Positions 1 to 64,000 of a stretch of DNA of 64,000 nt are shown here, one piece after another; position 1 is the stretch's first letter; each line of letters opens with the position of its first letter. The stretch lies in IMG/VR virus record IMGVR_UViG_3300005805_000044. One strand, written 5' to 3'. Below the pieces are notes generated by a model. The model did not search any database and was not told the origin of the DNA. It saw only the letters and a list, made by a program, of their open reading frames with translations. A program made the translations under genes and the position numbers. The DNA comes from a virus.

Positions 1-2
1 TT

Positions 3-893
3 ATGTCTGATCAAGAAATAAAAAAGAATAGAGTAAGTTTTAGTCAATATTCCACGTTTTTAAAGTGTCCTCACAAGTGGTATCTTGATTATGTTAAGAA
101 TCTACGTGTTCGTGATGATAATATCAATACCACGTTTGGAACTGCCATTCATCATGTATTTCAGACGTATCTAGATACACTGTATAAAAAGAGTGTGACC
201 GAAGCAGACTCATTAAATCTTCGTCAAATGTTTATCGACAAATTTAGTGAAGAAGTGAAAAAGATCGCAACTGTAGGAGGATCATATACAGAAGAAGAAT
301 TCACCGAATTTTGTTATGATGGTGAAGATATTATTTCTACATTTTGTAAGACCGCCAATAGACTTAAACATTTTCCAGCAAAAGAATATGAACTAATTGG
401 TATTGAAATTCCTCTAGAAATTTCTATCAAAAATAATGTGGAGTTTGTTGGATTTATTGATATTGTCTTAAAAGAAGTCAATAAAGAACGATACAGAATC
501 ATTGATTTTAAGACCTCAAGTCAAGGTTGGAACAAGTATCAAAAGGCTGACGAAGCTAAATATGCTCAGTTGCATCTCTACAAGAGTGTATACAGTAAGA
601 AGTTCAATGTGCCTTTGGATGCAATTGATGTCGAATTTTTTATTGTTAAACGTAAGTTGTTAGAAAACGTTAGCTTTCCTCAAAGCAGAATTCAAGTGTT
701 TGTTCCACCACATGGATCGAATGATATCAAAGAATCCATCAATAACTTTATTGAATTCTTGGATCATGGGTTCAACCCAGATGGGTCATATAACGAAACC
801 AATCAGTATCCAAAGATTCCAGGCAATGGAAAAAAGAACTGCAAATATTGTATCCACTACAAGAAAATTTGCGATGGTAAAGCTACAAAATAA
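3..893 (+). CDS. PD-(D/E)xK nuclease (RecB/Cas4-like phage exonuclease)
   Basis: SFSQYSTFLKCP, FGTAIH, E...GFID...IIDFKTS catalytic motif, C-terminal CKYC..C Fe-S-type cysteines. Confidence 0.85.
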   Translation: MSDQEIKKNRVSFSQYSTFLKCPHKWYLDYVKNLRVRDDNINTTFGTAIHHVFQTYLDTLYKKSVTEADSLNLRQMFIDKFSEEVKKIATVGGSYTEEEFTEFCYDGEDIISTFCKTANRLKHFPAKEYELIGIEIPLEISIKNNVEFVGFIDIVLKEVNKERYRIIDFKTSSQGWNKYQKADEAKYAQLHLYKSVYSKKFNVPLDAIDVEFFIVKRKLLENVSFPQSRIQVFVPPHGSNDIKESINNFIEFLDHGFNPDGSYNETNQYPKIPGNGKKNCKYCIHYKKICDGKATK

Positions 894-942
894 AATATAA
901 CATTTGTTGGCATATTTACATACGTATATATGTGAATATGTT

Positions 943-1164
943 ATGGACCAATTTGTTACTACAGTAAAACTTGATAATGAGTTATATACTCAATTCAAGG
1001 AAATCAATGTGCGAGCACGTATTTCGTTTCAAGACTTTGTAAATAAATGTCTTCAAAAGTATATTGAAGATGATAGTTTTAGAAATGAAATCAGTGAAAG
1101 TGTTACACAACAATTAAGTTATAATCAACCGTTTCAATTTTCAAATCCAAAAGACAAAAAATGA
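943..1164 (+). CDS. small protein, possible ribbon-helix-helix DNA-binding protein
   Basis: ATG at 943 in frame with the ORF track; TTVKLDNELY strand followed by two helices; ATGA overlap with next gene. Confidence 0.45.
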   Translation: MDQFVTTVKLDNELYTQFKEINVRARISFQDFVNKCLQKYIEDDSFRNEISESVTQQLSYNQPFQFSNPKDKK

Positions 1165-1709
1165 ATAAGAAAAAGAAAATACTTTTGTTAAGTGACGATT
1201 TGCGAATGCATAGTGGTGTAGCTACTATGAGTCGAGAATTAGTTACAGGCACCCTTCATCATTATGATTGGGTTCAAATGGCTGGAGCAATTAAACATCC
1301 TGAACAAGGAAAAGTGGTAGACATGTGTGATGCTTCAAATCGATTGACAGGTTTAAAAGATTGTTATTTAAAACTATATCCAGTTGATGGTTATGGTAAC
1401 GAAGAAATATTATTTAATGTAATGGCCGTTGAAAAACCGGACGCTATTTTACATTTTACAGATCCAAGATTTTGGACATGGTTATACTTGATCGAACATC
1501 AATTAAGAAGCAAAATTCCATTAACATACCTTGATATTTGGGATGATCTACCATATCCAATGTGGAACAAACCATTCTACAAGAGTTGTGATGCTCTATT
1601 TGCGATTAGTAAACAAACTGATAATATTAATAAGTGGGTCTTGGGCCCAGAAAACTGCACTAGTATTCACGGAGATTTTGATAAGGAAGGAAAAATTATA
1701 TGCCAGTAA
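1161..1709 (+). CDS. GT-B (GT4-like) glycosyltransferase, N-terminal half
   Basis: KKILLLSDD..SGVA, EKPDAILHFTD, WDD.P, ISKQT: typical GT4 N-terminal Rossmann domain. Confidence 0.75.
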   Translation: MNKKKKILLLSDDLRMHSGVATMSRELVTGTLHHYDWVQMAGAIKHPEQGKVVDMCDASNRLTGLKDCYLKLYPVDGYGNEEILFNVMAVEKPDAILHFTDPRFWTWLYLIEHQLRSKIPLTYLDIWDDLPYPMWNKPFYKSCDALFAISKQTDNINKWVLGPENCTSIHGDFDKEGKIICQ

Positions 1710-2668
1710 AAGGAAAACATCTACTTCACTATGTTCCTCATGGAATAGACCAGAAACTTTTTTGTCAATTGCCTAAAGACAACAGCAATGTCAGAAAATT
1801 AAAGAAAGAATTATTTGGTGAAAATAAATATGAATTTATTGTAGGGTTTAACAGTAGAAACTCTCACAGAAAACATCCATCTAATTTAATTCTAGCTTTT
1901 AAAACATTCTGCGATCATTTATCAAAAGAAGAAGCTTCTAAATGCGCTTTATTGTTGCATACAGATAAAATTTGTGACCAAGGAACTGATCTTCTTGCCG
2001 TAATTAAAGCTATATGTCCAGATTATACAGTAGTCATTGATGATCTCCGAAGAACTCCTGATGAAATGGTTGCTTTCTATAACATCACGGATGTAGTGGC
2101 AAACGTAAGTTCTAATGAAGGATTTGGTCTTAGCATCGCAGAATCAATCATGTGTGGAACTCCTGTAATTGCAACTGTCACGGGTGGTTTACAAGATCAA
2201 CTTGGTTTGGTTGACAGCGATGGCAAGTCATATACATTTGATTTGGAATTTGGAACTAATGTTACTGGTAAATATAAGAAACATGGCAACTGGGCAAAAC
2301 CACTTTGGACTAAAATTCAAACACTACAAGGAAGTCCTCCAACCCCATATATCATGGATGATTTTGTAGATTACAAGGATATTGCTGATGCAATGATGTA
2401 TTGGTATCTTGCTGGTCCTCAAAAACGTGAACAATATGGACAAGAAGGTCGTGAATGGGCGTGTGGTGAAGGGGGAATTAACAGTAAAAACATGTGTGAT
2501 CAATTTATTAAAGGAATGGATTTTACACTTGAAAACTTTACACCACCAAAGAAGTTTGATATATTTCAATACAGTGAAAATTACAATACCAAAAATTTGC
2601 CTCAAGGAAAAGTTGGATTTGAAACACATAAAATTGATATAGAAAAAATTAAACAAGAAATACCATGA
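1700..2668 (+). CDS. GT-B (GT4-like) glycosyltransferase, C-terminal half
   Basis: YVPHGID, RN..RK, EGFGLSIAESIMCGTPVIATVTGG (EX7E donor-binding motif). Confidence 0.8.
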   Translation: MPVKGKHLLHYVPHGIDQKLFCQLPKDNSNVRKLKKELFGENKYEFIVGFNSRNSHRKHPSNLILAFKTFCDHLSKEEASKCALLLHTDKICDQGTDLLAVIKAICPDYTVVIDDLRRTPDEMVAFYNITDVVANVSSNEGFGLSIAESIMCGTPVIATVTGGLQDQLGLVDSDGKSYTFDLEFGTNVTGKYKKHGNWAKPLWTKIQTLQGSPPTPYIMDDFVDYKDIADAMMYWYLAGPQKREQYGQEGREWACGEGGINSKNMCDQFIKGMDFTLENFTPPKKFDIFQYSENYNTKNLPQGKVGFETHKIDIEKIKQEIP

Positions 2669-3231
2669 ATATTGTAAAAATGTCTAATAAAGCTCAAATA
2701 CCGTCTAAAGGTAGTAAAGGTGCGGCTGGTTATGATTTATACACCACCGAATCATATGAGTTAAAACCGGGCGAACGTAAAACATTCAAAACCGATATTA
2801 AAATAGCAATACCAGAGGGTGTTTATGGTAGAATCGCACCAAGAAGTGGTCTTGCTGTAAAACATGGTATTGATGTGTTGGCAGGCGTAATTGATAGTGA
2901 TTATACTGGTGAAATACTAGTTGCTCTTATCAACCTGGGTGATACACCAGTCCAATTACCTATTATTAAAGAAGGTAAAGAAACTGCTATAGCACAAATC
3001 ATTTTTGAAACATATACAAATTATAGGTTCAATGAAGTTGACGATTTGACTGTGACTCAACGTGGTAGTAGTGGATTTGGAAGCACAGACCAAAAAAATG
3101 AGACAATTGATTTAGCTAAAAAACAAATGAAAAGTATAGAAGAACTATATAATAATTTAGGTAATGCTCCCCAACCCCCATCAAGACGTTATGTTGATTT
3201 AATTAAAGAAAGAGAACAACAATTAGGATAA
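2665..3231 (+). CDS. dut: trimeric dUTPase
   Basis: AAGYDL, RIAPRSGLA, AGVIDSDYTGE, IAQ and RGSSGFGST motifs. Confidence 0.97.
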   Translation: MNIVKMSNKAQIPSKGSKGAAGYDLYTTESYELKPGERKTFKTDIKIAIPEGVYGRIAPRSGLAVKHGIDVLAGVIDSDYTGEILVALINLGDTPVQLPIIKEGKETAIAQIIFETYTNYRFNEVDDLTVTQRGSSGFGSTDQKNETIDLAKKQMKSIEELYNNLGNAPQPPSRRYVDLIKEREQQLG

Positions 3232-3234
3232 TTT

Positions 3235-4551
3235 ATGAGTAAACCATTATGCGTAATTTCGGGTCCAGTATTTAATCGTAGCGGATATGGAGATTGGTCA
3301 ACTGCTGTTGCCAAAAGTATAATTCGTTATGACAAATTTGATGTTAAAATTGCACCACAGAAATGGGGTAATTGTCAAAGTAAAAGATTTTCAGAAGAAA
3401 TCACCGATCCAGAGGACATAAATTTATTGAGTAAGTTTATAAACGCTCCCCTTACAAAACAACCTGATCTTTGCATTCAGTTGTCAATTCCCAATGAATT
3501 TCAAAAAATTGGAAAATATAATATTGGTATGACTGCCGGTATTGAAACGACAGTTGCATCCGGACAGTTTATCGAAGGTGTTAATAGAGTTGATTTAACA
3601 ATTGCTTTATCAAAGCATGCCAAAGATATTCTAATGAATACTAAAATGATAAAGCAATTACCAAACGGAACTAAAGAAGATATTTCTGTTAAAAAACCAA
3701 TTGAAGTATGTTTCTGGGGCGCGGATACAAATATTTTTAAAAAAACAGAAGACCGTGTATCTACCGTAGATGAAATGTTAGAAAAAATTCCGGAAGACTT
3801 TGCTTATCTATTTGTTGGTCAATGGACGCATGGTAAATTATTTGCAGACAGAAAAGATATCTGTAATCTTATTGATTCATTCTGTGAAGCATTTAACAAC
3901 AATTCTCCTACAAAACCATGTTTAATTCTTAAAACGTCGGGTGTAGGATTTTCAACAATGGATAGATTTGATACACTTAAAAATATCAATGAGATTACCT
4001 CAAAATTTAAAGGATCCGTTCCAAACATATATTTGTTACACGGAGAACTATCCGAGATAGAAATGAACGCGTTATTTAATCACCCAAAGATTAAAGCACA
4101 CGTTAGTTTCACTCATGGTGAAGGATATGGTCATCCATTATTGTTGCAATCATTAAGTGGCAAACCATTATTTGTATCAAATTGGAGTGGTCATCTTGAT
4201 TTCTTAAATCCAAAATACGCAAATCTTTTGCCAGGACAATTAGTAGACATTGATAAAAATTCGGTCAACGAGTGGTTACTCAAAGAAAGTAAATGGTTTA
4301 AGGTCTCGTATGGATTAGCTCAAAATAAACTCAAAGAATTTTTCTATCAAAAACCTAAAAAGATTGTGGAAAACGCAGAACTTCTTAGAATAGAAAACTC
4401 TGAAAAGTTTAGTATGTCTGCTATGGATAAAAGACTATGGTCAATATTGGATCAGTATGTTCCAAAATTTGCCACAGAAAATCAATTTGTTCTGCCAAAG
4501 TTAAACAAAGCTCCATCATCAGTAATTGATTTACCAACGTTGAAAATCTAA
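3235..4551 (+). CDS. GT-B glycosyltransferase
   Basis: RSGYG, FVGQW...RK, HGEGYGHPLL, NWSGHLDFL. Confidence 0.8.
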   Translation: MSKPLCVISGPVFNRSGYGDWSTAVAKSIIRYDKFDVKIAPQKWGNCQSKRFSEEITDPEDINLLSKFINAPLTKQPDLCIQLSIPNEFQKIGKYNIGMTAGIETTVASGQFIEGVNRVDLTIALSKHAKDILMNTKMIKQLPNGTKEDISVKKPIEVCFWGADTNIFKKTEDRVSTVDEMLEKIPEDFAYLFVGQWTHGKLFADRKDICNLIDSFCEAFNNNSPTKPCLILKTSGVGFSTMDRFDTLKNINEITSKFKGSVPNIYLLHGELSEIEMNALFNHPKIKAHVSFTHGEGYGHPLLLQSLSGKPLFVSNWSGHLDFLNPKYANLLPGQLVDIDKNSVNEWLLKESKWFKVSYGLAQNKLKEFFYQKPKKIVENAELLRIENSEKFSMSAMDKRLWSILDQYVPKFATENQFVLPKLNKAPSSVIDLPTLKI

Positions 4552-4554
4552 TTT

Positions 4555-5196
4555 ATGTTTTTATCATTTTTGGTTACAACACACAATGAAACAGATTGTT
4601 TAGATAAATTATTGTCTAAATTATGTAATGTCTTGAAACCAAATCAAGAGATTGTAATTGTAGATGATCATTCTACTAACCCAATCACTCTTGAAATCTT
4701 TGAAAAATATAAGAATTCAATTATTCTTCATCGACATAAGTTGGACAACAACTATGGTGCTCAAAAAAATTATGGTGTAGAAAATTGTAGAGGTGAATGG
4801 ATATTTCAAATAGATGCTGACGAATATCCAACTGATTTATTGTTGCAACATTTGTCATTAATAATTGAACAAAATAACAGTAATGATCTTATTTGGTTGC
4901 CACGTTGTAATTATTTTTTAGGTGTAACACAAAGTGATATTGATCGATGGGGATGGCAATACAGAGACAATATGGTAAATTTCCCAGATTACCAAGCACG
5001 TTTATTTCGTAACAAACCATTCATACGTTACAAAAAAAGATTGCATGAACGTGTTGATGGTTATGAAAGTTATACATTAATTCCTCCTCAAAAAGATTAT
5101 GCTATAATTCACGAAAAGACTATTGAGAAACAACGTGAATCAAACGAGAGATACAACAAACATTTCACTGTGGAAGAAAATATGGGAATGTCATGA
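4555..5196 (+). CDS. GT2 glycosyltransferase
   Basis: TTHNE, IVIVDDHS, QKNYG, IDADE (DxD), LHE. Confidence 0.9.
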   Translation: MFLSFLVTTHNETDCLDKLLSKLCNVLKPNQEIVIVDDHSTNPITLEIFEKYKNSIILHRHKLDNNYGAQKNYGVENCRGEWIFQIDADEYPTDLLLQHLSLIIEQNNSNDLIWLPRCNYFLGVTQSDIDRWGWQYRDNMVNFPDYQARLFRNKPFIRYKKRLHERVDGYESYTLIPPQKDYAIIHEKTIEKQRESNERYNKHFTVEENMGMS

Positions 5197-6158
5197 AAAC
5201 ATGTTTTATTAGTCCAATTAATATTGTAGGTAAAGTTCCAAGAACATTCAAAAACATGAGTGTGGTTGTATCTTGGCCTACTTCCTCTGAATCAGATATA
5301 TTGCCGATTTATTCTGTTGCTTCCGCACCCGTTGATAGTTTAAAACAAGAATATGATTTGGGAGTAATAATACTTCCTAAAAATCTCAAAGACCTTAACC
5401 TTGATACACTTTTAATAAATGCTAAAAAGTTGTGTAGAAAAATAGGTGTAATGCAAGAAGGTAGTCATTGGTATTATCAAGACTACAATTATGTCGATCA
5501 AATTCGTTATTTGAATTTCTTAGGATCTATGGATGTAATGTTTGCTCATAATAAAACAGACGTTCCGTATTTTCGTGGTATGTTTAAAAAACCAACGTAT
5601 ACTCTTCAAACATTGATTGTAGATGATGGTATAAAAGAACGAAATGTAACTCCATCACGAAATGGTGAACCTATTATTGGTGGTAATTTTTGTAGTTGGT
5701 ATAGTGGAATGGATAGTTACTTTGTGGCTAGAAATTTTAACAAACCAATTTGGATTCCAAGTATGGGTCGAAAGATAGAAAATGAAGAACTCATTCCAAA
5801 CTTGAATCACTTACCATTTTTAGAATGGATTGATTGGATGGAACAATTGTCTAGATTCAGTTATGGTATTCATTTGATGAGACCCAGAGTTGCAGGAACG
5901 TTTGCATTGAACTGTTCTTATTGGGGTATTCCATGTATTGGTTATAAAGGATTGGATACACAAGACATACTTCATCCATCATTGAGTGTAGAAGTTGGAG
6001 ATATTGAATCCGCCAACGCATTGGCAATACGTCTACGTGATGACAAAGACTTTTATGATGAGTGTGTGAATACAACCACAACAAATTATGATAAATATTA
6101 CAAAGAATCTGTTTGGTTGGAAAAGTGGAAAGAGATGTGTGAAGATATACTCAAATGA
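5193..6158 (+). CDS. putative GT-B glycosyltransferase
   Basis: C-terminal AGTFALNCSYWGIPCIG and helical tail like GT-B; position inside the GT cluster. Confidence 0.55.
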   Translation: MKTCFISPINIVGKVPRTFKNMSVVVSWPTSSESDILPIYSVASAPVDSLKQEYDLGVIILPKNLKDLNLDTLLINAKKLCRKIGVMQEGSHWYYQDYNYVDQIRYLNFLGSMDVMFAHNKTDVPYFRGMFKKPTYTLQTLIVDDGIKERNVTPSRNGEPIIGGNFCSWYSGMDSYFVARNFNKPIWIPSMGRKIENEELIPNLNHLPFLEWIDWMEQLSRFSYGIHLMRPRVAGTFALNCSYWGIPCIGYKGLDTQDILHPSLSVEVGDIESANALAIRLRDDKDFYDECVNTTTTNYDKYYKESVWLEKWKEMCEDILK

Positions 6159-7057
6159 ACAGACCCATTTCGAAAAAAGTATTTTGGCGATTGTGTGATA
6201 ACAAACGTTTTGGTATATACGAATGTGATCACTTAGGTTTTCCAGCAAATGATCCACGTTATATTCCAGACGAATATTTAAATTCAAAAAACTTCTTGTT
6301 GTTCAGAACATGTTTTGCTATTGGAGACTGTGGAATCATATCTGCAATGCCAAGAAAGTTGAAAGAAAAATATCCAGATTGTAAAATATATCTACCATCA
6401 GAAAAATTACAATACAATATGTTTTCCGATATGATCAATCCCAACGAAATTACAAACAGACCATTTAGAATGTGTAGGGAGATATTTGACAATAATCCTT
6501 ACGTTGATGGATTTGTTGATAGTTTTTCTGGAGAAGTATATCACGATCATTATAGAATATATGATCACACTAATATTGATCCCAGAACCAAAGCAACTCA
6601 ACCGCTCATAAAACAACTGTTAAAGTTTTGGCAGTTCAAAGATAACGAGTTAGACAATGTTTTACCAGAATTATACTTTAGTAAGGCTGAAATTGACTTG
6701 GGTGATAAAATCATAAACGCATATACAGGAAACAAACCATTTGGAACATTACTGTTATCTTTAAAATATGATTTCAAGTCTGATGAGAAGTTGTTAAAAG
6801 CTATAGCAGATCATGATTTACCATATTATTACTGGTCATCAAAACCAATTGAGAAGACCAACTTTAATTCTATAAATAAGGTATTAGATATCAGCATGCT
6901 TCCGCTTAGAATTCAATTTTATATCAAAACTAAAGCATCTGTAAATATTGGAAGTCAAGCAGGTATGAACGATACTGTTGCTAGATATGCAAAACAAATT
7001 ACTGTTCAAATCAATCCATTATATAGTAATGTTGTTGAAACAATAGAATACATCTAA
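6155..7057 (+). CDS. GT9-like (heptosyltransferase-like) glycosyltransferase
   Basis: AIGD..IISAMPRKLKEKYPDCKI, IFDNNPYVD, PELYFS, IGSQAG. Confidence 0.65.
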   Translation: MNRPISKKVFWRLCDNKRFGIYECDHLGFPANDPRYIPDEYLNSKNFLLFRTCFAIGDCGIISAMPRKLKEKYPDCKIYLPSEKLQYNMFSDMINPNEITNRPFRMCREIFDNNPYVDGFVDSFSGEVYHDHYRIYDHTNIDPRTKATQPLIKQLLKFWQFKDNELDNVLPELYFSKAEIDLGDKIINAYTGNKPFGTLLLSLKYDFKSDEKLLKAIADHDLPYYYWSSKPIEKTNFNSINKVLDISMLPLRIQFYIKTKASVNIGSQAGMNDTVARYAKQITVQINPLYSNVVETIEYI

Positions 7058-7082
7058 CATTATAATAATCTATATATCTAAT

Positions 7083-8285
7083 ATGAAAATTAGTTTTATC
7101 ATTCCATCCCGTAACAATTTAAAATATCTTCAGTGGGGATACACTGCCTTAAGAAAAAATTTGAGTCACAAAGAACACGAAATATGTGTAGCTGATGATT
7201 TTAGCAATGATGGAACTTTAGAATGGTGTAAACAAACGGCAGATCAAGATCCCAATTTTAAATATATTCGAAACGACGGGCCAACCAGATTGGGTCATAC
7301 AATCCTATATGATCGCTTAATTAACGAAGTTGCTACAAATGATGTAGTGATGATTTATCACGCCGACATGTATGCGTGCCCAAATTTTGATAAATATGTT
7401 GAAAAATATATTAGCCCGGGCACCGTTGTTAGTTTAACCAGAATTGAACCTCCATTACATCCTCCAGGGCCAGAAAAGATTGTGATGGACTTTGGAACTG
7501 AACCAGAGTTGTTTAAAGAACCAGAGTTTTTAAAATGGTTTAATGATTCTAAAATCAATCGTAGAGAAAAAACTACTGAGGGTATATTTGCTCCTTGGGC
7601 ATTATATAAAAAAGACTTTCAGTCAATTAGTGGTCATGACAATCTTTATGCTCCACAAAGTAAAGAAGATAGTGATATATTCAACCGTTTTCAATTAAAT
7701 GGTTATAAGTTTGTTCAGACTTGGGAAGGATGTGTATACCATATGACTTGTAGAGGTAGTAGATATAATCCAACTATTACCACTGTAGGTAAAGAAAGTG
7801 ATGAATGGTTAGCACAAAATAATCGTAGTGCCAGAAACTTTATTCGCAAATGGGGTCACTTTGTTAAACATAATGATACAATGAAACCTATTGTTCCAAA
7901 ACGATATGATGTTGGATTTGTTGTAATCAATTGTGATGAATATAGATTAACATTACTAGAACCTTGGTGTGATACAATCTATACAGATGTTCCATATGAT
8001 CGGTATATTAATGCAGAACAGAAAAATACAAAGTTTAATCTTAAGAAAAAACTTAAACGTTATGAAGATCAAAAAATAAATGATATTATTGTTGAATTTG
8101 ATGCAACCAAAGTAACAAATAATTCATTTGAATTTTTCAATATATTACAACTGATGGTTGAAGACAGTGGCACAGTTGGTGATATGGAATACGATATATT
8201 TAAATTAAAAATTAAAAATTTAACTGATTATAGTAAGAAATTGATAGATATAAATGATACGTGGTATACAGATAAATTGTTATGA
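7083..8285 (+). CDS. GT2 glycosyltransferase
   Basis: ISFIIPSRN, VADDFSNDGT, HADM, EDSD, VYH motifs. Confidence 0.9.
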   Translation: MKISFIIPSRNNLKYLQWGYTALRKNLSHKEHEICVADDFSNDGTLEWCKQTADQDPNFKYIRNDGPTRLGHTILYDRLINEVATNDVVMIYHADMYACPNFDKYVEKYISPGTVVSLTRIEPPLHPPGPEKIVMDFGTEPELFKEPEFLKWFNDSKINRREKTTEGIFAPWALYKKDFQSISGHDNLYAPQSKEDSDIFNRFQLNGYKFVQTWEGCVYHMTCRGSRYNPTITTVGKESDEWLAQNNRSARNFIRKWGHFVKHNDTMKPIVPKRYDVGFVVINCDEYRLTLLEPWCDTIYTDVPYDRYINAEQKNTKFNLKKKLKRYEDQKINDIIVEFDATKVTNNSFEFFNILQLMVEDSGTVGDMEYDIFKLKIKNLTDYSKKLIDINDTWYTDKLL

Positions 8286-9085
8286 GAAAAGTTAAAATAG
8301 GAATTGTAGGTTATGGATATGTAGGAAAAGCATTTGATGCGTTTTTCAAGACACACTATGATGTGGTTATACATGATCCATTCTATAAAGATCTAAGTGT
8401 AACAAAAGAAGAAATCAACGCATGTGATATTGCTGTTGTATGTGTTCCTACACCATCAAATGAAGATGGTAGTTGTAATACAAACTTAGTAGAAGAAACT
8501 GTTGCATGGCTGAATACGCCTATTATTTTGATTAAATCGACAATCGAAGTGGGGACCACCAAGAAATTGATTGAAAAATACAAGAAAAATATTGTATTCA
8601 GTCCAGAGTTTGCTGGCGAATCTAAATATTGGACACCCAATGGTTTTACAACTGATGTCAAACAGACTCCGTTCTTCATCTTTGGCGCCGAAGACAAACA
8701 GTTGGGTTATAAATTGATTGAACTCTATATGCCAATTACTGGTCCAAGCAAAACATATCGTGTTACAGATACGGTGAGCGCAGAACTTGCCAAGTATGTT
8801 ACCAACACTTATTTAGCATTAAAAGTTGGATTTGTAAATGAAATGTATGATTTGTGTGAAAAGAGCGGCACCAGTTGGAATGAAGTAAGAGATCTTTGGT
8901 TGTTGGATCCAAGAACAAACAAATCTCATACAGCTGTATTTGTCAACGAACGTGGATTTGGAGGTAAATGTTTACCAAAAGATACAAAAGCATTGGTGCA
9001 ATATGCTAATAAGATTTATATCAATTTACGTATATTAAAATCGGTGTTATCTAGTAATGAAATTCAACTCAAAAAAAACTTATGA
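8282..9085 (+). CDS. UDP-glucose/GDP-mannose dehydrogenase family (short form lacking the C-terminal domain)
   Basis: GYGYVG, VCVPTP, IKST, FSPEF, AELAKY..N, GFGGKCLPKD catalytic Cys. Confidence 0.9.
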   Translation: MRKVKIGIVGYGYVGKAFDAFFKTHYDVVIHDPFYKDLSVTKEEINACDIAVVCVPTPSNEDGSCNTNLVEETVAWLNTPIILIKSTIEVGTTKKLIEKYKKNIVFSPEFAGESKYWTPNGFTTDVKQTPFFIFGAEDKQLGYKLIELYMPITGPSKTYRVTDTVSAELAKYVTNTYLALKVGFVNEMYDLCEKSGTSWNEVRDLWLLDPRTNKSHTAVFVNERGFGGKCLPKDTKALVQYANKIYINLRILKSVLSSNEIQLKKNL

Positions 9086-9459
9086 ATCTAACAGACTATA
9101 ATATTCCCCTAATTTGTTTTGTTTCATTTTTATTAGTAGTGTGGTTTGAAAGCGATATTATTCAAACCATTTCTAAATTGACTGGAACAAGATCTTGGTT
9201 TCGTATACCAGAATTTGAAAAATATAAAATAGAAACTGACGCTATGGCCAGTTATTCAAACTTTTTGTATGAAGTATATCCTGGTTATATTACAAAGCTA
9301 TTAAGTTGTCCTATTTGTTTATGTTTTTGGTCAACATTAATTTCTACCAATACATTGATTTATAGTATAAATTATCCTCAACTATTTGTTGTTTTTTTGT
9401 TTCCAGTAAACTATATTTGTAGTTTGCTATTGTATTTATTAATTAAAAAGTTATTATGA
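9082..9459 (+). CDS. membrane protein with CxxC (DUF1360-like)
   Basis: three hydrophobic segments; LLSCPICLCFW. Confidence 0.5.
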   Translation: MNLTDYNIPLICFVSFLLVVWFESDIIQTISKLTGTRSWFRIPEFEKYKIETDAMASYSNFLYEVYPGYITKLLSCPICLCFWSTLISTNTLIYSINYPQLFVVFLFPVNYICSLLLYLLIKKLL

Positions 9460-9737
9460 TTATAAGCGACTATCAATCATTTTATAATTTAGTTAAAAAC
9501 GACAATCCTTATGTTGGTAATTTGTTGGGAAATTGTATTACTGTTTTAAACAAAATTTGTTCGTGTAATAAAACAAGAAAATCAACTAAAGCAGAAGAAT
9601 GTAATAAAATTTATATAGATTATATTCAATCAAATGGTGATGGTTTAATTGAATACTTCAGAACAAAAACAAATGATGCGGAAGTGATATTTAATCACAA
9701 CACGCATCATCTCATTCTAAAGTTAAAATTAAGATAA
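9456..9737 (+). CDS. hypothetical protein
   Basis: ATGA coupling with upstream gene; Cys-containing. Confidence 0.6.
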   Translation: MIISDYQSFYNLVKNDNPYVGNLLGNCITVLNKICSCNKTRKSTKAEECNKIYIDYIQSNGDGLIEYFRTKTNDAEVIFNHNTHHLILKLKLR

Positions 9738-10400
9738 TATATTTTTTTTGGCAATCAAACCAATTGAAGTCAATGCTTTTTTAACTTCATCTCTAATATA
9801 TGTGCATTCAAGTAGTTCTTCTTTGGTTTTGTATCTACTAGACATATCTTCCCACTCAAAAGAATAATCAGACCGTTTCTTTACCTTTGGATCATTAAAT
9901 AATTCGTGTTCATTAGGAGCTGCTTCATAAATCTTGACAGGTTTAGCCGTTGTAACTCTTCGTTTTGAAGGTGCCTGACTCAATTGATATCGCGTTACAT
10001 GAATTAACTTACCTGCTTGTTTGTATTGTAACCACGTGCATTCGTCTTCTGGATACACATCATATCGAATATCAGTGATAAAAAAGATATCTGCTTTTGA
10101 CTTAGCAACGTGTTTTTCCATCTTTTGTGTCCAATATTTGCCCGCACTTGTCTTTCTCATTACATCTCCATATGCGACCAACAACGGTCGAATTATGTTT
10201 TTAAGAGCAGTATCTTCGGTAAATACGTCGATACCAGTTTTATTATGAATCAATTCTTGGAGATCACTCTTGAGTTCGTAAGCAAGTGCTCTACGTTCGG
10301 TTTTTAATTTGTATTCTTTTTCTAGAATGTCTTGTGCTACTGTTGTAAACAAATCTTTACCACTTCTTGCAATTCCAGATATACCTATAACTTTTGCCAT
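9729..10400 (-). CDS. deoxynucleoside monophosphate kinase (T4 gp1-like)
   Basis: IGISGIARSGKD P-loop, RPLLVAYG, ITDIRY..E. Confidence 0.8.
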   Translation of the reverse strand: MAKVIGISGIARSGKDLFTTVAQDILEKEYKLKTERRALAYELKSDLQELIHNKTGIDVFTEDTALKNIIRPLLVAYGDVMRKTSAGKYWTQKMEKHVAKSKADIFFITDIRYDVYPEDECTWLQYKQAGKLIHVTRYQLSQAPSKRRVTTAKPVKIYEAAPNEHELFNDPKVKKRSDYSFEWEDMSSRYKTKEELLECTYIRDEVKKALTSIGLIAKKNILS

Positions 10401-10405
10401 ATTAT

Positions 10406-10891
10406 TTATTCCTTAAATAGTTTTTCGATTTCTTCTTGTGAATGACCAAATGATGCAACGATTGAGTTTAACTCATTTGTTCCTTCATCGGTCGAAATAA
10501 GTAGGTTGTGATAATCCTTTGCATCACGACTACCCACATTAAATTTTCTGCAAATGCAGTTTATAATAGTTTCATTAATATCTTTCGTGGACTTTTTGAT
10601 ATATGGATAAAACTTATAGTCTTTAGGTAAACACTGTATCAATAAAAGATACAATTGTTTCTCAGGCAATACTTCCATATATTTTGATATTAGAGATATT
10701 TCTTCAATAACATTTGGATCCATACTGAGAACCCGTAATATCATATATTTATTGAATGTCTTTTGTTCAGATTCAGACAACGAATCATAATAGTCAGGCG
10801 ATTGAACTTGACGAATATGTTTAACATGATCAAACAACCCTTTACTCTTGATTGTTGTTTCTACGTTGGTGGACTTGCCTTTTCGTTTCAT
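10406..10891 (-). CDS. gp62: clamp loader small subunit (T4 gp62-like)
   Basis: LFDHV, FNKYMILRVLSM, IP/LP-K...YPYIKK pattern; start codon uncertain. Confidence 0.65.
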   Translation of the reverse strand: MKRKGKSTNVETTIKSKGLFDHVKHIRQVQSPDYYDSLSESEQKTFNKYMILRVLSMDPNVIEEISLISKYMEVLPEKQLYLLLIQCLPKDYKFYPYIKKSTKDINETIINCICRKFNVGSRDAKDYHNLLISTDEGTNELNSIVASFGHSQEEIEKLFKE

Positions 10892-11132
10892 TACCATACA
10901 TTCTAACACGACGCTTGAGTTCTTCAAGATCTTTTATCATTTTACTACGTTCACTAGAAAGCAATTCAAATGCTTCAGTTATCGCTGTAAATAGTTTGTC
11001 TGATTCTGTCTTCGTTTCTTCCGATTTTTCTTTAAGATTGTTGATTTGTTTACGAAGACCAGTATAAAAGAAAAATGTGGCTGCCGTTGAAAGCAGCCAC
11101 ATTACAACAATCAATGTTGTTGTTACTGTCAT
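10842..11132 (-). CDS. N-terminal TM + coiled-coil protein
   Basis: hydrophobic N-terminus then heptads; its 5' end overlaps a terminator hairpin. Confidence 0.45.
   Translation of the reverse strand: MTVTTTLIVVMWLLSTAATFFFYTGLRKQINNLKEKSEETKTESDKLFTAITEAFELLSSERSKMIKDLEELKRRVRMYGNETKRQVHQRRNNNQE
11071..11103 (-). terminator. intrinsic terminator after the 67-aa gene
   Basis: AATGTGGCTGC/GCAGCCACATT 11-bp stem followed by TTTCTTTT on the - strand. Confidence 0.75.
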
Positions 11133-11135
11133 CGA

Positions 11136-11339
11136 TTAGGCCTTGTAACCAGCGGCGAGAACGTCACGAAGAGCCTTGATCTGGCGACCATTGAGGTCTA
11201 GACGGGTATCACCAGCACGGACGGTCAAACGGGCAGCCTTCTTGGCGCCAGAGAACGGAGTGGAGAGGTAAAGCTCAACACCAGTGGAGTTGTGGCCGAC
11301 GAAGTTAGTCTTGTTACGAGTATTCTTACGAGTATACAT
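11136..11339 (-). CDS. small basic protein, likely highly expressed early (possibly PC4-like fold)
   Basis: own promoter, AAGGA SD, terminator, strongly GC-shifted codons. Confidence 0.7.
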   Translation of the reverse strand: MYTRKNTRNKTNFVGHNSTGVELYLSTPFSGAKKAARLTVRAGDTRLDLNGRQIKALRDVLAAGYKA

Positions 11340-11402
11340 ATTTATTTTCCTTTATTTTTTGTTTTTGTTTTTGTTTCGTTAGTAGTTATCTAACTTGAGA
11401 TT

Positions 11403-11430
11403 ATCTTAACATGAAGTTTCAAAGTGTCAA
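11403..11430 (-). promoter_or_regulatory. sigma70-type early promoter
   Basis: TTGACA-16 nt-TAAGAT with extended -10 TG. Confidence 0.7.
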
Positions 11431-11445
11431 CAACTTTGCCTTTTT

Positions 11446-12357
11446 TTATTTTTGTAGCTTATCTTGAAAATATTCAATCGCATAGTCCTTTGCTTTGAAC
11501 TCAAATTCTAGATCAATATCTTCGTCAACAAATTCGCTGGGAAACATTGTAGGATAGTCCGCATGCGCACGAGGATTGCGATTTTTTGTATCATTATCGC
11601 TATAGTGAAACAACGGACGAAACTTACCCCATGTATTCTTAGCAATATTCAGTGCTTCTTTAGAAGTCAACTTGCCAGGATTACAGCGGTAGTGTAAATT
11701 ATCATAAGTAATAGGAATGCCAGTATTTTGATAGATGTGTTCATATAATTCTTCAGTTTTCCAACTATTGGGTTTGTCTTCATTTTCTAATACGAGACGC
11801 TTTGTAACACCCTCTGGAAGTTGTTTAAAAACCTCTATAAACCGTTTTGCCGTATCTTTGATATCTCCCTTGTAACAATTCATATGAATGTTTATAGGCG
11901 CCTCGTAGGAACGGGGAAGACCCAATCTATCCATGATGTCCGCATGATAGGTTAGTTCCACAATAGATTTTTGAGCTACTGTGGGATTTGCACTAGCTGG
12001 AACCACAAACTGATCAGGATGTGTGCTACAACGAATATTACTATTTTTAATCAAAATAGAACATTCTTGAAATAATTTATCGATTTTATCTTTGTCTGGA
12101 AGACATTCAAACGACAAATCTGCTTCTGGTAGGGTTTTTAGAGGAAATAAATCGCTACTTACACGATAATTCCAACCTTTATCTATACAATATTTGATGG
12201 TTTGACGGGTTACGTCTACGTTGTTCATTACTCTTTTACTAAGAATTGATAATGAATCAACACGTTCCAATGCAATAAACCGTGATTTGGTCATCGTATT
12301 GGCTTTTACACCACGTTCTTGAAGTTTGAGGGATATGCAACAAAGACTTTTTCTCAT
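11446..12357 (-). CDS. uvsE: UV-damage endonuclease
   Basis: YRVSSDLFP, HPDQFVV, INIH, RLVLENEDK, YDNLH, LFHYS, HADY, EFKAKD. Confidence 0.93.
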   Translation of the reverse strand: MRKSLCCISLKLQERGVKANTMTKSRFIALERVDSLSILSKRVMNNVDVTRQTIKYCIDKGWNYRVSSDLFPLKTLPEADLSFECLPDKDKIDKLFQECSILIKNSNIRCSTHPDQFVVPASANPTVAQKSIVELTYHADIMDRLGLPRSYEAPINIHMNCYKGDIKDTAKRFIEVFKQLPEGVTKRLVLENEDKPNSWKTEELYEHIYQNTGIPITYDNLHYRCNPGKLTSKEALNIAKNTWGKFRPLFHYSDNDTKNRNPRAHADYPTMFPSEFVDEDIDLEFEFKAKDYAIEYFQDKLQK

Positions 12358-12364
12358 GGTATGT

Positions 12365-12393
12365 AGATTACCACAAGAATTTTAAAAAGTCAA
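12365..12393 (-). promoter_or_regulatory. sigma70-type promoter, probably leaderless uvsE mRNA
   Basis: TTGACT-17 nt-TAATCT (extended TG); ATG begins 7 nt after the -10. Confidence 0.65.
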
Positions 12394-12798
12394 TTAGAAG
12401 CTACCAGATGGACTAAATGAAGACGTAACACAACAATCAATGCCCAATATTGGACAAAAATAACCAACCAGTTTCCATGATGATGGCCCGGACGCAGTTT
12501 TAACCCAAGATGCTCTTTGATTAACACCTTGGGTCAAAGCATATTGAGTTTTTTTAGTTAACTCTGGATATTGATCTGATAATGAAGTAAAATCCGAATC
12601 TGAATTTGATCTATAATAAATTAAATTGTCTGTTTTAGTTAATAAATCACCAGGTTCGCCTGTAAAAATACCATCAGGAGAATTATCTTTTTCCTTAGAA
12701 GTTCGTGCGTTTTTAGCAAATTGCACCAACCTAGATACAAATTTTTGATATCTATCAGCAAAAGTATAATTTACGTTCGGATCGTTACTCTTTCCCAT
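12394..12798 (-). CDS. hypothetical protein, probable virion decoration/fibre module
   Basis: SPDGIFTGEPGDL...WVKTASGPSSW resembles phage fibre modules; TATTTAT element upstream. Confidence 0.5.
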   Translation of the reverse strand: MGKSNDPNVNYTFADRYQKFVSRLVQFAKNARTSKEKDNSPDGIFTGEPGDLLTKTDNLIYYRSNSDSDFTSLSDQYPELTKKTQYALTQGVNQRASWVKTASGPSSWKLVGYFCPILGIDCCVTSSFSPSGSF

Positions 12799-12826
12799 GT
12801 CTTTACTATAATAAATAGTAAAAACC

Positions 12827-14005
12827 TCATCTTCCTACCTCAGCAAAGTAAAGTTTTTTAGCTTCATCGTAAGGCATTCCAATCATTTTGTTATAATACA
12901 ACACATCTGGCTTAAGACGATGCTCAGATTTGAGTGTCTTGTATCGTGATATAGCCTTTTGTTTCCACCAATCTATGACATAGTTTTCAGTATAAATTGG
13001 ATTTGGTTTCAACACATCATCAAGAATTTCTCCTTTTAAGAATTCTCTACTATTATGATATGGACAAGCATAATACGTGCCTCTTTCAAAACCATGAACA
13101 TAATCAGACGACTTGATATTACATTGTGAAAATATCATACTGAGAACTCTATTTTTAGCGCCAGTAACAGGTCCTGATACCCCTTCACGTTGCGTCATCG
13201 CCTTTTGATATTTTTCTGCTTTATTCTCTTTAATCCAATCATGCCAGATCTTGTAAATACTATCATCTGGTTTAATAGTCATTTTACCAGCGCTAGTTCC
13301 ACACTTATGCCACCATTTAAGACTATTATACATGCTATAACTACCATACAAACTGGTAGTTGTAATACCTGCTAAGGTTTGACCATACAATTGTTTCCAC
13401 AAATTTCTAATAGTTTCACCGGTGACCAATCCCGCTACCAACTTACCCCCCAAGAAATTATATCCAAATGGTTGGGTAGACATAATACAGCTACCAATCG
13501 CACTATTGTTTAGTTTCTTGGCTTTAAGTTTTGCATCTGGAGTCCAACCAATATAATTATCTCTATCAGTAATAGTAATAACATCACTAGACATACTAAT
13601 TACTCCAAGATATCTAGGATTATCTACATTGCCGTCACTAATTAATAGTTTGATAAATCTACCAGGTGTTTGGTCATATGCCATAGTATGGACAAATGTC
13701 CGCAACATTACCCAATCATTATCTAATATAGAGTCATTTACATACACCACTGTGGGTTTGAGATTTTCAATTTCTTTGATTGTCTTTTTCTCATCGTTTA
13801 GATCTTCTGGAAGCCAAATCTTATTTTTAGCAATTGCAGCTCTGTCTCTATAATTCTGTAGTTCCTGCACCTCAATCCACTTTTTGTAGAAAGTTTGTTC
13901 TTCTACTGACATTGCTTTGAGGTGGTTAAGATTATCAATAAGTTTTTTCTTATTTCCCTCGTAGTCAAACTCGGCAATATCAAAGTATTCAGACAATGTG
14001 TTCAT
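12827..14005 (-). CDS. DUF4338 / Druantia DruA-like protein
   Basis: PGR, YLGVI, RDNYIGW, QPFGYNFLGGKL, ITTTSLYG..SMYN, GTSAG motifs. Confidence 0.7.
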   Translation of the reverse strand: MNTLSEYFDIAEFDYEGNKKKLIDNLNHLKAMSVEEQTFYKKWIEVQELQNYRDRAAIAKNKIWLPEDLNDEKKTIKEIENLKPTVVYVNDSILDNDWVMLRTFVHTMAYDQTPGRFIKLLISDGNVDNPRYLGVISMSSDVITITDRDNYIGWTPDAKLKAKKLNNSAIGSCIMSTQPFGYNFLGGKLVAGLVTGETIRNLWKQLYGQTLAGITTTSLYGSYSMYNSLKWWHKCGTSAGKMTIKPDDSIYKIWHDWIKENKAEKYQKAMTQREGVSGPVTGAKNRVLSMIFSQCNIKSSDYVHGFERGTYYACPYHNSREFLKGEILDDVLKPNPIYTENYVIDWWKQKAISRYKTLKSEHRLKPDVLYYNKMIGMPYDEAKKLYFAEVGR

Positions 14006-14025
14006 ATTTATAACTAGAGTATACC

Positions 14026-14265
14026 ATGAAGTTCAAAAAAATCAATCCAAAAGAATCTACTTTTTTTGTATTTGAAACTAGTCAAAGATCATTTAGTGTA
14101 TTTGACAGTCAATTAGATGATCCAATTTATTATGGAAGTTGGAATATGTGTGAGGGTATTGTTAAAAATATTAAAAAACACATGAAAAATGCTTCCATAT
14201 ATTATTATTCAAAAGAAAAAAGCGGAGAGTTAAAACTCAGTCCGCTTTGGTCTCACAATATTTGA
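14026..14265 (+). CDS. hypothetical protein
   Basis: ORF fills the gap; TATTTAT at 14005-14011 on its own strand. Confidence 0.55.
   Translation: MKFKKINPKESTFFVFETSQRSFSVFDSQLDDPIYYGSWNMCEGIVKNIKKHMKNASIYYYSKEKSGELKLSPLWSHNI
14216..14248 (-). terminator. intrinsic terminator after 14273..14638
   Basis: AAAGCGGA/TCCGCTTT stem with inner GAGT/ACTC stem, then T-run on the - strand. Confidence 0.65.
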
Positions 14266-14272
14266 ATTACGT

Positions 14273-14638
14273 TTAAGCAGTAATCTTACTTGAAGTTACC
14301 ATAGTAGATTCAGTATTGACCGTTTCAACCTTAGTAGGAATAACATTCAAAACGTTAACAGTCAATCCATCCTTCAATACAACACCCTTACTCTTGGCAT
14401 CAGCAATATGTTCTTGATTAACTGGATTACATGCGAGAACAACACGGGGACGACCCTTGCCATTGTGAAGATATCCAATCTCTGATACCATATTATCAGT
14501 AATTGCCTTCTTGATACGAACCCTCAGTGTAATATTGACAAACTCGGGGTTCTTCTCATTAAGTTCCTCAATTGTAAAAATATTGGCAGGCCAATTAACA
14601 GTGAGGTTTGTCTTGTTCTTTCTATCAGTCTTTTTCAT
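14273..14638 (-). CDS. putative winged-helix DNA-binding protein
   Basis: FTIEEL...ITLRVRIKKAI...GKGRPRVV (wing with GRP); own promoter and GAAAGGA SD. Confidence 0.55.
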   Translation of the reverse strand: MKKTDRKNKTNLTVNWPANIFTIEELNEKNPEFVNITLRVRIKKAITDNMVSEIGYLHNGKGRPRVVLACNPVNQEHIADAKSKGVVLKDGLTVNVLNVIPTKVETVNTESTMVTSSKITA

Positions 14639-14690
14639 TTTTTATCCTTTCTTGTTTTATGTTTGTTTAGGTAACTATACCCATGTTTAA

Positions 14691-14718
14691 ATTATATCAC
14701 ACGCTTCTTATATGTCAA
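14691..14718 (-). promoter_or_regulatory. sigma70-type promoter
   Basis: TTGACA-16 nt-TATAAT with extended TG. Confidence 0.75.
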
Positions 14719-16792
14719 TACTTTCCAACATCTTTTTATTCATAGTCTTAACAATATCATTAACATTATCAACGTTAACAAAATTGCTGTCTTCGCCATA
14801 CATGATCTTGAAGAAGTTGGACAATCCCTCATTTTTATATTCAGAGATGAAATAAGAAATGATCTTATAATTCGCCATTTTGATTTTGTTTACCTGCTTC
14901 TTGGTATGACGTGCAGCATCTTCGCCACTGTAACTTACAATGTAATCTGCGTTATCACCACTATAATGATAACAAGGTTCTCCATCAGAGATGTTAATAA
15001 AGTAATTCTCAGACTCAGCGTCAGCCTTTGGAATTTCCCTTAAAATTGCCTCAAATGCCAATCCTTCAGGAGTCAAACCCTCTGGATGAATATAGGCAAA
15101 CAAATTTTTGATCTTACAAATCTTATCCTTCTTGGAATCATATGCAACGACCACATAAGGAAGTTTTTCCATGGTAGCACGAAAACTAATAGTAACACGA
15201 ATATTTTCAAGCATACTAGCTGCCTTGGCAATCGCCGTGCATAGCTTCATAGTCTTGTGCCACTTAGCTCCCCTCATACTAGAACTAGCATCAACGCTAA
15301 TGTGGAAATTCATACTCTTATACTTGCTGGTCATCGTTGTATAAAAAATATTTTCTGCATCAAATCCTAACTCATGAATGATTCGCTTGTCTAGCTTACC
15401 AGTCTCACGACGACTAAACTTCTCAGTATTGATTTCATTCCGAAATTGAAGTCTGCGGCCAAGTTTGATTCCCATCGTAATACCAGCATCAACAGTCTTT
15501 TGAAGATCCACAACATTGGGAATAGAACTAATGTCCTTATATCCATAAAAAGATCGTGAAGGACCAAGGGGAAATTCCTCAGAAGTAGCAAGTTCTCTAG
15601 TAAGATTCTTGACCAAAATACACTCAATAGCGCCAACGTTGTTTTGACTGACGAGATATTCGTTACCAACGTCAACCAAATCAATCTGGCTCTTTTCAAG
15701 CACGGTCAAGATCTGGTTCTCCTTCTTGGAAACCTTCTTCTTCTTTAGATTGTGATCAACAAAATCTTTCTGTTTGGCAAATGCCTTCTGAATCTTTGTC
15801 TTCTTGGTGCTAGAGATTTTAGGATCTTCACCAATATCGTTGGTCTTTTCATCCTTCCCGGACGTATCAACAGACGTAGTATCTCCACCAAGAATGTCAT
15901 CAATAGACTTTTCTCCATCCTTACTATCACTTTGTTTGTCGTCTTGGTTACTATCAGACTTATCATTAGGTGAAGAAGGCTGGCCAGGTCCATTCTGAGT
16001 CTTCATCTTGAAGTCAGTTTCAACCTCAGTAATGTTTTTGAACATAATCAGAGCAATGTCCAAAGCACATTCAAGACGAGACTTTGCAGTAGACAGACGA
16101 CTGATGTTGGAAAGATTCAGAGTCTTGGCAATATCATACAAACCAGGCAAAGCATCCAAATCAGTGTGCTTGTTGGTAATATTGATAATACGATACATGT
16201 ATGATTCAATACTCAAAGTGCGATACAAATTACTCTTGAGACCATCATCAATTACAGCAGCATTGAAATACTTGTCATAAAGAGACTGATAGTATCCACG
16301 ATAGCCAGGAGCATTGTTGTAGATGGTATAATCAATATAACGATCCTCGACAATGTTAAACAATGTCTTACACACCTCGGCAACTTGTTCCTTGGACAGT
16401 CCAACCTTGGAAGAATACTCATAGATATCTCTAGGAATCTTCTGCCAAAGTGTCTTATACAAGTCAAAATCAGAGTAACAGATGTGGCTGCCTTCATGTA
16501 GTGCCAATCCGACAGCCACATCAAAGTTACCCTTTTCATTGATATCAGCACCAATATAAACAGTCTTACCATCAGTCATGCTTATATTTTGATCATTAAA
16601 CATGACTGGCACGTTGATACCAGTGAGAATATTAACATAATTACCCACAGCTCTGCGAGCAGCAGACAGACGAATCAGATGGGCAGTTCGTTGAGTCTGA
16701 GCATTTGAAATATCAACATCGTTGGATTCATCGGAAAAATCCCAATCAATATCATATTCATCCAACCAGAAATCACTGTGGTAATTTGACAT
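14708..16792 (-). CDS. HExxH metallopeptidase-like + VWA domain protein (CobT-like MoxR partner)
   Basis: LALHEGSH, FNIVEDRYID, acidic linker, MIDAS VDASSSM...T...ISDGEP. Confidence 0.85.
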   Translation of the reverse strand: MSNYHSDFWLDEYDIDWDFSDESNDVDISNAQTQRTAHLIRLSAARRAVGNYVNILTGINVPVMFNDQNISMTDGKTVYIGADINEKGNFDVAVGLALHEGSHICYSDFDLYKTLWQKIPRDIYEYSSKVGLSKEQVAEVCKTLFNIVEDRYIDYTIYNNAPGYRGYYQSLYDKYFNAAVIDDGLKSNLYRTLSIESYMYRIINITNKHTDLDALPGLYDIAKTLNLSNISRLSTAKSRLECALDIALIMFKNITEVETDFKMKTQNGPGQPSSPNDKSDSNQDDKQSDSKDGEKSIDDILGGDTTSVDTSGKDEKTNDIGEDPKISSTKKTKIQKAFAKQKDFVDHNLKKKKVSKKENQILTVLEKSQIDLVDVGNEYLVSQNNVGAIECILVKNLTRELATSEEFPLGPSRSFYGYKDISSIPNVVDLQKTVDAGITMGIKLGRRLQFRNEINTEKFSRRETGKLDKRIIHELGFDAENIFYTTMTSKYKSMNFHISVDASSSMRGAKWHKTMKLCTAIAKAASMLENIRVTISFRATMEKLPYVVVAYDSKKDKICKIKNLFAYIHPEGLTPEGLAFEAILREIPKADAESENYFINISDGEPCYHYSGDNADYIVSYSGEDAARHTKKQVNKIKMANYKIISYFISEYKNEGLSNFFKIMYGEDSNFVNVDNVNDIVKTMNKKMLESIDI

Positions 16793-16816
16793 ATTATTAT
16801 CTAATTAATTTTTGTA

Positions 16817-17794
16817 TTAAAACGGAGGTTGATTGGCTTCCTTGACAGGATCGTTGAACAAGTTGGTATTGGTCTCAGTCTTAACATACTTCTGAACAAG
16901 CTGTTTCATGTAGGTTCGTTCACTATCAACGCCACCATCCTCACTGAAATTAGGATAAATGGTAGTCTCGGCAATTTCAAGCAAATTAAATCCATCAACA
17001 ATAAGTTCAGCAATTTCCACCGTAGAACGAGTAGGAATAAAATTAGTGATCTTACTATCCTCCAACTTGACCTGCTTGCGAGTATGATCAGCAATATCAC
17101 AAACAGCATTCAATAAATCCAAATGATTTGTATCAGTAATGTTAAACCGTTCCTTCAACAGATTGACTTCGCTATTCTTGTCCAAAGGACTCATTTCAAT
17201 CTTGACAGGAAAACGTGAAAGAAGAGCACGATCCATAACACGGGTAGCGGTGTATTCATTACCAATATTAGCGGTAGCAATGAACGTAACACCGTCGGCA
17301 ACCTTTACCACTTCGTTGTCTTCCTTTTCATCAAGTCGAAGATAACGTTGAAGATCGTCCAAAACGGTCATAAGAATATTGACACCATCGTGATGACTAC
17401 GAGAAATTTCGTCAAGAAGAATGATGGCGTTGGGAGTGCGAATAGCCTTGACAAAACTAGATTCCTTGAAGAAGGTTCCAGTAGACTTGTCAAAATGCGT
17501 ATTTCCAATAAGAGATGCACGGGCATCTTGAGTAGCACCAAGATTAAAGTAAAAGAACTTGTTTTCCTTACCAATAACCTTTGCCACAGTCTGAGCAGCA
17601 AGAGTCTTGCCACAACCAGTGGGTCCAAGCAAAAGGATGTTCTTGCCACGAAGAGCGGAACGAACCATATACTTCCACTTAACATTATCCATGATCAAGC
17701 TTGATGGACGAAGTTCGTTGCACTTTTCAAGATATCCTTTCATATCAAAATTCTTGGACACTGTAAGATTCATTTGATTTTCTTTCTTTTTCAT
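16817..17794 (-). CDS. MoxR/CbbQ-type AAA+ ATPase
   Basis: GPTGCGKT, ILLDEISR, IATAN, MDRALLSRF. Confidence 0.9.
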   Translation of the reverse strand: MKKKENQMNLTVSKNFDMKGYLEKCNELRPSSLIMDNVKWKYMVRSALRGKNILLLGPTGCGKTLAAQTVAKVIGKENKFFYFNLGATQDARASLIGNTHFDKSTGTFFKESSFVKAIRTPNAIILLDEISRSHHDGVNILMTVLDDLQRYLRLDEKEDNEVVKVADGVTFIATANIGNEYTATRVMDRALLSRFPVKIEMSPLDKNSEVNLLKERFNITDTNHLDLLNAVCDIADHTRKQVKLEDSKITNFIPTRSTVEIAELIVDGFNLLEIAETTIYPNFSEDGGVDSERTYMKQLVQKYVKTETNTNLFNDPVKEANQPPF

Positions 17795-17813
17795 ATTTGA
17801 AGTTGACTATATC

Positions 17814-17841
17814 ATCTTAACACACACTTTTTGTAAGTCAA
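17814..17841 (-). promoter_or_regulatory. sigma70-type early promoter of the AAA+/VWA operon
   Basis: TTGACT-16 nt-TAAGAT with extended TG; same TGTTAAGAT as the 11403 promoter. Confidence 0.7.
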
Positions 17842-17850
17842 CATCAAAAT

Positions 17851-17879
17851 AAAAAAACCGCTGAATTTCTTCAGCGGTT
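17851..17879 (-). terminator. intrinsic terminator
   Basis: AACCGCTGAA/TTCAGCGGTT perfect stem plus T-run on the - strand. Confidence 0.85.
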
Positions 17880-17903
17880 GATTAAATTAATTATTTTTTA
17901 ATA

Positions 17904-18239
17904 TTATCTATGGCCACGGTGACGATGATGACCTCCACCTTGAGATCCGCCTACCCAAATTGTGCCTGTTACTGGAGAACGATAACAATCTTGACGATAA
18001 TAGTTTACAACTGGAATAGTGCAAACTGGTTGAACTACCACAGCTGGTGTATATACAACTTGTTGAACGACAACAGATTGCGACACAACTACTGGTTGGG
18101 AGACTACTACCGGAGCACATACAATTGATGGTGCATATGCTTGTCCAATTCCAATAAAAACACCCCAACTAAACCCACCTGCGTGTGCTGTTGATGCCAA
18201 AATTAAAGCAGCGGCGACACCAACAATTGTTTTTTTCAT
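17904..18239 (-). CDS. secreted low-complexity Val/Pro-rich protein with His/Arg tail
   Basis: signal peptide ending AHA; PVVV repeats; GHHRHRGHR; AAGGA SD; terminator downstream. Confidence 0.7.
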   Translation of the reverse strand: MKKTIVGVAAALILASTAHAGGFSWGVFIGIGQAYAPSIVCAPVVVSQPVVVSQSVVVQQVVYTPAVVVQPVCTIPVVNYYRQDCYRSPVTGTIWVGGSQGGGHHRHRGHR

Positions 18240-18305
18240 ATATTTCCTTTTTTATTATTGTTAATTGCTAACAAAAATTAGACGTATGATTAGAAACAAT
18301 ATTCA

Positions 18306-18665
18306 TTAATGAGGTGGTGGTGTTCCACTACCATTATTAAAAAACTTTTCTATCAAAAATGTCAACAATAACGATCCTAAAGTAGCACCCGCAGTAGCAA
18401 TTCCAGTTAAATACCATTTAAAATACTCTAAAGCAATTACTTTATTATTTACGTCAGTTAAACTTTTAGTCATGTGTGTTTCTAACTCCGTTATTCTTGT
18501 ATATAAATTTGATTCGGATTTAGAAACTTTGTCTATAACTTTTTCATTGTTTTTTTCGACGGTATCTTTTACATCATCCAACGACGTTTTAACTTCTTGT
18601 AACTCGGTTTTGAGTCCAGAAAACACTGCGTCATAACTGTTGGGATTAAATTCTCCGTCACTCAT
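18306..18665 (-). CDS. coiled-coil + C-terminal TM protein (holin/XhlA-like)
   Basis: heptad region then WYLTGIATAGATLGSLLLTFLI. Confidence 0.5.
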   Translation of the reverse strand: MSDGEFNPNSYDAVFSGLKTELQEVKTSLDDVKDTVEKNNEKVIDKVSKSESNLYTRITELETHMTKSLTDVNNKVIALEYFKWYLTGIATAGATLGSLLLTFLIEKFFNNGSGTPPPH

Positions 18666-18676
18666 AACAATTTATA

Positions 18677-19318
18677 TTACTTTTTACGTGCCTTACCACC
18701 TTTAGTATATTTAACTACTAATTTTGATAATCCTTTTGGTAATTTTGGTGGTTCGTATGATGGTTTTTTTGGTTTGTGATCTGATTGTTTTTCAAACTTA
18801 TCTGCTGGACGCATAGGTTCGGTTGGATCATCCTTTGCGTCATTCATTGGTTTGGCTTTTATACTCTTAACTACTTTATTATCTTTTTCTGGATCAACTA
18901 AATTTTGTTCTTCTGCTGCTTTGTCTGCTTTCTTACCACCTTCTTTATCTTTACTATTATCTACTGTTCTTTCGTAAGCATTGTCTACATAATTTAATTC
19001 TTTTGATCCAAGCCATTCTTTTACATATTTCTTAACATCTTCAAATGGAACAAACATTACCTTTTGACGTTCAACACCATCTTTGAAATACTGTAAATCA
19101 AATATATCATGAACTATAGGACGAATACTGATATGATGTGGTTCACATTGACATACATTGTAGTTGCCAGCATCATCAAAAGTAATAGGCTTTTTGATTT
19201 CTTTTGACAAAGATTCCATCATATCGGCCCATGTTCTGTCTACAGCGGTGGTTTTTTCTTCAATAACTTCTCTTACTATCTTTTTGACCGCTTTTTTGAG
19301 TTGTTCTCTATAATTCAT
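18677..19318 (-). CDS. hypothetical late protein, probable head-internal protein
   Basis: TATTTAT upstream; N-terminal LKKAVKKIVREVIEE helix; charged disordered C-terminus. Confidence 0.6.
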   Translation of the reverse strand: MNYREQLKKAVKKIVREVIEEKTTAVDRTWADMMESLSKEIKKPITFDDAGNYNVCQCEPHHISIRPIVHDIFDLQYFKDGVERQKVMFVPFEDVKKYVKEWLGSKELNYVDNAYERTVDNSKDKEGGKKADKAAEEQNLVDPEKDNKVVKSIKAKPMNDAKDDPTEPMRPADKFEKQSDHKPKKPSYEPPKLPKGLSKLVVKYTKGGKARKK

Positions 19319-19374
19319 ACTATAATATGTTCATCATATAAATATGTTTGATATTAAAAAAATGATAATATTAT

Positions 19375-20436
19375 TTATAGTTTGAATCCATCAAAAGCAT
19401 TCTCAGAAATAGTATTATCTACACCCTTTACATAACTACTCAACTCGGTTTCTTGAGGAGCCACTTGAAGCTTCTTACTATCATAATAACTGTCCAACCA
19501 TCCAGCCAGAGGATTGCTCTTAGCGTTTGGATACAACTTCTTATATCCAATACTTTGTAGTCGATTGTTACATAACCATTCAATATAGGTATTTAAACTA
19601 TCATTGGTCAATCCTACGAGGTTACCCTTACTAAATAGATAGTTAGCCCAATCCTTTTCAGCCTCTACAGCAATCTTATATGCTTCGTATACCTTATCTT
19701 CAGACTTCTTAATAATATCTTGGAAACCTTCATCCTTATTCTCCGTCAAATAACGAAGAATATTTTGGGTAATAGCAACGTGTAGGTTTTCATCGCGACT
19801 GATAAACTTAATAATCTTGGCATTACCCTCCATCTTTCCACGATAACCAAAGTAGAAGCTACAAGCGAATGACACATAGAACACCAAACCTTCAGTGATC
19901 TGTGTTGCGAGAATAGCATCAAAGATCTGTTGACGAATATCATCCTTATCAGTTGCCAATAGAGCATCATACTTTTCACTAATAGCCTTGGCTCTCTTGA
20001 CAATTTCTTTATCTTCAAGAATACTATCAAAAAACTTGGTAGCATCTGGATACACATTGTTCAAAATATAGGTGTAACTGTTGCTATGGATGGTTTCAAA
20101 GAAACTCCAAGTGTTCATACAAATCTCTAGTTCTGGATTTGTTACATATTTCATCATCTGGTGAATACTACGACTTAACATACTGTCGGTCATAGTTTGA
20201 AACTTGAGATTACTATCAAATACAAATCGTTCTTCATCAGACAAATTCTTATAGTCTGCAATGTCTTTGACCAAACTAACTTCCTGCGGTCTCCAAAAGA
20301 AATTCAACTGTTGATCATATAGATCGTAGAATTTAGGATACTTTTGTTTGTCATATCGTTGCAGCGACAAATCATCTCCTAAAAAGATAGGATTTTTAGT
20401 TACGTCAATGTTGGATTTATTCAATACGGTTTTCAT
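19375..20436 (-). CDS. nrdB: class Ia ribonucleotide reductase beta subunit
   Basis: FFWRPQEV, ETIHSNSY, EGLVFYVSF, RDENLH, APQETE. Confidence 0.96.
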   Translation of the reverse strand: MKTVLNKSNIDVTKNPIFLGDDLSLQRYDKQKYPKFYDLYDQQLNFFWRPQEVSLVKDIADYKNLSDEERFVFDSNLKFQTMTDSMLSRSIHQMMKYVTNPELEICMNTWSFFETIHSNSYTYILNNVYPDATKFFDSILEDKEIVKRAKAISEKYDALLATDKDDIRQQIFDAILATQITEGLVFYVSFACSFYFGYRGKMEGNAKIIKFISRDENLHVAITQNILRYLTENKDEGFQDIIKKSEDKVYEAYKIAVEAEKDWANYLFSKGNLVGLTNDSLNTYIEWLCNNRLQSIGYKKLYPNAKSNPLAGWLDSYYDSKKLQVAPQETELSSYVKGVDNTISENAFDGFKL

Positions 20437-20450
20437 ATGTAGTTTTTCTA

Positions 20451-22748
20451 TTATAGGGCACATGCTCCACTAGCACAACCACTTTCTTGTTCAATAGTTG
20501 GTTCTTGTTTTGTTACTTCAGACTTCTTTTCTTCCATTGCGGTTTGTTTATCACCATCATCAGTATTGGCATAATACAAATTCTTAATACCATACTTGTA
20601 AGCCAACAACATATCTTTAATTACTTCTTGAACTGGCACCTTGTTACTAGGATATCTTGAAGGAACATAATATGTGTTTGTGGAAATGCTCATATCAGTA
20701 AACTTCTGAATAGCAGCAGCAATCTTTAAATAACCATCATTGTCAGGCATATCAAAAGCAAAGGTATAGTTTTCTTTAAACTTATCAATACCAGGCACAA
20801 CTACAGGCAGGATGTTACTCTTACTGCCTTTAAAACTGATAGCACTACGAGGAGGTTCAATACCATTAGTAGAACTCTGAATAACACTACTTGATTCGAC
20901 AGGCATACATGCAGTCAATGTTGAATGACGCATTCCATGTTTCTTGATTTCTTCACGCAGACCTTCCCAATCCATGTGTAGTTTCTCTGTAATAAATTCA
21001 TCAACATCTTTCTTATAAGTGTCAATAGGGAGAATGCCCAAATTAAACTTGGTCTTGTCAAACTTCTCACACTTACCAAGTTCTTTTGCCATTTGAACAC
21101 TAGCTTCAATCAAGTAATAACTTTGTTTTTCCATCATCTTGGCAACAACATTAGGTGCTTTCTTATCCCAATACTTATATCCTTCACGGGCAAGATAAGC
21201 AGCCAAGTTACTTACACCAACGCCAAGACTACGACGTTTCTTAGCAAAGTTTTCAGCAGCAGGCACAAAATAATTCTGATGTTCAATTAAAGCGTCCAAC
21301 ATTCTAACAATAACATCACAAACACTCTTCATTTCATCATCGTCCTTGATTTCAAGCCAATTTACAGCGGCCAAAATACAAACACCAATTTCACCATTTG
21401 GATCATTGACATCAGTAATAGGAATCAATGGATGATTAACTTCCAAACATAGATTACTAGTATCAACTTGTTCAGTCCAACTACCGTGATCATTTGCGTG
21501 ATCAACAAACATAGTATAAATACGACCAGTCTCAAGACGTTCTTTTGCCAACAAACCAATTAGTTCACGAGCAGGAATCTTCTTCTTGAATTTAATATTT
21601 TTATTAGCCTCAGCCTTTTCATACAACTCTTTGAAGTTTGAAAAACCAAAGCTATTCCACAAACTAGGACATTCATGATAACTAAACAATGTAACATCCT
21701 TGTTCTGTAGGAAACGTTCAAAGATCAACTTATCAAGACCAATACAATAATCAAGCTTGCGAACACGATTGTCATCAGTTCCTGCATTGTTCTTCAACAC
21801 CATGATATCCATAATGTCATAATGAAACCAAGCAAAATTGACGGTTGCACTACCACCACGAATACCATTCTGATGACAACACTTTACAGTGGACTCAAAA
21901 GCCTTAGCAAAAGGAATTGGACCGGTATGAATCACTTCGCCGTTACGAATTGGTGCATTGGTAGCACGCAAACGACTCAAATTAAGTCCAATACCATAGC
22001 GAGATGCAGTGGCAAATCCAACTGCACTATTGTTACTAAAAATACTCTTCAACGTATCATCAACAGTAAACAAACTACAAGAAGCATAACTCTTCATTGG
22101 AGTTCTAACACCAGCCATAATTGGGGTAGGAAGATTAATTTTATGTTTACTGAAGTAGTTGTAAGCTTTCTTAACATAATCAAGTCTGTGATCTTTGTAG
22201 TCCTTGAAAAATGTCATGGCAATCAACATATAAGCAAACTGTGGAGTCTCATAAATCTTCTTGGTAGATCTATTTTGAACCAAGTATTTATCACACAATT
22301 GTTTAATTCCAGCGTAAGTGAAATTAAAATCACGATCATGTTTCAGATATTCATCCAACTTATCAAACTCTTGCTTTGAATACCAATTTAAGATTTCATC
22401 ATCATAAACCATGTGGCCAATGTTAGCCTTGACAAGATCATACAATTTAGGAGGATTCTTTCCACCCCAAACTTCTTTTCTCAAATGATAATTCAACAAT
22501 CGTGAAGCAACATATTGATAGTTAGGTTTTTCCTCACTAATCAAATTGGCAGCTGCTTCAATCAACATGGCATGAATATCTTTTGAAGACATTCCATCAA
22601 AGAAACTGAGATGTGCATTCATCGCAACTTCTTCAAAACCAACACCTTTTATATCTTCGGTAGACCATTGCAAAACTTTATTGATTTTGTCTGCATTGAA
22701 TTTTTCTACCTTTCCACTACGCTTCTTAATAAAAATCTCTTTATTCAT
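20451..22748 (-). CDS. nrdA: class Ia ribonucleotide reductase alpha subunit with ATP cone
   Basis: IKKRSG ATP cone, PTPIMAG, SNLCLE, MPVESSS, NGIEP, LYY, C-terminal CASGAC. Confidence 0.97.
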   Translation of the reverse strand: MNKEIFIKKRSGKVEKFNADKINKVLQWSTEDIKGVGFEEVAMNAHLSFFDGMSSKDIHAMLIEAAANLISEEKPNYQYVASRLLNYHLRKEVWGGKNPPKLYDLVKANIGHMVYDDEILNWYSKQEFDKLDEYLKHDRDFNFTYAGIKQLCDKYLVQNRSTKKIYETPQFAYMLIAMTFFKDYKDHRLDYVKKAYNYFSKHKINLPTPIMAGVRTPMKSYASCSLFTVDDTLKSIFSNNSAVGFATASRYGIGLNLSRLRATNAPIRNGEVIHTGPIPFAKAFESTVKCCHQNGIRGGSATVNFAWFHYDIMDIMVLKNNAGTDDNRVRKLDYCIGLDKLIFERFLQNKDVTLFSYHECPSLWNSFGFSNFKELYEKAEANKNIKFKKKIPARELIGLLAKERLETGRIYTMFVDHANDHGSWTEQVDTSNLCLEVNHPLIPITDVNDPNGEIGVCILAAVNWLEIKDDDEMKSVCDVIVRMLDALIEHQNYFVPAAENFAKKRRSLGVGVSNLAAYLAREGYKYWDKKAPNVVAKMMEKQSYYLIEASVQMAKELGKCEKFDKTKFNLGILPIDTYKKDVDEFITEKLHMDWEGLREEIKKHGMRHSTLTACMPVESSSVIQSSTNGIEPPRSAISFKGSKSNILPVVVPGIDKFKENYTFAFDMPDNDGYLKIAAAIQKFTDMSISTNTYYVPSRYPSNKVPVQEVIKDMLLAYKYGIKNLYYANTDDGDKQTAMEEKKSEVTKQEPTIEQESGCASGACAL

Positions 22749-22862
22749 AAATTTGTTACAATGGTGATAAATAACTATGACTTAAAAATGCCTTCGTGAA
22801 CGATCTGACAAATAATTTTTTAAACTTTTTTTGACAGGTTTTTCACGATGACATACTATGAA

Positions 22863-24248
22863 TTATTCTTCATCCTCATCAGTGTTGTGTGCATTCCATT
22901 TGTTCTTCAAAATCTTCTTGACTTGGTTTTCACCATCCATCATTTCATTTTGAAGAGCCATACCTTCACGACTATTTTCAGCATAAATCTCAATTTGACC
23001 ACATCCTGCGTTCATTTTGCTTGGGAATGTCAAACCATCTGGGCCGAAACGATTTTTGATAATGTGAAAACGTGCAGTGTGGTTGACTTTATCGGTAACT
23101 TTACGACTTAGACTCATTACAAAGTCGGCAGTCATGATCTTACGATAACTATCTGCGATATTGTTTGCCTGAATAATATCCTCATCCATAGCTGCTCTAT
23201 TTGACTGTGAAGCACTCCAAATAGGCACTTGAAGTTCGCCTGCAATACTTCGAAGTTCTTCATAAATACCACCAGCTTCTTGATAACTGTTACTATTGCG
23301 ATCACTGTGAATTGGTCGAAGAATATCAGCATAATCAACAATAATCATATCAATTTTGGTTCCAAGTGTATGAATACGTTCACAATGTGCCTTCAAACTA
23401 TGAGCTGATACCGTCTTGATTGGGAAATACTTGATCTTTAACTTACCAGGCACTTCGTTGATCTTTTGTTTAACAACATCAACATTGTTACGAATATTCT
23501 GGAAGTCGATACCAGTGAAACAACTGTCATATCGAAGACCAACATAATTCTCGTTCAACTCAAGAGTAAAATGTAAAACATTCTTACCTTGTTTCATTGC
23601 TTCCGCACCCAACTTAGACAATACCCAACTCTTACCACTACCTGCACATGCAGTAATAATACCAAGTTCGCCAGGTCCAAGACCACCATCCATAAGTGCA
23701 TCAATTACTTCCCAATTGGTCTTGATTGAATTTCTTGCCATCACAGTCATACGTTTCTCAACGTCTTCTTCATATGAATGACCAAGATTACGTTCCATAC
23801 CAGCCTTAAGAGCTTCATCAACCTTGCTCTTGATCTTTTCATACTCACCAGTCACCAACAAATCAACTGCTTCATTGATGGCATTCTTCAACTTTTGATT
23901 CTTACAGAATTCCAAGAACTGTTCCTTGATATAAGTCAAGTCACCATCATTCATCTTTTGATATACCACCTTGAGATTGTTGACGATACTTGCCTTTAAA
24001 GCTTCATTGGTCACAGACTCAAGTTGAACCTTGAATACATTTAGAGTAGGCAAATCACGATATTCATTAAAATAACTGATACTCTGTTTTACAATCCAAC
24101 GATGTGCTTCATTTTCAAAGAATTCTGGTTCAACAATATCTGTCAAACGTTCGATGAATGGTCTATCAGATACAAGACCAGAGATGCACTTGATTTGAAA
24201 TTCACTTCCAAACTTCTTTAGGTTATCAATAATAATTTTCTCGCTCAT
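22863..24248 (-). CDS. gp41: replicative DnaB-like helicase (T4 gp41-like)
   Basis: GSGKS, FTLEL, IVDYAD, WSASQSNR, IADS, KNRFG. Confidence 0.92.
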   Translation of the reverse strand: MSEKIIIDNLKKFGSEFQIKCISGLVSDRPFIERLTDIVEPEFFENEAHRWIVKQSISYFNEYRDLPTLNVFKVQLESVTNEALKASIVNNLKVVYQKMNDGDLTYIKEQFLEFCKNQKLKNAINEAVDLLVTGEYEKIKSKVDEALKAGMERNLGHSYEEDVEKRMTVMARNSIKTNWEVIDALMDGGLGPGELGIITACAGSGKSWVLSKLGAEAMKQGKNVLHFTLELNENYVGLRYDSCFTGIDFQNIRNNVDVVKQKINEVPGKLKIKYFPIKTVSAHSLKAHCERIHTLGTKIDMIIVDYADILRPIHSDRNSNSYQEAGGIYEELRSIAGELQVPIWSASQSNRAAMDEDIIQANNIADSYRKIMTADFVMSLSRKVTDKVNHTARFHIIKNRFGPDGLTFPSKMNAGCGQIEIYAENSREGMALQNEMMDGENQVKKILKNKWNAHNTDEDEE

Positions 24249-24271
24249 TGGTTAATTCTTTCGATGTGACT

Positions 24272-24300
24272 ATGCTACACTACATGCGTAGCTTCATCAA
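24272..24300 (-). promoter_or_regulatory. possible sigma70-type promoter of the helicase gene
   Basis: TTGATG-17 nt-TAGCAT. Confidence 0.4.
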
Positions 24301-24323
24301 TTTTTTATAAACTGTTTGTTTTG

Positions 24324-25391
24324 TTACAGAACGAAACTGTTGACTTTACCCCAAGTTTCGTTTAACCATACCATGTAGTTGGGTAGGTTGTTCCACATTT
24401 TATCCTCGTTGATTAATCTACTAAATGCTAGTTTATTAATTTGAGGAATTGGTTTTTGAATAATTTCTTCTATACGAAGTTGCGTGAAAGATTGAATCTG
24501 CGTATTTTTCAATTGCATCAATTCAAAATTTCTCTCCATTGTCAACTTTTCATTCAATACCTTTTCGTATAGTTTGTATTTGCCTTTGTTGTTTTCTGAA
24601 TAATTGTATAGTTCTTGCAATGAAGATTGACGTTCATCAGCAAGAAATGGAAAACACTTGATAATTGTTTTTAATCCAGCACCGTTGATGCCTGGAATGT
24701 TATCACTTTCATCACCTTCCATTGTTCTATAGAATATGAAATTATTACAAGTGATTCCATATTCATCAACAATTTCTTTACATCCAAATATTTTCTTCTT
24801 GGTAGGACTCCAAATCTTAATTTTGTCACTGGCAAGTTGTAGGAAGTCCTTATCAGACGACATAATTGTGACATTACTGTCTTTGAAAGTTTGTTCAGCC
24901 AAATAAGCAATAGTATCATCTGCCTCAATATTATCAATTGCCATCACAGTAATTGGTAATACATCAAGATAATTGATTAATCTCAACAACTCCATCTTGA
25001 GATTCTTTTGTTCAATATCACTATCAGACATTTCTTCGTAGGTTCTATTGAACTTGATACGAGTCTTACGTCCCTTCTTATATTCTGGATAAATCTTACG
25101 TCGTTTTTGACTACCACCATTACCATCAAATACAACAATAACTCTGGTAGGATTTAATAATTTAATGGCATACCCAACACTCTTCAAGAATCCAGCAATG
25201 CCACCAGTGTGCATACCATCATCATTCATAGATGGCACAGCCATAAATGAACGGATAAAAGTATTCAAACCGTCTACAATAAGGATGTCAGAGTTGGTGG
25301 TTTTTTGAAGACCACCAACTCCAACTTCATCCTTTATGTTCTCAAATAAAGAGAACAACTTCTTTTTTTCGTTGGAAGTAAATCCACTCAT
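24324..25391 (-). CDS. rnh: 5'-3' exonuclease / T4 RNase H-like FEN
   Basis: IVDGLN, VFDG, YKKGR, EADD, SSDKDFLQL, GDESDNIPGING.G. Confidence 0.92.
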   Translation of the reverse strand: MSGFTSNEKKKLFSLFENIKDEVGVGGLQKTTNSDILIVDGLNTFIRSFMAVPSMNDDGMHTGGIAGFLKSVGYAIKLLNPTRVIVVFDGNGGSQKRRKIYPEYKKGRKTRIKFNRTYEEMSDSDIEQKNLKMELLRLINYLDVLPITVMAIDNIEADDTIAYLAEQTFKDSNVTIMSSDKDFLQLASDKIKIWSPTKKKIFGCKEIVDEYGITCNNFIFYRTMEGDESDNIPGINGAGLKTIIKCFPFLADERQSSLQELYNYSENNKGKYKLYEKVLNEKLTMERNFELMQLKNTQIQSFTQLRIEEIIQKPIPQINKLAFSRLINEDKMWNNLPNYMVWLNETWGKVNSFVL

Positions 25392-25393
25392 GA

Positions 25394-26533
25394 TTATTCT
25401 TCAGCTCCAGCGTCTTCTTCGTCAGTAGCCACTTGAGCATCTTCAACAATCTTGCTATTAGGATCCTTATACTTCATTACAACTGCGTCACAAATCTTCA
25501 AGTAAATTTCTTCCTTGAGTTTTGAATCACTCTGCAATGTAGCAATAAAGTCCTTAGATTGGAACTTCCAGTCGGTGCCATCAACCTTTTGATAAGTATA
25601 ATAAGCACCCGCTTGTTTTACTAGACCATTGTCCTTAAGGACTTTGATCCAACTACTATAGTCTGCAATTCCGCTATCGAAGTAGATATCGAAATTTGCA
25701 GTGCGTTGTGGTGGGCCCATTCTGTTCTTAACAACCACTGCCTTACACTCATTACCGATGATTTCCTCACCTTTCTTGAGCTTGCCAGCATTATTAAGAC
25801 GAACACGAACACTACAATGATAAGCTAGAGCCTTACCACCACTGACTACATACTTGTCTCCAAATGCCATAGCATTTAGATTCTGACGTAGCTGATTGGT
25901 GAAGATTGTGAGAACCTTCTGTTTACCAATCATGTTGGTGATCTTTCTCATAGCCTTACTGATAATGATACTCTTACCAGTTGCATAACCATCCTTACCA
26001 TGTTCACTCTCAAGTTCTGCCTTGGTTGAAGCAGCTGCTACAGAATCAACGATAATAGTAAGAATACGATCCTTATTGCTCTTACGAACAATAGCGATCA
26101 TTTTTTCTATCTGTTCGAAAATATCTTCAACGGTTTCACATTGAACATACAACATCTTCTTGAGATCTACACCCAAACTTGTCCAAAACTCAGGCGACCC
26201 AGCATTTTCCGTATCAATAAGAACTGCCATTCCGCCTTTCTTTTGAGTTTCCGCAACAACATGTGCCGAAATAAGACTCTTACCAGTTCCTTCCAATCCA
26301 TTGAACTCAACCATTCTGCCAACTGGCAAACCACCGTGTGGTCTATTGCTAATCGCGAGATCTAGGATAGAAGACCCTGTGCTAATCCAATCTGTGATAT
26401 CAGTTGGATTGTCTTTTTCATCCAGAGTATATGCAATCTTTCCTCCATCCTTGTTAGCCTTATTAAGCTCGGTTTGGAGTAAATCGATTAGATCATCTCT
26501 GTCTGAATTTTGTGCGTTTGATTTCTTTGCCAT
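25394..26533 (-). CDS. uvsX: RecA/UvsX recombinase
   Basis: GLEGTGKS, IDTE, IVDSVAA, FTNQLR, SGGKALAY, VVKNR. Confidence 0.95.
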   Translation of the reverse strand: MAKKSNAQNSDRDDLIDLLQTELNKANKDGGKIAYTLDEKDNPTDITDWISTGSSILDLAISNRPHGGLPVGRMVEFNGLEGTGKSLISAHVVAETQKKGGMAVLIDTENAGSPEFWTSLGVDLKKMLYVQCETVEDIFEQIEKMIAIVRKSNKDRILTIIVDSVAAASTKAELESEHGKDGYATGKSIIISKAMRKITNMIGKQKVLTIFTNQLRQNLNAMAFGDKYVVSGGKALAYHCSVRVRLNNAGKLKKGEEIIGNECKAVVVKNRMGPPQRTANFDIYFDSGIADYSSWIKVLKDNGLVKQAGAYYTYQKVDGTDWKFQSKDFIATLQSDSKLKEEIYLKICDAVVMKYKDPNSKIVEDAQVATDEEDAGAEE

Positions 26534-26548
26534 AACGTGTATAACTAG

Positions 26549-26579
26549 AAAACCGGTGGCGTATAAAAACCGCCACCGG
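26549..26579 (-). terminator. intrinsic terminator after gp32
   Basis: CCGGTGGCG/CGCCACCGG 9-bp stem followed by TTTT. Confidence 0.75.
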
Positions 26580-26593
26580 CTTAATTTAATTTT

Positions 26594-27499
26594 TTAGGAG
26601 TTGAACAAATCGTCAAACGCCTTTTCGACATCATTCTTTGGAGCAGCTGCCTTCTTGGCTGTTGGAGAAACAACAGTCTTAGTTGGGGCAACAGGCTTTG
26701 ATGGTGCCGGAGCTGATGTCGGAGCTGGTGCCGCTTTCTTAACTTCGGCAACAATCTTTGCATCAAAAGGTGCATCATCCGTCACAGCGGTTTCCTCTTC
26801 GGAAACAACTGGAGTTTCAACTTCACCTTCCGTCTCTGGATTCAACCACTTATCCATCACATCCTTGAGTTCATCGTAAGACAACTCTGGGAATAGATCA
26901 AGAATATTGGTCTGATTCTTAAGAGACTCAATCAACTGAGCATTCTTAGGGTCAACTGCTGGTGTGACACTTGGCTTCACACGAACAGTGGTTTCAGGAA
27001 AACTCTTTCCAGATTCTTCAGCTGTCTTGAATTCAACAGTAATATCACGACCATTGGCGAGGTCAGTAATATCACCATATTCTGCGTCCAAACAAACTGA
27101 GACGAGTTCTTGATAAACAGTCTTACCGAAACCCCAGAACTTCACACCTTCATTCTCTTCACCACGAACGATGACTGGAGCGAATGTGCGCATCTTGGGT
27201 TCCATCTTACGACCCATCTGCCAATCTTCCTTGGAACCAGTCTTCTTCAAACGATTAGCAAATTCCACGATAGGATCTGGACGACCAAAACTATCTGGTG
27301 AAAGATAAGTCTTGCCGTTGATATTATAATGGAACTTGAGTTCGATGAAAGGGTTCTCAGGATTGAACTTGTAGGGAACAATACGAACCACTTGTTTTCC
27401 AGGCTTGGGTTTCCAAAGAAGATCGTTTTTCTTGTTATTGGAACCTTGGTTTGAAAGGGAGTTCAAACGACTCTTTAGCTGCGATATATTTAACGCCAT
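26594..27499 (-). CDS. gp32: single-stranded DNA-binding protein (T4 gp32-like)
   Basis: WKP..G..VRIVP, FWGFGKTVY, DITD...GRD, acidic tail ending FDDLFNS. Confidence 0.88.
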   Translation of the reverse strand: MALNISQLKSRLNSLSNQGSNNKKNDLLWKPKPGKQVVRIVPYKFNPENPFIELKFHYNINGKTYLSPDSFGRPDPIVEFANRLKKTGSKEDWQMGRKMEPKMRTFAPVIVRGEENEGVKFWGFGKTVYQELVSVCLDAEYGDITDLANGRDITVEFKTAEESGKSFPETTVRVKPSVTPAVDPKNAQLIESLKNQTNILDLFPELSYDELKDVMDKWLNPETEGEVETPVVSEEETAVTDDAPFDAKIVAEVKKAAPAPTSAPAPSKPVAPTKTVVSPTAKKAAAPKNDVEKAFDDLFNS

Positions 27500-27541
27500 A
27501 ATTAGTTTAATTAGTTAATTAGTTTAATTGGTTAATTAGTT
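27500..27541 (-). repeat. 5 tandem AATTAGTT(T) units directly 5' of the gp32 start; putative translational operator
   Basis: aattagttt/aattagtt/aattagttt/aattggtt/aattagtt on the + strand. Confidence 0.8.
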
Positions 27542-27592
27542 AAATGTCTTAATTCACTTAAATTAAGATTCTTAACGAATCACCATGACGAC

Positions 27593-27621
27593 ACTCTACA
27601 CCATGTATAGAAGACCGTCAA
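27593..27621 (-). promoter_or_regulatory. sigma70-type promoter of gp32
   Basis: TTGACG-17 nt-TAGAGT; a TATTTAT element lies just upstream (27625-27631). Confidence 0.6.
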
Positions 27622-27635
27622 GGTATAAATACATA

Positions 27636-28031
27636 TCACCACGAAAGTATAGAAAACAGCTTTAGTTGGACAATTTTAACGCCCGGATCAGATATAAGAA
27701 TAATACAATTTTTATATAAATCCCAGTTAAGTTGAAATGTTTTATCAAACACACCTTCATTTTCATCTACAATCAAACGATTCATAGCATTAAGTGTATA
27801 AAGCGTATTGGTTTGTTTTTTCCTATGAACACTAATTGTATTGGGGTATTTAACTTTAGAATTAGGATCTTTGACTACATTAAAAGTCAAATATATTTCT
27901 CTTAAATTTTTCTCATTAGTAAACACAAATATTTTGTTGTCAATTAGATCGTAGGTATTTTTAATTTCTTCTACGACTGACAAATACTTTGTGCTATCAG
28001 AAAATGTGCAAAGTAATTGTTTTTGTATCAT
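27636..28031 (-). CDS. hypothetical protein
   Basis: ATGA overlap with upstream gene; QLLCTF, HRKKQTNTLYTLNAMN. Confidence 0.7.
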   Translation of the reverse strand: MIQKQLLCTFSDSTKYLSVVEEIKNTYDLIDNKIFVFTNEKNLREIYLTFNVVKDPNSKVKYPNTISVHRKKQTNTLYTLNAMNRLIVDENEGVFDKTFQLNWDLYKNCIILISDPGVKIVQLKLFSILSW

Positions 28032-29902
28032 GTCGATGTTGGTTCTACTGGCATAACATCTGGCGTAGATTGTGTTGGCATTTCCCAAGTCCAAGCTCCA
28101 TCTGCTTCTCCTTGTATACCCAATATTTCAGTAAATTTCATCCATCCTTCTTGTATAATTGATTTCATGTATCTTCCAAGCTTTAGTATATCTTCATAGA
28201 TACTTTGTAACCCTGCTTTTACTGATTCCCACGCCTTGGTAAAAAATTCTTTTGCTTTTCCAGTCAAAGATTGAATGTCCTTCCATACATCACCAAAGTA
28301 ATTTGAAATGTATGTTCCTGCAGACTTGATCGTGTCCATCAATCCTTCATCAAGTTGAATTTCTTCTAATTTGATATCACCACGAATAGAAATTCCACGA
28401 ACGCCTCCACGATTTGAAAATCTAAACTTGATGTTATTGTCATTATCTTTTATAAACTTGGTGACGGTATAGATGTGATAATTACCAGAACAATCCCAAG
28501 TCATCATATGATCGGCAATACAATCTGCTCTAAAATTTGCTTTTCCTTGTGCAAATCGACGTTTTCCAGTTGCCAACTCTTCAATCAACATATAACGACG
28601 TTCTGGATTAACGAAAACACTGTTCAATGTTTCTAGTGTCTTGGTCATATCAATTGGTATTTGACCTTTTTTAACGAAACTCTTGTTTTGTTTAATAATA
28701 TTTTCTACATTTTGAATATCATCTTTGATGTCTTCCACTGAAGCGCCACGTATTACTGCTGTCAATGACTTATGAAGTTGTTCTTTGACAGAATCTTGAA
28801 GTCCAACATAAAACTTCTTCTCAATACCATTCAATATAAATGATGATACTTGTTCCATTAATACTTTATCTTCACCAGAATCTTCTAATATTGCTGATAC
28901 CACAGAGTTTACTTCAGCATTTTGAGCACTACAAATTTGAGCACCAGTGGCTTTCAAACTGGCTCTCATTCTTTTCTTTCCACCAAAAATCAAATCGGTC
29001 TTGGATGTGCTATTCAATTGTGTAAATAACGGATTTGTAATTGGACATGTTTTGTCACCCAACGCGTCACATGTTTTGATACCATCAATTTTACTCAATT
29101 TAGCAGCAATTAAAGCAGCAGTCTTATCGCCGGATGGTCTGTTATTTAATTCATCTGCAATGTAAAACTCCATCTTTTGAGCATTACATGATGACTTTTC
29201 AGAAATGATTACTGGACCTGCAGACTCTTTGTATACTTGTTCACCAATTAATTTTCCGTCTAACTTATACCAATTGAATCCATTTTTTACAAACCCACAT
29301 TTGATTGCTTCTTCAATTGTATATTCATCTTTATCACATTCATTACATCCACAATCTTCACATTCGTCTATTTGTTGATTAATTAGTGGAGCGTCATTTA
29401 AGATAGCATTTACAGCAACGGCATCTTGTGACTTTTCTTTTGATGTTCTATCGTCTTTTTTGTCATCACCGGTGATCTTTTTATCTAGTTCTTGATCAAG
29501 AGATACTGTGTCAGATTTGTCTGAGTCTTGTTTTTCTTCCTCAGAATCGGTCTTTTCAATATCAGCGGTTGAGAGTCCGCCTGCATCAGTAGGCGAGAAT
29601 AATGTTCCAACGTTCTTTTTAGGATTTTCCGCAAAATGTGTTCCTTTATCAACTGCTCTATCACGATATTCTTTACTAGGAAATGTAACTAAAATACCGT
29701 CTTTATTGTATGCTTGACGTTCTGGGAATTTGCCCGCCTCAAACAATTTAGCCGTATTGTTTACAATTGTTTCTAAACTAAACCCCGCTTTTTCTAGATA
29801 TTCTTGTAAAACAAATACGTGTTCAGGCACTTCTAGCCTCAACACGCCATCTTTTATACGACTGTCACAACAAACATCGTTTATAATTGAGTTGAATTTC
29901 AT
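28028..29902 (-). CDS. late protein with a restriction-endonuclease-like central domain
   Basis: TATTTAT 5 nt upstream; E...KTDL...SLK..GAQ...E pattern. Confidence 0.5.
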   Translation of the reverse strand: MKFNSIINDVCCDSRIKDGVLRLEVPEHVFVLQEYLEKAGFSLETIVNNTAKLFEAGKFPERQAYNKDGILVTFPSKEYRDRAVDKGTHFAENPKKNVGTLFSPTDAGGLSTADIEKTDSEEEKQDSDKSDTVSLDQELDKKITGDDKKDDRTSKEKSQDAVAVNAILNDAPLINQQIDECEDCGCNECDKDEYTIEEAIKCGFVKNGFNWYKLDGKLIGEQVYKESAGPVIISEKSSCNAQKMEFYIADELNNRPSGDKTAALIAAKLSKIDGIKTCDALGDKTCPITNPLFTQLNSTSKTDLIFGGKKRMRASLKATGAQICSAQNAEVNSVVSAILEDSGEDKVLMEQVSSFILNGIEKKFYVGLQDSVKEQLHKSLTAVIRGASVEDIKDDIQNVENIIKQNKSFVKKGQIPIDMTKTLETLNSVFVNPERRYMLIEELATGKRRFAQGKANFRADCIADHMMTWDCSGNYHIYTVTKFIKDNDNNIKFRFSNRGGVRGISIRGDIKLEEIQLDEGLMDTIKSAGTYISNYFGDVWKDIQSLTGKAKEFFTKAWESVKAGLQSIYEDILKLGRYMKSIIQEGWMKFTEILGIQGEADGAWTWEMPTQSTPDVMPVEPTST

Positions 29903-29917
29903 CAATTATAAATATGT

Positions 29918-31234
29918 TTAAATTGTCACTAATTCCATTTCATTGTAATTATTTCCTTCGTAGACCTTGACTTTGAACCGTTTATTTCTAATAATATCTA
30001 CAACATCCTTGATTTCCTCGGGTTTGACATTTTCACCAACGTCAAACAAAATACTGTCATAAATATACAAAATAGGAATTATGTCTTTTCCTCTAACATA
30101 TTTGTTCACGTTACCCAAACTGTTAAGTCCATATTCAGTCTCAGTTGCTTGAATTATATAAGCAAATAACTTATTTTTGTTAGGATCGATGATATGATGA
30201 CTACTAATCTTTCTTTTGTAAATTGGAGTCTTTACATATCCTTTAGTAGTAAACTCCTCCCAATATTTGTTCTTGAGTTCATCCACTTTTTGAAAGTATG
30301 GAATATGTAAATGTTTGTCACCTATCTGACCATACAAATTGACCATCGTCTGTTTTTTAGACTTACCCAATGTTTCTGCATCAACGGTGTTAATATTATA
30401 ATACTGTTTTGCCAAATGTTCATAAATAGTCTCATTCTCTGGAACTTGGTATTGTATGAGTTGTGCCACCAGATATGGATGAAACCCAGTAAAGTCTACC
30501 ATCAACAATTTACCAGTTGCAAATCGTGATGTAAAACTTGTTCTACAACCATCTTCTTTGTTTAGAGCAACATAATTGACCGAATCAAACTTGTTGCTTG
30601 GTCTACCAGTCGGATTGTAAATATAATACTCACTATATACAGTATCATCGCTACCATTATGTTCACCACTCACAACTTTTGCATTGGAAAAGTATGATTG
30701 AAACACTGGTTTGTTTACATGAAGGCCATTGCGTTCCACCTCAAACAATGTGTCAGTCACAATATTATTAAAAAACTTGAAACAATACGATTCTACATTT
30801 TCGTCTTCATAACCGTCTACAATGTCTACCTCCGCATCAAATTCATTTTGGTGAACAACATACGGAATCACAATGTTGATATGATTCATGTTGTGATGAA
30901 CCATTTGTAGTTGAGTTGTATAAGAATGAACTGGCATTTCAACCACATTACCATCCTTGAGAAAACTAAACAAATTTACATCATACAAATCCACATTTGG
31001 AATATGATACTTGTATCGTTTCTTATTGTTAACATAAACCTTCTTATTGACCAACAGTTTCTTGAACTCTCGTAGTGAAGAATTTACAACAACATCTGGA
31101 TGATTAAAGTTATAGTAGTGTGACTGTTTTGTATCAAATTCATACACAAACGCTGCAATCACCTTGTCTTGAGATGGATGTAGGTGATTGTCTCGAAATA
31201 CAAACTTGAGATAAATTTTTTGATACTGTGTCAC
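29918..31234 (-). CDS. polA: divergent family A DNA polymerase
   Basis: TGRPSN, motif A DFTGFHP, motif B KSKKQTMVNLYG, IQATETE, motif C IYDSILFD; GTG start inferred from promoter position. Confidence 0.8.
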   Translation of the reverse strand: MTQYQKIYLKFVFRDNHLHPSQDKVIAAFVYEFDTKQSHYYNFNHPDVVVNSSLREFKKLLVNKKVYVNNKKRYKYHIPNVDLYDVNLFSFLKDGNVVEMPVHSYTTQLQMVHHNMNHINIVIPYVVHQNEFDAEVDIVDGYEDENVESYCFKFFNNIVTDTLFEVERNGLHVNKPVFQSYFSNAKVVSGEHNGSDDTVYSEYYIYNPTGRPSNKFDSVNYVALNKEDGCRTSFTSRFATGKLLMVDFTGFHPYLVAQLIQYQVPENETIYEHLAKQYYNINTVDAETLGKSKKQTMVNLYGQIGDKHLHIPYFQKVDELKNKYWEEFTTKGYVKTPIYKRKISSHHIIDPNKNKLFAYIIQATETEYGLNSLGNVNKYVRGKDIIPILYIYDSILFDVGENVKPEEIKDVVDIIRNKRFKVKVYEGNNYNEMELVTI

Positions 31235-31241
31235 AGCTTGT

Positions 31242-31270
31242 AGTATATACCACAAGTTCAGTATGTCCAA
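31242..31270 (-). promoter_or_regulatory. sigma70-type promoter, probably leaderless polA
   Basis: TTGGAC(A)-16/17 nt-TATACT; in-frame GTG 7 nt downstream. Confidence 0.5.
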
Positions 31271-31276
31271 CTTATT

Positions 31277-31663
31277 TTAATAACCTTGCCAAAATTGAAG
31301 GGGGTTATTCAACACCGTTTCTATTCCAGGCAATACAGACTTTGCTTTGTTGATTTGTATAAGATTATATTCTTGAACACCTGCTTCCATCAACATTTTA
31401 CCTTGATATAAATTATTTTTTCTGCCACTTATTTGCCAATCAACTTTTGTTTTGAGAAAAAACTTAATATTAATAGCATTATAATCTCTAGCACATGTTT
31501 CTATAATTTGACGTTGATTAATTCGTCCAACAAAATATCTAGTAATAAACCCATATTGATAATCATTCTTGGATGGTGTAGGTAAATAGGTGCTTGGATA
31601 TGTCATTTCGTAATCTGACAATCCTAATTTAGCCACCAATTCTGGATCTGCGTCTTGAATCAT
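31277..31663 (-). CDS. hypothetical protein (baseplate operon)
   Basis: ATGA-coupled; PTPSKNDYQYGFITRYF, WQISG. Confidence 0.65.
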   Translation of the reverse strand: MIQDADPELVAKLGLSDYEMTYPSTYLPTPSKNDYQYGFITRYFVGRINQRQIIETCARDYNAINIKFFLKTKVDWQISGRKNNLYQGKMLMEAGVQEYNLIQINKAKSVLPGIETVLNNPLQFWQGY

Positions 31664-34600
31664 ACCAATATATATTTGTAATCTTGATCAGGAGCACATC
31701 TCAACATTGCCGTAACTACAGTTTCCCACTTACCGGCGTTTAATTGATGGTCAACTTCATTAATCATAAATATAACGTTGCCTGGAACATATGGTTTTGG
31801 TAAGTTTGCTATAGCAATGTGTTGAAACATTCTAAATCCAAATATACCGTCAAATGTCAAAGTTAATGTAAAGTTGTCTGCTGGTCCTGAGTATTTGCCC
31901 GAGTTATTGATTGTGTCTCCATCATCCAACATCTCTCTTAATTTACCTTTTAGTGTGCTTGGTAAATTCAAATATACCCATCCTAATTTTATATCTCCAC
32001 TCGTTGTGTTTTCTACGAGTGCTTTTTGTTGCGCACCTTTTCTTATGCTCGAAAACCATTTATCGGTCGATTCCACAAAAGCATATGGATCTTGGCCTGG
32101 TTTTAGTGCGATCATTCGCATCACCAGTATTTCATCAGATTGTTTACCTTGTGTTTGTAGTTGTCTTATTTCCTCGTTTTTGTCAACTATTGGTCCATGT
32201 GGCACACCATTATTTTGAGGTTCATTTGGATTTTCTTGTGTTCTTTTTTCTTCTTCTGCTATTTCTTTATCAATATCTTTTAATTTTTGTTCAATCTGTT
32301 TTTGTAACTCAAGATCATCAAATCGATCCGCATAAACTAAAGATGGTAATCCGGTTTTAATTTGCGTAATTCTATCTTTCTTTTGTTTGGCACTGATGTC
32401 CATGTTTTTTGAAACCTCGGTGATCTTTGACATTACATTTGCTGCATTTTGACCACTACCATACAATACTTGATTGACTTGTTCATTAGTCATGTTGACA
32501 TTAAAGTCAATTTTTTTAATAACATTGGAAGTTGATCCGATATCAAATTTGTAAATTGCAGCTTGTCTTGGAATTTTTAAATTTTTATCAATTATAGATA
32601 AACCACCATTGTCACTTTTAACTGTTTGCAAGTTCCAAAAATTATCAACCGATTCATTTATTATACTTAAAATTTTATTAACAATTTGTTCCAACGTTTT
32701 CAATTCATTGTCTTTTCCAATTTCAATCAACTTAGACTTACTAATGTAAAGATGTTTTAAGTATCCATAATAATATGGTTGATATTTGTTCTGTGAGTTT
32801 GCGAATGGAAACGCGGCAGATGATTTATTAGGATTATTAATATTATAATATAACCAATTTATTACAATATCTAAATTATCACGCACGGATCCTAACGTTT
32901 TGAACGTATTTCTTGCTTTTAAAGCAGCTTTCCAAATAGTTGAATCCGATGTGTTTGGATCAATACATTCTGGATCAAGTTTACTGTTTGCTTTATTTTT
33001 TTCAGCTAATTGTCCAGCCTGTATTTCGTTGTCAAATTTTTTCCAATAAAATTGATCTATAAATAAATTTTGAGAAGCATCAATCGTTTCTAGATATCCA
33101 TCAGATACTTTTTTGTTACCTGCGACATCTCTAACTGCTGGAGTTCTGCCAATACTAATTTTTGGAGCTATTGGATTTGGAATTAAAACATGTTTATCAC
33201 ACGAAATCAAATTAGGATGTGCTGTGATGATGATGTCTGAGATGTCTATTTTGTTATTTTTTGTTGATTTTTCAGAACAAAACAAATTGATCAATTCAAA
33301 AACAAAGTCCAATTGATACCACACTTCATCATTTGATCCGTCTTCATAATCAAAGTCGGTTGATTTGTCAGCAAAAGACACAATACTGCGACCTTGAAAT
33401 GGTCCCTCTGATAATGATCCATATGAAATCGTAGGCGAATCTGCTGGTTTTGGCGGTGTTGGAATTGGATTGCCACGTTGACCTGCAGCTGCTGCAGCTG
33501 CTGCTCTTGAACCCGGAGGCGATGGGTTTGTAGATAGTTGATTACCACGTTGACCTGCAGCTGCTGCGGCTGCTGCTCTTGAACCCGGCGGTGATGGATT
33601 TCCAGGTGTGGGATTTCTACGACCGCCTCTACTTGCTGCTTCAGCACGACTTATAGTTTTTTTAGCAGCAGCTTTTGGTATTTTAGAACCTTTATATACA
33701 CTTTGATAACGACCCATGAATATTCTATTCTCTGGGTTGCCATTATAAAATAATTTTGAATTTATTGATGGTTGTGAATTGGATGACTGTGGTGTTGTTG
33801 ATGGTGTTGGTTGTGATGGTGAACTACCTAACGCAGACAATTTACTCAAAAAAACTTCAGTGGTTGATTGTGTCTTTTTCGCTTCCTTTGCATCCTTACT
33901 AATTTTTTCACTAATTTTTTTAGCGTTTTTAAGTATATAATTTAAAAAATTATCTCTTTCTTCAACTACTTCCTTTGTAAATTGAAGATAAGTAGAAAAA
34001 AATTCTTTTAAGTTTACATATTCGGTTGAGGAACCATCCTCTTTATCTGTTACCGTTGGATTATCAGCACGAAAACCTGCATACATTGCTTGACGTGATA
34101 TTAATTCCGTTGTGCAGTTATAAACAAATCCATCATCTGTTGAAAAGTTGTATTTTGATATAATACCAGTTACCAATCCATAATTACCAAAAGACTTGTA
34201 ATATCTTTCCAACGCTTGTTCGGGTCTAACAATTAATTTATAACAATCTAGTTTATCTGACAGAGTAAGCAATGAGTCAATATTGAATAAGTTCCAACCA
34301 AATTCTAAAAATACATTAATTTTTGGACTTAACCAAAAAGGCATCATATATTCAAGTTGTGCCAAACTATAACATTTCCAGTTTATAGTAGCATTTGACA
34401 TCATGTCTTTATTGGTTTTAACGTTGACTGATATTATGCCTGGAGGAGGTAGTATAGATGGAACTACAGAATTTTGAGGGAACTTTTGACCCGAAGGACA
34501 GTGTGGTCCAGAATCGTAGTATGTATTTGTTCTATATTTCGTGTCTATGTAATGTGGTTTACCTGTGGCTTCATATCCAATGATTGCTTTATCTTCAATT

Positions 34601-34992
34601 AATGTATTTCCTTCTCGTTTGTATCCATAGGCTTCGCCAAACCCAGCACCTCCTTGTAACAAAAATCCATCATACTTTGGAAGTTGGTCGTTCTTAAACA
34701 AATACTTACTAACTGGAACCGTTGGACTTCCAATCTGACCCGTTCCATTAGAAAATGCTCTAACCCACGCAGTCATTGGTCCTCTGTATGTAGCATGGTC
34801 TGTTTGAAAATTAATAACAGTATTTACACCGGCATTTTGACCAATATTAGTATTATTACTACGTCTTCTTAACTCACGAACCAATTGCCACGGAATATTT
34901 TGCGCTTCCCACCATCTAACCTCTTCTACAATATCATTTGTTTGTGGTGAGGCCCATGTTGGCTGTTTGTTTGGATCGGTGTCTTGTGCCAT
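31660..34992 (-). CDS. large baseplate hub-like protein
   Basis: position after wedge-like gene; N-terminal PPPGI...FLEFGW; C-terminal LTLTFDGIFG...FMINEVDHQL..GKWETVV typical of hub (gp27/GpD-like) ends. Confidence 0.6.
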   Translation of the reverse strand: MAQDTDPNKQPTWASPQTNDIVEEVRWWEAQNIPWQLVRELRRRSNNTNIGQNAGVNTVINFQTDHATYRGPMTAWVRAFSNGTGQIGSPTVPVSKYLFKNDQLPKYDGFLLQGGAGFGEAYGYKREGNTLIEDKAIIGYEATGKPHYIDTKYRTNTYYDSGPHCPSGQKFPQNSVVPSILPPPGIISVNVKTNKDMMSNATINWKCYSLAQLEYMMPFWLSPKINVFLEFGWNLFNIDSLLTLSDKLDCYKLIVRPEQALERYYKSFGNYGLVTGIISKYNFSTDDGFVYNCTTELISRQAMYAGFRADNPTVTDKEDGSSTEYVNLKEFFSTYLQFTKEVVEERDNFLNYILKNAKKISEKISKDAKEAKKTQSTTEVFLSKLSALGSSPSQPTPSTTPQSSNSQPSINSKLFYNGNPENRIFMGRYQSVYKGSKIPKAAAKKTISRAEAASRGGRRNPTPGNPSPPGSRAAAAAAAGQRGNQLSTNPSPPGSRAAAAAAAGQRGNPIPTPPKPADSPTISYGSLSEGPFQGRSIVSFADKSTDFDYEDGSNDEVWYQLDFVFELINLFCSEKSTKNNKIDISDIIITAHPNLISCDKHVLIPNPIAPKISIGRTPAVRDVAGNKKVSDGYLETIDASQNLFIDQFYWKKFDNEIQAGQLAEKNKANSKLDPECIDPNTSDSTIWKAALKARNTFKTLGSVRDNLDIVINWLYYNINNPNKSSAAFPFANSQNKYQPYYYGYLKHLYISKSKLIEIGKDNELKTLEQIVNKILSIINESVDNFWNLQTVKSDNGGLSIIDKNLKIPRQAAIYKFDIGSTSNVIKKIDFNVNMTNEQVNQVLYGSGQNAANVMSKITEVSKNMDISAKQKKDRITQIKTGLPSLVYADRFDDLELQKQIEQKLKDIDKEIAEEEKRTQENPNEPQNNGVPHGPIVDKNEEIRQLQTQGKQSDEILVMRMIALKPGQDPYAFVESTDKWFSSIRKGAQQKALVENTTSGDIKLGWVYLNLPSTLKGKLREMLDDGDTINNSGKYSGPADNFTLTLTFDGIFGFRMFQHIAIANLPKPYVPGNVIFMINEVDHQLNAGKWETVVTAMLRCAPDQDYKYILV
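33468..33601. repeat. in-frame tandem duplication, 72-bp period
   Basis: two ~62-bp near-identical copies (33468-33529, 33540-33601), each encoding NPSPPGSRAAAAAAAGQRGN. Confidence 0.9.
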
Positions 34993-34997
34993 ATAAC

Positions 34998-35288
34998 TTA
35001 ATTAGCATTTTTTAATGACTGAATTATTATTGGTAAATTGCCTGGAATTCTTATTTGTTTTCCAAGCGGTATAGAAAGTTTTCCATTACCTAAATTATTT
35101 GCATTTGCAATAACCCACCAATATGATTCATTACCATAATATTTTTTAGCTAAACTGTCAAGGTAATCTTGTTCACCAGCAATAATATAAATGTCAGTGG
35201 TGTCTGGTTGAATAACAGGGTAATACGTAGTGTTATATACTCGTTGACCATCCCATCTTTTACTTATAGGTGTAAATTGATATCTCAT
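34998..35288 (-). CDS. LysM-like baseplate wedge / tail X protein
   Basis: DYLDSLAKKYYG...WWVIANAN...G.QIRIP. Confidence 0.8.
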   Translation of the reverse strand: MRYQFTPISKRWDGQRVYNTTYYPVIQPDTTDIYIIAGEQDYLDSLAKKYYGNESYWWVIANANNLGNGKLSIPLGKQIRIPGNLPIIIQSLKNAN

Positions 35289-35290
35289 AA

Positions 35291-37906
35291 TTATGGATTG
35301 GTTGTTTGTTGTGTATTATTGTTTGCGGCTGCTAAATCATTATCATAACGAACATTAACTGAAAATGTGTTCAGTCCATTTAATACATCATCATAAGTAT
35401 CAACTCTTGTAACTCCATCTCTTGCCAACTGTTGTTTATCCATTTGTAAATTATATTGAGCAGCTATTTGATTAGCAAATTCATCCACTGTGACATTTTT
35501 GACTGGAGCATCACCCCATATTGCTCTACCTGTCTTAGGAAGATCTTTTTCAAGAACATTCATTTCAATTTGAATATCAGCTTGTCTTGGAAATTGTGCT
35601 ACTCTACCCAGTGAATTAGCTTTTCTTTGGTCAACCGAACTATTCAGTAAAATATTTTCTTCGTTCCAATTAATTGCTTTTTGTGGATTAGATCCATAGT
35701 ATGGACCATAATACCAATTTTGATTATTTTTTGATGCTTCTTCTGGTATTGTTTCCCAACCAGCATCTTCTGGAATAGTTACGTTACAACTATTGATAAC
35801 CACGTTATGATTCTTATAGAAATCACCTAACGTAAGTTGAACCATTGGAGCCACCATAAATCCACCAAACTGTTGTAGTGTATAATTGGATGGTCTTGTC
35901 AATCCAACTAAATAATTGATTCTGTTCCACATAGGCATCAACTCTTTGATACTATGTGCTACTACAGAGAAATTAAAGCTAACGCTACGAGTAAATCCTT
36001 TATAGTAATACAACTTGTCTGGGCGTCCTAAATATTCAATAGTTTCCCAAGTAGCATTATTATTATCATTAATGCTTTTTACTGTGGCATTGAATGGTAT
36101 GTATTTCTTGTTTACAATATCATAGAAATAAAACTTGATGATATCTGGTCCATATGATCCAAACTCTTTTGTGTTAGCATATAAAGCATCAAATTGTGGT
36201 GGTCTTAATACTTCCAATGCATTTACATAATCAACGTTATTTGTTGGTCTGATATATCTATCATTTGGACCTTCACCAAGTCTTGTGGGAACTTCTTTGC
36301 CTGGTTGTGGATTGGCTCTAAACAATCCTTGATATGTTTTGTTGTCGATACCAGGTTGATTCTTCTTGGCAGGATCAACGGCTTTAACAAAATCCATACC
36401 AATTTCATTTGTGTTAAATTTTGCGAATTGAAGGGGTTTTAATCCTTTACCATTTACGTTATATTTTGTTTTATTAGGTCCACCAATATCTGTTAAAACC
36501 GAATCTAAATTGTTAATAATTTTTTTAACGTAAAGATTTTCTTCGTCAGCATACGTGTCTTTGAAATTTTTTGGTTGTTCAACTAATGCTTTATAGTTTA
36601 ATAGTTGATCACTTTTTTCAATTTCAAGATTACTGTCAATTCCTCCACCAACTAAGTCTCCATATTTTAATGAATTGCCTTGTTCCGAATTTTTACTCTT
36701 TTCGGTTCCTATTGAATTGGATTTAAATGGTGTTCCTCCGTCATATACACCAACTTCATCAGTTGTTGAATAACTTATTGACGATTTACTTGATCTAGCC
36801 AAATTGATTGTAACTGTTGATCTTACAACATTTGGTTTGTTACTAGACTCACCATAAAAACGTTGAGGAACAGCTTGAGAATAACTTGCTCTTTTGCCAA
36901 ATCCAATCGAATTCAACAATCCACTTAAAATACCTCCACCACCTACACCGGTTGATGATGGATTAAATAATTTGCCAGCGTTTAGATACAAATCATAGGT
37001 TTGTTCGTCTGCACGGTATTTTGATGCCCACGGTTGTTTTGGGGGAAGAATGCCACCTATAGCAGTATTGTTTTGTATAAATTTTCCAATACCAGATAAT
37101 AGTCTGCCAAAAAATGATCCTCCGCCTTGATTTACTAATCTTGTGTATCTAGCAGCATTATATGCATTTGTAGCAGTTTGTCCTCTCAACAGGTCTTTAA
37201 CGTCACCTCTAGCTATAGGAGCGACCACTTCATCAGCACGGTCTCCACCACCAACTAAACTGGTTAATGTGCTTAAACCAAGTCCGTTACTTGCTGTGCT
37301 AGCAACAGACGATCTTGGTGGTGGTGGTTGAGGAGGTGCGCTGCCAACCAAAGCACCAACTGTGGATACCACACTTCCAATGCCAAGTCCGTTTATAATA
37401 CCTCCAAGAACATTACTGGTGTCAATATGACGAGTTGGTCTGTCGAGTAAACCAAATGACGCAGGTCTTAATGCAGCAATTAATGGTGAACCTGGATTAT
37501 ATACCTTTGTTTCGTCAAATGCTTGATATCCTTGAAGAATCAATTGTTTGACTATGAATTGTGTTCCATTACTAGATCCAAGATATTTTCTAATTAAATT
37601 TGCATCTGCGGCAGCTGCATTGACTATATTAGTAATTTTTCCAGATCGTTGACCTTGATTTGGATTTTTATAATCATATCTTTTCTTTAAAGCATCTGCC
37701 AGGCCCACATCTTCTGGTTTATTAATACTATATAATTTTTCAGCATTTCCGTTATTTTCAAACAAAGCACGTATTTTGCCTGGGGATCTAATATTAATAA
37801 AATCAGGTGGAGGAAGTGTTAAACCAGCACCTTGAACATTTGATAACGTGGTGATTTGGTCTGATCCACCTGTAAATCCTTCTACGAATGTATTGCTATT
37901 TGCCAT
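35291..37906 (-). CDS. baseplate / tail-tube initiator-like protein
   Basis: FNATV..INDN..ATW...YLGRPD..Y.YKGFTRSVSFNF, PMVQLTLGD; lies downstream of tape measure. Confidence 0.6.
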   Translation of the reverse strand: MANSNTFVEGFTGGSDQITTLSNVQGAGLTLPPPDFINIRSPGKIRALFENNGNAEKLYSINKPEDVGLADALKKRYDYKNPNQGQRSGKITNIVNAAAADANLIRKYLGSSNGTQFIVKQLILQGYQAFDETKVYNPGSPLIAALRPASFGLLDRPTRHIDTSNVLGGIINGLGIGSVVSTVGALVGSAPPQPPPPRSSVASTASNGLGLSTLTSLVGGGDRADEVVAPIARGDVKDLLRGQTATNAYNAARYTRLVNQGGGSFFGRLLSGIGKFIQNNTAIGGILPPKQPWASKYRADEQTYDLYLNAGKLFNPSSTGVGGGGILSGLLNSIGFGKRASYSQAVPQRFYGESSNKPNVVRSTVTINLARSSKSSISYSTTDEVGVYDGGTPFKSNSIGTEKSKNSEQGNSLKYGDLVGGGIDSNLEIEKSDQLLNYKALVEQPKNFKDTYADEENLYVKKIINNLDSVLTDIGGPNKTKYNVNGKGLKPLQFAKFNTNEIGMDFVKAVDPAKKNQPGIDNKTYQGLFRANPQPGKEVPTRLGEGPNDRYIRPTNNVDYVNALEVLRPPQFDALYANTKEFGSYGPDIIKFYFYDIVNKKYIPFNATVKSINDNNNATWETIEYLGRPDKLYYYKGFTRSVSFNFSVVAHSIKELMPMWNRINYLVGLTRPSNYTLQQFGGFMVAPMVQLTLGDFYKNHNVVINSCNVTIPEDAGWETIPEEASKNNQNWYYGPYYGSNPQKAINWNEENILLNSSVDQRKANSLGRVAQFPRQADIQIEMNVLEKDLPKTGRAIWGDAPVKNVTVDEFANQIAAQYNLQMDKQQLARDGVTRVDTYDDVLNGLNTFSVNVRYDNDLAAANNNTQQTTNP

Positions 37907-37927
37907 TGTATATAAATAGTATTATAC

Positions 37928-40561
37928 TTAGAATGTTGCTTGTCCTAATGATCCTCTTGTATTAGAAGATTTAGCCAAAGCATAGTTAACCTTTTGACCA
38001 TCAAGATTAACTGAGATACCACCATTAACCATAGTTTCAGTTAAGTTATCGACTCTATCAGCAATAAATCTTAAACCTTCTTCTAGTTTTGCCATACCAG
38101 CATCTTTTGTCTCGTTCATCTTGGCTAATACTTCAGCTCCTTTTACATCAATATTGAGTTCTGGTAGTTTAGTTCCAGACAGTTCTTTTAATGCACCAGC
38201 AGCAACTTTGATTCCAGCAGCTGCATTGCTCAATAATGACAACTGTGTTGTTATTCTGGTCAATTCTCTTGTGGGAAACAATATCATAGCAGCACCCAAT
38301 ATACCCAGTGAGTAACTTAGTGCTGTTATACCTGCTGCTCCAACAAGAAGTAATGGAGCAACAAGAGCAAGTTTTATAAGTGGAGCAGAAACACCAGCTA
38401 TGACCTCTGGTAGTTGTTTGAATGCTGCCAACATGGTTTCAAATGCTTTGGTAAGAACTCCGGCTACAATAGTTGCCAACCCAGTAAATATCACTCCCAA
38501 AATTGCGAGTGATGGAGCTATCATTTGAATAGCTTTAGCAAATCCAATTGCTGCTAATGATACTATTCCTAGAGCAGCTGCAAATAATATTACCCCCACA
38601 TTTAAACCTGGTATCAACATTATTGCTCCTAGTGCTACCAGTGAAGCACCAAGTATTACCAAAGCAGCGGTAAATGTCATTATTTGTTCGCCACTCACAC
38701 TTCCCAACATACTAAATGCTTTGGCTAGACCCATCACCGATAATGTTAATATTCCTAAAACCAGTGCCATTTTTATAAGTTGAGCTGGACTTATTGAACC
38801 AAATGCTGACGCCATACCTTTGATTCCGTTTGCCATAGCCTCCAGTCCTTTACCAACACCAGTTCCGGCAGATTCTGCAGCTTTTGCCAAGGCATCTCCA
38901 AGAAAATTAAGCACAGAGGATAATGTTCCTTTTAGTAGTTTAAACGTTCCAATTACTAAAAGAATGGCCGTAACGCCTACTGCTGCCCATTTACCAAGTG
39001 GATTTTCAATATTGGTTATTAACGATATAAATTTGAAGAAATAAACTTGAACACCCATGATCAAGTCATAAAGTGGTTTCATCAATTTACCAATATTATT
39101 CAAAGCTTCTTGTTTTGCTTGAGTTAATTTTTGAAGTTCTGCTTCAGCAGTTTTTTGTTCAAGTATTTTTTTGAGTTCTTCTTTACGTGCTTCAAGTCCA
39201 CCCTTCTGTAATTTTTCAAGCTCCTTTTGAGCCTTTTTCATTTTTTCTGCTTCTTCTGGGAACATACGTTCAGCCTCAAGCATGTTCTTACGTTGAGTTT
39301 GAATCTTTTGTAGTTCACCAAAATCTTTACCAGTAGCTTCAGCAAGTGCTTTACGTTGGTTGTAATTCAATTTATCAAGATCACCAACACGTTCAACTTC
39401 TTTTTGTAATGCTTTTTCAGCACCAAGCAAATCACCAGCAAATGCCAATCTACGTGATTCATTAAAATTTATATTTTGACCAAGCAATGCGGAGGCTTTT
39501 AATTCTGCACCAATTGATGATTCAAAATTTAAAAGTGCTTCGGCTGACTTGGCCATACCGTCTAATGAAGTTCCGAGTTTTCTTGCTTCAGCTGCTTGTT
39601 TGATTAACTCAGCAGTATTGCCTTTAAAGATTGTTCTAACAGCACCACTTGCACTGGCAACATCTCTCATTACTGTGCCGATTGGAACACCGGCTGCTTC
39701 GGCTGCTTTAGAAGCAATTGCGGTCATTGCTTCTTGAGCCATAACAGACGTGCCGCCTACTTCAGCAAGTGTGGTTTGAAACTTGGTTGCTTCATCAACA
39801 CTCAAACCAGTCAAACGACTAATGTTTGCTGATTCTTTACCAATTGCGGCAAGTTGTGGTCCAGTAAGAGCATATTCTTTACGAATAGCAGTAACGGCAG
39901 CAAGTATTTCTTGATTTGATGCTAAATTAGTTGATAATCCAGTATTGACTTTCTGAATTTCTTTATACTGATTATTAATTTCGTCTTTGGTTGTTCCTTG
40001 TGCTTTGGCAGTATCGCTCAACAATTTGTCATATCCTTCGGCCAATGACATGATTGTTTGATATACTCCTAAAATTTTGTCGTAAAGTTCTCTATTTTTG
40101 TTTAGTGCTGCAGCTTCTCGTTCTGCTTCTTTGGCTGCAACCCCTGCTAATTGAGCTTTTTTACCTATTAAAAGTTTTTGTTTTTCAAGATTATCGTTTT
40201 GTAATTGTGTTAGTCGAACTTGTTCTGTTGCTGTCAAACTTGATTTTGACGCCAAATTATTTCTTTCAGCAATTAAACTTTTAATTTGAAACATCTGACC
40301 TATTGCATTTTCTTGAACACTCTTCATTTCAAGAGCTTTGTTTTTTAATGCAGTTTCTTGAACTTGCATTTCCGCTAACTTTTTTGTAGTCAATGCAGCT
40401 GGATCAACCCAACCGTTCATTTTTTTACCAAGATCTTCAGCCGATCTAGTAATAGAATTAAGGTTCTTCATACCTTCTTCAAGTTCTTTAGCAAATTTTT
40501 TGCCAACTCCTTGAAGTGCTTGTTCCAAACTTCTGATGTCTTTATCGAACGACGATGCCAT
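37928..40561 (-). CDS. tail tape measure protein
   Basis: 877 aa, Ala/Leu/Gly-rich helical, hydrophobic C-terminal half, ends VNLDGQKV; follows chaperone-like gene. Confidence 0.85.
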   Translation of the reverse strand: MASSFDKDIRSLEQALQGVGKKFAKELEEGMKNLNSITRSAEDLGKKMNGWVDPAALTTKKLAEMQVQETALKNKALEMKSVQENAIGQMFQIKSLIAERNNLASKSSLTATEQVRLTQLQNDNLEKQKLLIGKKAQLAGVAAKEAEREAAALNKNRELYDKILGVYQTIMSLAEGYDKLLSDTAKAQGTTKDEINNQYKEIQKVNTGLSTNLASNQEILAAVTAIRKEYALTGPQLAAIGKESANISRLTGLSVDEATKFQTTLAEVGGTSVMAQEAMTAIASKAAEAAGVPIGTVMRDVASASGAVRTIFKGNTAELIKQAAEARKLGTSLDGMAKSAEALLNFESSIGAELKASALLGQNINFNESRRLAFAGDLLGAEKALQKEVERVGDLDKLNYNQRKALAEATGKDFGELQKIQTQRKNMLEAERMFPEEAEKMKKAQKELEKLQKGGLEARKEELKKILEQKTAEAELQKLTQAKQEALNNIGKLMKPLYDLIMGVQVYFFKFISLITNIENPLGKWAAVGVTAILLVIGTFKLLKGTLSSVLNFLGDALAKAAESAGTGVGKGLEAMANGIKGMASAFGSISPAQLIKMALVLGILTLSVMGLAKAFSMLGSVSGEQIMTFTAALVILGASLVALGAIMLIPGLNVGVILFAAALGIVSLAAIGFAKAIQMIAPSLAILGVIFTGLATIVAGVLTKAFETMLAAFKQLPEVIAGVSAPLIKLALVAPLLLVGAAGITALSYSLGILGAAMILFPTRELTRITTQLSLLSNAAAGIKVAAGALKELSGTKLPELNIDVKGAEVLAKMNETKDAGMAKLEEGLRFIADRVDNLTETMVNGGISVNLDGQKVNYALAKSSNTRGSLGQATF

Positions 40562-40590
40562 ATTCTGTTATTATATTAATAAATATCTAG

Positions 40591-40818
40591 TTAGCCAAAA
40601 CTAGGTCTATCTATTTTACCAGAACGTGGTGGTGGTTTTGATGCTGATTTTGTTTGTTCAGCCTCTTTTTCCTTGGCATCTATGAGTTTTTTGTAATAAA
40701 AATTTCTAAGATATACTGGTAGGTTGTATACCTCAGTCGGAAAGAATCCTCCATTACCATAATAACAGAGGTCAAATATAACTTGTTGGATGTAAACCTT
40801 ATACTCTGGAGTCAGGCC
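40591..40818 (-). CDS. start-less ORF (75 aa), probable frameshift extension of the upstream chaperone
   Basis: GLTPEYKVYIQQVIFDLCYYGNGGFFPTEVYNLPVYLRNFYYKKLIDAKEKE...RPSFG; no ATG/GTG/TTG; begins right after a T7 run. Confidence 0.75.
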   Translation of the reverse strand, partial: GLTPEYKVYIQQVIFDLCYYGNGGFFPTEVYNLPVYLRNFYYKKLIDAKEKEAEQTKSASKPPPRSGKIDRPSFG

Positions 40819-41605
40819 AAAAAAATTGGACAGTCATTGGCACTGCTGCCCTTTCTTCGGCACCGCACTCTTTGCAACTAAAGTCAAATGATGAATCAAT
40901 ATCGGGAGTAAATTCTCTTACATATTGACGTAGAGCTAAACTGTCTCTACTTTGCATATTGTCAACAAATGACTTGATCTTGACTGGATCCTCATCACCA
41001 TTGACTTCTACAATCATTTTCTTTAGACGTGATGTAATTTCAGCAGAAGCAGTCTTGTTTAATTTTGTCAAAGCTGTTGCATCACGTTCAATAGACTTTT
41101 CGTCTTCGTCTGTCAACAATTTAAACTTTATATTAACCTTTGAATAGGGTAAAGTATAATCAAACAAATTTACGCCTGGTTCAAATTTTGTTTCGTCCAA
41201 TTCCTTTTCTTTGAGCTCACTCAGATTTACATTTACTTTGTTAACAGATTGACATTTAGGACATGGAACATCAACTGGACCATAATTGTCACCATAAGCT
41301 ATACGACGAACTGCAAAGATTACAGCATTTTTATCGCCAATAAGAAAGTCGGTTGTTTTGATGTTTTTATCAACAATAAGAGACTCAAGAAGTTTATCAA
41401 TTGCCAATCCTTTCTTGAGAAGATTTGGGCTGGTAAGAATATCTTCTTCTTTAGCAGTCATCATCTTTATTTCAACTGTTCCTTTTGATAATGGATGATT
41501 TGCTGGATAAAACAATCCTTTACTTGGAAGATCTATAACTTCAGTAGGAAACGTATTTTGTGGTTTATTGACCGCTGTTCTTTGTAAAACAATTTCTTCG
41601 CTCAT
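40799..41605 (-). CDS. gp26-like baseplate hub / tail assembly chaperone
   Basis: LPSKG, MTAKEEDIL, two CxxC motifs, C-terminal FFWP. Confidence 0.75.
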   Translation of the reverse strand: MSEEIVLQRTAVNKPQNTFPTEVIDLPSKGLFYPANHPLSKGTVEIKMMTAKEEDILTSPNLLKKGLAIDKLLESLIVDKNIKTTDFLIGDKNAVIFAVRRIAYGDNYGPVDVPCPKCQSVNKVNVNLSELKEKELDETKFEPGVNLFDYTLPYSKVNIKFKLLTDEDEKSIERDATALTKLNKTASAEITSRLKKMIVEVNGDEDPVKIKSFVDNMQSRDSLALRQYVREFTPDIDSSFDFSCKECGAEERAAVPMTVQFFWPDSRV

Positions 41606-41649
41606 AAATTATAACAATACATAGACCAATATCTGACTTTTTAAATATT

Positions 41650-42438
41650 TTATTTTGGCTTTATTTTATTTTGAGCATCTTGAGCCGCCTTAGTCAAAAT
41701 TGTAGCTCTGGTATTAATTTTAGCAATAGCATCTTTGAATGATGATTCTGGTCCAATTAACGCATCCATAAAACTATTGTCTTCTTTAATCATTTGTTTC
41801 ACTATTTCCTTATACTTTTGTTTTTTAGCTTCATCCATAGGTTTATTTTTGGTTAATATATTATAAATACTCTTGACCACACCAGTTTTTACACCTGGAT
41901 AATTAGTGGTAAAATTTTCAAAATCGTTGTTTGCTAAATCTTGTCTCAATGTGCTAGCACTGATACTTTGTCCATTTTTATCATCAGTTCTACCTTGATA
42001 CAATACTGGAGCATCATCAGTCATTTCTACAGACGATACATTTTCTGGTGCTGTTCGGCCGTCCTTTGTTGGTTTGGTTTTATAACGTTGAATAGCAGCA
42101 GAAAATATCTTGCTACGTTTTGCATCTTCTGGACTCTTTGAACTTGCAGCCAAAGCAATCACTTCATTACTGTCTTTTGGCAAACCAAATACGTATCCAA
42201 AAGCAGCATTCATTGGACTGTCATCATCTACTGGAACCACTTTGATCTTTGGGTTGGTAGGCAATAGGTTCCAAATAGCCACACTTTGTTGACGATTGAT
42301 GCCATCACGTTCACTGGGTCCAACCATCACAATTACTTTGCCTACATCAGCCCTACTGGCAAATTTGTTAGCTAACCCCAAATGTCCAGCATGTGGTGGT
42401 TTAAATCCGCCTGGTAGTAGCACCGTTACTTTGTTCAT
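41650..42438 (-). CDS. HIGH-superfamily nucleotidyltransferase (cytidylyltransferase/NMNAT-like)
   Basis: PGGFKPPHAGH and ISASTLR motifs. Confidence 0.8.
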   Translation of the reverse strand: MNKVTVLLPGGFKPPHAGHLGLANKFASRADVGKVIVMVGPSERDGINRQQSVAIWNLLPTNPKIKVVPVDDDSPMNAAFGYVFGLPKDSNEVIALAASSKSPEDAKRSKIFSAAIQRYKTKPTKDGRTAPENVSSVEMTDDAPVLYQGRTDDKNGQSISASTLRQDLANNDFENFTTNYPGVKTGVVKSIYNILTKNKPMDEAKKQKYKEIVKQMIKEDNSFMDALIGPESSFKDAIAKINTRATILTKAAQDAQNKIKPK

Positions 42439-42453
42439 ATCAATAAATATATG

Positions 42454-42491
42454 AAAAGAAAAAAACCCCTCGCTTTTTCAGCGAAGGGTTT
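42454..42491 (-). terminator. intrinsic terminator after tail tube gene
   Basis: AAACCCTTCGC/GCGAGGGGTTT stem plus long T-run on the - strand. Confidence 0.8.
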
Positions 42492-42513
42492 AAAGGACAT
42501 AAATGAACAAGAA

Positions 42514-43005
42514 TTAGTATTGAAGGATACAGTAGTCAGGTTGAATGGTCAAGTTGATTTTCATTGCTTCACCATCATTGCTCCAGTCTAGTGAGTTAAA
42601 TGATGCTTCAGTGATGAATGCTCCCTTGAGGGTCCATTCTTCAACCTTATCACCAACTGGACCTAGAACGTTGACGGTCAAGTCTTTCTTGTAAAAGTCT
42701 TGATAACCATCACGACCAGTTACAGATTCGTGGTGTAGACGAACCCATTCCATTACAGCTTGAGCACCACTTGGAACAATTGGATCATATAGTTCCATTG
42801 TGATTGTTCCCCAAATGCTCTTGCCTTTGTAGAAGGTTCTGATGTTGATGTGATCAAGTTCTTTTGCAGCTTGAGTTATCTTTGGACGGTCTGTCTTCTT
42901 GATAATAAATGAAGGAATGCCGTCACAATACAAGATAAAGCGATTTTGAACCTTTGGCTCAAACGCTGTGTAAAATATTTCCGATGGATTTAGTAGTTCT
43001 GCCAT
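42514..43005 (-). CDS. gp19: tail tube protein (T4 gp19-like)
   Basis: EPKVQNRF, W.TIT..LYDP, EW, YKKD, EEWTLKGAF, LDW, DY. Confidence 0.88.
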   Translation of the reverse strand: MAELLNPSEIFYTAFEPKVQNRFILYCDGIPSFIIKKTDRPKITQAAKELDHINIRTFYKGKSIWGTITMELYDPIVPSGAQAVMEWVRLHHESVTGRDGYQDFYKKDLTVNVLGPVGDKVEEWTLKGAFITEASFNSLDWSNDGEAMKINLTIQPDYCILQY

Positions 43006-43066
43006 AATATTATTCCTTTATGTCCTAGATATAAATATGATTAAGATTAAATATTTATGATTTTTT

Positions 43067-44227
43067 TTATATTTTGTTGAGCTCTTTGTCTGTGAGTTTT
43101 GTTATATTAGTTTTGAGTTTATTAACAAAACCACTACTTCTCAAAAGTTTAAAAACAATATTTTCTATACTAAATTCTCCTCCTGAGCTAAGGCCAGTTT
43201 CACGCATATCATACAAACGTTTGACCATAGCTTTGAGTTTTTCAAGATTTTGATCATCTACAGCTTTATTGATCTTTGATACTAAATCTTTATATTTTGT
43301 TTTTACAGTTTCTGTGTCAATTTGTGGAGCTTCATATTTTGGTTTTTTTATCCATTTATTGTTTAATACACTGTAGGATGCTTGACTTCTGGTTTCATGT
43401 CCAACATCTTGAATATAAACTTCTACTGGATGGTTGTTTATTTTTATATCATGTTTGTCATTCCATTGACTTTTATATCCATCTACCAGTTTTTGAACCA
43501 GATCTTTATTTTCGTCAATTTTTGAAAAATCAATTGCTATATGTAAATCTATATCGCTAGTTGGTGTCCAGTTATAACCGGCGGTGCTTCCAAGGAACAA
43601 TATGTCTTCAATTGGAGCAGTAAGATCTGTGCTTTTGTAGAATGTTGTAGCAATATTTAACAAACGATCCAATACGTCTGGTTTAATGGCGTCGCCGTCC
43701 CATATGTCAGGGCAAAGTATACTGTTGTAAATTCTAAATGATTGTTTTACCCCAAGTAATTCCTTTAACTTGTTGATGGTATCTGTTGCGTCGGTATGTA
43801 ATATTCCAATACCACCAGCATTTACAAATTCCTCAATATTGTCTTTTCGGTCATCAATTAATATTGCGTTTGGACTTGCAAATTTAGCCTTATCTTCTCT
43901 GTGTGGAACCAGATTCTGTTTAAATGTAACGTTGTGATCTGTTAACCATTTTTCTTTGCCTTGTTTACACTCTGGATCCGTTGCATGACTTAATATTTCA
44001 GTGGGAAACTCTTTGATAAAATTATAGAGTATTTTACCATCACTCATCCACGGCATTGTAGCATAAAAATTTGGACTATGACTTTTTACTAAATTATAAC
44101 GTTGTTCTTTGCCATATTCAGCTTCATATGTTTCAACTGGAACACCGAATGTTTTTTCAAACTGTTTTTCCCAGTCCGTTAAAACGCCGTCCATGTCAAC
44201 GTAAATTTTGTATTTTGATTCTACCAT
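43067..44227 (-). CDS. HAD 5'(3')-nucleotidase fused to a Pol-beta-type nucleotidyltransferase
   Basis: IYVDMDGVL...K...LIDDR; then LGS.AGYNW..SDIDLH...VEVYIQD. Confidence 0.8.
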   Translation of the reverse strand: MVESKYKIYVDMDGVLTDWEKQFEKTFGVPVETYEAEYGKEQRYNLVKSHSPNFYATMPWMSDGKILYNFIKEFPTEILSHATDPECKQGKEKWLTDHNVTFKQNLVPHREDKAKFASPNAILIDDRKDNIEEFVNAGGIGILHTDATDTINKLKELLGVKQSFRIYNSILCPDIWDGDAIKPDVLDRLLNIATTFYKSTDLTAPIEDILFLGSTAGYNWTPTSDIDLHIAIDFSKIDENKDLVQKLVDGYKSQWNDKHDIKINNHPVEVYIQDVGHETRSQASYSVLNNKWIKKPKYEAPQIDTETVKTKYKDLVSKINKAVDDQNLEKLKAMVKRLYDMRETGLSSGGEFSIENIVFKLLRSSGFVNKLKTNITKLTDKELNKI

Positions 44228-44241
44228 TTATAATAAATATT

Positions 44242-44577
44242 TTACTTTTTAAGAAATAAACGGTATATTACTCTTCCAAGTTCAGCGCTAAACTTTCTGA
44301 CTTTATACTCTGGTAAATCCCAAAAGAAAGCATGTGTAACCTCTTCGATTAATACATTTAACTTTCTACGAGATAGTAAATGATCACCAATTTCAATACG
44401 TGAGTTTTTTAAATTGGGATTATAACAATATCCATCAGCGGTCGTCAAAGACTTAAAATGTATCGGAATAACTTGTTTTAAGTAAGTTTCTATGCTGAGC
44501 TGCTTACTTTTATCTAATTTTAAGCTGCTGCGCTTGATAGTGCTGCGCTTTTTGCGCTTATTTAATTTTGCATTCAT
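44242..44577 (-). CDS. small zincin-like protein (EExxH variant)
   Basis: ADGYC, IEI, LIEEVTHAFFWD..E. Confidence 0.5.
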   Translation of the reverse strand: MNAKLNKRKKRSTIKRSSLKLDKSKQLSIETYLKQVIPIHFKSLTTADGYCYNPNLKNSRIEIGDHLLSRRKLNVLIEEVTHAFFWDLPEYKVRKFSAELGRVIYRLFLKK

Positions 44578-44615
44578 AATTTATAAGCATATAAACAGCA
44601 AGGCTTGCTGCGCTT
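44493..44615. repeat. TGCTGCGCTT direct-repeat cluster
   Basis: perfect copies at 44526, 44541, 44606; partial copies at 44493 and 44552. Confidence 0.8.
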
Positions 44616-44640
44616 ATACTTTATATATTCAGAATGTCAA
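44613..44640 (-). promoter_or_regulatory. sigma70-type promoter overlapping the first repeat
   Basis: TTGACA-16 nt-TATAAG. Confidence 0.55.
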
Positions 44641-44806
44641 CAAATTTTAAACTTATACCAACAGAAATATCCAATTTTATTTTATCAGATTGATATATTT
44701 TGCTGAATAAATCTAAAAAGTCCTCTTCAATTAAAGGCTTTTCTGACGGCTCAATAAGCGAGTCGTAGTATACAGAATCATCATACGGCTCAAATCTAAC
44801 TTTCAC
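44621..44806 (-). CDS. hypothetical protein
   Basis: GTG start 5 nt after TATTTAT. Confidence 0.45.
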   Translation of the reverse strand: MKVRFEPYDDSVYYDSLIEPSEKPLIEEDFLDLFSKIYQSDKIKLDISVGISLKFVDILNI

Positions 44807-44824
44807 ATAATATAAATATGTGAA

Positions 44825-45106
44825 TTATTTAGCAGCAGGCTTAAAAGTTCCGTCTTTTATATTAAGAGTTCCATCGCCATATTTTTGACTCAAGTCTTGA
44901 AGAATCTGTTGTTCTTCTTTTTGAATTTCAGACCACGATTCAAAAATCTTTTTACGAATTTCTTCAACATCTTGCAACTGTTGAGTCAAATCGACTTTGG
45001 CAAGTTCATTTTGACCAAGTTCAAATATTTTTTGTTGATATTTGCCTTGAAGTTGCGCAATTTGTTGCATTTCTGCATCTGTAAATTTTATAACATTATC
45101 ACTCAT
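44825..45106 (-). CDS. small coiled-coil protein
   Basis: Gln/Glu-rich helix ending KYGDGTLNIKDGTF. Confidence 0.65.
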   Translation of the reverse strand: MSDNVIKFTDAEMQQIAQLQGKYQQKIFELGQNELAKVDLTQQLQDVEEIRKKIFESWSEIQKEEQQILQDLSQKYGDGTLNIKDGTFKPAAK

Positions 45107-45142
45107 ATACAATATATACTGTCGATCCAACTATTGCCTTTT

Positions 45143-46693
45143 TTATATTGTTTTATCAATTATAGTTTGTAGCTTATCGACATCTTTACGTTCAGCATTA
45201 ATCATATAATAAAAATCATATGATTCTTTATTAAATAACTTTTTAAACAATCCAACTTTGCGATCAACATTGATGTATACTTTGTTGTCTTTAATTTTTT
45301 CAACATAATACACATCAGGTCTACCAATTGGAGTAATGTGAATAGAAATAGAATTTTCATCAACCAACCATGGCCAATAATCTGGCAAATCTATACAAAG
45401 ACTATTTGATCTACCACGAACAAATACACCGTGTTCTGGACCTTCCAACGAAGCATGAACCAATCGTTTGGTCTCGTCTTTTTGGTGATCAATTACGAAT
45501 GATTTTGTAGTAGCGGCAAACGACCCATTAACCTCTAAATTAAATTGTGGATCATCCTTGTTTATACCAACTCTACTACCCGTTACATATAAAACATTTG
45601 TTCCGTCTACTTTACTTACAACCCTAAATGGAGCTGATGAACCACTTGCAATAATTTGACGTTCAACGAGGATGTCACGTCCTACTGTTATATCATTCTC
45701 AGCAACAACATTGTTATTAGCATGAATATCAAGAGAAGTAAGCAAATCACTTACTACGACAGTTCCAGCCATTAAATTGCCAACATCAGCATTACTAGCA
45801 CTTAAACTACCACTCAGAACCAATCCAGAACTTTTATCTTCCCACACTCCGTCAACAGCATTGTAAACCAAAAATGCACCGTTTGATGGAAAAGCACTAC
45901 TACTAATGTTGCTAATTTCATCAATTGTGACTGGTTGTTTAAGATCAACAAATATACCACCATTAGATGAGTCAACAACGGTTATATATCCAATTTTAGC
46001 AACATCTCTAGGAGCAGATGGTTTGATATTTGTAAATGAACCAGAAACAGATGGACTTAAATATAAAACATCACCAGCACTAAAACCTGTGTTGGTATTA
46101 AGGCCTTCAAGATACCCAGTTATTAATATATTACCAACAGATCCATTGAGTATAGAAACATCAGATACAACACCTAAAACATCACTGGTAACAGTTGAAC
46201 CCGGCGTATGTATCTTTGATACAGCAAGATCTACTACCAATTCTCCAGACAAGTTACTTCCAATTACTTGAACTACTTGACCCCTCAACAAACTAAATCC
46301 AGAACCATTTTGAACCTTAACTAATGAAGGATTAGGACCATCACTGCCATTTAAAGCGTAAGAAGCAGTAAGTGAAGTAAGAGCATAACTACTTGTCCCC
46401 AATAATGAACCAGTAAATGATCCACTAATACGGTCAGTTACAAACAAACTACCTGTTATAACCGCGCTACCACTGAAGGGAAACCCCGAACCGCCAGTGC
46501 CACCATTAGAAGCATAAGAAGCACTTAATGCATATGATGCGGATGTAATAACTAAAGATGATGAAGGAATTACAACTGGTAATTTATTCTCGTCAAAAGC
46601 TAACAAAGAAGCGGTCTGTGGACGAATAATTTGTTCAACAAATGAACTACCACTTCTTCTACTTAATAATAAATCCTTTTCGAGAAAAATCAT
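45143..46693 (-). CDS. tail fibre/spike-like virion protein
   Basis: SASYA/SGS repeats, RVGIN..DPQFNLEVNG, C-terminal KSFVIDH...LEGPE.GV..RG domain. Confidence 0.7.
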   Translation of the reverse strand: MIFLEKDLLLSRRSGSSFVEQIIRPQTASLLAFDENKLPVVIPSSSLVITSASYALSASYASNGGTGGSGFPFSGSAVITGSLFVTDRISGSFTGSLLGTSSYALTSLTASYALNGSDGPNPSLVKVQNGSGFSLLRGQVVQVIGSNLSGELVVDLAVSKIHTPGSTVTSDVLGVVSDVSILNGSVGNILITGYLEGLNTNTGFSAGDVLYLSPSVSGSFTNIKPSAPRDVAKIGYITVVDSSNGGIFVDLKQPVTIDEISNISSSAFPSNGAFLVYNAVDGVWEDKSSGLVLSGSLSASNADVGNLMAGTVVVSDLLTSLDIHANNNVVAENDITVGRDILVERQIIASGSSAPFRVVSKVDGTNVLYVTGSRVGINKDDPQFNLEVNGSFAATTKSFVIDHQKDETKRLVHASLEGPEHGVFVRGRSNSLCIDLPDYWPWLVDENSISIHITPIGRPDVYYVEKIKDNKVYINVDRKVGLFKKLFNKESYDFYYMINAERKDVDKLQTIIDKTI

Positions 46694-46736
46694 ACTTTAG
46701 TCTATTATAAATATGGACAATGATCAATATATTCAA

Positions 46737-48173
46737 TTAAAATGTTTCATCGACCATTGCTATTGGCACTCTTCTCCATTCTTTGTTTGAATATATGTAA
46801 AAATAGTTACCATCGTAGCTCATCCATCCATCTTCACCATAGTCAGTAGATTTGTATGGAACTTGATAATAATACTTCTCTGGAAACCTTTGAAATACTC
46901 TAAAAGCAGTGTTAATTGGTCGAGTTTGGGTGGTATATACAGGATCACCATTACAGTCATATCCACTAATATATGCACCTGAATTTGGGTCAAAATCAAA
47001 TGATGCTATAGCTCTACGTGTCCAACCAAGTGGTGATCTGTATACATAAAAATAATCACTATCATATGACAACCATCCATTTTGACCATAATCGGATGTA
47101 GAAGTTGGCGTAGGATGAAATAATGTTTTTTCAACTTTATTTTTTGCAGTAACCCCAAGATCATTCGGTATAGTTTTTTGTTCAGATACGTATTTGACAC
47201 CAATATTTTTTAAATAAGCATATGGATTTGTTGATTTTGAAGCAGACTCAACATCAAACATCTCAACCGCATTAACAACTTTATCATCAACAACAACTTT
47301 TCTGACAGTAAATGATTTTTGAGTTGTTGATTTAACACCATCAATTGTTTTTGGTAGAAGATAAGCATTTACCACCAGATTAAAAGTAGTTTTTACATTT
47401 CGATCTTCACCGCTGCCTAATTCAACCGTATTAGTATAATCGTCTACTTTTGTTCTAAATCTGAAATCACCCACACCCCAATAATCGTGTGTAGAAAAAT
47501 TAATTTTTTCCAATAATTTATTATTTTGATCAACATAGTCTGTCCACAAAATACATTCATATGTTATGGTGACGTGATCAGGTAAGGTTACATTGTAAAT
47601 TTGTTTGGTTGGTTTGTTTTTAAATGGATTATTTGAGTTAAGTATATTAAATTTATCATACTTATTTTTTTGATCAAACTGGGCAACTACTTGATATGAC
47701 AAATATCTATTTAAAGTCATTAAATCTTTATTGTTACTAACTGTTGCTCGTTTGATCAAAATAGCAGGCAACAATATCTTACCTTGATTGTCACGTAAAT
47801 ACCCATCACGTTTTACCGCTTTCCAACGTTCTGGGCTAGCATAAAGAACAGGAACAGTAACCAAAGAACCGTTATCCATCACAGATAACTGTATTCTTTG
47901 AGTCATATGATTTATTATTGTAGTATCAACATCAATTAACGTGACTGAAAAATTCTCAGTCTTGTCCATATCACGTCTAATTGCATTTTCTTTATGATAT
48001 GGACCCACCAATGGAATAGGAGTTTGTTGGTCTGTAACAAATCCAGTATCCTCATTTTGAACAAAAGGCTTGATAACGTCAGACAGATTTGAATTGTTCT
48101 GTTTGACGTTTGGAGCAGGGTTAATACCAAGTCCATCTTGACTTTTACCAGTTGGATTGCCTTTCCATGCCAT
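46737..48173 (-). CDS. gp15-like tail terminator/sheath stabiliser with duplicated C-terminal module
   Basis: VPVLYASPERW, LPAI, ITYE, FNLVVNAYLLP; follows the neck genes. Confidence 0.6.
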   Translation of the reverse strand: MAWKGNPTGKSQDGLGINPAPNVKQNNSNLSDVIKPFVQNEDTGFVTDQQTPIPLVGPYHKENAIRRDMDKTENFSVTLIDVDTTIINHMTQRIQLSVMDNGSLVTVPVLYASPERWKAVKRDGYLRDNQGKILLPAILIKRATVSNNKDLMTLNRYLSYQVVAQFDQKNKYDKFNILNSNNPFKNKPTKQIYNVTLPDHVTITYECILWTDYVDQNNKLLEKINFSTHDYWGVGDFRFRTKVDDYTNTVELGSGEDRNVKTTFNLVVNAYLLPKTIDGVKSTTQKSFTVRKVVVDDKVVNAVEMFDVESASKSTNPYAYLKNIGVKYVSEQKTIPNDLGVTAKNKVEKTLFHPTPTSTSDYGQNGWLSYDSDYFYVYRSPLGWTRRAIASFDFDPNSGAYISGYDCNGDPVYTTQTRPINTAFRVFQRFPEKYYYQVPYKSTDYGEDGWMSYDGNYFYIYSNKEWRRVPIAMVDETF

Positions 48174-48176
48174 AAA

Positions 48177-48749
48177 TTATGTCTGCCTTTCTACAACATT
48201 AAGCTTACTTAATCTGCTGTAATGAGTATTACAGATAAAGCTCCAAGACTTGTCTGGATGACCACCTAAAAATTGTTCTTGAACCACATTATCAATTTCG
48301 TAAAAACGTTCATTGTATAACAAAATATCCCCAATTTCTGGGAAAAATCCAGTAATAATACAGTCACGTTCACGAAACTTATAGACTACAGACTGATTAC
48401 GATCTGGACCAAATCCTTGATTATCATCACCCGTAATATCTTCACGTTGAATCAACGCGGTCATGTTAATAGCCGGATAAAATGCTTTGCCAGTTTCCGA
48501 TGTAGATTCACCGTATATATTGACCCTTGTTTCACTAACTGCAACTTTAAACAACTGGACAACACACTCAATAATGTCGCCCAATAATTCAGCATTTACA
48601 GACCCAAGAAGGTTCATATCTCTTTGAGAGAAATATCTACCCGGCAAATAATTGGTTCCATAGATACCAATATCTTTACGACCATTTGTCCAATATTGGG
48701 GAAATGCTGGATTTTGTTGAGGCCATTGCGGTGTAATTGGTGCTGCCAT
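48177..48749 (-). CDS. gp14: neck / head-closure protein (gp14-like)
   Basis: NIYGE, PEIGDILLY...YEI; follows gp13-like gene. Confidence 0.65.
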   Translation of the reverse strand: MAAPITPQWPQQNPAFPQYWTNGRKDIGIYGTNYLPGRYFSQRDMNLLGSVNAELLGDIIECVVQLFKVAVSETRVNIYGESTSETGKAFYPAINMTALIQREDITGDDNQGFGPDRNQSVVYKFRERDCIITGFFPEIGDILLYNERFYEIDNVVQEQFLGGHPDKSWSFICNTHYSRLSKLNVVERQT

Positions 48750-48752
48750 ATT

Positions 48753-49988
48753 TTATCCTATGTAGATATGTAATGGAACCTTACCAAGCATTTTTATCAT
48801 CGCATCAGATTCTTTGTCTTTATTTTCAAGTTGATTTACTCTCAAACTTTTATCAAGCATATCTCTTAATTTCTCTAAAAGAGTATCCTTCTCTTCTTTA
48901 GCTTCGGATCTTAATTCGGCACCGTCTAATGTTACTTCACCGCCTGGAATTGGAACTGTGCTATATTTTTGAAGAATACGGCCCAACGTTTCTTTACAAA
49001 GAGCTAAAAAATATTTTTTGATCCACTGTTTACCGGCTTGGTTTATCTTACAATATTGACATAACTGATACGGAGCATCACTTGGGTCACTAATATACTC
49101 ATATCGTGACCCACTAAAAAAGTTAGTAATGTTCTTATCACTCTCAATATAGTAGTCAATATAAATTCTAAAATCATGAGTTGGAATTGGAAATATTCTC
49201 AACATATTATCGCCCGTGATTTGAAAACCATACGCACTTTTACGCACCATATCATTAAATTCAATAGCTTGAACACGCTCTAAATCTTCAAATATCGGTG
49301 TCATCAAAAACTGAGTTGCCGGACTATACGCACTAAATCCCATTTCTTGTAGAACGTTACTGTAACTCATACCAGTCATACTAAACGGATCATATACACG
49401 AGAAATTGCAGGTGGTCTGAAGTGAAATACTCTTCGAACTTCAATACGTGATCCAGTCAAGTGTTCGATATCACTGCCAATGATTTGATTCAAATCAAAC
49501 ACTTGATGACTGTCTTGAGGTCCACCAAAACTTGCAGACCCCGTTGCTAAAAATGAGGCACGTTTAAGTTCTGTTTCGCCACCAACCAACGCTTCACTTC
49601 CATATTGTTTACTTAATTGAACAACAAACGGTAGGCCAGTTCCTTTTACACTCAATCCCAATAAATTAGGATATTGATCTTGTGGTAAGCCTTGAACATT
49701 GATCAAATTATTAACAATATTGAACTCATTTACAACACGATTATACTCCAAAACAGATTCTTCAAAACACGCATAAAAGTTGGCATCAATCATTTCAATA
49801 TCAACGATTGGATATCCTAATCTTTTAGCGGCCCACATCGCACTGCTGCTACAATCATTTTCAAACGTGGTCTCATCAGAATCACAACTCGTCTCGTCCA
49901 GATAGTAACCAAATGGAACGGATGCAGAATTAACTGTTGATCCACTGCCAGGCCACCTTACTCTATCTTGGTCTAAATTAGCACTCAT
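48753..49988 (-). CDS. gp13: neck / head-tail adaptor (gp13-like)
   Basis: KRLGYPIVDIE, WIKKY.LAL.KE.LG....KY..VPIPGGEVTLDG. Confidence 0.85.
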   Translation of the reverse strand: MSANLDQDRVRWPGSGSTVNSASVPFGYYLDETSCDSDETTFENDCSSSAMWAAKRLGYPIVDIEMIDANFYACFEESVLEYNRVVNEFNIVNNLINVQGLPQDQYPNLLGLSVKGTGLPFVVQLSKQYGSEALVGGETELKRASFLATGSASFGGPQDSHQVFDLNQIIGSDIEHLTGSRIEVRRVFHFRPPAISRVYDPFSMTGMSYSNVLQEMGFSAYSPATQFLMTPIFEDLERVQAIEFNDMVRKSAYGFQITGDNMLRIFPIPTHDFRIYIDYYIESDKNITNFFSGSRYEYISDPSDAPYQLCQYCKINQAGKQWIKKYFLALCKETLGRILQKYSTVPIPGGEVTLDGAELRSEAKEEKDTLLEKLRDMLDKSLRVNQLENKDKESDAMIKMLGKVPLHIYIG

Positions 49989-50033
49989 TAAATATAAATA
50001 TCGGAATATTCGATATTAGTGCTAAAATCTAAT

Positions 50034-50573
50034 TTATACCAAATTATTACCTTCAAACTTTCGTGGACCACTCAAATCCACAATTTTATACTTAATTGGC
50101 ATATCTTTTATAGTAGCATAAACAGCCTTTATGTTCTTGGGACTATCATCAATAAAGAAGATGTCATTATAACCTTCATTATTAATTTTATCTTTAATCC
50201 AATTAGCTTTAGCCATAGGATCACTGGTTCCAACCGTAACAATGGGTATATTTACCTTAAAATACCTCTGTAAGACGTTTTGTATGTGAGGTTGACTCTC
50301 TGGACCCCTCGCAGTCAAAACGACGGCAAGACGACCGTCTGCCCCCGCATTGACTATTTTATAAAATCTCTTAGCTACGTTGCGAATAACCACCGGATCT
50401 ATGACAGAACTGAACTCAGAGAAATCAAACTTGTCACCCGGCTGTTGTGTATAAACCGCATACTGAGCAGGCGTTAATTTAACCACAGACCCATCTGATT
50501 TGGTCAATATTACTTTGCCACCCGTTTCAAAAAGTGTGTCGTCAAAATCAAATACTCTTAGTTTCTTGGTCAT
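50034..50573 (-). CDS. HAD-superfamily phosphatase (PNKP/RNA-repair-like)
   Basis: VFDFDDTL, LTAR, K, FIDDS.KN. Confidence 0.8.
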   Translation of the reverse strand: MTKKLRVFDFDDTLFETGGKVILTKSDGSVVKLTPAQYAVYTQQPGDKFDFSEFSSVIDPVVIRNVAKRFYKIVNAGADGRLAVVLTARGPESQPHIQNVLQRYFKVNIPIVTVGTSDPMAKANWIKDKINNEGYNDIFFIDDSPKNIKAVYATIKDMPIKYKIVDLSGPRKFEGNNLV

Positions 50574-50701
50574 AGGAATGATTGCGCAATCAACTTATAG
50601 TCAGAAACATATGGTTTTGGTTGTGACTTTTTAACAGCATCCTCCTTCAGTTTTTTTGCCTTGAGAACCTTCTGAAGAGTGTTTTTTACTTTCTCATTCA
50701 T
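50570..50701 (-). CDS. 43-aa basic peptide (not in ORF track)
   Basis: MNEKVKNTLQKVLKAKKLKEDAVKKSQPKPYVSDYKLIAQSFL; overlaps both neighbours and fills the gap exactly. Confidence 0.6.
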   Translation of the reverse strand: MNEKVKNTLQKVLKAKKLKEDAVKKSQPKPYVSDYKLIAQSFL

Positions 50702-50963
50702 ACATTTTTGTAATTTTGACCACAAGTTTTCCAGAGCCTTTTATGACTCTGTGATACGTTTCTTTAGGTATAAATATTGAACCCTCCATCAAACACGGAA
50801 GATTATTATCCAATTGAACCTCCCAACCACCGTTATTCTCCACAACCTCAACCAAACGATTTTCTTTGTCCAAATGCCACTCTAATTCATGACTATCTAT
50901 ATCGGAATTAAATTCACGAATATACTGATTATTCCCCAAACTTGTCTCTGTATATGGTCTCAT
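50694..50963 (-). CDS. small cupin-fold protein
   Basis: WHLDKE.R...W..QLD...IFIPKETYHRVIKG. Confidence 0.7.
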   Translation of the reverse strand: MRPYTETSLGNNQYIREFNSDIDSHELEWHLDKENRLVEVVENNGGWEVQLDNNLPCLMEGSIFIPKETYHRVIKGSGKLVVKITKMYE

Positions 50964-51961
50964 ACTCTAAACGAATTTATATAAGTATCAGTATCACGTT
51001 TTAATTCGTCTTCTGGAACATTATCTAAATTATCACCATACTTCTGTAACCAATATTGTTTGATCTTACCCAACATTGGTCCTGGCTTTATATTAAAGTT
51101 TTGCATAATCCAGTCACCACCATATTTAGATTTCACCGGAGTAAATGATTCAATTTCTTTTTGTTTATCCAACAACATCTGATACTTGTCTGGAAATAAC
51201 CGTTTCAAGAAATAGTCTGGGTCACTAATCTGTTTATGTTTATTCAAACCAATCAATGACTTTCTAATATAATCAGCACTAGGTCTACCAGATCTTACAC
51301 GTTTTCTGTCACTATGATTCATAGTCTGACCCTTATAATCATCGCTATCAAACATAGGACTCCTACTGATGAACTTAATTACATCATCATTGTTCTGTAT
51401 ACGGTCATAATCATCCAATACATCACCATAACCAAGTATCTTCAAACCATCTTTTAGATTCTTACTAATTAGTATATCGTGATGTCTACCACTCTTATCT
51501 ACATAAATCTTTTGAAAGCCTGTGGTAGCATACTTGTATCCATTTTGTCTAGCCATTACCCCAAGTATTCCACTCAAATCTCCAAGTGCTAGATACATTC
51601 TTTGTGCTTCAAAGTCTTCGTCATTATCTGAATGTATAAAATCTATATGAACATTCTTGCCTGTATTACTTTTATACAATACACTATAGATATTACCGTT
51701 ACGACTATAATCTATTACTTTATCCCCCAATTGTGATTTTAGAGTATTGGCTACATCACCATTACCAGATACAACCACATCAATATCGCCGTGGTCTGCT
51801 TTAGATGGTAATGCTTTACTCAATTCAAACTTATTGAATTTGTTATTTAACAAACTTTTAAGCTCGTCAAAGATACTATTCATTTCAGCAGTAGACACTC
51901 TACTGGCTCTAGTGCCAAAGAGTTTACCACCTTCAACTAATAGATCCATCAACTTTATCAT
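50960..51961 (-). CDS. Pol-beta-type nucleotidyltransferase with CCA-enzyme-like C-terminal tail
   Basis: KADHGDIDVVV, VHIDFI, C-terminal YGGDWIM..NIKPGPMLGKIK; N-terminal MIKLMDLLVE leader. Confidence 0.7.
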   Translation of the reverse strand: MIKLMDLLVEGGKLFGTRASRVSTAEMNSIFDELKSLLNNKFNKFELSKALPSKADHGDIDVVVSGNGDVANTLKSQLGDKVIDYSRNGNIYSVLYKSNTGKNVHIDFIHSDNDEDFEAQRMYLALGDLSGILGVMARQNGYKYATTGFQKIYVDKSGRHHDILISKNLKDGLKILGYGDVLDDYDRIQNNDDVIKFISRSPMFDSDDYKGQTMNHSDRKRVRSGRPSADYIRKSLIGLNKHKQISDPDYFLKRLFPDKYQMLLDKQKEIESFTPVKSKYGGDWIMQNFNIKPGPMLGKIKQYWLQKYGDNLDNVPEDELKRDTDTYINSFRV

Positions 51962-52491
51962 AGGTTTATAAAGTATTTGCCGTTGGGGCCACTATATTTG
52001 AATCGCGTAATTGGTAAAGATATATTTAGATTATCTTTGATATGTGGAAAGCTACCCTTCTTCACATAAGCTAACGTCATATGAGGATTGTAGCTTGGAT
52101 AACTATCAGTATTTGGATAAACGTCACATCTACGTCTCAATTCGGTCAATATAGGACTCTTTTCAACTTCAAACTTGACCACATCAAATTTATCATTCTC
52201 AAACAAATTGAGTGCTTTTAATACAACATTAAATGGCTTTACACCTTGAAGGATTCTAGCAACATCGGGTCTACCAATATCTGGTTCAAATCCATACTTG
52301 AGAGTCACATGAGGTTCTTCATCATAACCATATGTAGGATCATTAGGATCAGTATATAGTATTTGCGGTGGTATTGCGGTTCTACCAAGTCTAATTACAT
52401 GTGGACCATAAGTAGGACTTACATGTGCCATTAAACAACCTTTTTCAACGTGTCTATTTTCTACGAGTAACATATTTTCTAATAATTTCAC
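51958..52491 (-). CDS. 2H phosphoesterase (T4 57B/Acb1-like)
   Basis: two HxT motifs: EPHVTLKYG and YNPHMTLAY. Confidence 0.8.
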   Translation of the reverse strand: MKLLENMLLVENRHVEKGCLMAHVSPTYGPHVIRLGRTAIPPQILYTDPNDPTYGYDEEPHVTLKYGFEPDIGRPDVARILQGVKPFNVVLKALNLFENDKFDVVKFEVEKSPILTELRRRCDVYPNTDSYPSYNPHMTLAYVKKGSFPHIKDNLNISLPITRFKYSGPNGKYFINL

Positions 52492-53725
52492 GAATCAAAT
52501 GTTCTTTCTTTACCAATTGGTCCAAAGGCACACCTCTATACTTTTGTCTTAGTTGCGCAATTGGCATACCATATTGTTTTTCAGCTTGAGCAATCAGATT
52601 GTATCTATCTTGTTTCTCTTTTTCTAAAGATGCCAATTTACGAGCAACTACAGTAGCAACAGTATTCTTAATGTTATCATTATAATACTTCTCACCCGAT
52701 ACCAAAAGATCATTCAATATTTTAATTTCTACTTCTAACCCATTTACTTCTTTTTCTAGATTATCTTTTTCAGCAGGCGTAAGTTTCGCTCCTGTTGTAT
52801 GAAGTTTTCCTCTCTTTTCAATAAACTCTTGAGTCTTATCATCAATTACTTTTTCCAAACTAGGTTGTTGTTGTATTTTCTCAACTCCCCAAGCAGGATA
52901 ATCAAATTCACTACCAATCGGTGTAGTGGACAAATTACTATAAGTTACCTTTATTGATACATTATTACCTTTAACAGCTGTAACATCCGCTTTTATACCC
53001 AGGCCTGGCATTTCTACTTTGTCACCCACTTTGAATTCAACATCTGCTTTATCTGCAACAGAAGGTTTAGGTGGAGGAGTTTCTTTCTTAGGTTCTTCTT
53101 TGTCATACAGTTCATTGTATGACCTTATTTTGCTACCAATTTCATACAAACACTCAGTTGGATTATATCCATTAAACTCTATGACTTTTTCATATTGATC
53201 TTTGTATGGAATTACCTTGTCTTTATTATAATCCCAGAATGTTACAATGATAGCTTTACCACTTGGTATTGTGCTTTCAATTTGTAAATCCAAATTTTCA
53301 GGTGGTTTACCATCTGTATTGTCCACCTCAAAGATTCTACCTTTCATGATAGGATCCGAATATTGACCCATTCTACCCAACCCCTTTAGAATATTTTCCA
53401 AATCCAAATGACCACCACCATTACTACTAGCCTTTAATCGTTTGATACCTTTTTGAGCCCAATAATCCAATTCTTGTTCTCTCTTATTAGAATCATACTT
53501 TATTTCTGGAGCGTCCTCCAATTCTTTGATTTCTTTTAATACATCACTATCATCTGAGTAAAATTCTTTCTTGTTGTCACTATATCCAAATATTGACTTT
53601 TTACCACTATCGTCTTTATAAACAAAAAAAGCACATCTGTTAGCTGGAGAAGTGTAGCTATACAACTTTCTCTTGTAACTAACAGTGTCGGGATTTTCCA
53701 CCAAAATATCAATTAGTTTAACCAT
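52454..53725 (-). CDS. hypothetical late protein with KOW/SH3-like segment
   Basis: MVKLIDILVE leader; FKVGDKVE...V; C-terminal LIREIIRKY. Confidence 0.6.
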   Translation of the reverse strand: MVKLIDILVENPDTVSYKRKLYSYTSPANRCAFFVYKDDSGKKSIFGYSDNKKEFYSDDSDVLKEIKELEDAPEIKYDSNKREQELDYWAQKGIKRLKASSNGGGHLDLENILKGLGRMGQYSDPIMKGRIFEVDNTDGKPPENLDLQIESTIPSGKAIIVTFWDYNKDKVIPYKDQYEKVIEFNGYNPTECLYEIGSKIRSYNELYDKEEPKKETPPPKPSVADKADVEFKVGDKVEMPGLGIKADVTAVKGNNVSIKVTYSNLSTTPIGSEFDYPAWGVEKIQQQPSLEKVIDDKTQEFIEKRGKLHTTGAKLTPAEKDNLEKEVNGLEVEIKILNDLLVSGEKYYNDNIKNTVATVVARKLASLEKEKQDRYNLIAQAEKQYGMPIAQLRQKYRGVPLDQLVKKEHLIREIIRKYVTRRK

Positions 53726-53730
53726 AAATT

Positions 53731-54333
53731 TTACCAGTATTTTCCTTTACCCTTGTTTCCTAAACTACGAATACGATGACTACGACAACTCCAATAACCA
53801 GCTGTAGTTCTATCTTTCTTTTGACTACATCTGTGACGTGCAGCAAAACTCTTACGACGAGCCTTGTTACCAGCTCTACTTCTCATATTAGGATCACCAA
53901 AAGTTACCTTCTTTACATTGCCGTTTTTTGATTTGACATACACAGCATACTTCTTTGGACCGCCTGGAGTTCTGAATGGTCTATTGAGATGAACAGTGCG
54001 ACCTCTATGTTTCAACTCCATGATCAAATCCTCAACAACCTCAATAGGCGCATCAAGATACACTTCACGACCTTCAAACATCTCTTTTTTACCCAAATCA
54101 CTCTCGACTAATTCGGCATCTGAATCACACAGTTCGATCTTGTTTTCAAAATATAATTTACGAACTTCTTCCAATAATTCAAAATATGATTCACTGTAGG
54201 TTCTGAAGATGGTCTCTGATAAAGGTAATTGTTTAGTTAAATGATACTTAAGATTGTCACTGACAGACACATCTTCAGTCAATGACATCCCACACAATTC
54301 ATCACTTTCAATAAGATCGTTTAATTTAATCAT
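53731..54333 (-). CDS. hypothetical protein: acidic N-half, very basic C-domain (DUF6321/DUF5754-like)
   Basis: MIKLNDLIE leader; KKYAVYV...VTFGD...RRKSFAARHRC...AGYWSC. Confidence 0.65.
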   Translation of the reverse strand: MIKLNDLIESDELCGMSLTEDVSVSDNLKYHLTKQLPLSETIFRTYSESYFELLEEVRKLYFENKIELCDSDAELVESDLGKKEMFEGREVYLDAPIEVVEDLIMELKHRGRTVHLNRPFRTPGGPKKYAVYVKSKNGNVKKVTFGDPNMRSRAGNKARRKSFAARHRCSQKKDRTTAGYWSCRSHRIRSLGNKGKGKYW

Positions 54334-54344
54334 AGATATAAATA

Positions 54345-55274
54345 TTATTTACCATACTTGTTCGTAGCCTTTAATTCACTAATTAGAATTTTTTCTGGGT
54401 CATTCAAATTCTTCTCCAATTCAATAAATAATTCATCTAAAGTATACTTTTTATCGGTTCTTTGTTGAATCTGTCGTAAACGGTCAATTGTATCAACAAC
54501 ACTATCCAATGTATCTTTGTATCGGTTGAATACAGGCAGTTCAATGTGTTTACTGAATTCCATCGACTTTGGAGCAATACCTTTAAGTATATTAATAAAG
54601 AATGCGATTACATGTTCTACTAACGAGAATATCGCACCAGCAATTGGGTTTGTAGCAGCTAAGAATCGTAACACCATGAAACATATCAAGAATATCAATA
54701 TGCCAGTCACACCTATAGTCACGAATCTTTTTAGTCCATACATTACACCACCAAGACCCATCCAACTATTCACTTCATCAACAGTAACTTGCAATCTATC
54801 AGCCTTTTTCGCCACTTGAGAAGCCTGTTCTTCCAAACCTTTAATCTGAGACTCATATACATCTTCTATTTCTTTTTGTCGAGTTTGAAGATCCAATATT
54901 TCAGTATCTTTTTCTTTTAACAGTTTTACACCTTTATCTTTTTCTTTATCAATTTCACTGTTTAAAAGATCAGTTATTTGTTTTATTTTGTTCAATTCGT
55001 CAATATTTGGATTACCAGCAATACTCAATATTCTAGAATTATAATCCAAAGCAGTCTTGACTTGAACTGGAGGATTGGTCACAGACTTCAATGAATACTC
55101 TGTGCCAGCAGCCAAAGTAGAAACCTCTTGTAACTTTTCTTCATCGTTTTTTGCCTTTTCTACGCGGGTTACTGCAAGTGCATCTTTGGTCTTTTGAACC
55201 TTATCTGCATTTGGTGTTTTGCAACCGCCGAACAACAACAAAGAAGCCAAAAATAGCATTAATGTTTTTTGCAT
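54345..55274 (-). CDS. lipoprotein with coiled coil and downstream TM segment (spanin-like)
   Basis: lipobox LFGG-C18, about 150-aa helical region, TM FVTIGVTGILIFLICFMVL. Confidence 0.6.
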   Translation of the reverse strand: MQKTLMLFLASLLLFGGCKTPNADKVQKTKDALAVTRVEKAKNDEEKLQEVSTLAAGTEYSLKSVTNPPVQVKTALDYNSRILSIAGNPNIDELNKIKQITDLLNSEIDKEKDKGVKLLKEKDTEILDLQTRQKEIEDVYESQIKGLEEQASQVAKKADRLQVTVDEVNSWMGLGGVMYGLKRFVTIGVTGILIFLICFMVLRFLAATNPIAGAIFSLVEHVIAFFINILKGIAPKSMEFSKHIELPVFNRYKDTLDSVVDTIDRLRQIQQRTDKKYTLDELFIELEKNLNDPEKILISELKATNKYGK

Positions 55275-55306
55275 ATACCTATAAATATCTATCTTAGTAT
55301 AAAAAC

Positions 55307-55335
55307 TTGTTTATTTATCTGGGTTGGTATATACT
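55307..55335 (+). promoter_or_regulatory. mom promoter region (sigma70-like plus embedded TATTTAT)
   Basis: TTGTTT-17 nt-TATACT, ATG 6 nt later; TATTTAT at 55312-55318. Confidence 0.5.
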
Positions 55336-55341
55336 GATAAT

Positions 55342-56115
55342 ATGTCTAATTATTGTGATACTTCATTAGTTTATCTGCAGCCGATCAACAAGTCGGTAGC
55401 ACGTAATCTTATTGAAAAAAATCACTATACACACAAGTGGACCAGTTGTTCAGTGGCATATGGTGTTTATTATAAAGACTATATAGAAAGTAGTTTTTTT
55501 GGTGGATTTGACAGTAAATTGATAGGAGTATTGGTCTATGGTAATGCTGTAGGACGTAATTCAAGCACCAGTATTAGTCCACTATTAACCAATGATAATG
55601 TATTTGAATTGACACGTTTATGGATACAAGATGGTTTTGGCAAGAACATAGAGAGTTTTTGTATAGCTGAAAGTTTTAGGTATTTAAACCGAGATTATCC
55701 AAAAATTAAGTGTATTTTGAGTTATGCTGACAGCGAAGTTGGTCATGCTGGAACCATCTATCAAGCCACTGGATTTTTATATCAGGGTGACAATTATGTT
55801 GATATTGCATTGATGCCCAACTACAGTGTTAGTTTGGTTGGGCCACCCAACTATGATTGGATACACAGTAGAAACGTCTATGGTAGATGGAAAACACACA
55901 ATGTAGACAAGTTAAAAGAACGTATTGGTAAAACCTTCTGGCGTAAACGTGAAAGTGGCAAACATCGTTATATCAAGTTCATTAGTAACAAGATTGACAA
56001 CAAAAAGTTGACCAAATCATTAATACATAAATTACTTCCATATCCAAAAACTACATCATTTACAGAAGAAATAATGGAAGTTACCGTCAAAAATACCAAT
56101 CAATTTTTCCAATAA
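55342..56115 (+). CDS. mom: Mom-family adenine-modification enzyme (GNAT-like)
   Basis: HY, ELTRLW, ES, ILSYAD..GH.GTIYQATGF.Y.G, KHRY. Confidence 0.85.
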   Translation: MSNYCDTSLVYLQPINKSVARNLIEKNHYTHKWTSCSVAYGVYYKDYIESSFFGGFDSKLIGVLVYGNAVGRNSSTSISPLLTNDNVFELTRLWIQDGFGKNIESFCIAESFRYLNRDYPKIKCILSYADSEVGHAGTIYQATGFLYQGDNYVDIALMPNYSVSLVGPPNYDWIHSRNVYGRWKTHNVDKLKERIGKTFWRKRESGKHRYIKFISNKIDNKKLTKSLIHKLLPYPKTTSFTEEIMEVTVKNTNQFFQ

Positions 56116-56150
56116 AAAACCCACCAGCCTTTCGACTGATGGGTTTATTG
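56112..56150. terminator. probable bidirectional terminator between mom and the major capsid gene
   Basis: AAACCCA(C)CAG/CTG(A)TGGGTTT stem flanked by A- and T-rich tracts between convergent genes. Confidence 0.75.
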
Positions 56151-56172
56151 TTTTAATTTAGACTAATCCAAA

Positions 56173-57903
56173 TTATACGGTGTCTAGATCAGCGATCAAG
56201 ACCTTACCATAGAACTCAGGACGCACTACCTTCTTAGCGTAGCGAGTCATCACACCACGGCGTGGAGTGAAGTTCACTGGATCATAGACCAATGGAGTTT
56301 GGATGAGTGGGATGTATGGAGCATACACAGCACCAGTCTCCAAGAAGTTGCTACCACGGAAACCAACGAGGATAGCATTATCGGTCATGTATGGGTTCTT
56401 GTAAACTTGGAAGCGACTTGCGAAGCTACCAACGCGGCTTACACCCATTGCGAACTTAGCTTGGTCACCGTCAGTGTTCACAACATATCCTGGGATTGAT
56501 TCCAAGATGGTTGCTACGTCTGGGGAACATACCAAGAAGTTAGCACCACCACGTAGAGTCAATTGGTGAATCTTGTTAGAGACCTTTTGGATCTTGTTAC
56601 CAAGAGTTTGGAACCAAGTGCTCTTTACGTAAGCAGTTCTGTTTGGAGAAGCATTTACGTTACGAGTGAATGATGCAACATCAGTAGTGTTGTTGATGGT
56701 CTTAGTGAATTCAGTTCCGATTTGGGCGGACCAAGCTTCAGTGGTTTGACCAGTTACAGACTCGTTCAACATGTCTAGGATTTCGAGATCGATTTCCATA
56801 GAAACATATTCACTCAATAGAGCAGTAAGTTCTGCTTCTGCGTCAATAGAATGATATGCGTTCAAGTCTTGAGCCAATTCTGGAGTCCAGACAGCCTTCA
56901 ACTTACGGGTCTTAGCAACGATTGGTTCGCTCTTAAGTTCCAAGTTGACTTCTGGGATCTTGATGTCAGTGCCGATAGATTGGGTATATACGTTGTTAGC
57001 AACACCTGAACCTTCACCGGCGGTCTTACCATCTTCGAAGTCACCACGTAGGTTGTCCGAAGGTTGAACAGTGTAGTTCAAACGAGCAGTGGTCGATGGA
57101 GCAGCTGCGGCAGAAGATTGACTTACAAACAAGTTAATTTGATAGTATGGGTTTGCCAAGCTACCAGTGTTAACTGCGGTTGCGTAAGTGTTCAATACTG
57201 TGTAAGCTACACCAGAACTGTTTTGAACTTGGAATGAACGAACAGCGTTCAAATCAGCGTTCCAGATGTTACCAGAACCAGGATTTGCTTCGGTGTTGTC
57301 GTCAAGGTTGAATGTCACCTTGTAAACGCCTGGAACGTTACCAGAACCGTTTACAGAAGCACTGAATGTTGAATCGAATTGAAGATCGTTCCAACTTGCA
57401 GTAGCAACCAATACAGTAGCATTAGAGCTAGAAACGGTGCGCTCAGAATAAGCGTAACGTCCTTGGCCATAAAGACCATTTACTGGTGCATCAGTTGATC
57501 CAAGCTTCTTTTGGTTACCACCGAACAAGCTTTCGCCAGCAGTATGACCCAATTGAGTGCCAGAACCATACTTGAAGTCTAAGTAGAAGATAAGACCGCT
57601 TGGGAGATTCATTGGTTGAACCGATACGAATTCCTTAGCAGCGATCTCAGCAAATACACGACGAACCAATGGTAGAGCAACGCCTGCCCATTGTTCACTG
57701 TTTGCGCTGGTTCCAGTTGTTGAAGCTTCGTCCAACAATTGTTTTGCTTGATTTTCCAAGAGGATTGACATGTGTGCCTTTTCAACACCGGTGGTGTTTT
57801 CTAGAAGACCTGTCTTTTCCCACTTGTTTTGAAGACCACGGGTTTCAGCCATTAGCTTTGCCTGTGGGTTCATATTATTTGTTAGTAGACTCTTTACGTC
57901 CAT
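56173..57903 (-). CDS. gp23: major capsid protein (T4 gp23-like)
   Basis: LLENQ, PLVRR, VQPM..PSGLIF, KTRKLKA.WTPELAQDL.AYH.IDAEAEL, YAPYIPL, FTPRRG.MTRYA. Confidence 0.97.
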   Translation of the reverse strand: MDVKSLLTNNMNPQAKLMAETRGLQNKWEKTGLLENTTGVEKAHMSILLENQAKQLLDEASTTGTSANSEQWAGVALPLVRRVFAEIAAKEFVSVQPMNLPSGLIFYLDFKYGSGTQLGHTAGESLFGGNQKKLGSTDAPVNGLYGQGRYAYSERTVSSSNATVLVATASWNDLQFDSTFSASVNGSGNVPGVYKVTFNLDDNTEANPGSGNIWNADLNAVRSFQVQNSSGVAYTVLNTYATAVNTGSLANPYYQINLFVSQSSAAAAPSTTARLNYTVQPSDNLRGDFEDGKTAGEGSGVANNVYTQSIGTDIKIPEVNLELKSEPIVAKTRKLKAVWTPELAQDLNAYHSIDAEAELTALLSEYVSMEIDLEILDMLNESVTGQTTEAWSAQIGTEFTKTINNTTDVASFTRNVNASPNRTAYVKSTWFQTLGNKIQKVSNKIHQLTLRGGANFLVCSPDVATILESIPGYVVNTDGDQAKFAMGVSRVGSFASRFQVYKNPYMTDNAILVGFRGSNFLETGAVYAPYIPLIQTPLVYDPVNFTPRRGVMTRYAKKVVRPEFYGKVLIADLDTV

Positions 57904-57948
57904 AATATTATTTCCTATCTTTTGGTTTGTTAATTACTCGCAAACAAA

Positions 57949-59031
57949 TTACTTCTTGATTCCTGCGAGTTTTTGGAATCTTGAAGCCATTACATCAGCT
58001 TGAGGTTCTACAATCGTAGACTCAGGCTTTGTGCTGGATACTGGTTTGCTTGCCAAACCTTCGGTGATAGTTGTGACAGTCGCATTTGACTTTTTCTTGG
58101 CGACTGATCCACCGGCATTAAATGATTCGGCCAAAACGGTGTATGCCAATTTGATTTCACGCAATGTCTTGGTGAGATCAAATGTGTTGATGACCTTCAA
58201 CTTTTGGTCTTCGGTCAAATTCTTACCCTTGAATAGCTTATTGGTATAAAGCAATTTAGCATTCAAAAGATTGGTTTCTTCAAGAACACCCTTTAAATAC
58301 TTAACGGTGTTTTGATGTTCCTTCAATTGATTCTTCAATGCTTCATTTTCTTCATTAATAGCTACCAAAGCTTCTGCCATTTCTTCAGCAGTTACTTCTT
58401 CCTCTTCCATTGGAGAAGGAACTTGTCCAGCAACTGGTGCTACTGGAGCTGGTGCTGCTGCGGGTGCTGCAGCTGGAGCAGCTGCGGCTGGTGCTGGTGC
58501 TGCTGCTGTTGGATCAACAGCAGCTGGAGCTGGAGCCGGAACTTGTCCTTCTTCTTCCAATTCAGCAAGAAGTTCATCAAGATCAACAGTTTCTGCTGAA
58601 TCGTCGTCTGCAACTTCTTCTTCTTCAGCAACAACTTCTTTTTGTTCTTCTTTGTCGCCTTCATGTTCCAACTCAGCAAGAATTTCATCCAACTCTTCGC
58701 TGGTCAACTCTTCACCCTCTTCAAGTTTTGCATCGAATTCTTGAGATCCAGGTGGAACAGTGTTTTTCTTGGCTGCGGTTGATGGTTGAACAACGTGTTG
58801 ACTGCTTACAGTGTTACCGTCGTCTTTACCAATACCTGAAGAAGAAAGTTTTTCTTCAATCTTACCTTCTTCAGTTTTTTCTGTGTCTGCTGCTTCTTCC
58901 TTGAGTTTTTCTGCGAACATTTCTTTCATGCTCTTTGCGAAGTTTTCCTCAAGAAAAGTTTTTGCATTAGCAATTGCAGTTTCACGAACTGCTTTTGCGT
59001 CTGCGATGCTTTCTTTTAATAGATCGCTCAT
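57949..59031 (-). CDS. gp22: prohead core scaffolding protein (gp22-like)
   Basis: directly upstream of the capsid gene; acidic Glu-rich coiled coil, PA-rich linker, C-terminal RFQKLAGI; AGGAAAGG SD. Confidence 0.8.
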   Translation of the reverse strand: MSDLLKESIADAKAVRETAIANAKTFLEENFAKSMKEMFAEKLKEEAADTEKTEEGKIEEKLSSSGIGKDDGNTVSSQHVVQPSTAAKKNTVPPGSQEFDAKLEEGEELTSEELDEILAELEHEGDKEEQKEVVAEEEEVADDDSAETVDLDELLAELEEEGQVPAPAPAAVDPTAAAPAPAAAAPAAAPAAAPAPVAPVAGQVPSPMEEEEVTAEEMAEALVAINEENEALKNQLKEHQNTVKYLKGVLEETNLLNAKLLYTNKLFKGKNLTEDQKLKVINTFDLTKTLREIKLAYTVLAESFNAGGSVAKKKSNATVTTITEGLASKPVSSTKPESTIVEPQADVMASRFQKLAGIKK

Positions 59032-59132
59032 ATTAATTTTACCTTTCCTGTTTGTTTTTTTGGTGAAGTTATTGGAGAACTCCAAAGAAGATTGAATTTG
59101 TAGTGGCATCAAAGACATTGACGCATTTGATA

Positions 59133-59179
59133 ATAAATATAATATAAAATATACAAATTCATTTTTTTTTAATATTTAT
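59133..59179. promoter_or_regulatory. divergent pair of TATTTAT late elements
   Basis: ATAAATA at 59133-59139 (for - strand scaffold) and TATTTAT at 59173-59179 (for + strand gene). Confidence 0.7.
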
Positions 59180-59185
59180 TGATAT

Positions 59186-59794
59186 ATGCCAGCACAAAGC
59201 GAAAAACAAGCAAAATATTTTAGATTGGTGAGAGCTGTTCAAAAAGGAGAAGTTCCTGCGAGTAAAGTATCAAAACAATTAAGAAAAACTGCAAAGTCAA
59301 TTTCTCCTAAAGCTGCTAAAGATTTTACAAAGGTAAAAGAAATTGTAAATAAATACATCAATGAAGCAGAATATACGTCCGCAAAAATGAAAGAAGTTCC
59401 AGATAAAACTTTGGATGATGTATTGAGAGAAAACTCAGGAGTAAAGTTTGATAATGATGAATTATTAACTTTTCAAAACAAACAAAGTGGATTTGGTGGA
59501 TTTGGTAAAGTAAATTTTGTTCACAAGAAAAGCACAAACGAAATAAGTGCAACTGTAACAAGTAATGAATCTAACAAAATTTACGTATTTAAAAAATTAG
59601 TCAACAACCAAAACCCAGGCCTTTATAACTATGGGTGTTTCATAGAAATTTCGCTTGCAAAAGACAGTGAAGACGAAAAAGAAAATAAACCAAAAGTAGT
59701 ATACTTACTTAGTAGTATTTTTAATAATAAAGGCGAAGAAAAGACAAAGATATTAGCAGATTTCATTGATAGGATTAATTCATATGGACTATAA
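59186..59794 (+). CDS. hypothetical protein with DUF3008-like N-terminus
   Basis: MPAQSEKQ...AVQKGE...AKDF, then KVKEIVNKYINE. Confidence 0.65.
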   Translation: MPAQSEKQAKYFRLVRAVQKGEVPASKVSKQLRKTAKSISPKAAKDFTKVKEIVNKYINEAEYTSAKMKEVPDKTLDDVLRENSGVKFDNDELLTFQNKQSGFGGFGKVNFVHKKSTNEISATVTSNESNKIYVFKKLVNNQNPGLYNYGCFIEISLAKDSEDEKENKPKVVYLLSSIFNNKGEEKTKILADFIDRINSYGL

Positions 59795-60149
59795 AACACT
59801 ATACAGTCAAGCAAAATTAAACAGTTTCTTAAATAAAGCAAAAGATCAAGAAATTGAGCCTGACAAATTTAAACTAATAGAAATTGATCATCCAAATGGT
59901 TGGAACTTCAATGAAATAGATACATTGGGTGATATGGGATTTAAAATTGACAACGATACCGATATGGTATGTGAAGTTGAAATTCCCACACTAGAAATGA
60001 TGGAAGAAAAAGTTCCAGTTAGAGTATATAAAAACGAAAACGGTTATGTCCTTGAGACTAACCGTCAATACGTTTTTGAGAGTTTTGAAAAGATGATTGA
60101 ATTTATCGATTCAATACCATCTGATCCAAAAATGAGACATGTTAAATAA
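59784..60149 (+). CDS. hypothetical protein
   Basis: overlaps upstream gene end; acidic. Confidence 0.6.
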   Translation: MDYKTLYSQAKLNSFLNKAKDQEIEPDKFKLIEIDHPNGWNFNEIDTLGDMGFKIDNDTDMVCEVEIPTLEMMEEKVPVRVYKNENGYVLETNRQYVFESFEKMIEFIDSIPSDPKMRHVK

Positions 60150-60151
60150 CC

Positions 60152-60697
60152 TTATTTATTTGATTGATAAGATGGTTGTTGATGTGGTTGTGTAATTGGT
60201 TGAGCCCCAGGCAACTCTTTATTTTCAGCAGCTGTTCCCCAAGCAGCTGGATCTGGTGGACTTGCAGTGCTTACTGAACCTTGATGATTTTGAGTTTGAA
60301 ATGCTTGAGGAGCTTCTGTTACTGGATCAGCAATTTCAAAATAACGTTCCAACTTCAAACCAATTTCTTCATAAAGCATTTCAAGTTGATGTTCAACACC
60401 TTTAATCTTGCTTGCTTCTTCATGCAATTGACGTGCCATTTTCTTTACATCTTTCATGTCACGTTCAATCATCTTTGCTTCCATCCACTCGTCACACTCT
60501 TTTAGTGCATAACGTTCTGCCAAATTTACTGCTTCCATGATCTTCGCAGCAGTGGCATAAATACACTCAGCTTTTAGATCTTTACGATATTCATTATATG
60601 CTTTGACTGTTTCACGGAGCTTGACCTTTTCCTCTTTGGTCAACGGAGCATATGCTGTTTCAGTAGAGTTTTCTACGAGATGTTTGAGCTTAATCAT
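60152..60697 (-). CDS. hypothetical late head-associated protein
   Basis: TATTTAT 7 nt upstream; MIKLKHLVE leader; helical; LERYFEI. Confidence 0.65.
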   Translation of the reverse strand: MIKLKHLVENSTETAYAPLTKEEKVKLRETVKAYNEYRKDLKAECIYATAAKIMEAVNLAERYALKECDEWMEAKMIERDMKDVKKMARQLHEEASKIKGVEHQLEMLYEEIGLKLERYFEIADPVTEAPQAFQTQNHQGSVSTASPPDPAAWGTAAENKELPGAQPITQPHQQPSYQSNK

Positions 60698-60737
60698 ATA
60701 TACAATAAATATGTTGAAAAATGAAATTCGACTACAA

Positions 60738-61436
60738 TTATTTTCTTATTAATATACCAATACCCAAGAAGTCACCAGACCACTCTTTCAATTCATTTGG
60801 ATATTGTTGCGCAAACTCAATATACTCAAATCGTGGATCATTCTTTATTTCATTCCATAATTTAATAACACCTAGACCACCATGTGAAATATCATGAAAG
60901 ACAATATATTTGGTATTTGGGTTATTTTCAAAAAGTCTAAAATCGTAAGAACATCCTTCATAATCATGGTTACCATCTATAAAAACCATCTCAATATTAT
61001 TATTATCTACGAATGTTTTAAACTCCGGTGAATCACTACGCATGTGTAAATACGTATAGTCTGTATAATTGTCATATATTCCCAATATATCAGACTTTGG
61101 CATCAAATCACAAGCATATAACTTTATGTTAGGGTTGTGTTTCATCAACACTTCGGATATTAAAATAAAATTACCTCCCCAACGAACTCCAATTTCACAG
61201 TAAGATTTAACGTTTAATGTTTGTAACCATTTTATGTATGGCGCCAATTGAATTGGATATTGCCACATCTTGATACCTTTACCAAAATATTCACTAAGAG
61301 TATTTGGCATTTCACCAAGGGCTTCATCGTTCATTCCAAACGTGGGAATCAAATTTATTAGTTCGTCAATAGACAATTTATCAAATTTGTCGCCACCAAT
61401 AACATTAATAGTATCTTCCAACGATATAACAGGCAT
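60738..61436 (-). CDS. class I SAM-dependent methyltransferase (Methyltransf_24-like)
   Basis: YCEIGVRWGG, VFIDGNHDYEG...D, IVFHDI, W. Confidence 0.8.
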   Translation of the reverse strand: MPVISLEDTINVIGGDKFDKLSIDELINLIPTFGMNDEALGEMPNTLSEYFGKGIKMWQYPIQLAPYIKWLQTLNVKSYCEIGVRWGGNFILISEVLMKHNPNIKLYACDLMPKSDILGIYDNYTDYTYLHMRSDSPEFKTFVDNNNIEMVFIDGNHDYEGCSYDFRLFENNPNTKYIVFHDISHGGLGVIKLWNEIKNDPRFEYIEFAQQYPNELKEWSGDFLGIGILIRK

Positions 61437-61441
61437 ACAAC

Positions 61442-62041
61442 TTATAGTTCAGAAATAATATTATGAATAATTCTCTCTATATTGTTATATGGGTTAATAA
61501 TTTTATTTTCTACGCTTTCATTGATTTTACCTTGTGGATACATGAAAGCTCCTTGTGTAGAAGGATTACTTACAAAATCAAATGCGATCAAGTCAAAATC
61601 ATCTTGAACAACATCCGCACCTTCTCTCATATCCTTTTTAACACTGCCCAATCCACGACTACTGATGCCCAAAAGAATACCAGCTTTTAATAAATCTTTC
61701 AAAATATTACCACTTGGGGTTGGCAATATTTCTACGGTTCCTACCAAGTCGTCACCATCCCAACCCATATCTACAATGTTATGACTAACATTCTTTAAGT
61801 TAACGACGCTACTTTCTGGATGATCTAACTCACCCATTGCACGACGTTGTTTAACAAAATTATCCATATACTTTGTTGCTTCACGTTCCAAAATAGTCTT
61901 AGGATAAACACGACCGTTTTGGTTTTTTGCATCTGCACGTTGTAAAGTGCCGGTCACAAGTAGTTTACCATTGTTCAACGACTCATTGAGTGATGTTTTT
62001 TTAAATTCAAATGGTAATACGTCAATTAATACTGTTTTCAT
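61442..62041 (-). CDS. gp21: prohead core protease (T4 gp21-like)
   Basis: NQNGRVYP, GELDHP, VSH, TPSG, GISSRGLGS, DFVSNPS. Confidence 0.95.
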   Translation of the reverse strand: MKTVLIDVLPFEFKKTSLNESLNNGKLLVTGTLQRADAKNQNGRVYPKTILEREATKYMDNFVKQRRAMGELDHPESSVVNLKNVSHNIVDMGWDGDDLVGTVEILPTPSGNILKDLLKAGILLGISSRGLGSVKKDMREGADVVQDDFDLIAFDFVSNPSTQGAFMYPQGKINESVENKIINPYNNIERIIHNIISEL

Positions 62042-62042
62042 A

Positions 62043-63173
62043 TTATGCTGATGGTTGTTGTGGTGCTGGTTGGGCAGGTTCTTCTGGTTTAGCCGGTGCT
62101 GGTTGTTCCTTTGAAGTTACAACGTTTGATGCACCTGCGGATGTTTGTTTGGAAGGATCAACCAAAGCTTGTGATTTAGCAATTTGATATTTGTCTTTTT
62201 GCTTAATATCCGCTGGTCCTAAAATTTTTATCTTAAAACCTGGTTTTACAAAAAACTTTGCGGTCTTTTGTTTGTTTTCTTCACGACCAATTATGATAAT
62301 AACATATCTATCATAATAATAATCAATTTGAACACCAGTTACATTGATTGTGTAATCTGTTTCTGGTTGTTTATATCCTTTACTAGCACGAACCACAATC
62401 TTTTTATTTAAAATTTGATCTTGAATCTTCTTTTGAAGTTCCAATTTTGACTTCTCAGTAGTATTTTTTAACTTGGTATCAAAATTAGTAAAATCAGGTT
62501 GAATATCATATGATTGAACATTGATTGTTGGTGCTGAAGGTTTTTGTTGTGTTGGCTGCGCAGCTGGTTGTGGTTGTGAATTAGCAGGTGCTTCGTCCGC
62601 TTCTTTTGTCAAATATTTTGCTTTTTTATATCCTTCAATTATATTCAATGCTTTTTTAGAAATTTCTGTTGTAGGCATTATTGTTTGTTTATAACCAGCA
62701 AGACCAGGATCTAGTTCTGGGTCACCATGTTGAACCAATCCATTTTTATCTTTATAAGTTGCAACTGGTTCAATATTTTGTGCTGGAGTAATATATGCAG
62801 GTTCGCTATACATTTGATTTTCCAATTCAAGATCTTTATCTCTTTTAACTGGTTTTGCCAATTTAAATCCCAATTGAGTAGCAGCTCTTACATTGCCTGG
62901 TCCTCTTCTTGAAAAAGCAAATGGAGTCAAATATGCTCCAGCAGCACTACTTGTAGAAGCTCCTACATCTTCATTTTTCTTCTTAAGTTGAGCATCTACT
63001 TTTTTTTCAATCTCTTTACGAGCTGAAGAAGGCAGTTTTTCGGCGTGTGATTGAAGCCACGCATGATATTGTTCTTTATCAATACGAGCAAGTTCGCTAT
63101 CTCTATAAATTTGAGCGTATTTTTTTACAATATCTCTGAAGGGATCACCTGATTCTTTAAGAGGCTTTTTCAT
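62043..63173 (-). CDS. hypothetical head-module protein
   Basis: YLTPFAF motif, Q/P-rich linkers, several [LI]xE-type sites. Confidence 0.65.
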   Translation of the reverse strand: MKKPLKESGDPFRDIVKKYAQIYRDSELARIDKEQYHAWLQSHAEKLPSSARKEIEKKVDAQLKKKNEDVGASTSSAAGAYLTPFAFSRRGPGNVRAATQLGFKLAKPVKRDKDLELENQMYSEPAYITPAQNIEPVATYKDKNGLVQHGDPELDPGLAGYKQTIMPTTEISKKALNIIEGYKKAKYLTKEADEAPANSQPQPAAQPTQQKPSAPTINVQSYDIQPDFTNFDTKLKNTTEKSKLELQKKIQDQILNKKIVVRASKGYKQPETDYTINVTGVQIDYYYDRYVIIIIGREENKQKTAKFFVKPGFKIKILGPADIKQKDKYQIAKSQALVDPSKQTSAGASNVVTSKEQPAPAKPEEPAQPAPQQPSA

Positions 63174-64000
63174 TGGCAAGTTTATTCAATTCTTCAATCA
63201 ATTCATAAGCGCTTAAAAGACTGGTCAAATGATTTTCTTTTACTACACCTGTGATTGTTTTATTTGAAAGTTGAGAAACAGTTTCGTTGAGTTTGATCTT
63301 AATAATATCACTCTTTACCAATATTGCTCTTTCCTTAAGAACATCTGCAACACGTTTATACTCTTTATTAACAAATTCAGTGAACTTGTTAGTATTTGAT
63401 ACGTTTGTAATATATTCTTTTAACAACGCTTTTTGCGAAGGCAACAAAGACGAATACTTTTTGTTGAAGTTTTCGATCAAGAACTTATATGCGAGTAACT
63501 TCACTTCGGCTGGTTGAGAACTATATACATCCAAAGCTTGTTCTTCGTTCTTTCTTTCCTTTGTTAAATTTTCTACTACAAATTCTCTTGCTTCTAAAAT
63601 TTCTTCAACATCAAACTTTACGTCATCTGAACTTTGATTTTCAAACAACTTATAAACAGAAGCATACAATTTATAATTTGGAATTTTATTTTTCAAAAAT
63701 TCATCAATGTTAAATTTTTCTTTGATCTCTTTTACTAAATTATATTTTTGGTTATTTAAATCACGTTCATTAATTTTAGAACGTGTTTGTAATACCACAT
63801 TCAAAATACGATCAGCAGACTCAGAATTTTTTGAAGATTGACCAATAATAAAATTATAAAGTTGAAACTCTTTTCCGAGCGCAGTTCCTTCGTTGAAGTA
63901 TTTGAACATCAAGTTCTTGGTGAATGACTCATCACGACCTGCCAAAATATCTGCGGTAATTTGTCGAGTTAGTAATTCAAACAATACTCCGCTATTCTTA
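63157..64000 (-). CDS. hypothetical head-module protein (5' end beyond window)
   Basis: frame open to window edge (KNSGVLFELLTRQIT...); helical. Confidence 0.7.
   Translation of the reverse strand, partial: KNSGVLFELLTRQITADILAGRDESFTKNLMFKYFNEGTALGKEFQLYNFIIGQSSKNSESADRILNVVLQTRSKINERDLNNQKYNLVKEIKEKFNIDEFLKNKIPNYKLYASVYKLFENQSSDDVKFDVEEILEAREFVVENLTKERKNEEQALDVYSSQPAEVKLLAYKFLIENFNKKYSSLLPSQKALLKEYITNVSNTNKFTEFVNKEYKRVADVLKERAILVKSDIIKIKLNETVSQLSNKTITGVVKENHLTSLLSAYELIEELNKLANEKAS

Follow-up and report, generated by a model that had tools for sequence, protein, structure and literature searches.

A gene-oriented TATTTAT box in a large uncultured phage with a T4-type capsid is probably a promoter for a gp55-like phage sigma factor

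What is the short element TATTTAT, which stands upstream of about twenty genes, mostly particle-building, of a large, uncultured phage whose capsid is of the T4 type, and what reads it? The window analyzed here is a single stretch of viral DNA of 64,000 nt (IMGVR_UViG_3300005805_000044), for which an earlier note had proposed a strand-specific late promoter. We consider it probable that the box is a phage promoter and that it is read by a phage sigma factor related to gp55 of T4.

Of 67 gene starts, 20 had TATTTAT on the sense strand in the 35 nt before them, which made it the most frequent 7-mer of these regions. In 5000 composition-preserving shuffles of these 67 regions, the mean number bearing the box was 1.6 and the maximum was 8, and the reverse complement was present in only 1 of the 67 regions. 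The enrichment over the shuffled background (20/67 versus 1.6 expected) and the near absence of the opposite orientation (1/67) bear out a strand-specific, gene-oriented element with a specificity of its own, as had been proposed. Across the whole window TATTTAT was only weakly enriched, with 43 copies versus 31.2 expected, which shows that the signal is positional and strand-specific rather than compositional. Each one-letter variant occurred in at most three upstream regions, and the variant CTAGTTAT, seen before two genes, was at chance level. TATAAAT was present in 6 upstream regions versus 10 for its complement and showed no spacing peak. As evident from 194 non-redundant sites of the clade, the consensus is (A)TATTTAT(A/T), since signal beyond the 7-mer was found only at the A before it and the A/T after it; no -35 partner was found in this set, where the information content over positions -49 to -1 before the box nowhere exceeded 0.15 bit. 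None of the genes that overlap or abut their upstream neighbor had a box, and most genes in the window lacked a Shine-Dalgarno site. An additional TATTTAT at 55312 (+), inside the spacer of a different promoter, is probably a chance occurrence.

All 17 minus-strand and 2 plus-strand sites reported previously contain the exact 7-mer, in each case ahead of a gene in the matching orientation, and we found one more, at 9433-9439 (+), 16 nt before the ATG of ORF 9456-9737 (93 aa, function unassigned). The spacing of 4-7 nt reported for ten of these sites was reproduced. On the minus strand, the boxes with this spacing lie at 29908-29914 (5 nt to the ATG at 29902 of a 625-aa gene ending at 28028), 37912-37918 (5 nt to the ATG of 35291-37906, 871 aa, in the tail/baseplate block), 42443-42449 (4 nt to the ATG of 41650-42438), 44233-44239 (5 nt to the ATG of 43067-44227, 386 aa), 49994-50000 (5 nt to the ATG of the adaptor-like gene 48753-49988), 54338-54344 (4 nt to the ATG of 53731-54333), 55281-55287 (6 nt to the ATG of 54345-55274) and 60705-60711 (7 nt to the ATG of 60152-60697, 181 aa, in the head module). 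The box at 44812-44818 (-) is 5 nt from the GTG of a doubtful 61-aa ORF (44621-44806), and the gene that it serves is uncertain; the plus-strand member of the group, at 59173-59179, is 6 nt from the ATG of 59186-59794.

The remaining boxes stand farther from their genes. They were found at 12811-12817 (-), 12 nt from the ATG of 12394-12798 (134 aa); at 14005-14011 (+), 14 nt from the ATG of 14026-14265 (79 aa) and within a 20-nt divergent spacer; at 19338-19344 (-), 19 nt from the ATG of 18677-19318 (213 aa); at 40579-40585 (-), 17 nt from the ATG of 37928-40561 (877 aa); and at 46707-46713 (-), 13 nt from the ATG of 45143-46693 (516 aa). The box at 43031-43037 (-) is 25 nt from the ATG of the tail tube gene (42514-43005), with AAGGAA in the leader. 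The box at 59133-59139 (-) serves the scaffold-like gene together with the major capsid gene (56173-57903), before which there is no separate box. The 59133 box is 14 nt from 59118, the first in-frame ATG of the scaffold-like gene, or 101 nt from the in-frame ATG at 59031, which is preceded by AGGAAAGG, a Shine-Dalgarno site; the 25 nt given earlier for the tube gene and, with the latter start, the roughly 100 nt given for the scaffold-like gene agree with these distances. The last two boxes are 22767-22773 (-), 18 nt from the ATG of nrdA (20451-22748), a non-structural gene that encodes the large subunit of ribonucleotide reductase, and 27625-27631 (-), 125 nt from the ATG of the gp32-like SSB gene (26594-27499), where the leader is structured. 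The statement that the box mostly heads structural units holds for the majority, which are virion genes, but not for nrdA, for the SSB gene or for the box at 44812, which has only the doubtful ORF. Gene content suggests late timing for the genes with a box, as the earlier note had it, although "late" may be too narrow a class for a box that also heads nrdA and the SSB gene.

The distance between box and start codon was compared across the clade. The redundant counts were 0 at 1-3 nt, 25 at 4 nt, 113 at 5 nt, 56 at 6 nt, 20 at 7 nt, 13 at 8 nt and 0 at 9 nt, followed by a broad tail; the 194 non-redundant sites gave the same shape, and control 7-mers showed no peak at 5-6 nt. Among the non-redundant boxes, 106 of 194 ended 4-8 nt before the start codon, which was ATG in 93% of this class, and nearly half belonged to a second class at about 10-125 nt. 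This spacing, with none at 1-3 nt and a mode of 5 nt, sets only an upper limit on where the start site would lie, 5 nt beyond the 7-mer; transcription would start about 5-7 nt past the box. The near-leaderless mRNAs proposed earlier are suggested by this geometry for about half of the units: half of the boxes leave room for a leader of 0-3 nt, and units with a box-to-ATG distance of 4-8 nt would yield mRNAs that are leaderless or have leaders of 1-3 nt. The other units, including those of the tube gene, the scaffold-like and capsid genes, the SSB gene and nrdA, would have leaders that range from 12 to 125 nt, and an AGGA-type ribosome site is present in some of these. The tight peak at 4-8 nt is also compatible with a translation element at a fixed distance from the ATG. 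A pyrimidine before the ATG was considered as a start-site signature and dropped, as T before ATG is general in the genome, including genes without a box.

We found the box retained at orthologous sites, while the flanks diverge, in over 50 uncultured relatives as well as in two cultured phages, immuto (Flavobacterium) and Mel-JY01. In most of the 56 related loci compared, TATTTAT ranked first or close to first among upstream 7-mers. Of the distinct upstream regions orthologous to that of 49994 (adaptor-like gene), 25 of 31 had the box; the figures were 19 of 21 for 54338, several of them directly after a terminator, 11 of 11 for 55281, 13 of 13 for 59133 (scaffold-like gene) and 19 of 20 for 59173 (+). 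For the capsid gene, which lies downstream of the scaffold gene, it was found in 1 of 48 distinct upstream regions. The box lies 11-26 nt upstream of genes in immuto and 20-40 nt upstream in Mel-JY01, where a GGAG site stands between box and ATG; these leaders indicate that the box is not tied to the ribosome site. A megablast of 20 kb of the window against phage records gave no match, and a literature search of incomplete coverage found no paper describing either the box or a gp55-like factor in Flavobacterium phages.

The surroundings of several boxes were also informative. An intrinsic terminator at 42463-42491 (-), with a 12-bp stem, six GC pairs and a T-run, follows the tube gene directly upstream of the 42443 box; the box begins 13 nt past the stem and is followed by the ATG, and the same order of terminator, box and ATG was seen in relatives. 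In the 67-nt divergent spacer at 59119-59185, two outward-facing boxes are the sole conserved blocks. The terminator before a box, the divergent pair, a spacing that is never below 4 nt, peaks at 5-6 nt and has a second class at 10-100 nt, and the GGAG-bearing leader in Mel-JY01 favor a promoter over a ribosome signal. In relatives, a sigma-70-like TTGACA-N16/17-TATAAT signal precedes a Mom-like gene, which indicates that two promoter classes coexist. Sigma-70-type consensus sites showed no excess in 24-64 kb over shuffles (76 versus a shuffle mean of 80.8, and 86 versus 77.3); genes that lack the box are not accounted for by such sites. Scanning the window for Rfam families and for tRNAs gave no hits.

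T4 late promoters (TATAAATA) are read by gp55 with the co-activator gp33 and the gp45 sliding clamp, and gp55 flips nontemplate bases -12, -9 and -8 (PMC7892883). The phage studied here shares with T4 a gp23-like capsid protein, a prohead protease, a UvsX-like recombinase and a gp32-like SSB. The T4 late promoter is, like the box, a single -10-like element (8 bp) with no -35 element, and it likewise stands before many individual virion genes, also within co-directional clusters. The box does not match TATAAATA, its consensus being (A)TATTTAT(A/T) instead. Six of eight letters are the same in the same direction (TAT..ATA), whereas the middle letters are AA in T4 and TT here; the A's corresponding to the gp55-flipped bases -12 and -8 are kept and the one corresponding to -9 is changed. 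Describing the box as the reverse complement of the T4 core was arithmetically true but mechanistically misleading: since TATAAATA is nearly palindromic, TATTTATA in the forward direction departs from it at just two positions, 4 and 5, and an inverted reading is not indicated. Two further differences concern the start site. The exact T4 geometry (8-mer at -13 to -6) would put +1 on the T of the ATG in the 5-nt class, so that the box here would have to be 1-2 nt closer to the start site, or start choice would be flexible; and T4 late mRNAs have leaders with Shine-Dalgarno sites, whereas about half of the units here would be leaderless.

The earlier note had predicted a gp55-like sigma gene elsewhere in the genome. 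No gp55-related sigma gene was found within the window, but relatives encode such a family. Phage immuto gp118 weakly matched the gp55 family phrog_234 (E 0.008), and homologues were found in clade contigs G003, G004, G005 and G009, with capsid identities to the window of 85, 74, 68 and 82%, respectively. The nearest record (G001) and G006-G008 (97% capsid identity) are fragments without the sigma gene, the latter three being too short to show it. Further members are encoded by Mel-JY01 (E 3e-76) and by Rhodothermus phage RM378 (E 9e-16). The best match of the family profile in the whole PDB was T4 gp55 (E 0.021, over gp55 residues 5-160), and in a six-frame translation of the T4 genome it fell inside gene 55 (E 5e-4); hhalign of the family against gp55 gave an E-value of 0.0012 and a probability of 19.5%. 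In the profile alignment, gp55 Y97 (7d7c_F), a region-2 tyrosine, pairs with the Y of the family's AFSYF. As a single sequence, gp118 had no sigma match in the PDB and no Pfam family; such matches came from the family profile and the fold. At the level of sequence, the homology to gp55 is weak (E 0.02 to 5e-4).

The AlphaFold model of the sigma (pLDDT 91.5) has two helical domains. Owing to a different orientation of these domains, no Foldseek E-value fell to 0.1 or below, and a second look with VIA-align was needed; here all 50 top structural matches were sigma factors. Region 2 of the model aligned with sigmaE region 2 on -10 DNA (4lup_A) with a Z-score of 9.9 and an rmsd of 2.5 Å over 91 of 91 residues, and the model aligned with full-length sigmaE (1or7_A) with a Z-score of 10.4 over 171 residues. 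The candidate sigma is thereby predicted to have a region-2 fold with an aromatic residue for stacking on a flipped -10 base, and its predicted fold resembles ECF (group 4) sigma factors both at full length and in region 2, although no Pfam sigma domain was detected by sequence. ECF promoters have a strong -35 element of the AAC type; none was found at the box. The clade sigma has a second, C-terminal sigma-4-like domain, which gp55 lacks, yet there is no -35 element, and clade members also have a Lys-rich N-terminal extension. The gp45 family phrog_223 had no match in immuto or in four long clade contigs; the window contains a match to the gp62-like clamp-loader family phrog_225 (E 6e-13).

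Sigma family and box occur together: TATTTAT is found in Mel-JY01, TATTTAA in RM378 and TATAAATA with gp55 in T4. In the 24 kb of the RM378 genome that was covered, TATTTAA was present in 10 of 30 upstream regions versus 0.72 expected, on the sense strand and 6-31 nt before starts; it shares TATTTA with the box but ends in A instead of T and leaves longer leaders. As far as could be seen, this RM378 box is apparently unpublished. Co-occurrence suggests the assignment of the sigma to the box, and we infer that transcription starts at the box and that a gp55-related sigma reads it. Most likely, host RNA polymerase core with a phage sigma, a distant homologue of T4 gp55, would recognize (A)TATTTAT(A/T) as a phage-specific promoter that consists of one -10-like element and lacks a -35 partner, and the sigma gene would lie outside the window, as in longer contigs of the clade. 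Poxvirus late promoters have a TAAATG initiator that overlaps the start codon, and their mRNAs have 5' poly(A) heads made by slippage. The core there abuts or overlaps the ATG and leaves essentially no encoded leader, much as the box may do here; with an unrelated polymerase, a eukaryotic setting and slippage-derived poly(A) heads, this is an analogy only.

Three other explanations were weighed. The box might be an mRNA translation signal, an AU-rich recruiter of the ribosome (e.g., through protein S1) before starts with no Shine-Dalgarno site. Its AU-richness, the scarcity of such sites in the window and the placement of more than half of the boxes tightly at 4-8 nt from the ATG speak for this. 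We nevertheless regard it as quite unlikely, because AU-rich enhancers are not sequence-strict, whereas TATTTAT admits no substitution, and because almost half of the sites stand farther out, at 10-125 nt. In Mel-JY01 the box lies 20-40 nt before genes with their own GGAG. Furthermore, overlapping or abutting genes never bear a box. It stands directly behind a terminator and on either side of a divergent spacer, places that require promoters, and it co-occurs with a dedicated sigma family. On the question of promoter versus translation enhancer, which the earlier note had raised, the comparison with relatives, with orthologous conservation added to these contexts, favors a promoter.

A promoter read by the host holoenzyme or by a host alternative sigma is unlikely in our view. 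TATTTA, whose second letter is A, does resemble a generic AT-rich -10 hexamer, and the link between sigma and box is one of co-occurrence. The same box, however, serves phages whose reported hosts belong to different phyla (immuto on Flavobacterium, Mel-JY01 on Microcystis), and it differs from the Bacteroidota -7 consensus, TAnnTTTG. It has no -35 or -33 partner at the 194 non-redundant sites, the sigma-70-like signal before the Mom-like gene of relatives is distinct from it, and in RM378 it shifts to TATTTAA alongside a diverged phage sigma. Cleavage of long late transcripts at UAUUUAU by a phage or host endoribonuclease, freeing near-leaderless cistrons, would suit the many boxes that stand in very short co-directional spacers with no terminator (e.g., 54338, 37912 and 29908), and many RNase E-type sites are likewise AU-rich and single-stranded. 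Such processing is very improbable: the boxes in divergent spacers (59133/59173 and 14005) and after the strong terminator (42443) have no upstream transcript on the same strand, so processing cannot explain them; no dedicated nuclease gene was found adjoining the box, and co-occurrence with the sigma family suits transcription better.

If the box is confirmed as a promoter read by the gp55-like sigma, it would provide a one-line rule for locating transcription units and probable late genes in abundant, mostly uncultured aquatic phages with T4-type capsids, and it would assign a cognate promoter to a sigma family that has thousands of members and is unannotated. It would also supply a natural series (TATAAATA, TATTTAA and TATTTAT) for a gp55-type specificity change at -9 and -10, and a rare case of a whole phage regulon expressed as leaderless mRNA. 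A broader reading is possible and is offered tentatively: a large phage sigma family of gp55 stock, with its own sigma-4-like domain, may read TATTTAT(A/T) and place +1 on the A of the AUG. Abundant aquatic phages would in that case express entire late regulons as leaderless mRNAs, a dedicated transcription-translation coupling strategy for hosts that use little Shine-Dalgarno pairing, and the box would drift with its sigma along the lineage. The sigma family comprises more than 1400 clusters at 50% identity, and the cultured phages immuto and Mel-JY01 hold both box and sigma, which makes the pairing testable at the bench.

In the 35 nt preceding gene starts of the window, TATTTAT (the box, read on the sense strand) was the most frequent 7-mer, being present in 20 of 67 regions, and its complement was found in 1 of the 67. 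When the same upstream regions were shuffled 5000 times, a control suggested in the earlier note, the mean was 1.6 and the value never exceeded 8, compared with the 20 real occurrences. Over the whole window the excess was small (43 copies versus 31 expected). Each copy reported in that note proved to be an exact 7-mer on the strand claimed, with a gene of the same orientation downstream each time. No one-letter variant preceded more than three genes in the window, and the extra signal around the box was limited to an immediately preceding A and a following A/T. A second conserved element was not found within 49 nt upstream of the box in 194 pooled non-redundant sites, and a full-text literature search revealed no paper describing the TATTTAT box.

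The G+C content of the window is 33-37%. Genes for an exonuclease, glycosyltransferases and a dUTPase lie on the + strand at 1-9.7 kb, beyond which almost all genes are on the - strand. A replication and nucleotide block (9.7-27.5 kb, mainly -) encodes a gp62-like clamp-loader subunit, both ribonucleotide reductase subunits, a DnaB-like helicase, a UvsX-like recombinase and a gp32-like single-stranded DNA-binding protein (SSB). The virion genes (27.6-64 kb, mainly -) encode the baseplate wedge and hub, tail tube, adaptor, prohead protease and a gp23-type major capsid protein (56173-57903). The capsid protein showed a sequence identity of ~51% to those of Flavobacterium phage vB_FspM_immuto (NC_055915; immuto) and Microcystis phage Mel-JY01 and of 37% to that of Rhodothermus phage RM378; T4-like phages were far more distant. 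The closest record, a 37.7-kb fragment, has a rated completeness of 16%, which suggests a full genome of more than 200 kb. Additionally, a 392-residue protein (12827-14005, -) matched DruA (Pfam PF14236, Druantia defence protein A) with 68 bits against a cut-off of 27, representing a phage-encoded component of a defence system. We also observed a likely 131-residue gene (27636-28031, -) whose ATG shares bases with the stop codon of the 625-residue gene before it (ATGA) and for which the ORF table has solely a longer, TTG-started version. An ORF-free gap of 237 nt (40562-40798), located between the baseplate hub gene and a box-headed 877-residue gene, holds a hairpin (40748-40771) and a box at 40579.

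An IMG/VR scan with the capsid protein as query revealed 80 loci with 64-97% identity, and in most loci longer than 8 kb, TATTTAT or its overlapping neighbours formed the top upstream word. Comparison of orthologous positions showed the box retained between diverging flanks; the box itself, and not just AT-rich sequence, is conserved. In particular, counting distinct upstream regions, the box was present in 25 of 31 before the adaptor gene, 19/21 before gene 53731, 11/11 before gene 54345, 13/13 before the scaffold-like gene and 19/20 before gene 59186 (numbers denote the low coordinate of the ORF), and in 1 of 48 before the capsid gene, which lies 45 nt after the scaffold gene.

Taken alone, the tight peak of the box at 4-8 nt from the ATG would fit a translation element as well as a promoter. 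Four observations, however, favour a promoter over a ribosome signal: a terminator, a divergent spacer, the spacing law and longer leaders in relatives. The tube gene is followed by a GC-rich, 12-bp terminator (42463-42491), with a box 13 nt later and the next ATG 4 nt after the box; the same order of terminator, box and ATG precedes the orthologue of 53731 in several relatives. This hairpin and that at 56117-56146, which has a 13-bp stem and follows the capsid gene between convergent genes, are the two strongest terminators in the window, and the capsid and tube genes that they follow are the most abundant of the virion genes. A 67-nt spacer that must contain two promoters separates the divergent genes 57949-59118 and 59186-59794, and its sole conserved blocks are two outward-facing boxes.

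As for spacing, box and ATG were never 1-3 nt apart in the clade loci (redundant counts); the distance was 4 nt in 25 cases, 5 nt in 113, 6 nt in 56, 7 nt in 20 and 8 nt in 13, was never 9 nt, and beyond that tailed off broadly up to 60 nt. Words of equal composition, used as controls, gave no comparable peak in these loci. A hard floor together with a second, long-leader class is expected if transcription starts at a fixed point, a few bases past the box. In the relatives, the box lies 11-26 nt before the terminase, portal, sheath, tube and tape-measure genes of immuto, and 20-40 nt upstream in Mel-JY01, where a GGAG ribosome site stands between box and start. Context, spacing and relatives, all read from sequence, favour the promoter.

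The earlier note had described the box as the reverse complement of the T4 core, TATAAATA. The string is indeed the same, but because TATAAATA is nearly its own reverse complement, this description amounts to changing the middle AA to TT, and the forward reading is more economical. The start geometry must presumably differ slightly from that of T4, since the T4 register would put the start on the T of ATG in the modal 5-nt class. If TATTTA is assigned to -12 to -7, the seventh base after this hexamer is the A of the start codon, a distance usual in bacteria. Compared with the T4 box, TATTTAT retains the A's at -12 and -8, whereas -10 and -9 are altered; T4 gp55 inserts three bases into pockets, -9 among them (PMC7892883).

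The earlier note had proposed to look elsewhere in the genome for a sigma or gp55-like gene. The window contained no candidate for such a reader of the box; family members were found in clade relatives and in immuto. Gp118 (KNV73_gp118) was the only immuto ORF matched by the T4 gp55 family phrog_234, weakly (E 0.008). With ~8000 word-sharing relatives and 1435 representative clusters (E ≤ 0.001), its family is huge, and it is without annotation. Members occur on four of the longer contigs of the clade of the window (capsid identities to the window of 85, 82, 74 and 68%); in one of these, G003, the sigma and capsid genes are ~49 kb apart, with the sigma gene on the 5' side, and a similar position would fall past the end of the window. 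A 61-sequence profile searched against the whole PDB matched T4 gp55 best (E 0.021), collinear over residues 5-160, and when it was run against all six frames of the T4 genome, the top match was inside gene 55 (E 5e-4). In the profile alignment, gp55 Y97, the stacking partner of the flipped adenine at -12 (PMC7892883), is aligned with the nearly invariant AFSYF motif of the family.

The AlphaFold model of the sigma was confident (pLDDT 91.5), and its 50 best structural matches were all sigma factors. Upon superposition of its region 2 on sigmaE bound to -10 DNA, 91 of 91 residues were aligned at 2.5 Å with a Z-score of 9.9; because Z-scores below about 13 are common among helical proteins, the argument rests on the uniform match list and full-domain coverage, not on the score. 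The second helical domain aligned with region 4 of full-length ECF sigmas; given that there is no -35 element, we would guess at a role in holding the beta flap, like that of gp33 in T4. The clade sigma ORFs also carry a predicted Lys-rich, low-complexity N-terminal extension of 80-150 residues (relatives L092, 1036-1485; L091, 1177-1626; L093, N-terminal part of 1474-2397, -), which the immuto protein is without.

Box and sigma occur together. Mel-JY01 has a family member (E 3e-76) and the box TATTTAT. RM378 has a diverged member (E 9e-16; 17104-17814 in L094), distinct from the annotated sigma factor Rm378p144, and the related box TATTTAA, which precedes 10 of 30 annotated starts by 6-31 nt in the 24 kb around the capsid gene, versus 0.72 expected. 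T4 has gp55 and TATAAATA.

In the window, the tube gene leader is 25 nt, as the earlier note had it, and that of the scaffold gene, put there at about 100 nt, probably measures 101 nt; the capsid gene would be co-transcribed. The leaders of these abundant proteins carry AGGA-type sites. Non-virion genes, namely nrdA and the SSB gene, are also box-headed, and use of the box may not be confined to late genes. Of the 29 box-headed starts in the complete genome of immuto, 20 fall within the virion half (78-160 kb), and boxes stand before GroES (40248), a glycosyltransferase block (48955) and a lectin-domain gene (10515) as well, indicating a regulon wider than virion proteins.

A putative second, sigma-70-like promoter class was found before a Mom-like DNA-modification gene (phrog_1384, +), which probably starts at ATG 55342 and not at the listed TTG. 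The site (55307-55344, +) reads TTGTTT-17 nt-TATACT, with 6 nt from the hexamer to the ATG, and the TATTTAT at 55312, inside its spacer, is probably due to chance. The same site in the relatives considered (L016, L020, L034, L035, L025, L026, L009 and L010) has the canonical TTGACA-N16/17-TATAAT, which is other than the Bacteroidota promoter type and places the host type in question.

Finally, the SSB leader (27497-27631, -) begins right after a TATTTAT box. Its predicted fold comprises two hairpins (MFE -29 kcal/mol, z -3.5), after which 32 nt of unstructured AAUUAA(A/C)CU repeats extend up to the AUG. This arrangement is reminiscent of the autoregulatory operator of T4 gene 32, in which a structured element at the 5' end is combined with AU-rich repeats that are unstructured.

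Follow-up and report, generated by a model that had tools for sequence, protein, structure and literature searches.

A programmed +1 ribosomal frameshift most likely joins the gp26-like protein of this phage to a hidden open reading frame (ORF) situated just upstream of the tape measure gene, a reading to which we assign a probability of roughly 0.8, and would in this way give rise to a short form and a 337-amino-acid (aa) long form. A frameshift linking the two had been proposed in an earlier note on the same DNA. Comparison with relatives bears this proposal out in four respects: the shift site is conserved, the +1 ORF appears to be under selection, homologues that encode both parts in a single frame are collinear with the predicted fusion, and some relatives have two genes where this phage has one.

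The window (the whole stretch of DNA that was analyzed, 64,000 nucleotides [nt] in length) comes from a freshwater T4-type phage, IMGVR_UViG_3300005805_000044; all features discussed here are located on its minus strand. The gp26-like gene (40799..41605) translates in the zero frame into a protein of 268 aa, the short form, which ends in ..VQFFWPDSRV, and the 3' end of the gene reads CAA TTT TTT TGG CCT GAC TCC AGA GTA TAA. Within this sequence lies a slippery run of seven U residues (U7; 40825-40819), divided in the zero frame over the codons UUU (40825-40823), UUU (40822-40820), and UGG (40819-40817). The stretch in which a shift could take place is limited at its 5' side by a TGA in the +1 frame (40836-40834), four codons 5' of the T run, and at its 3' side by the zero-frame stop TAA (40801-40799). 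Past its TGA, the +1 frame reads CTG TCC AAT TTT TTT GGC and meets no stop until 40593-40591. The resulting extension (40591..40818) consists of 75 codons, from GGC at 40818 to GGC at 40594, and the TAA at 40593-40591; its translation begins with GLTPEYKVYIQQVIFDLCYYGNGGFFPTEVYNLPVYLRNFYYKKLIDAKEKEAEQ.. and continues into a basic, low-complexity tail. ATG, GTG, and TTG are absent throughout this +1 frame of the window, and the ORF listing shows no ORF of ≥40 aa there, while the -1 frame shuts immediately after the run (GCC TGA, two codons). Reading TGGC as one step, a conceptual +1 translation yields 337 aa, with the junction ..VQFF-GLTPEYK. The coordinates, the T7 run, the TGA, the start-less 75-codon frame, and the fusion of about 337 aa had all been given in the earlier note, and each was confirmed on the sequence.

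The surroundings of the gene are those of a tail module, in the order tube, one inserted gene, gp26-like gene, tape measure. The product of the tail tube gene (42514..43005; 163 aa) matches phrog_4542 ("tail tube protein"; E = 1.1e-25) and, weakly, Pfam family Phage_T4_gp19. On the other side, the tape measure protein gene (37928..40561, with its ATG at 40561; 877 aa) was identified from its similarity to a protein of Flavobacterium phage immuto that is annotated as the tape measure protein (784 aa aligned at 24% identity; E = 7e-14). Of the 237 nt between the gp26-like and tape measure genes, which would be non-coding without it, the +1 ORF takes up 208; it stops 29 nt before the latter gene, in agreement with the earlier remark that the hidden ORF fills this gap. 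By itself, an open frame of this kind says little: of 110 alternative frames in this genome (35% GC), 26 run for ≥69 codons beyond a stop without closing, in most cases as part of the next gene. Since, with such a base composition and such neighboring genes, a lone open frame is uninformative, it is the comparison with relatives that carries weight.

Frameshift-type relatives were found at 131 viral loci, representing 58 distinct sequences with identities down to approximately 30%, and all of them keep both the slippery site and the downstream frame, as the earlier note had anticipated for a genuine frameshift. A first scan, in which the short protein was searched against viral contigs, returned 80 loci (51 to 100% identity), and a second scan, with an alignment as the query, added at least 44 more distant ones; single-protein queries of in-frame forms gave none, and a DNA-level search of the phage collection gave no match. 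All 80 loci from the first scan retain ..TTT TGG CCT.., with a +1 ORF that opens 26 to 95 nt upstream of the zero-frame stop and, in 79 of them, extends 178 to 217 nt beyond it (the remaining locus, L054, ends sooner). The conserved +1 ORF measures about 70 to 100 codons; over the loci of both scans, the frame stays open for 68 to 142 codons, and the motif can be written as YTT T(GG/AC) CCT. Four versions of the site occur among the 58 distinct sequences: TTTTTTTGG (TTT TTT TGG; 39 sequences), TTTTTTTAC (TTT TTT TAC; 10 sequences), TTCTTTTGG (TTC TTT TGG; 8 sequences), and TTTCTTTGG (TTT CTT TGG; 1 sequence, that of immuto). The YTT_TGG motif is missing from a huge-phage relative, L083, for which the +1 site, a less certain one, would be UUU_C UA.

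The manner in which the +1 ORF varies is that of a protein-coding sequence. Beyond the zero-frame stop, diversity at the three codon positions of the +1 frame is 0.39/0.28/0.57, next to 0.36/0.27/0.52 in the upstream gene, and the +1 peptides have the pattern FFGL[TS]PEYK..IF.L.YY..G.F....Y.LP..LR.FY..KL...K.KE in common, with the conserved residues starting precisely at FFG, inside the overlap. These patterns strongly support the view that the start-less +1 ORF is coding and evolves under purifying selection. The T7 run is also identical, with zero indels, in contigs obtained by four studies independent of one another. As origins of the arrangement, an artifact of assembly, a pseudogene, and an open frame arising by chance were each considered and were excluded because the site and the +1 ORF are conserved, because the codon-position diversity is of the coding type, and because the T7 run is the same in all four studies.

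Further evidence comes from relatives in which no shift is needed. An exhaustive search with the 76-aa extension returned 310 representative proteins, most of which are short, separately called ORFs; about 10 to 12 of them, however, are in-frame long forms of 271 to 318 aa, consisting of a gp26-type body followed by the extension. A further search yielded 25 clusters of in-frame long forms, on contigs of ≤91 kb. The predicted 337-aa fusion aligns with these proteins from end to end, and the alignment shows no gap at the junction, where VQFFGLTPEYK of the fusion is matched by, for example, HSFFGITPQYK and KDFFGMDGSYK.

The in-frame loci differ from the frameshift loci in a second way. Directly upstream of the long form, a short gp26-like paralogue is present in 29 of the 29 in-frame loci with enough flanking sequence. 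This paralogue consists of the body only (profile positions 3 to 228) and ends in ..PLGxxFFWPN plus 3 to 5 aa, a C terminus of the same kind as that of the zero-frame product, encoded around a non-slippery TTC TTC TGG. A second gp26-like copy, by contrast, was found in none of 49 frameshift loci, each of which has one body and one overlapping extension, and in five frameshift genomes, two of them the complete genomes of the isolates immuto and Mel-JY01, a profile search detected exactly one copy. In a FastTree phylogeny of the bodies, the frameshift genes join the short paralogues (support, 94), and the long paralogues cluster on their own (support, 100). A sister lineage appears, from its gene content, to make the pair of short and long forms from two tandem genes instead of by frameshifting. 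Because a separate short gene is present wherever the long form is encoded in frame, we argue that both forms are needed. The two arrangements together amount to a natural experiment on why a short and a long chaperone should both be required.

The same comparison shows how the site looks where no shift is needed. All 58 distinct frameshift-type genes have YTT as the pre-shift codon, with T as the next base; in 18 distinct short paralogues, the corresponding codon is TTC (14 sequences), TTT (2 sequences), TTG (1 sequence), or ATG (1 sequence). This difference (YTT in 58/58 versus 2/18; Fisher P = 1.4e-14) indicates that the slippery codon is retained only where the shift is required.

Under the mechanism that we propose, most ribosomes would read the gp26-like gene up to its TAA and produce the 268-aa short form, and a fraction would slip one base forward, the peptidyl-tRNA-Phe moving from UUU at 40822-40820 to UUU at 40821-40819 (UUU_U to U_UUU). 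GGC (40818-40816) would be read next, followed by CUG ACU and onward, and the slipped ribosomes would complete the 337-aa long form (..VQFF-GLTPEYK..), with a 75-residue, helical C-terminal extension. In immuto (TTT CTT T), the equivalent event would be re-pairing from CUU to UUU, as in prfB, and in the TAC variants ACC would be decoded after the slip. The location of the shift is narrowly bounded: the +1-frame stop can be as near as 3 codons before GGC (L027 and L031), and the zero-frame stop follows 3 to 6 codons past TGG. Since the two stops flank the T run so closely across relatives, the shift would have to be confined to that run, and we infer that it takes place on the ribosome, at the pre-shift codon.

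The frame could, alternatively, be changed before translation, if RNA polymerase were to drop one U on the T7 run, as the resulting U6 mRNAs would encode the fusion in frame. It is generally known that homopolymer runs are a substrate for such slippage, and the run is uninterrupted in 39 of the 58 distinct sequences (TTT TTT TGG), with 10 more in which T7 is followed by AC. Seven bases are, however, short for efficient slippage by polymerase, again as a matter of general knowledge, and the +1 ORF is fully conserved in eight lineages with TTC TTT T and in immuto with TTT CTT T, where only three or four consecutive T residues are available; we therefore regard a transcriptional origin as quite unlikely. 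For a Mu-type -2 ribosomal frameshift on U7, the re-pairing on the uninterrupted run would be equally perfect, and the product (..QFFFGLTPEYK; 338 aa) would differ by one Phe, a difference beyond the power of the alignment. The interrupted runs nevertheless tell the two directions apart, as after a -2 slip tRNA-Phe would face UCU at TTC TTT TGG and tRNA-Leu would face UUC at TTT CTT TGG, whereas a +1 slip results in cognate or prfB-like pairing in every variant of the site. Additionally, two aromatic residues rather than three precede the G in the in-frame homologues. The earlier note had left the direction as +1 or -2; the former stands, and the latter has become very unlikely, since TTC TTT TGG and TTT CTT TGG permit only +1 re-pairing. 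In short, the sites whose T run is interrupted favor a forward slip of the ribosome by one base (+1) over a -2 shift or transcriptional slippage.

The two remaining alternatives do without a slip at this run. The downstream ORF might be a separate small gene, translated from a non-canonical start codon (CTG or ATT) or through re-initiation past the zero-frame stop. Many metagenomes do list it as an ORF of its own (55 to 130 aa), the GenBank records of immuto and Mel-JY01 show parts of it as hypothetical proteins, and some lineages have a +1-frame ATG a few codons upstream (e.g., P0123, which starts with MGQTFFGL). Nowhere in the relatives, however, did we find a conserved start codon: the first ATG, GTG, or TTG of the +1 ORF is either absent or located at codon 12 to 72, and the CTG codon of the window, at which the earlier note had considered independent initiation, is replaced by CTA or CTT in relatives that nonetheless keep the slippery site. 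Moreover, conservation starts from FFG, within the overlap and upstream of every candidate start, the in-frame homologues unite both parts in one protein, and the slippery codon itself appears to be under selection. Taken together, this makes independent translation of the extension highly improbable. Even less probable is that a tRNA with an enlarged anticodon loop, from either phage or host, reads a four-base codon (UUUU or UGGC). While a 303-kb relative (G002) encodes 42 tRNAs, two of them with unusual anticodon loops, the anticodons in question ("gata" and "tc") mismatch both UUUU and UGGC; immuto, whose genome is complete, encodes no tRNAs other than tRNA-Ser, tRNA-Glu, and tRNA-Gln and yet keeps the frameshift arrangement, and the window contains zero tRNA genes.

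As for the efficiency of the +1 ribosomal shift, the zero-frame A-site codon is UGG in 48 of the distinct sequences and UAC in the other 10, in each case a sense codon that is neither a stop nor a known rare codon. The efficiency therefore cannot be predicted; it is probably low, perhaps very low. UGG and UAC are typically decoded by a single tRNA species, and the tRNAs for GGC and ACC are usually abundant, so competition between the zero-frame and +1 codons may favor the shift. The alignment of relatives contains no conserved Shine-Dalgarno (SD)-like element near the site, and no conserved RNA structure was found around it (0 pairs in RNAalifold; single-sequence z-score, 0.07). An upstream GTACC..GGTAC hairpin was considered and discarded, as it was paired in 76.5% of cases versus 75.2% in shuffled sequences and showed no covariation beyond column composition.

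The 268-aa protein itself belongs to a known family. It scores 58.2 bits (cut-off, 24.5) against Pfam family PF12322 (T4_baseplate), with residues 39 to 263 aligned to positions 11 to 219 of the 219-position profile, and the same family is matched by 41 of 57 aligned relatives. A second match, to phrog_150 ("baseplate hub"), has an E value of 2.4e-18. As is characteristic of PF12322, a C-terminal ..FF motif closes the domain. The protein also contains two CxxC pairs (CPKC and CKEC) that resemble a zinc ribbon, the four Cys columns being invariant in the alignment. The 75-codon extension matched no Pfam or PHROG family, an NCBIfam search returned no family, and none of the tail assembly chaperone families in Pfam and PHROG was matched by the window gene or its relatives.

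A structure model of an in-frame long homologue (pLDDT, 92.4; pTM, 0.86) predicts that the extension folds into three helices (pLDDT of >90), followed by a disordered basic tail. This model resembles predicted "baseplate hub" gp26-type proteins of many phages (best E value, 3.9e-14; TM-score, ≤0.78), and a Foldseek search against the PDB matched no solved structure. Among genuine tail chaperones, the best lead was YqbN (3klu), for which VIA-align gave a Z-score of 4.5 (root mean square deviation, 3.5; 81 residues), which is within the noise range, and a wide VIA-align search returned nothing at a Z-score of ≥5. The sole PDB match by sequence, LrpC, was dismissed as spurious. Finally, a complex prediction for the tail tube protein and the extension, run without controls, gave no verdict (score, 0.00).

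Like the system predicted for the window, T4 has two PF12322 proteins of different lengths. PF12322 spans residues 1 to 206 of the 208 residues of T4 gp26 and residues 1 to 201 of the 249 residues of gp51, which continues into a 48-residue tail; since both proteins are covered, T4 too has a short and a long family member. The C terminus of T4 gp26, ..CPECGK..KEFFELL, is a further example of the short type. Both gp26 and gp51 are listed as assembly chaperones of the hub, which cannot be built without either of them, and gp51 is not part of the particle (Leiman et al. 2010, PMC3004832). The two systems are alike in the PF12322 body, in a short form that stops just past ..FF, and in a long form with a C-terminal tail. 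They differ in that T4 has two divergently transcribed genes, away from the tube gene, whereas the window has one gene and a putative frameshift. The relationship is distant, tblastn with the window protein failing to reach T4. A profile of the long forms did match the gp51 family alignment (probability, 78%; E = 1.8e-5), collinear through the tail, while a profile of the extension alone reached a probability of 0.1% against the same family, which is no match, and PF28602, the gp51 tail family recorded on gp51 homologues, was recorded on 0 of 25 in-frame long forms. The extension thus occupies the position of the gp51 tail, a correspondence claimed for position only. [quoted passage not shown]

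This arrangement calls to mind the tail assembly chaperones gpG and gpGT of phage lambda, for which a conserved frameshift in long-tailed phages was described by Xu, Hendrix and Duda (2004), as cited in PMC8785237. As with lambda G/GT, the gene in the window comes after the tube gene and directly before the tape measure gene, two products with a common N-terminal body are predicted, recoding would occur shortly before the short ORF ends, and the downstream ORF is start-less and would be reached via a conserved slippery site, here recognized from sequence alone. There are also clear differences. Where lambda shifts by -1 on an X XXY YYZ heptamer, the shift proposed here is +1 on YUU_U, the open frame being +1 in 131 of 131 loci, and the protein belongs to PF12322, with no match to a Pfam tail assembly chaperone family. 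The suggestion in the earlier note of a G/GT equivalent therefore holds for gene position and two-product logic, and the closest protein relatives are T4 gp26 and gp51 rather than lambda G/GT; in our analysis, the likeness is one of position and predicted logic and includes no claim of ancestry. We speculate, giving it somewhat less than an even chance, that the gp26/gp51 family is the counterpart of G/GT in the T4 superfamily, that a set ratio of short to long form would load the tape measure protein into the hub, and that a +1 frameshift and a pair of genes would be freely switched for one another. The finding itself links gp26 and gp51 of T4, two proteins that are poorly understood, with the two-product logic known from lambda.

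With respect to the shift itself, the closest parallels are Escherichia coli prfB (CUU UGA C) and the +1 frameshifts in the capsid and tail genes of Listeria phage PSA (Zimmer et al. 2003, as cited in PMC9024508). In all of these, the P-site tRNA would re-pair one base forward, on CUU_U or UUU_U, and the shift is near the end of the zero-frame ORF; the context of a phage structural gene resembles that of PSA in particular. Unlike prfB-type sites, the site in the window has a sense codon (UGG or UAC in the family) rather than a stop codon in the A site, and no SD-like stimulator or pseudoknot was found. If the speculation above on the gp26/gp51 family is correct, UUU_UGG, with its sense A-site codon and no detectable stimulator, would represent a class of programmed +1 frameshift that is both minimal and widespread. 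To the known theme of tail chaperone frameshifts, the predicted shift adds a conserved +1 version that operates on a sense codon without a visible stimulator.

A literature search conducted largely outside subscription journals, most of which were beyond its reach, turned up no description of frameshifting in gp26, gp51, or PF12322 genes. Existing annotation likewise seems to have overlooked the long form: the best 120 database relatives are all called at approximately 270 aa, and because gene callers stop at this short form, thousands of environmental phage genomes are probably mis-annotated at this locus. Two of the relatives, Flavobacterium phage vB_FspM_immuto (MW353176) and Microcystis phage Mel-JY01 (PP395634), are cultured phages in which the predicted frameshift could be put to the test. 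When the fusion was used as the query in tblastn, each of them was matched in two pieces in different frames; their GenBank records show no more here than a "baseplate hub subunit" and a stray hypothetical protein. In both genomes, the genes follow the order sheath, tube, gp26-like gene, small "hypothetical protein," and tape measure, and metagenomic relatives, L142 among them, share the order sheath, tube, gp26-like gene, tape measure.

At the frameshift site of one related locus (L130:4887-5950; IMGVR_UViG_3300045125_000089, 96.7 kb), found on a contig with 82% identity to L114, a locus of the frameshift type with a single gene and a +1 extension, the sequence reads GAC TTC TTT GGC CTA, and because this T run is shorter by one T, the junction is in frame. 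A second frame break lies midway through the gp26 body of L130, beside a short A run. L130 could represent a real revertant; its frame changes are, however, probably the result of homopolymer sequencing error. Logan contigs from several runs (X4, X6, and X3) end or fork no more than approximately 40 nt from the T run (window 40759-40860), which points to strain microdiversity or breaks in the assembly graph; T-run length was identical among these contigs. In a distant relative (L083:4726-4790; LR756508.1, an uncultured phage of 484 kb), the +1 frame encodes the extension, but the conserved YTT_TGG motif is absent, the corresponding sequence being AAC TTT CTA TTC CCT ACC GAG TGA. There, the sole site allowing +1 re-pairing is UUU_C, ahead of a CUA codon.

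Most relatives contain a palindrome, GTACC-N6-GGTAC (window 40826-40845, minus strand; columns 8 to 25 of A1, the alignment around the frameshift site), whose 3' end is separated from the slippery run by 2 to 3 nt. Its pairing across relatives amounted to 76%, and no covariation was seen among the relatives compared past the level explained by the conserved V-P-M-T-V-Q codons. Of the 42 tRNA genes in a related record, G002 (303,564 bp), two (L169:1421-1492 and L185:1418-1491) were predicted by ARAGORN to have irregular anticodon loops, one anticodon having only two bases ("tc") and the other four ("gata"). Neither anticodon matches the frameshift site; GAUA, as a four-base anticodon, would read UAUC.

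In the tandem-gene lineage, where the short and long paralogues are two genes, GTG is the usual start codon of the long paralogue, which usually overlaps or abuts the stop codon of the short paralogue, as in ..GTGTGA.. (junctions at L084:960-964, L085:4914-4998, L101:4986-4995, and L104:4989-4992). This arrangement suggests translational coupling as an alternative means of setting the short-to-long ratio in this lineage.

Finally, a 262-aa gene (window 41650-42438, minus strand), the N terminus of which weakly resembles nucleotidyltransferases/cytidylyltransferases, separates the gp26-like gene from the tail tube gene in the window. In Flavobacterium phage immuto, Microcystis phage Mel-JY01, and related locus L142, the chaperone gene either directly adjoins the tube gene or has no more than a small ORF between them.

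What the first reader, a model, noticed from the sequence alone, without database searches (positions are those of the whole stretch)
41650..52491. Candidate system: late-expressed nucleotide/RNA-end-processing kit embedded in the virion module
Seen: between tail, neck and capsid genes lie a HIGH NTase (41650), a HAD + Pol-beta NTase fusion (43067), a HAD phosphatase (50034), a cupin (50694), a Pol-beta NTase with CCA-like tail (50960) and a 2H phosphoesterase (51958). Each is directly behind a TATTTAT element or in the coupled operon starting at 54338, and several carry the leader or helix motifs. Known: 2H (cyclic phosphate opening), HAD (3' phosphate removal) and nucleotidyltransferase (end re-addition) are the activities of RNA/tRNA end-healing systems; 2H enzymes also destroy CBASS signals. 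Inference: enzymes made late, packed into heads and injected with the DNA to repair cleaved tRNA or neutralise nucleotide signals before phage genes are expressed.
Basis: partly seen in the sequence, partly recalled or inferred. Interest (0 to 1): 0.82.

Follow-up and report, generated by a model that had tools for sequence, protein, structure and literature searches.

The report
Capsid-tagged phage RNA-repair enzymes
A freshwater T4-type giant phage puts a ten-residue tag, like the one T4 uses to load proteins into its head, on a polymerase-beta-like enzyme and its neighbours, so part of an RNA-end repair kit is probably injected ready-made, but most of the six listed enzymes lack the tag.

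Summary
All six ORFs exist. Five domain calls hold, from firm (2H, PolX-like NTase) to motif level (HIGH NTase, HAD). The 'cupin' is untested. The TATTTAT element and the coupled operon are real.

The six genes are not one system. They are three separate late-type insertions in the virion module of a far-T4-like phage.

The leader is the real signal. MIKLxDLLxE heads g200, g423 and the NTase in the operon and g181 in the prohead-core cluster. On the 2H enzyme it is degenerate. In relatives it heads at least 38 unrelated families, including CCA-adding enzymes, an ADP-ribosyltransferase-like protein and a lysozyme. It sits in front of the NTase family's native Met-Gly-Gly start and ends in the L/I-x-E site of the T4-type prohead protease, which the window encodes.

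The best reading is a T4-style capsid-targeting tag. The NTase has a polymerase-X core. Its relatives are fused to CCA-adding enzymes or sit beside RtcB, which favours RNA or tRNA 3'-end repair.

The HIGH NTase, the HAD-NTase fusion, the HAD and the 'cupin' carry no tag, so nothing supports their packaging. No virion data exist.

The scan found this tag before on other DNA (e1-5410949, e1-5757320 and others).

The parts
54338..54345 (-). ATATTTAT upstream element, 4 nt before the g200 start; head of the coupled operon
53731..54333 (-). g200: leader MIKLNDLIE plus a basic protein (mature pI 9.4); C-terminal domain matches phrog_7595; the most widespread tagged family (30 loci)
52454..53725 (-). 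g423: leader MVKLIDILVE plus a protein with no detectable family
51958..52491 (-). 2H phosphoesterase with two H-x-T motifs. GTG start gives a degenerate leader (V)KLLENMLLVE; the alternative ATG start gives MLLVE
50960..51961 (-). NT333: leader MIKLMDLLVE, then a polymerase-X-like core (residues 10-191; catalytic D59, D61, D107), then a helical C-terminal domain whose last ~57 residues weakly resemble the CCA-adding-enzyme tail
50694..50963 (-). 89-aa cupin-like protein, untagged, fold not tested. Lies between the 2H-side genes and the gp13 neck gene in 33 fetched loci
50570..50725 (-). 51-aa basic ORF, overlapping both neighbours; status uncertain
50034..50573 (-). HAD179: untagged HAD phosphatase (DFDDT), related to PNK-type phosphatases
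43067..44227 (-). Untagged fusion of an NT5C-type HAD (residues 1-160) and a Pol-beta NTase domain (168-386; GS...SDID). Has its own ATATTTAT at 44233-44240
41650..42438 (-). Untagged HIGH-motif nucleotidyltransferase between the tail tube and baseplate hub genes. Has its own ATATTTAT at 42443-42450, after the terminator-like site at 42463-42491
60152..60697 (-). g181: leader MIKLKHLVE on an acidic coiled-coil-like protein in the prohead-core gene cluster
61442..62041 (-). T4 gp21-type prohead protease, the presumed enzyme that removes the leader
   Evidence: phrog_207, 7e-54
57949..59118 (-). Acidic scaffold-like protein. An internal Met gives MSDLLKE, which resembles the end of the leader
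56173..57903 (-). gp23-type major capsid protein, one boundary of the variable MCP-to-neck slot
48753..49988 (-). gp13-like neck protein, the other boundary of the variable slot

Best explanation
The stretch is not one system. It holds three separate late-type insertions in the virion module of a far-T4-like freshwater giant phage:
(i) the coupled operon 54333 to 50034: g200, g423, 2H phosphoesterase, polymerase-X-like NTase, an 89-aa cupin-like protein, a 51-aa ORF and a HAD phosphatase;
(ii) an NT5C-HAD plus Pol-beta-NTase fusion;
(iii) a HIGH-motif NTase.

In (i), g200, g423 and the NTase begin with a 9-10-residue peptide, MIKLxDLLxE. The 2H enzyme has a decayed form of it. The same peptide heads g181 in the prohead-core cluster and at least 38 unrelated protein families in related phages.

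Shown:
- The peptide is an add-on in front of the NTase family's native N-terminus.
- It is conserved at the protein level, not the DNA level.
- It ends in the L/I-x-E site of T4-type prohead proteases.
- The phage encodes such a protease.

Inferred:
- The peptide is a capsid-targeting sequence. Tagged proteins are built into the prohead core, trimmed after the Glu, stay in the filled head and leave with the DNA.
- The tagged NTase rebuilds damaged RNA or tRNA 3' ends. This rests on its relatives being fused to CCA-adding enzymes and lying beside RtcB.
- It would act after a 2H enzyme and a phosphatase clear 2',3'-cyclic or 3' phosphates.
- The untagged HAD, cupin-like protein, HAD-NTase fusion and HIGH NTase are made late and act in the cytoplasm. 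Nothing shows that they are packaged.
For: Leader in the window:
- It occurs on four consecutive genes plus g181.
- A PSSM trained only on NTase homologues from other genomes was run over 1400 candidate starts. It ranks g200 (17.4 bits), g423 (15.0) and g181 (8.8) directly behind the NTase itself; the next score is 3.3.
- Codons differ at synonymous sites.

Leader as an add-on:
- Most distant NTase homologues start MGG[NK]ALK and align from query residue 11.
- The leader has low pLDDT and lies outside the fold.

Leader in relatives:
- 213 of 2439 ORFs start M[IVL][KR][LI], against 0.46% at internal Met.
- It heads 38 unrelated families, with Glu at position 10 in 28 and at position 9 in 8.
- L016 has nine tagged genes in a row, including a CCA-adding enzyme.
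- Tagged cargo includes ART-PolyVal-like and lysozyme domains.

T4 precedent:
- The window encodes a gp21-type protease.
- In T4 the first 10 residues of IPIII suffice for loading, and gp21 cuts after L/I-X-E (PMC9026906 sect. 2.5-2.6; PMC8442874 sect. 7).

NTase function:
- Polymerase X core.
- Fusions with a CCA-adding enzyme, an NT5C HAD and a DSP phosphatase.
- A 4-nt overlap with RtcB in L097.
- Tail-like C-terminus: 1miv Z 6.5, 3h37 5.1, 9kma 4.7.
- RlaP is a precedent for an NTase in tRNA repair (PMC12776372).
Against: - No virion proteome or N-terminal sequence exists for this phage or any relative.
- The leader shares a pattern with the T4 CTS (MKTYQEFIAE) but not its sequence.
- The 2H leader is degenerate here and missing in many relatives, so packaging is not needed for 2H function.
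- The NTase core is most like DNA polymerases (Z 12 against about 8 for RNA NTases), so its substrate could be DNA.
- The CCA-tail resemblance is below the level at which helical matches can be trusted.
- Late timing rests only on an upstream element shared with structural genes.
- The HAD that would complete an end-healing pathway is untagged.
Confidence: 0.55

Rival explanations
1. All six enzymes form one kit that is made late, packed into heads and injected to heal tRNA or destroy nucleotide signals.
For: All six genes lie in the virion module, behind TATTTAT elements or in the coupled operon. Their activities match RNA-repair kits (PMC7824862).
Against: Four of the six lack the leader. 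Co-occurrence with 2H among the fetched loci is patchy: HAD179 in 15, the HAD-NTase fusion in 12 and the HIGH NTase in 4, against 2H in 89. These counts are partly limited by how far the flanks reach. The HIGH NTase family acts on small-molecule phosphates in all characterised members (own knowledge).
Confidence: 0.08
2. The shared leader is not a capsid address. It could be a translation-start or expression element of late genes, an oligomerisation or membrane helix, or a degradation signal, with all the enzymes acting in the infected cell's cytoplasm.
For: No proteomic evidence exists. All tagged genes are late-type and A/T-rich at the start. The 2H works without the tag in many relatives.
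Against: Conservation is at the amino-acid level, with synonymous codon differences. The length is fixed at 9-10 residues and ends in [LI]-x-E. Most structural late genes lack it. One tagged gene sits among the prohead-core genes. The cargo types (ART-like, lysozyme) are typical of injected proteins (PMC7824862).
Confidence: 0.2
3. The tagged NTase is a minimal family X DNA polymerase. Together with a 3'-phosphatase-type HAD, it repairs nicks or gaps in the injected or replicating phage DNA rather than RNA.
For: The best structural and profile matches are Pol beta, lambda and mu, Thermus PolX and ASFV PolX. PHROG labels the family 'DNA polymerase'. Giant-virus PolX proteins appear among the BFVD matches.
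Against: The family is fused to CCA-adding enzymes in two arrangements, and a member overlaps RtcB. The gene lies next to a 2H enzyme, which acts on RNA-type cyclic phosphates. There is a weak CCA-tail resemblance. No 8-kDa lyase domain is present.
Confidence: 0.2
4. The 2H enzyme is an Acb1-type nuclease that destroys cyclic-oligonucleotide defence signals, not an RNA-end phosphodiesterase.
For: The family profile hits Acb1 structure 9q2g at E 2.6e-5 and 7t26 at 0.006. Many homologues carry a precomputed PF23474 hit. The window protein scores 22 bits on PF23474.
Against: LigT-type structures score the same (2fyh and 1vdx, about 3e-5). The PF23474 score is below its cut-off of 27. Conserved neighbours are NTases and CCA-adding enzymes.
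Confidence: 0.25

Closest known systems
Capsid targeting sequence (CTS) of phage T4 internal proteins IPI-III and the propeptides of Alt and gp24, removed by prohead protease gp21 (PMC9026906, PMC3012670, PMC8442874)
   Same: A 9-10-residue N-terminal peptide is shared by otherwise unrelated proteins. It ends in L/I-x-Glu. A gp21-type protease is encoded. The tagged genes form a variable cassette. The cargo includes an ADP-ribosyltransferase-like protein in relatives.
   Different: The sequence differs (MIKLKxLLxE against MKTYQEFIAE). Far more families are tagged (at least 38). The cargo is mostly enzymes, including RNA- or tRNA-end enzymes. Loading and cleavage have not been shown.
Phage RNA-repair kits: T4 Pnkp/Rnl, and the 2H, HAD, RlaP, CCA-adding enzyme and RNA ligase sets of jumbo phages (PMC7824862 sect. 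3.4.9)
   Same: The same enzyme classes occur together: a 2H phosphoesterase, HAD phosphatases and Pol-beta-superfamily NTases.
   Different: No ligase or kinase lies in this stretch. The NTase belongs to a different, PolX-like family. Some components carry a capsid tag. The genes sit inside the virion module.
[quoted passage not shown]
   Same: Both are Pol-beta-superfamily NTases found next to an RNA repair ligase (RtcB in L097). RlaP adds 1-2 NMP to damaged RNA 3' ends so that repaired tRNA works again. That is the role proposed here.
   Different: The window protein has no PF10127 hit. Its core is polymerase-X-like, with finger, palm and thumb parts, and it has its own helical C-terminal domain.
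Minimal family X DNA polymerases such as ASFV Pol X
   Same: 157 of 176 residues of ASFV PolX superpose (Z 10.8). The catalytic Asp triad is kept, and there is no 8-kDa lyase domain.
   Different: It has an extra 140-residue C-terminal domain, a capsid tag, and gene links to tRNA enzymes rather than DNA base-excision repair.
Acb1 anti-CBASS 2H phosphodiesterase, and LigT/ThpR RNA 2',3'-cyclic phosphodiesterases
   Same: The 2H fold signature with two H-x-T motifs; a small phage-encoded enzyme.
   Different: It is equally distant from both groups, so the substrate cannot be assigned.

Membership tests
T4-type capsid-targeting sequence / internal-protein system | A short N-terminal peptide shared by otherwise unrelated proteins | tested here: met
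   Four clear cases in the window and one degenerate (2H), plus 38 families in relatives; no similarity beyond residue 10
T4-type capsid-targeting sequence / internal-protein system | The peptide ends in the prohead-protease site L/I-x-Glu | tested here: met
   Positions 8-10 read [LI]-x-E in 28 of 38 families and positions 7-9 in 8 of 38. T4 motif from PMC9026906
T4-type capsid-targeting sequence / internal-protein system | A gp21-type (S77) prohead protease is encoded | tested here: met
   61442-62041, phrog_207 at 7e-54
T4-type capsid-targeting sequence / internal-protein system | Tagged proteins are present in virions with the peptide removed | not testable with these tools
   Needs virion mass spectrometry; no cultured relative is known to carry the tag
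T4-type capsid-targeting sequence / internal-protein system | The peptide alone suffices to load a foreign protein | not testable with these tools
   Needs a reporter fusion during infection
2H phosphoesterase superfamily | Two H-x-T/S motifs and a family profile above its cut-off | tested here: met
   HVT and HMT motifs; H61, T63, H137 and T139 are invariant; PF13563 scores 49.3 bits against a cut-off of 27
Acb1 (PF23474) | Family profile above its curated cut-off | tested here: inconclusive
   22 bits against a cut-off of 27. The profile hits Acb1 and LigT-type structures equally
Family X DNA polymerase | Palm with three catalytic Asp, plus a thumb | tested here: met
   D59, D61 and D107 nearly invariant; Z 12.2 over 170 residues to Pol beta and 10.8 to ASFV PolX; Foldseek E 1.7e-6
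Family X DNA polymerase | 8-kDa dRP-lyase or DNA-binding domain of canonical members | tested here: not met
   The aligned region begins at Pol beta residue 102, and the model has no domain before it. ASFV PolX lacks this domain too
Class II CCA-adding enzyme | PolyA_pol head domain (PF01743) | tested here: not met
   No Pfam hit for the window protein; the core is PolX-like instead
Class II CCA-adding enzyme | C-terminal tail domain | tested here: inconclusive
   Profile E 0.005-0.08 to the C-termini of 3wfo, 3h37 and 4x4w. VIA top hit is the 1miv tail, Z 6.5 over 56 residues. Foldseek is not significant
RlaP (PF10127) | Family profile match | tested here: not met
   No Pfam hit. A homologue does lie next to an RNA ligase, RtcB
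HAD phosphatase superfamily | Motif I, DxDx[TV], at the N-terminus | tested here: met
   DFDDT in HAD179 and DMDGV in the fusion; phrog_2643 at 2e-30 and phrog_415 at 5e-8
HIGH-motif nucleotidyltransferases (NMNAT, PPAT, cytidylyltransferase) | HxGH and ISxSxxR motifs, and a family profile above its cut-off | tested here: inconclusive
   Both motifs are present and conserved. Pfam scores 18.5 against a cut-off of 21. Only the HIGH segment matches solved NMNAT and PPAT structures, at E about 0.03
Cupin | Double-stranded beta-helix fold with metal-binding motifs | not tested
Conserved H30, D32, E34 and H71 are compatible with a cupin

The most novel reading that the evidence does not exclude
The tagged NTase would be a new kind of tRNA repair polymerase. 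It has a polymerase-X core that fills in the 3' strand of a clipped acceptor stem, or another damaged RNA 3' end, using the opposite strand as template. It has a CCA-enzyme-like tail that docks on the tRNA elbow. It is delivered ready-made from the capsid, in relatives alongside 2H and CCA-adding enzymes, so that tRNAs cut by host defences are restored before any phage gene is expressed.
Probability: 0.25. Interest if true: 0.85.

Novelty: new variant of a known kind. Interest (0 to 1): 0.6.

Why it matters
T4 is known to inject small inhibitor proteins and the Alt enzyme. Phage RNA-repair kits are known as enzymes made after infection.

A portable ten-residue address that puts RNA- or tRNA-end enzymes, ADP-ribosyltransferase-like proteins and lysozymes into the head would join these two themes. 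Counter-defence would then be active from the first second of infection, before transcription.

It would also give a simple sequence rule for predicting virion cargo in uncultured T4-like phages. And it points to an uncharacterised PolX-like NTase family, linked to CCA-adding enzymes and RtcB, that can be assayed directly.

Tried and rejected
- The window's own assembly is not held. The nearest record, G001, is a 37.7-kb fragment covering only part of the stretch, so a whole-genome tag census was not possible.
- Megablast against cultured phages found nothing. HAD179 has no tblastn match in phage records.
- Single-sequence PDB searches for the NTase, the fusion, the HIGH NTase and HAD179 gave only chance hits.
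- The protein atlas gave nothing for g423, and only unnamed viral clusters for the NTase.
- g423 and g181 have no PHROG hit; their Pfam hits are weak, sub-threshold and probably chance (PP2C_C 0.0079, COG3_N 0.0023). g200 has no Pfam hit and only phrog_7595, of unknown function.
- The 'cupin' had no hit in any library or in a family profile against the PDB, so the call stays untested.
- RlaP membership of the NTase was rejected, because there is no PF10127 hit.
- An NAD-salvage role for the HIGH NTase was considered. Only the HIGH segment resembles NMNAT, and no Nampt-type partner was seen among the genes I scanned. This is unresolved.
- A single six-gene system was rejected on synteny.
- The neighbourhood of the fusion's NTase domain in Maribacter phage Molly gave no functional clue.
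- ClpA hits to that domain were judged spurious.
- Literature: no paper holds both 'capsid targeting sequence' and 'CCA-adding'.

Full report
CONTEXT. The window comes from a T4-related myophage. It has a gp23-type capsid protein at 56173-57903 (Pfam 7.8e-75). The nearest cultured relatives are Microcystis phage Mel-JY01 and Flavobacterium phage immuto, at about 51% identity. It also has a gp21-type prohead protease at 61442-62041, a tail tube, a baseplate hub and a gp13-like neck protein. Genes from 9729 to 55274 run on the minus strand. Replication genes (NrdA, DnaB, UvsX, gp32-like) occupy 20451-27499. The window's own assembly is not held. Earlier notes of this scan describe the genome as a freshwater giant phage with a tRNA array.

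OBSERVATION. All six ORFs exist at the stated coordinates.
- The 2H call is firm: PF13563 at 7e-13 and two H-x-T motifs.
- The 333-aa NTase is firm. A 114-sequence alignment shows nearly invariant K54, G58, D59, D61 and D107. The AF2 model has pLDDT 94.3. Residues 10-191 superpose on family X polymerases: Pol beta Z 12.2 over 170 residues, ASFV PolX Z 10.8 over 157 of 176 residues, Foldseek E 1.7e-6, and Thermus PolX profile E 1.6e-4.
- The 386-aa protein is an NT5C-type HAD (phrog_2643, 2e-30) fused to a domain with an invariant GS...SDID. That domain matches phrog_36119 at 4e-43 and has a weak GLD-2 hit at E 0.007. It occurs on its own in Lak megaphages and in Maribacter and Synechococcus phages.
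- HAD179 has DFDDT and matches a PNK-type PHROG at 5e-8.
- The HIGH NTase has GGFKPPHAGH and ISASTLR, but only its first ~40 residues match NMNAT or PPAT models, below family cut-offs.
- The 'cupin' has no support beyond conserved His, Asp, Glu and His residues.

UPSTREAM ELEMENT. ATATTTAT is over-represented, 24 occurrences against 9.9 expected. TATTTAT lies within 45 nt of 16 of 51 minus-strand gene starts. Thirteen of those genes lie in the virion module (28-61 kb), including tube, neck, fibre-like and scaffold-like genes, g181, g200, the HIGH NTase and the fusion. Among the replication genes only NrdA has it. The element ends only 2-25 nt before the start codon. It marks virion-module genes, but I cannot tell whether it is a promoter or part of the translation start.

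OPERON. The genes from g200 to HAD179 are joined by gaps of 5, -38, -4, -4, -32 and -4 nt. Strong terminator-like sites follow only the capsid and tube genes.

THE LEADER. Four consecutive genes in the operon, plus g181 between the protease and the scaffold-like gene, begin as follows:
- g200: MIKLNDLIE
- g423: MVKLIDILVE
- 2H: (V)KLLENMLLVE
- NTase: MIKLMDLLVE
- g181: MIKLKHLVE

I trained a scoring matrix only on the N-termini of NTase homologues from other genomes. Among 1400 possible starts in the window it ranks g200 (17.4 bits), g423 (15.0) and g181 (8.8) first after the NTase itself. The next score is 3.3. The codons differ at synonymous positions, so selection acts on the peptide.

A full-library search found 860 NTase homologues. 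Most distant ones begin MGG[NK]ALK and align from query residue 11. The ten residues are therefore an add-on that replaces the native initiator Met. In the model they form a low-confidence helix outside the fold.

RELATIVES. In 92 fetched loci, 213 of 2439 ORFs (8.7%) start M[IVL][KR][LI], against 0.46% at internal Met. The tagged ORFs fall into 38 families with no similarity beyond the leader. The consensus is M-I-K-L-K-x-L-[LI]-x-E, with Glu at position 10 in 28 families and at position 9 in 8.

Tagged families include class II CCA-adding enzymes with an HD domain (7 members), an ART-PolyVal-like protein, a phage lysozyme, a PGDYG protein and a second 2H-type protein.
- L016 has nine tagged genes in a row between the neck and sheath genes, among them 2H and a CCA-adding enzyme.
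- L013 has five in a row, then a tagged CCA-adding enzyme.

The content of the slot between the capsid and neck genes varies even between close relatives. In L010 the capsid protein is 97% identical, but extra genes lie between 2H and the NTase. The recurrent order is capsid, g200, 2H, a tagged protein of about 330 aa, the cupin-like protein, then gp13.

COMPARISON WITH T4. T4 loads IPI-III, Alt and other proteins into the prohead core through an N-terminal capsid targeting sequence, MKTYQEFIAE. The first ten residues of IPIII suffice. gp21 then cuts after L/I-X-E, and the proteins stay in the head and are ejected with the DNA (PMC8442874 sect. 7; PMC9026906 sect. 2.3, 2.5, 2.6; PMC3012670). 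The leader here has the same length and the same terminal motif. It also has an acidic or polar residue at position 6 and hydrophobic residues at 7-8, as T4 does. The phage encodes the protease. This is the best available explanation, but loading and cleavage are inferred, not shown.

WHAT THE CARGO DOES: THE NTASE. Family links point to RNA.
- P0158 is a CCA-adding enzyme (PolyA_pol + HD) with this domain at its C-terminus. It lies in a cellular-looking contig beside TGT, a tRNA synthetase and FtsH.
- P0268 has the reverse order.
- P0134 fuses the domain to an NT5C HAD, and P0232 to a DSP phosphatase.
- The leaderless homologue P0190 overlaps RtcB by 4 nt.
- The last ~57 residues give the tail of the B. 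stearothermophilus CCA-adding enzyme as the top of 48,161 chains (Z 6.5), with two other CCA enzymes at 5.1 and 4.7. Profile hits to the same region have E 0.005-0.08. Foldseek is not significant, and such Z values are not decisive for helical domains.

RlaP is a different Pol-beta NTase found beside RNA ligases. It adds one or two nucleotides to damaged RNA 3' ends and is needed to restore heavily damaged tRNA (PMC12776372). 2H, HAD, RlaP and CCA-adding enzymes are the recognised parts of jumbo-phage RNA repair (PMC7824862 sect. 3.4.9). I therefore favour RNA or tRNA 3'-end rebuilding, at about 55-60%. DNA gap filling is the main rival, because the core is polymerase-X-like.

WHAT THE CARGO DOES: THE 2H ENZYME. 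It is equally near Acb1 (9q2g, 2.6e-5) and LigT-type enzymes (2fyh and 1vdx, about 3e-5). Its substrate is open. Its leader runs from full (L016, L078, L087), through degenerate (this phage, GTG start), to absent in many relatives.

THE UNTAGGED ENZYMES. HAD179, the cupin-like protein, the fusion and the HIGH NTase start directly with their folds.
- Mel-JY01 has sheath next to tube and tube next to hub. Here the fusion (with g61 and g111) and the HIGH NTase occupy those junctions, so they are separate insertions.
- In immuto, a large NadR-like protein and an NT5C gene are adjacent, so a HIGH-NTase and NT5C pairing recurs. Only the HIGH segment is alignable with the window's HIGH NTase.
- The fusion joins a phosphatase to an end-adding enzyme, which fits a heal-then-extend role. 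That is inference.
- Nothing indicates that these four are packaged.

VERDICT. Follow-up agents reported the same tag on other DNA (e1-5410949, e1-5684951, e1-5704876, e1-5757320, e1-5758604, e1-5818592, e1-5378618). I saw those notes only after searches had established the leader here.

I found no paper that links capsid targeting sequences with CCA-adding enzymes. The finding is a new variant of two known things, the T4 CTS system and phage RNA-repair kits. It is not a new category.

Noticed in passing
window 60738-61436 (-): A class I SAM methyltransferase (Methyltransf_24, 2.5e-8) sits inside the head-morphogenesis cluster, between the prohead protease and the tagged g181.
   Followed up: partly
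window 55324-56115 (+): A Mom-like DNA modification protein (phrog_1384, 3e-44) lies on the opposite strand between the capsid gene and the tagged operon. It keeps this position in relatives (26 loci).
   Followed up: partly
window 19338-60712, minus strand: The TATTTAT element ends only 2-25 nt (mostly 4-6 nt) before start codons. If it is a -10-like promoter element, many late mRNAs would be leaderless or nearly so.
   Followed up: partly
window 57949-59118 and 56173-57903 (-): An internal start of the scaffold-like protein (MSDLLKE) and the capsid protein N-terminus (MDVKSLL; MDIKNIL in Mel-JY01) both resemble parts of the leader. The tag may mimic a natural core-binding N-terminus.
   Followed up: no
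window 43067-45130 (-): In Mel-JY01 a tail sheath gene lies between the g101 homologue and the tube gene. Here that place holds g61, g111 and the HAD-NTase fusion. I did not find a sheath gene among the genes I scanned.
   Followed up: partly
L097:8001-10225: A leaderless homologue of the NTase overlaps an RtcB RNA ligase gene by 4 nt, in an unrelated mobile-element-like contig.
   Followed up: partly
L098:8001-11003: A 1000-aa protein joins a complete CCA-adding enzyme (PolyA_pol + HD) to the PolX-like NTase domain. The contig carries TGT, a tRNA synthetase, FtsH and Fpg, so it is probably cellular.
   Followed up: partly
L016:7273-14710: Nine consecutive genes carry the MIKLKSLLxE leader, between the gp13 neck gene and the sheath gene of a distant relative. 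They include 2H, a 680-aa CCA-adding enzyme and an ART-like protein.
   Followed up: yes
L003:6245-8164 (Mel-JY01): The 639-aa 'cytidylyltransferase-like' protein of Microcystis phage Mel-JY01 begins MGKLINILLSE, which is leader-like. In that cultured phage a HIGH NTase may be tagged.
   Followed up: no

Follow-up and report, generated by a model that had tools for sequence, protein, structure and literature searches.

A leader shared by unrelated late proteins

Why should several otherwise unrelated proteins of one phage begin with almost the same ten residues? The question is raised by a 64-kb stretch of DNA from a freshwater T4-type phage (hereafter the window), for which a sequence-only reading had proposed that a modular leader addresses diverse enzymes to the phage head, as in T4. 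The strict pattern M[IV]KLx[DH][LI][LIV](x)E retrieved the four leaders of that reading at exactly the starts proposed, all on the minus strand and each opening a long ORF, and had no fifth match in all six frames of the window. The leaders are MIKLMDLLVE (10 codons, 51932..51961) of a Pol-beta/Pol X-fold nucleotidyltransferase gene (50960-51961, 333 aa), MVKLIDILVE (53696..53725) of the gene of a 423-aa protein (52454-53725), MIKLNDLIE (9 codons, 54307..54333) of a 200-aa protein (53731-54333) that opens the tagged operon, and MIKLKHLVE (60671..60697) of a 181-aa protein (60152-60697) encoded in the head module between the protease and the scaffold. A looser leader, VKLLENMLLVE (52459..52491, minus strand), had been reported on a 2H phosphoesterase gene (51958-52491). 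This leader was confirmed, but two starts are possible for it, the GTG at 52491, which implies a 38-nt overlap with the upstream gene, and an ATG six codons on (MLLVE). MSDLLKE, also listed as a loose variant, is the true scaffold start (59031) and relatives have the same start. Every tag ends in [LIV]-x-E or L-[IV]-E, and, as claimed, the parts of the cargo beyond the leader are unrelated, with separate BLASTP families and differing or absent Pfam matches. In the window, five otherwise unrelated proteins are tagged, four strictly and one loosely, as expected of a short (10-19 aa) shared N-terminal propeptide.

The nucleotidyltransferase (50960..51961, minus strand) belongs to phrog_24943, and Foldseek matched the Pol X palm and thumb (E 1e-6), indicating a Pol beta/lambda-like fold. 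In its AF2 model, residues 1-12 have a pLDDT below 50 and the remainder averages 86. The 2H protein matches Pfam 2_5_RNA_ligase2 (E 7e-13). We do not claim that it is the anti-CBASS protein Acb1, because that match is weak and below the Pfam cut-off. A PDB sequence search with the nucleotidyltransferase and the 2H protein returned nothing useful. In one relative (L081), the 2H orthologue lacks the leader and starts, with MNRHVEKGC, exactly at the predicted cut, with in-frame stops upstream. In the AF2 model of the 423-aa protein, an N-terminal domain is followed by a KOW/SH3-like middle domain and by a coiled coil at the C-terminus, and residues 1-12 are again of low confidence. In search of its function, a fold search matched the KOW/SH3-like middle domain only, and a protein atlas search gave no match.

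The two remaining tagged proteins are of another kind. The 200-aa protein has an acidic N-terminal half (pI 4.2) with seven [LI]xE sites and a basic C-terminal domain (residues 108-200, pI 11.8, phrog_7595) with none, and the density of such sites in the 181-aa protein is 3.9 per 100 aa (mean of the window, 1.33). This abundance of cleavage motifs recalls scaffold or core proteins, so that these two of the five tagged proteins are probably prohead-core or DNA-binding internal proteins rather than enzymes. The only [LI]xE of the 333-aa nucleotidyltransferase is the one that ends its leader. This depletion of internal sites was seen in the nucleotidyltransferase only, and we did not count it as evidence for the tag model. 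The internal sites are undepleted in the 2H and 423-aa proteins, which counts against a capsid role.

TATTTAT elements lie 5-14 nt upstream of the tagged starts 54333 and 60697 (at 54338-54344 and 60705-60711, respectively), and the tagged genes starting at 53725, 52491 and 51961 follow the 54333 gene in one tightly packed operon. These elements are common to the tail and head genes of the window, in agreement with the proposed late timing, and a check of the window's early and replication genes found no tag on them. The position of the 181-aa gene is conserved in relatives, including the complete genome G043. Proximity to head genes is clear in the window, but does not always extend to other clade members. 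For example, Microcystis phage Mel-JY01 and G043 have several tagged genes far from the head module, some beside replication genes, an observation that counts against a capsid role.

Conservation of the peptide in one aquatic clade

We counted the T4-style leader pattern in 80 related viral contigs, anchored on the major capsid protein (MCP). It was present at 87 of 1181 called N-termini and at 15 of 6227 internal methionines (Fisher p 8.5e-55). MIKL, the most frequent first tetrapeptide, occurs in 14 of 233 protein families and the runner-up in 6. Across the clade there are 168 tagged genes in 49 cargo clusters, with the consensus M-I-K-L-K-(D/N/H)-(L/I)-(L/I/V)-x-E over 9-10 residues, and the tag is carried by ~2-7% of genes. 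The cargo includes NUDIX, GNAT and 2H proteins, nucleotidyltransferases, a CCA-adding enzyme, a P-loop kinase, a HAD nucleotidase and, by a weak match, an ADP-ribosyltransferase; for a Cys-rich cargo no relative was found in cultured phages. The Pfam domains of tagged proteins start just past the tag.

The exact pattern occurs in at least 120 IMG/VR stretches. In 80 fetched loci, all 86 matches open an ORF, of 54 to at least 395 aa (for 10 of them the locus ends inside the ORF). A permuted control pattern with the same codons had 0 matches in IMG/VR. The 14 matches in 596 Gb of cellular genomes are at chance level; three of them lie on phage contigs that were binned into a single MAG, and another four are in tiny ORFs. 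Residues I2, K3, K5 and D6 are strongly conserved though the search pattern did not require them, and Leu4 is encoded by TTA, CTA, CTT, TTG and CTC. The tag is neither a product of chance nor a nucleotide motif, and selection acts on it at the protein level.

These data bear on two explanations in which the peptide itself has no function. In the first, the shared start is an adaptation to translation initiation, with A/U-rich, unstructured first codons giving high expression. The tag codons are indeed mostly ATT, AAA, TTA and GAT, the G+C content of the clade is 30-36%, and Shine-Dalgarno sequences are weak or absent ahead of many tagged genes. However, the position-specific residue pattern persists where codons are synonymous or contain G/C (CTC, CTA, TTG, GTG), the same-codon permuted pattern is absent from IMG/VR, the Glu at the junction does not vary in alignments anchored on the cargo, and the MCP, sheath and tube genes, which are late and highly expressed, lack the tag, which is restricted to a small percentage of genes. 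We thus regard this explanation as very unlikely. In hosts that start translation without Shine-Dalgarno sites, A/T-rich tag codons would be favourable too, a point that counts against the capsid reading. In the second, conservation is for DNA exchange rather than for the peptide: the tag would mark a recombination cassette, with a short conserved DNA segment at gene starts that enables gene swapping. The locus of the tagged genes does change fast, since phages with 97% identical MCPs differ there by three genes. But the nucleotides of the four window leaders and of their upstream regions are not conserved, only the peptide is, and a cassette origin is extremely improbable.

The tag is confined to a single clade of aquatic T4-like phages, and the MCPs of tagged contigs share 56-65% identity with that of the window. 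In HTVC008M, P-SSM2, RM378 and KVP40, tag-like starts are no commoner than matches to a reversed-pattern control, hence the tag is not general among T4-like phages. The nearest record, a 37.7-kb fragment (G001), is without the tag.

A cleavage-type junction and a prohead protease

The gp21-like protease said to be encoded nearby is a prohead protease of the Peptidase_S77 (T4 gp21) family (61442..62041, minus strand; Pfam E 1.3e-30, 106.8 bits against a cut-off of 27; PDB 5JBL, E 7e-19), 34% identical to T4 gp21. Its His74 and Ser127 align with His85 and Ser140, the catalytic residues of T4 gp21 (PMC12991175). The scaffold starting with MSDLLKE (57949..59031, minus strand) has 18 [LI]xE sites, and its density of 4.6 per 100 aa is the highest among the larger proteins of the window. 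The MCP (gene 56173-57903) begins with MDVKSLLT and has an N-terminal propeptide (delta) region (57727..57903, minus strand) with a predicted maturation cut after LLDE59. In a MAFFT alignment, this LLDE|ASTTG matches FLTE|AEIGG of T4 gp23 and LLRE|STTT of gp24, and four hydrophobic-x-E sites are conserved among the MCPs of the clade (n=46). The protein encoded upstream of the protease (62043..63179, minus strand) has an N-terminus ending in LKE|SGDPF, and its homologues have the full leader in some relatives (MSKLKNIIKE in L066, MISLVKLITE in L081). We take the position of this gene to be that of the T4 core proteins gp67/gp68.

The end of the tag is placed as a cleavage site would be. In 20 nucleotidyltransferase orthologues, [LIV]xE always abuts an invariant GGKLFG, despite 0-7 extra residues. 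All 20 homologues of the 423-aa protein have a leader variant and a conserved hydrophobic-x-E|NPDTV junction, one of them with a double site. In these cargo-anchored alignments, [LIV]xE stays adjacent to the start of the domain even across insertions of 3-7 residues, sometimes with two sites.

We used this pattern to weigh a third explanation, in which a non-capsid partner (a chaperone, a RiPP-like modifying enzyme, a tail or membrane assembly site) docks on or recognizes the tag and the Glu is incidental. The survival of the hydrophobic-x-Glu junction through insertions, and its occasional doubling, are predicted by a protease model, not by docking alone. The distribution of the candidate enzymes is also informative. 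S77 was found in 19 of 44 records, including 5/5 at >=75% completeness, so that none of the near-complete genomes examined has the tag without S77, as a T4-type system requires. Radical_SAM (PF04055) is absent in three of five complete or near-complete tag-bearing genomes (G043, complete; G033, 87%; Mel-JY01, complete), whereas all five encode S77, and we reject a radical-SAM enzyme as the partner of the tag. It is important to highlight that, to our knowledge, S77 is present in all T4-like phages. As a consequence, its co-occurrence with the tag is necessary for the protease model but does not discriminate it from docking. The tagged genes outside head modules also fit docking elsewhere. Yet some members carry the tag on the conserved gene that separates the protease from the scaffold, and also on their homologue of the gene preceding the protease. 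Taken together, a non-capsid docking role appears unlikely.

Comparison with known targeting systems

Mullaney and Black reportedly described in 1996 the capsid targeting sequence (CTS) of T4 on internal proteins. The CTS is found on IPI, IPII, IPIII and Alt and is removed by gp21 (PMC3012670, PMC9026906). Like the putative propeptide of the window, it is an N-terminal sequence of ~10 residues on otherwise unrelated proteins, in which positions 4, 7 and 8 are hydrophobic, position 6 is acidic and position 10 is Glu. In both cases the L/I-x-E end is the motif of the S77 protease of the same genome, few genes per genome are tagged, and the cargo set turns over fast. The most conserved positions of the tag (L4, L/I7, L/I/V8 and E10) match Y4, F7, I8 and E10 of T4 in pattern only; mutagenesis in T4 linked residues 4 and 7 to targeting and 8 and 10 to processing (PMC9026906). 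The likeness is a match over a 10-residue pattern and not demonstrable homology. The consensus differs, MIKLKDLIxE in the clade and MKTYQEFIAE in T4 (IPII and IPIII begin with MKTYQEFIAE|A), and the lineages are distant, the window MCP being ~26% identical to the nearest Straboviridae MCPs. The predicted cargo of the clade is far larger and enzyme-rich (49 clusters, from a small sample), and the tagged genes of the window, unlike those of T4, form a late operon adjoining the MCP gene. The nearest sequence match to the tag is the propeptide of T4 gp24, MAKINELLRE|S, which has the form M-x-K-(I/L)-x-(D/E)-L-(L/I)-x-E over 10 residues. It is cut by gp21 but sits on a shell protein, whereas the tag of the clade is on putative internal cargo. 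The start of the window MCP, MDVKSLLT, is a further point of likeness.

Ejection and inner-body proteins of phiKZ, 201phi2-1 and SPN3US are cut after Glu by a protease that is a diverged homologue of gp21, and giant-phage paralogues have N-terminal ends in common, with a presumed role in targeting (PMC5694885). These propeptides are mostly longer than 100 residues and end in (S/A/G)-x-E (PMC5694885), whereas the tag has 9-10 residues ending in hydrophobic-x-E and is shared by unrelated proteins instead of paralogues. An account of phage P1 describes head-loaded Dar antirestriction proteins and uses the term capsid targeting sequence (PMC9024508). The Dar proteins act against host defences, are packaged in the virion and injected, and depend on an N-terminal part for targeting, as is proposed for the tag; P1 is, however, another type of phage, and is not known to have a short S77-type tag common to many proteins.

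A probable capsid-targeting propeptide

We consider it probable that the tag is a T4-like capsid-targeting propeptide. None of the computational tests with the power to refute the address-tag reading went against it. The address-tag reading is supported by its strictly N-terminal position, by selection at the protein level, by the specificity of the pattern and by its restriction to one T4-like clade encoding S77. The kept Glu junction argues for it too, as do the predicted MCP maturation site with the same motif and the scaffold in which this motif is densest. Further support comes from the match to T4, from the modularity seen in the leaderless 2H orthologue and in the residues 1-12 that AF2 leaves unplaced, and from the timing suggested by TATTTAT. 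If so, tagged proteins would be synthesized late in infection together with head proteins, and their amphipathic tag would dock on the scaffold core, so that they become enclosed as the shell forms. The S77 protease would then cleave after the terminal Glu of the hydrophobic-x-Glu motif and free the mature protein inside the head, where it would stay DNA-bound as an internal protein or from which it would exit with the DNA at infection. From these sequence comparisons, we infer packaging, cleavage and injection of the tagged proteins. Most likely, the mechanism is the known one, found in a new lineage whose tagged set is much larger and rich in enzymes.

More tentatively, the tag might be a portable, clade-wide packaging code, with which globally distributed aquatic T4-like phages pre-load a rapidly changing set of enzymes that are injected with the DNA against defences. 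These could include 2H phosphodiesterases, NUDIX hydrolases, CCA-adding and other nucleotidyltransferases, P-loop kinases, GNAT acetyltransferases and ADP-ribosyltransferase-like proteins. It is possible, at a similarly speculative level, that defences based on nucleotide signalling and RNA cleavage are disarmed in this way ahead of any phage gene expression. If the packaging code is true, reading the tag would list the injected effectors of uncultured phages straight from sequence.

Provided that the tag functions as the T4 signal does, the capsid-borne proteins of hundreds of uncultured aquatic phages can be predicted from sequence alone by a pattern of ten residues. It would also single out enzymes that are candidates for injection against defences, the majority of which belong to no known family, and imply an old T4 address code (hydrophobic at 4, 7 and 8, Glu at 10) that very distant T4-like lineages have in common. 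A literature search found no mention of the MIKLKDL motif in phages, and one naming both Flavobacterium phage immuto and Mel-JY01 found no virion proteomics of either. The record of the former (vB_FspM_immuto) has tag-like starts at 24977 (MIKLIDLLTE) and 113962 (MKKLIRIVE), and that of Mel-JY01 at 60276 and 62056. These two are cultured carriers of the tag, with a protease annotated in both, and can be used for direct tests and for the engineering of protein delivery outside E. coli.

The leaders and their genomic setting

The sequence-only reading had described a common N-terminal leader (hereafter the tag, consensus about MIKLKDLIxE) on late proteins encoded near a gp21-like protease, and this description was accurate. 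A six-frame search of the 64 kb with M[IVL]KL..[LIVM][LIVM].?E gave exactly four matches, each opening a long ORF on the minus strand; the gene for a 2H phosphoesterase has a looser leader (VKLLENMLLVE|NRHVEKGC) whose start codon is ambiguous, and a Peptidase_S77 (S77) protease lies nearby.

The region belongs to the late structural genes of a T4-like phage, on the minus strand. The major capsid protein (MCP; 56173-57903, minus strand) shares 51-52% identity with its counterparts in Microcystis phage Mel-JY01 and Flavobacterium phage immuto; the nearest Straboviridae MCPs in the same search, from Aeromonas phages, reach only about 26%. Read downstream on the minus strand, the order starts with a core-type protein (62043-63179), the S77 prohead protease (61442-62041; 106.8 bits), whose His74 and Ser127 align with the catalytic His85 and Ser140 of T4 gp21, a Methyltransf_24 methyltransferase (60738-61436) and a tagged gene of 181 aa (60152-60697). 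After two plus-strand genes come the scaffold (start 59031) and the MCP, then one plus-strand gene and a lipoprotein-like gene of 309 aa (54345-55274). The latter precedes a tightly packed operon, also on the minus strand, of tagged 200-aa (start 54333) and 423-aa (start 53725) proteins, the loosely tagged 2H/LigT phosphoesterase (start 52491), a tagged 333-aa nucleotidyltransferase (NTase) of Pol-beta/Pol X fold (50960-51961) and an 89-aa protein (start 50963). The methyltransferase gene is present at this spot in the window and in L004, a relative's locus, and absent there in two others (L009 and L011). The 309-aa protein has its own upstream TATTTAT and a lipoprotein-type signal (…LLLFGGC); its middle part is a coiled coil, and hydrophobic segments lie towards its C-terminus. 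Relatives keep it in front of their tagged operon.

A check for association of the tag with TATTTAT had also been proposed, and the element does lie just upstream of the tagged genes starting at 54333 and 60697. On the coding strand it precedes 20 of the 71 called genes of the window, mostly tail, neck and head genes, and it is biased towards the minus strand (32 versus 11 on the plus strand). This bias and placement fit a putative late-promoter element, unlike T4's TATAAATA.

Selection on the peptide

We fetched 80 IMG/VR loci via their MCP (64-97% identity) and called ORFs mechanically. The strict tag regex matched 52 of 1181 N-termini and 5 of 6227 internal Met; a looser, T4-style regex matched 87 and 15, respectively (odds ratio 33, p = 8.5e-55). 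Counting without any regex, MIKL was the commonest first tetrapeptide (14 of 233 protein families; the runner-up had 6). Among 53 non-redundant tagged genes, the logo reads M1, I2 (85%), K3 (68%), L4 (92%), K5 (60%), D/N/H6, L/I7, L/I/V8, x9, E10, the 9-residue form being without x9. Positions 2, 3, 5 and 6 are conserved though the search had not required them.

Leu4 is encoded by five different codons, and the four leaders of the window differ at most synonymous sites and have unrelated upstream DNA, which argues for selection on the peptide. A DNA recombination cassette, with the tag as its conserved part, is hardly credible since the nucleotides are not conserved. The sequence-only reading had allowed for a translation-initiation bias; this is very unlikely given the synonymous variation, the invariant Glu at the junction with the protein part behind the tag (the cargo), and a control in IMG/VR: a degenerate DNA pattern for MIKLKD(L/F)IxE hit at least 120 stretches, and the same codons in permuted order none.

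Likeness to T4 capsid targeting

Judging from the sequences, the tag is likely to be a capsid-targeting propeptide of the T4 type. T4 IPII and IPIII start with MKTYQEFIAE|A, of equal length, and gp24 with MAKINELLRE|S, the closest to the clade tag (both from the T4 record); all share the layout hydrophobic, acidic, hydrophobic, hydrophobic, x, Glu. Amber-suppressor work in T4 assigned targeting to residues 4 and 7 and processing to residues 8 and 10 (PMC9026906). The same four positions are the most conserved in the clade tag, a pattern match to the T4 map.

The junction may well act like a cleavage site. Among 20 orthologues of the NTase, picked by cargo similarity, [LIV]xE always precedes the invariant mature start GGKLFG, both with a 10-residue tag and with 3-7 extra residues (e.g. 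MIKLTDILKESASKLKE|GG, MIKLAPIAKTFIKE|GG); several have two [LIV]xE sites. The 423-aa family has the same junction, at E|NPDTV. The head proteins of the phage use this motif too: LLDE|ASTTG in the window MCP aligns with FLTE|AEIGG, where T4 gp23 is known to be cut, 46 clade MCPs keep four such sites in their propeptide region, and the scaffold has 18. In some members the tag is on a conserved gene between protease and scaffold, and on the homologue of the gene that lies just before the protease gene, the position of core proteins gp67 and gp68 in T4.

The predicted MCP site E|ASTTGT (57727-57903, minus strand) returns as ...NE|ASTTGT in relatives' homologues of the 62043-63179 protein, and T4 gp24 has E|STTT; recognition may extend to residues past the cut. 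The start of the MCP (MDVKSLLT in the window, MSDIKSLLTE in relatives) is itself tag-like.

One 2H orthologue without the tag has its first residue right at the predicted cut, and stop codons precede it. Pfam domains start 10-30 residues past the tag, and in AF2 models of two cargos residues 1-12 have pLDDT <50, the rest being well modelled. By these predictions, the tag is a detachable add-on.

Cargo

The 200-aa protein has an acidic N-terminal half with seven cleavage motifs and a very basic C-terminal domain (pI 11.8), and looks like a putative DNA-binding internal protein that would remain after trimming. The 181-aa coiled-coil protein of the head module, also with seven motifs, seems more like a core protein. 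The 423-aa protein combines a KOW/SH3-like middle domain with a coiled-coil tail. The NTase has a single [LI]xE, ending the tag, where about 4 are expected from the window average; no such depletion was seen in other cargos of the window.

Relatives' tagged cargo includes a CCA-adding/poly(A) polymerase with an HD domain, GNAT acetyltransferases, AAA_33/zeta-type kinases, NUDIX hydrolases, an NT5C/HAD nucleotidase, further 2H enzymes, GP88 and PGDYG proteins, a sub-threshold ART-PolyVal match and numerous small Cys-rich or uncharacterised proteins. The cargo set turns over fast, since even at 97% MCP identity two phages can differ by three genes in the tagged operon. Change is rapid in the whole locus from the MCP gene to the neck gene (MSANLDQDRVRWPG...; window 50694-55274, L004 12628-20788): L004, with an MCP 97% identical to that of the window, additionally encodes a PGDYG-like protein of 167 aa, which is tagged, a protein of 726 aa and an AAA_33/zeta-type kinase of 265 aa that starts MNLLELLKKHRLTE, and other relatives have quite different tagged genes in the same place.

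That diverse T-even internal proteins share only the targeting sequence is textbook knowledge (PMC3012670; PMC9026906). The novelty lies in the lineage, the consensus, the scale and a content rich in enzymes; our literature search found no paper mentioning the clade motif.

Distribution of the tag

In 80 fetched loci, each of the 86 matches of the DNA pattern lies at the start of an ORF; these ORFs are 54 to at least 395 aa long, 10 of them running off the end of the locus, and form 33 unrelated clusters. With all sets pooled, tagged genes number 168, with a median length of 162 aa, and fall into 49 cargo clusters. The MCPs of tag-bearing contigs, mostly 10-50% complete (CheckV), are 56-65% identical to that of the window, which makes these contigs one broad clade. 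S77 occurs in 19 of 44 tag-bearing records and in every one of the five with a completeness of 75% or more; being universal among T4-like phages, it does not discriminate between prohead processing and recognition by another enzyme or partner. We regard the latter as improbable; for one such partner, a radical-SAM enzyme, three of the five complete or near-complete genomes with the tag have no gene.

The tag appears largely confined to this clade in our searches: HTVC008M, P-SSM2, RM378 and KVP40 showed no excess of tag-like starts, and one genome from each of 185,579 prokaryote species gave 14 matches to the DNA pattern. Four of these are tiny ORFs. Three are contigs of the Flavobacteriales MAG NAT55 (L232, L240 and L241), whose tagged genes share cargo families with viral contigs; these three are probably of phage origin, were then binned with a bacterium, and may hint at a Flavobacteriales host. 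Three more belong to a 270-aa protein family of predatory bacteria (Peredibacter, Bacteriovoracaceae) that starts with MIKFKDLISE, probably a chance resemblance.

A complete 197-kb clade genome has 5 of 287 genes tagged, a count similar to those of the window and T4. Two cultured phages have the tag: immuto (MIKLIDLLTE, MKKLIRIVE) and Mel-JY01, with four consecutive starts at 60.3-62.8 kb (MIKLKSLLQE, MIKLKSLLKE, MIKLMSLVTE, MIKLKQLLNE). In this part of Mel-JY01 (60276-63099; 4277-7100 in the fetched locus L212), three of the genes are paralogues with the tag and ISDRVWH(L/V)T in common, one truncated to 61 aa; the fourth frame, MIKLKQLLNE, is interrupted by stop codons and unannotated. They adjoin helicase and replication genes, not head genes.
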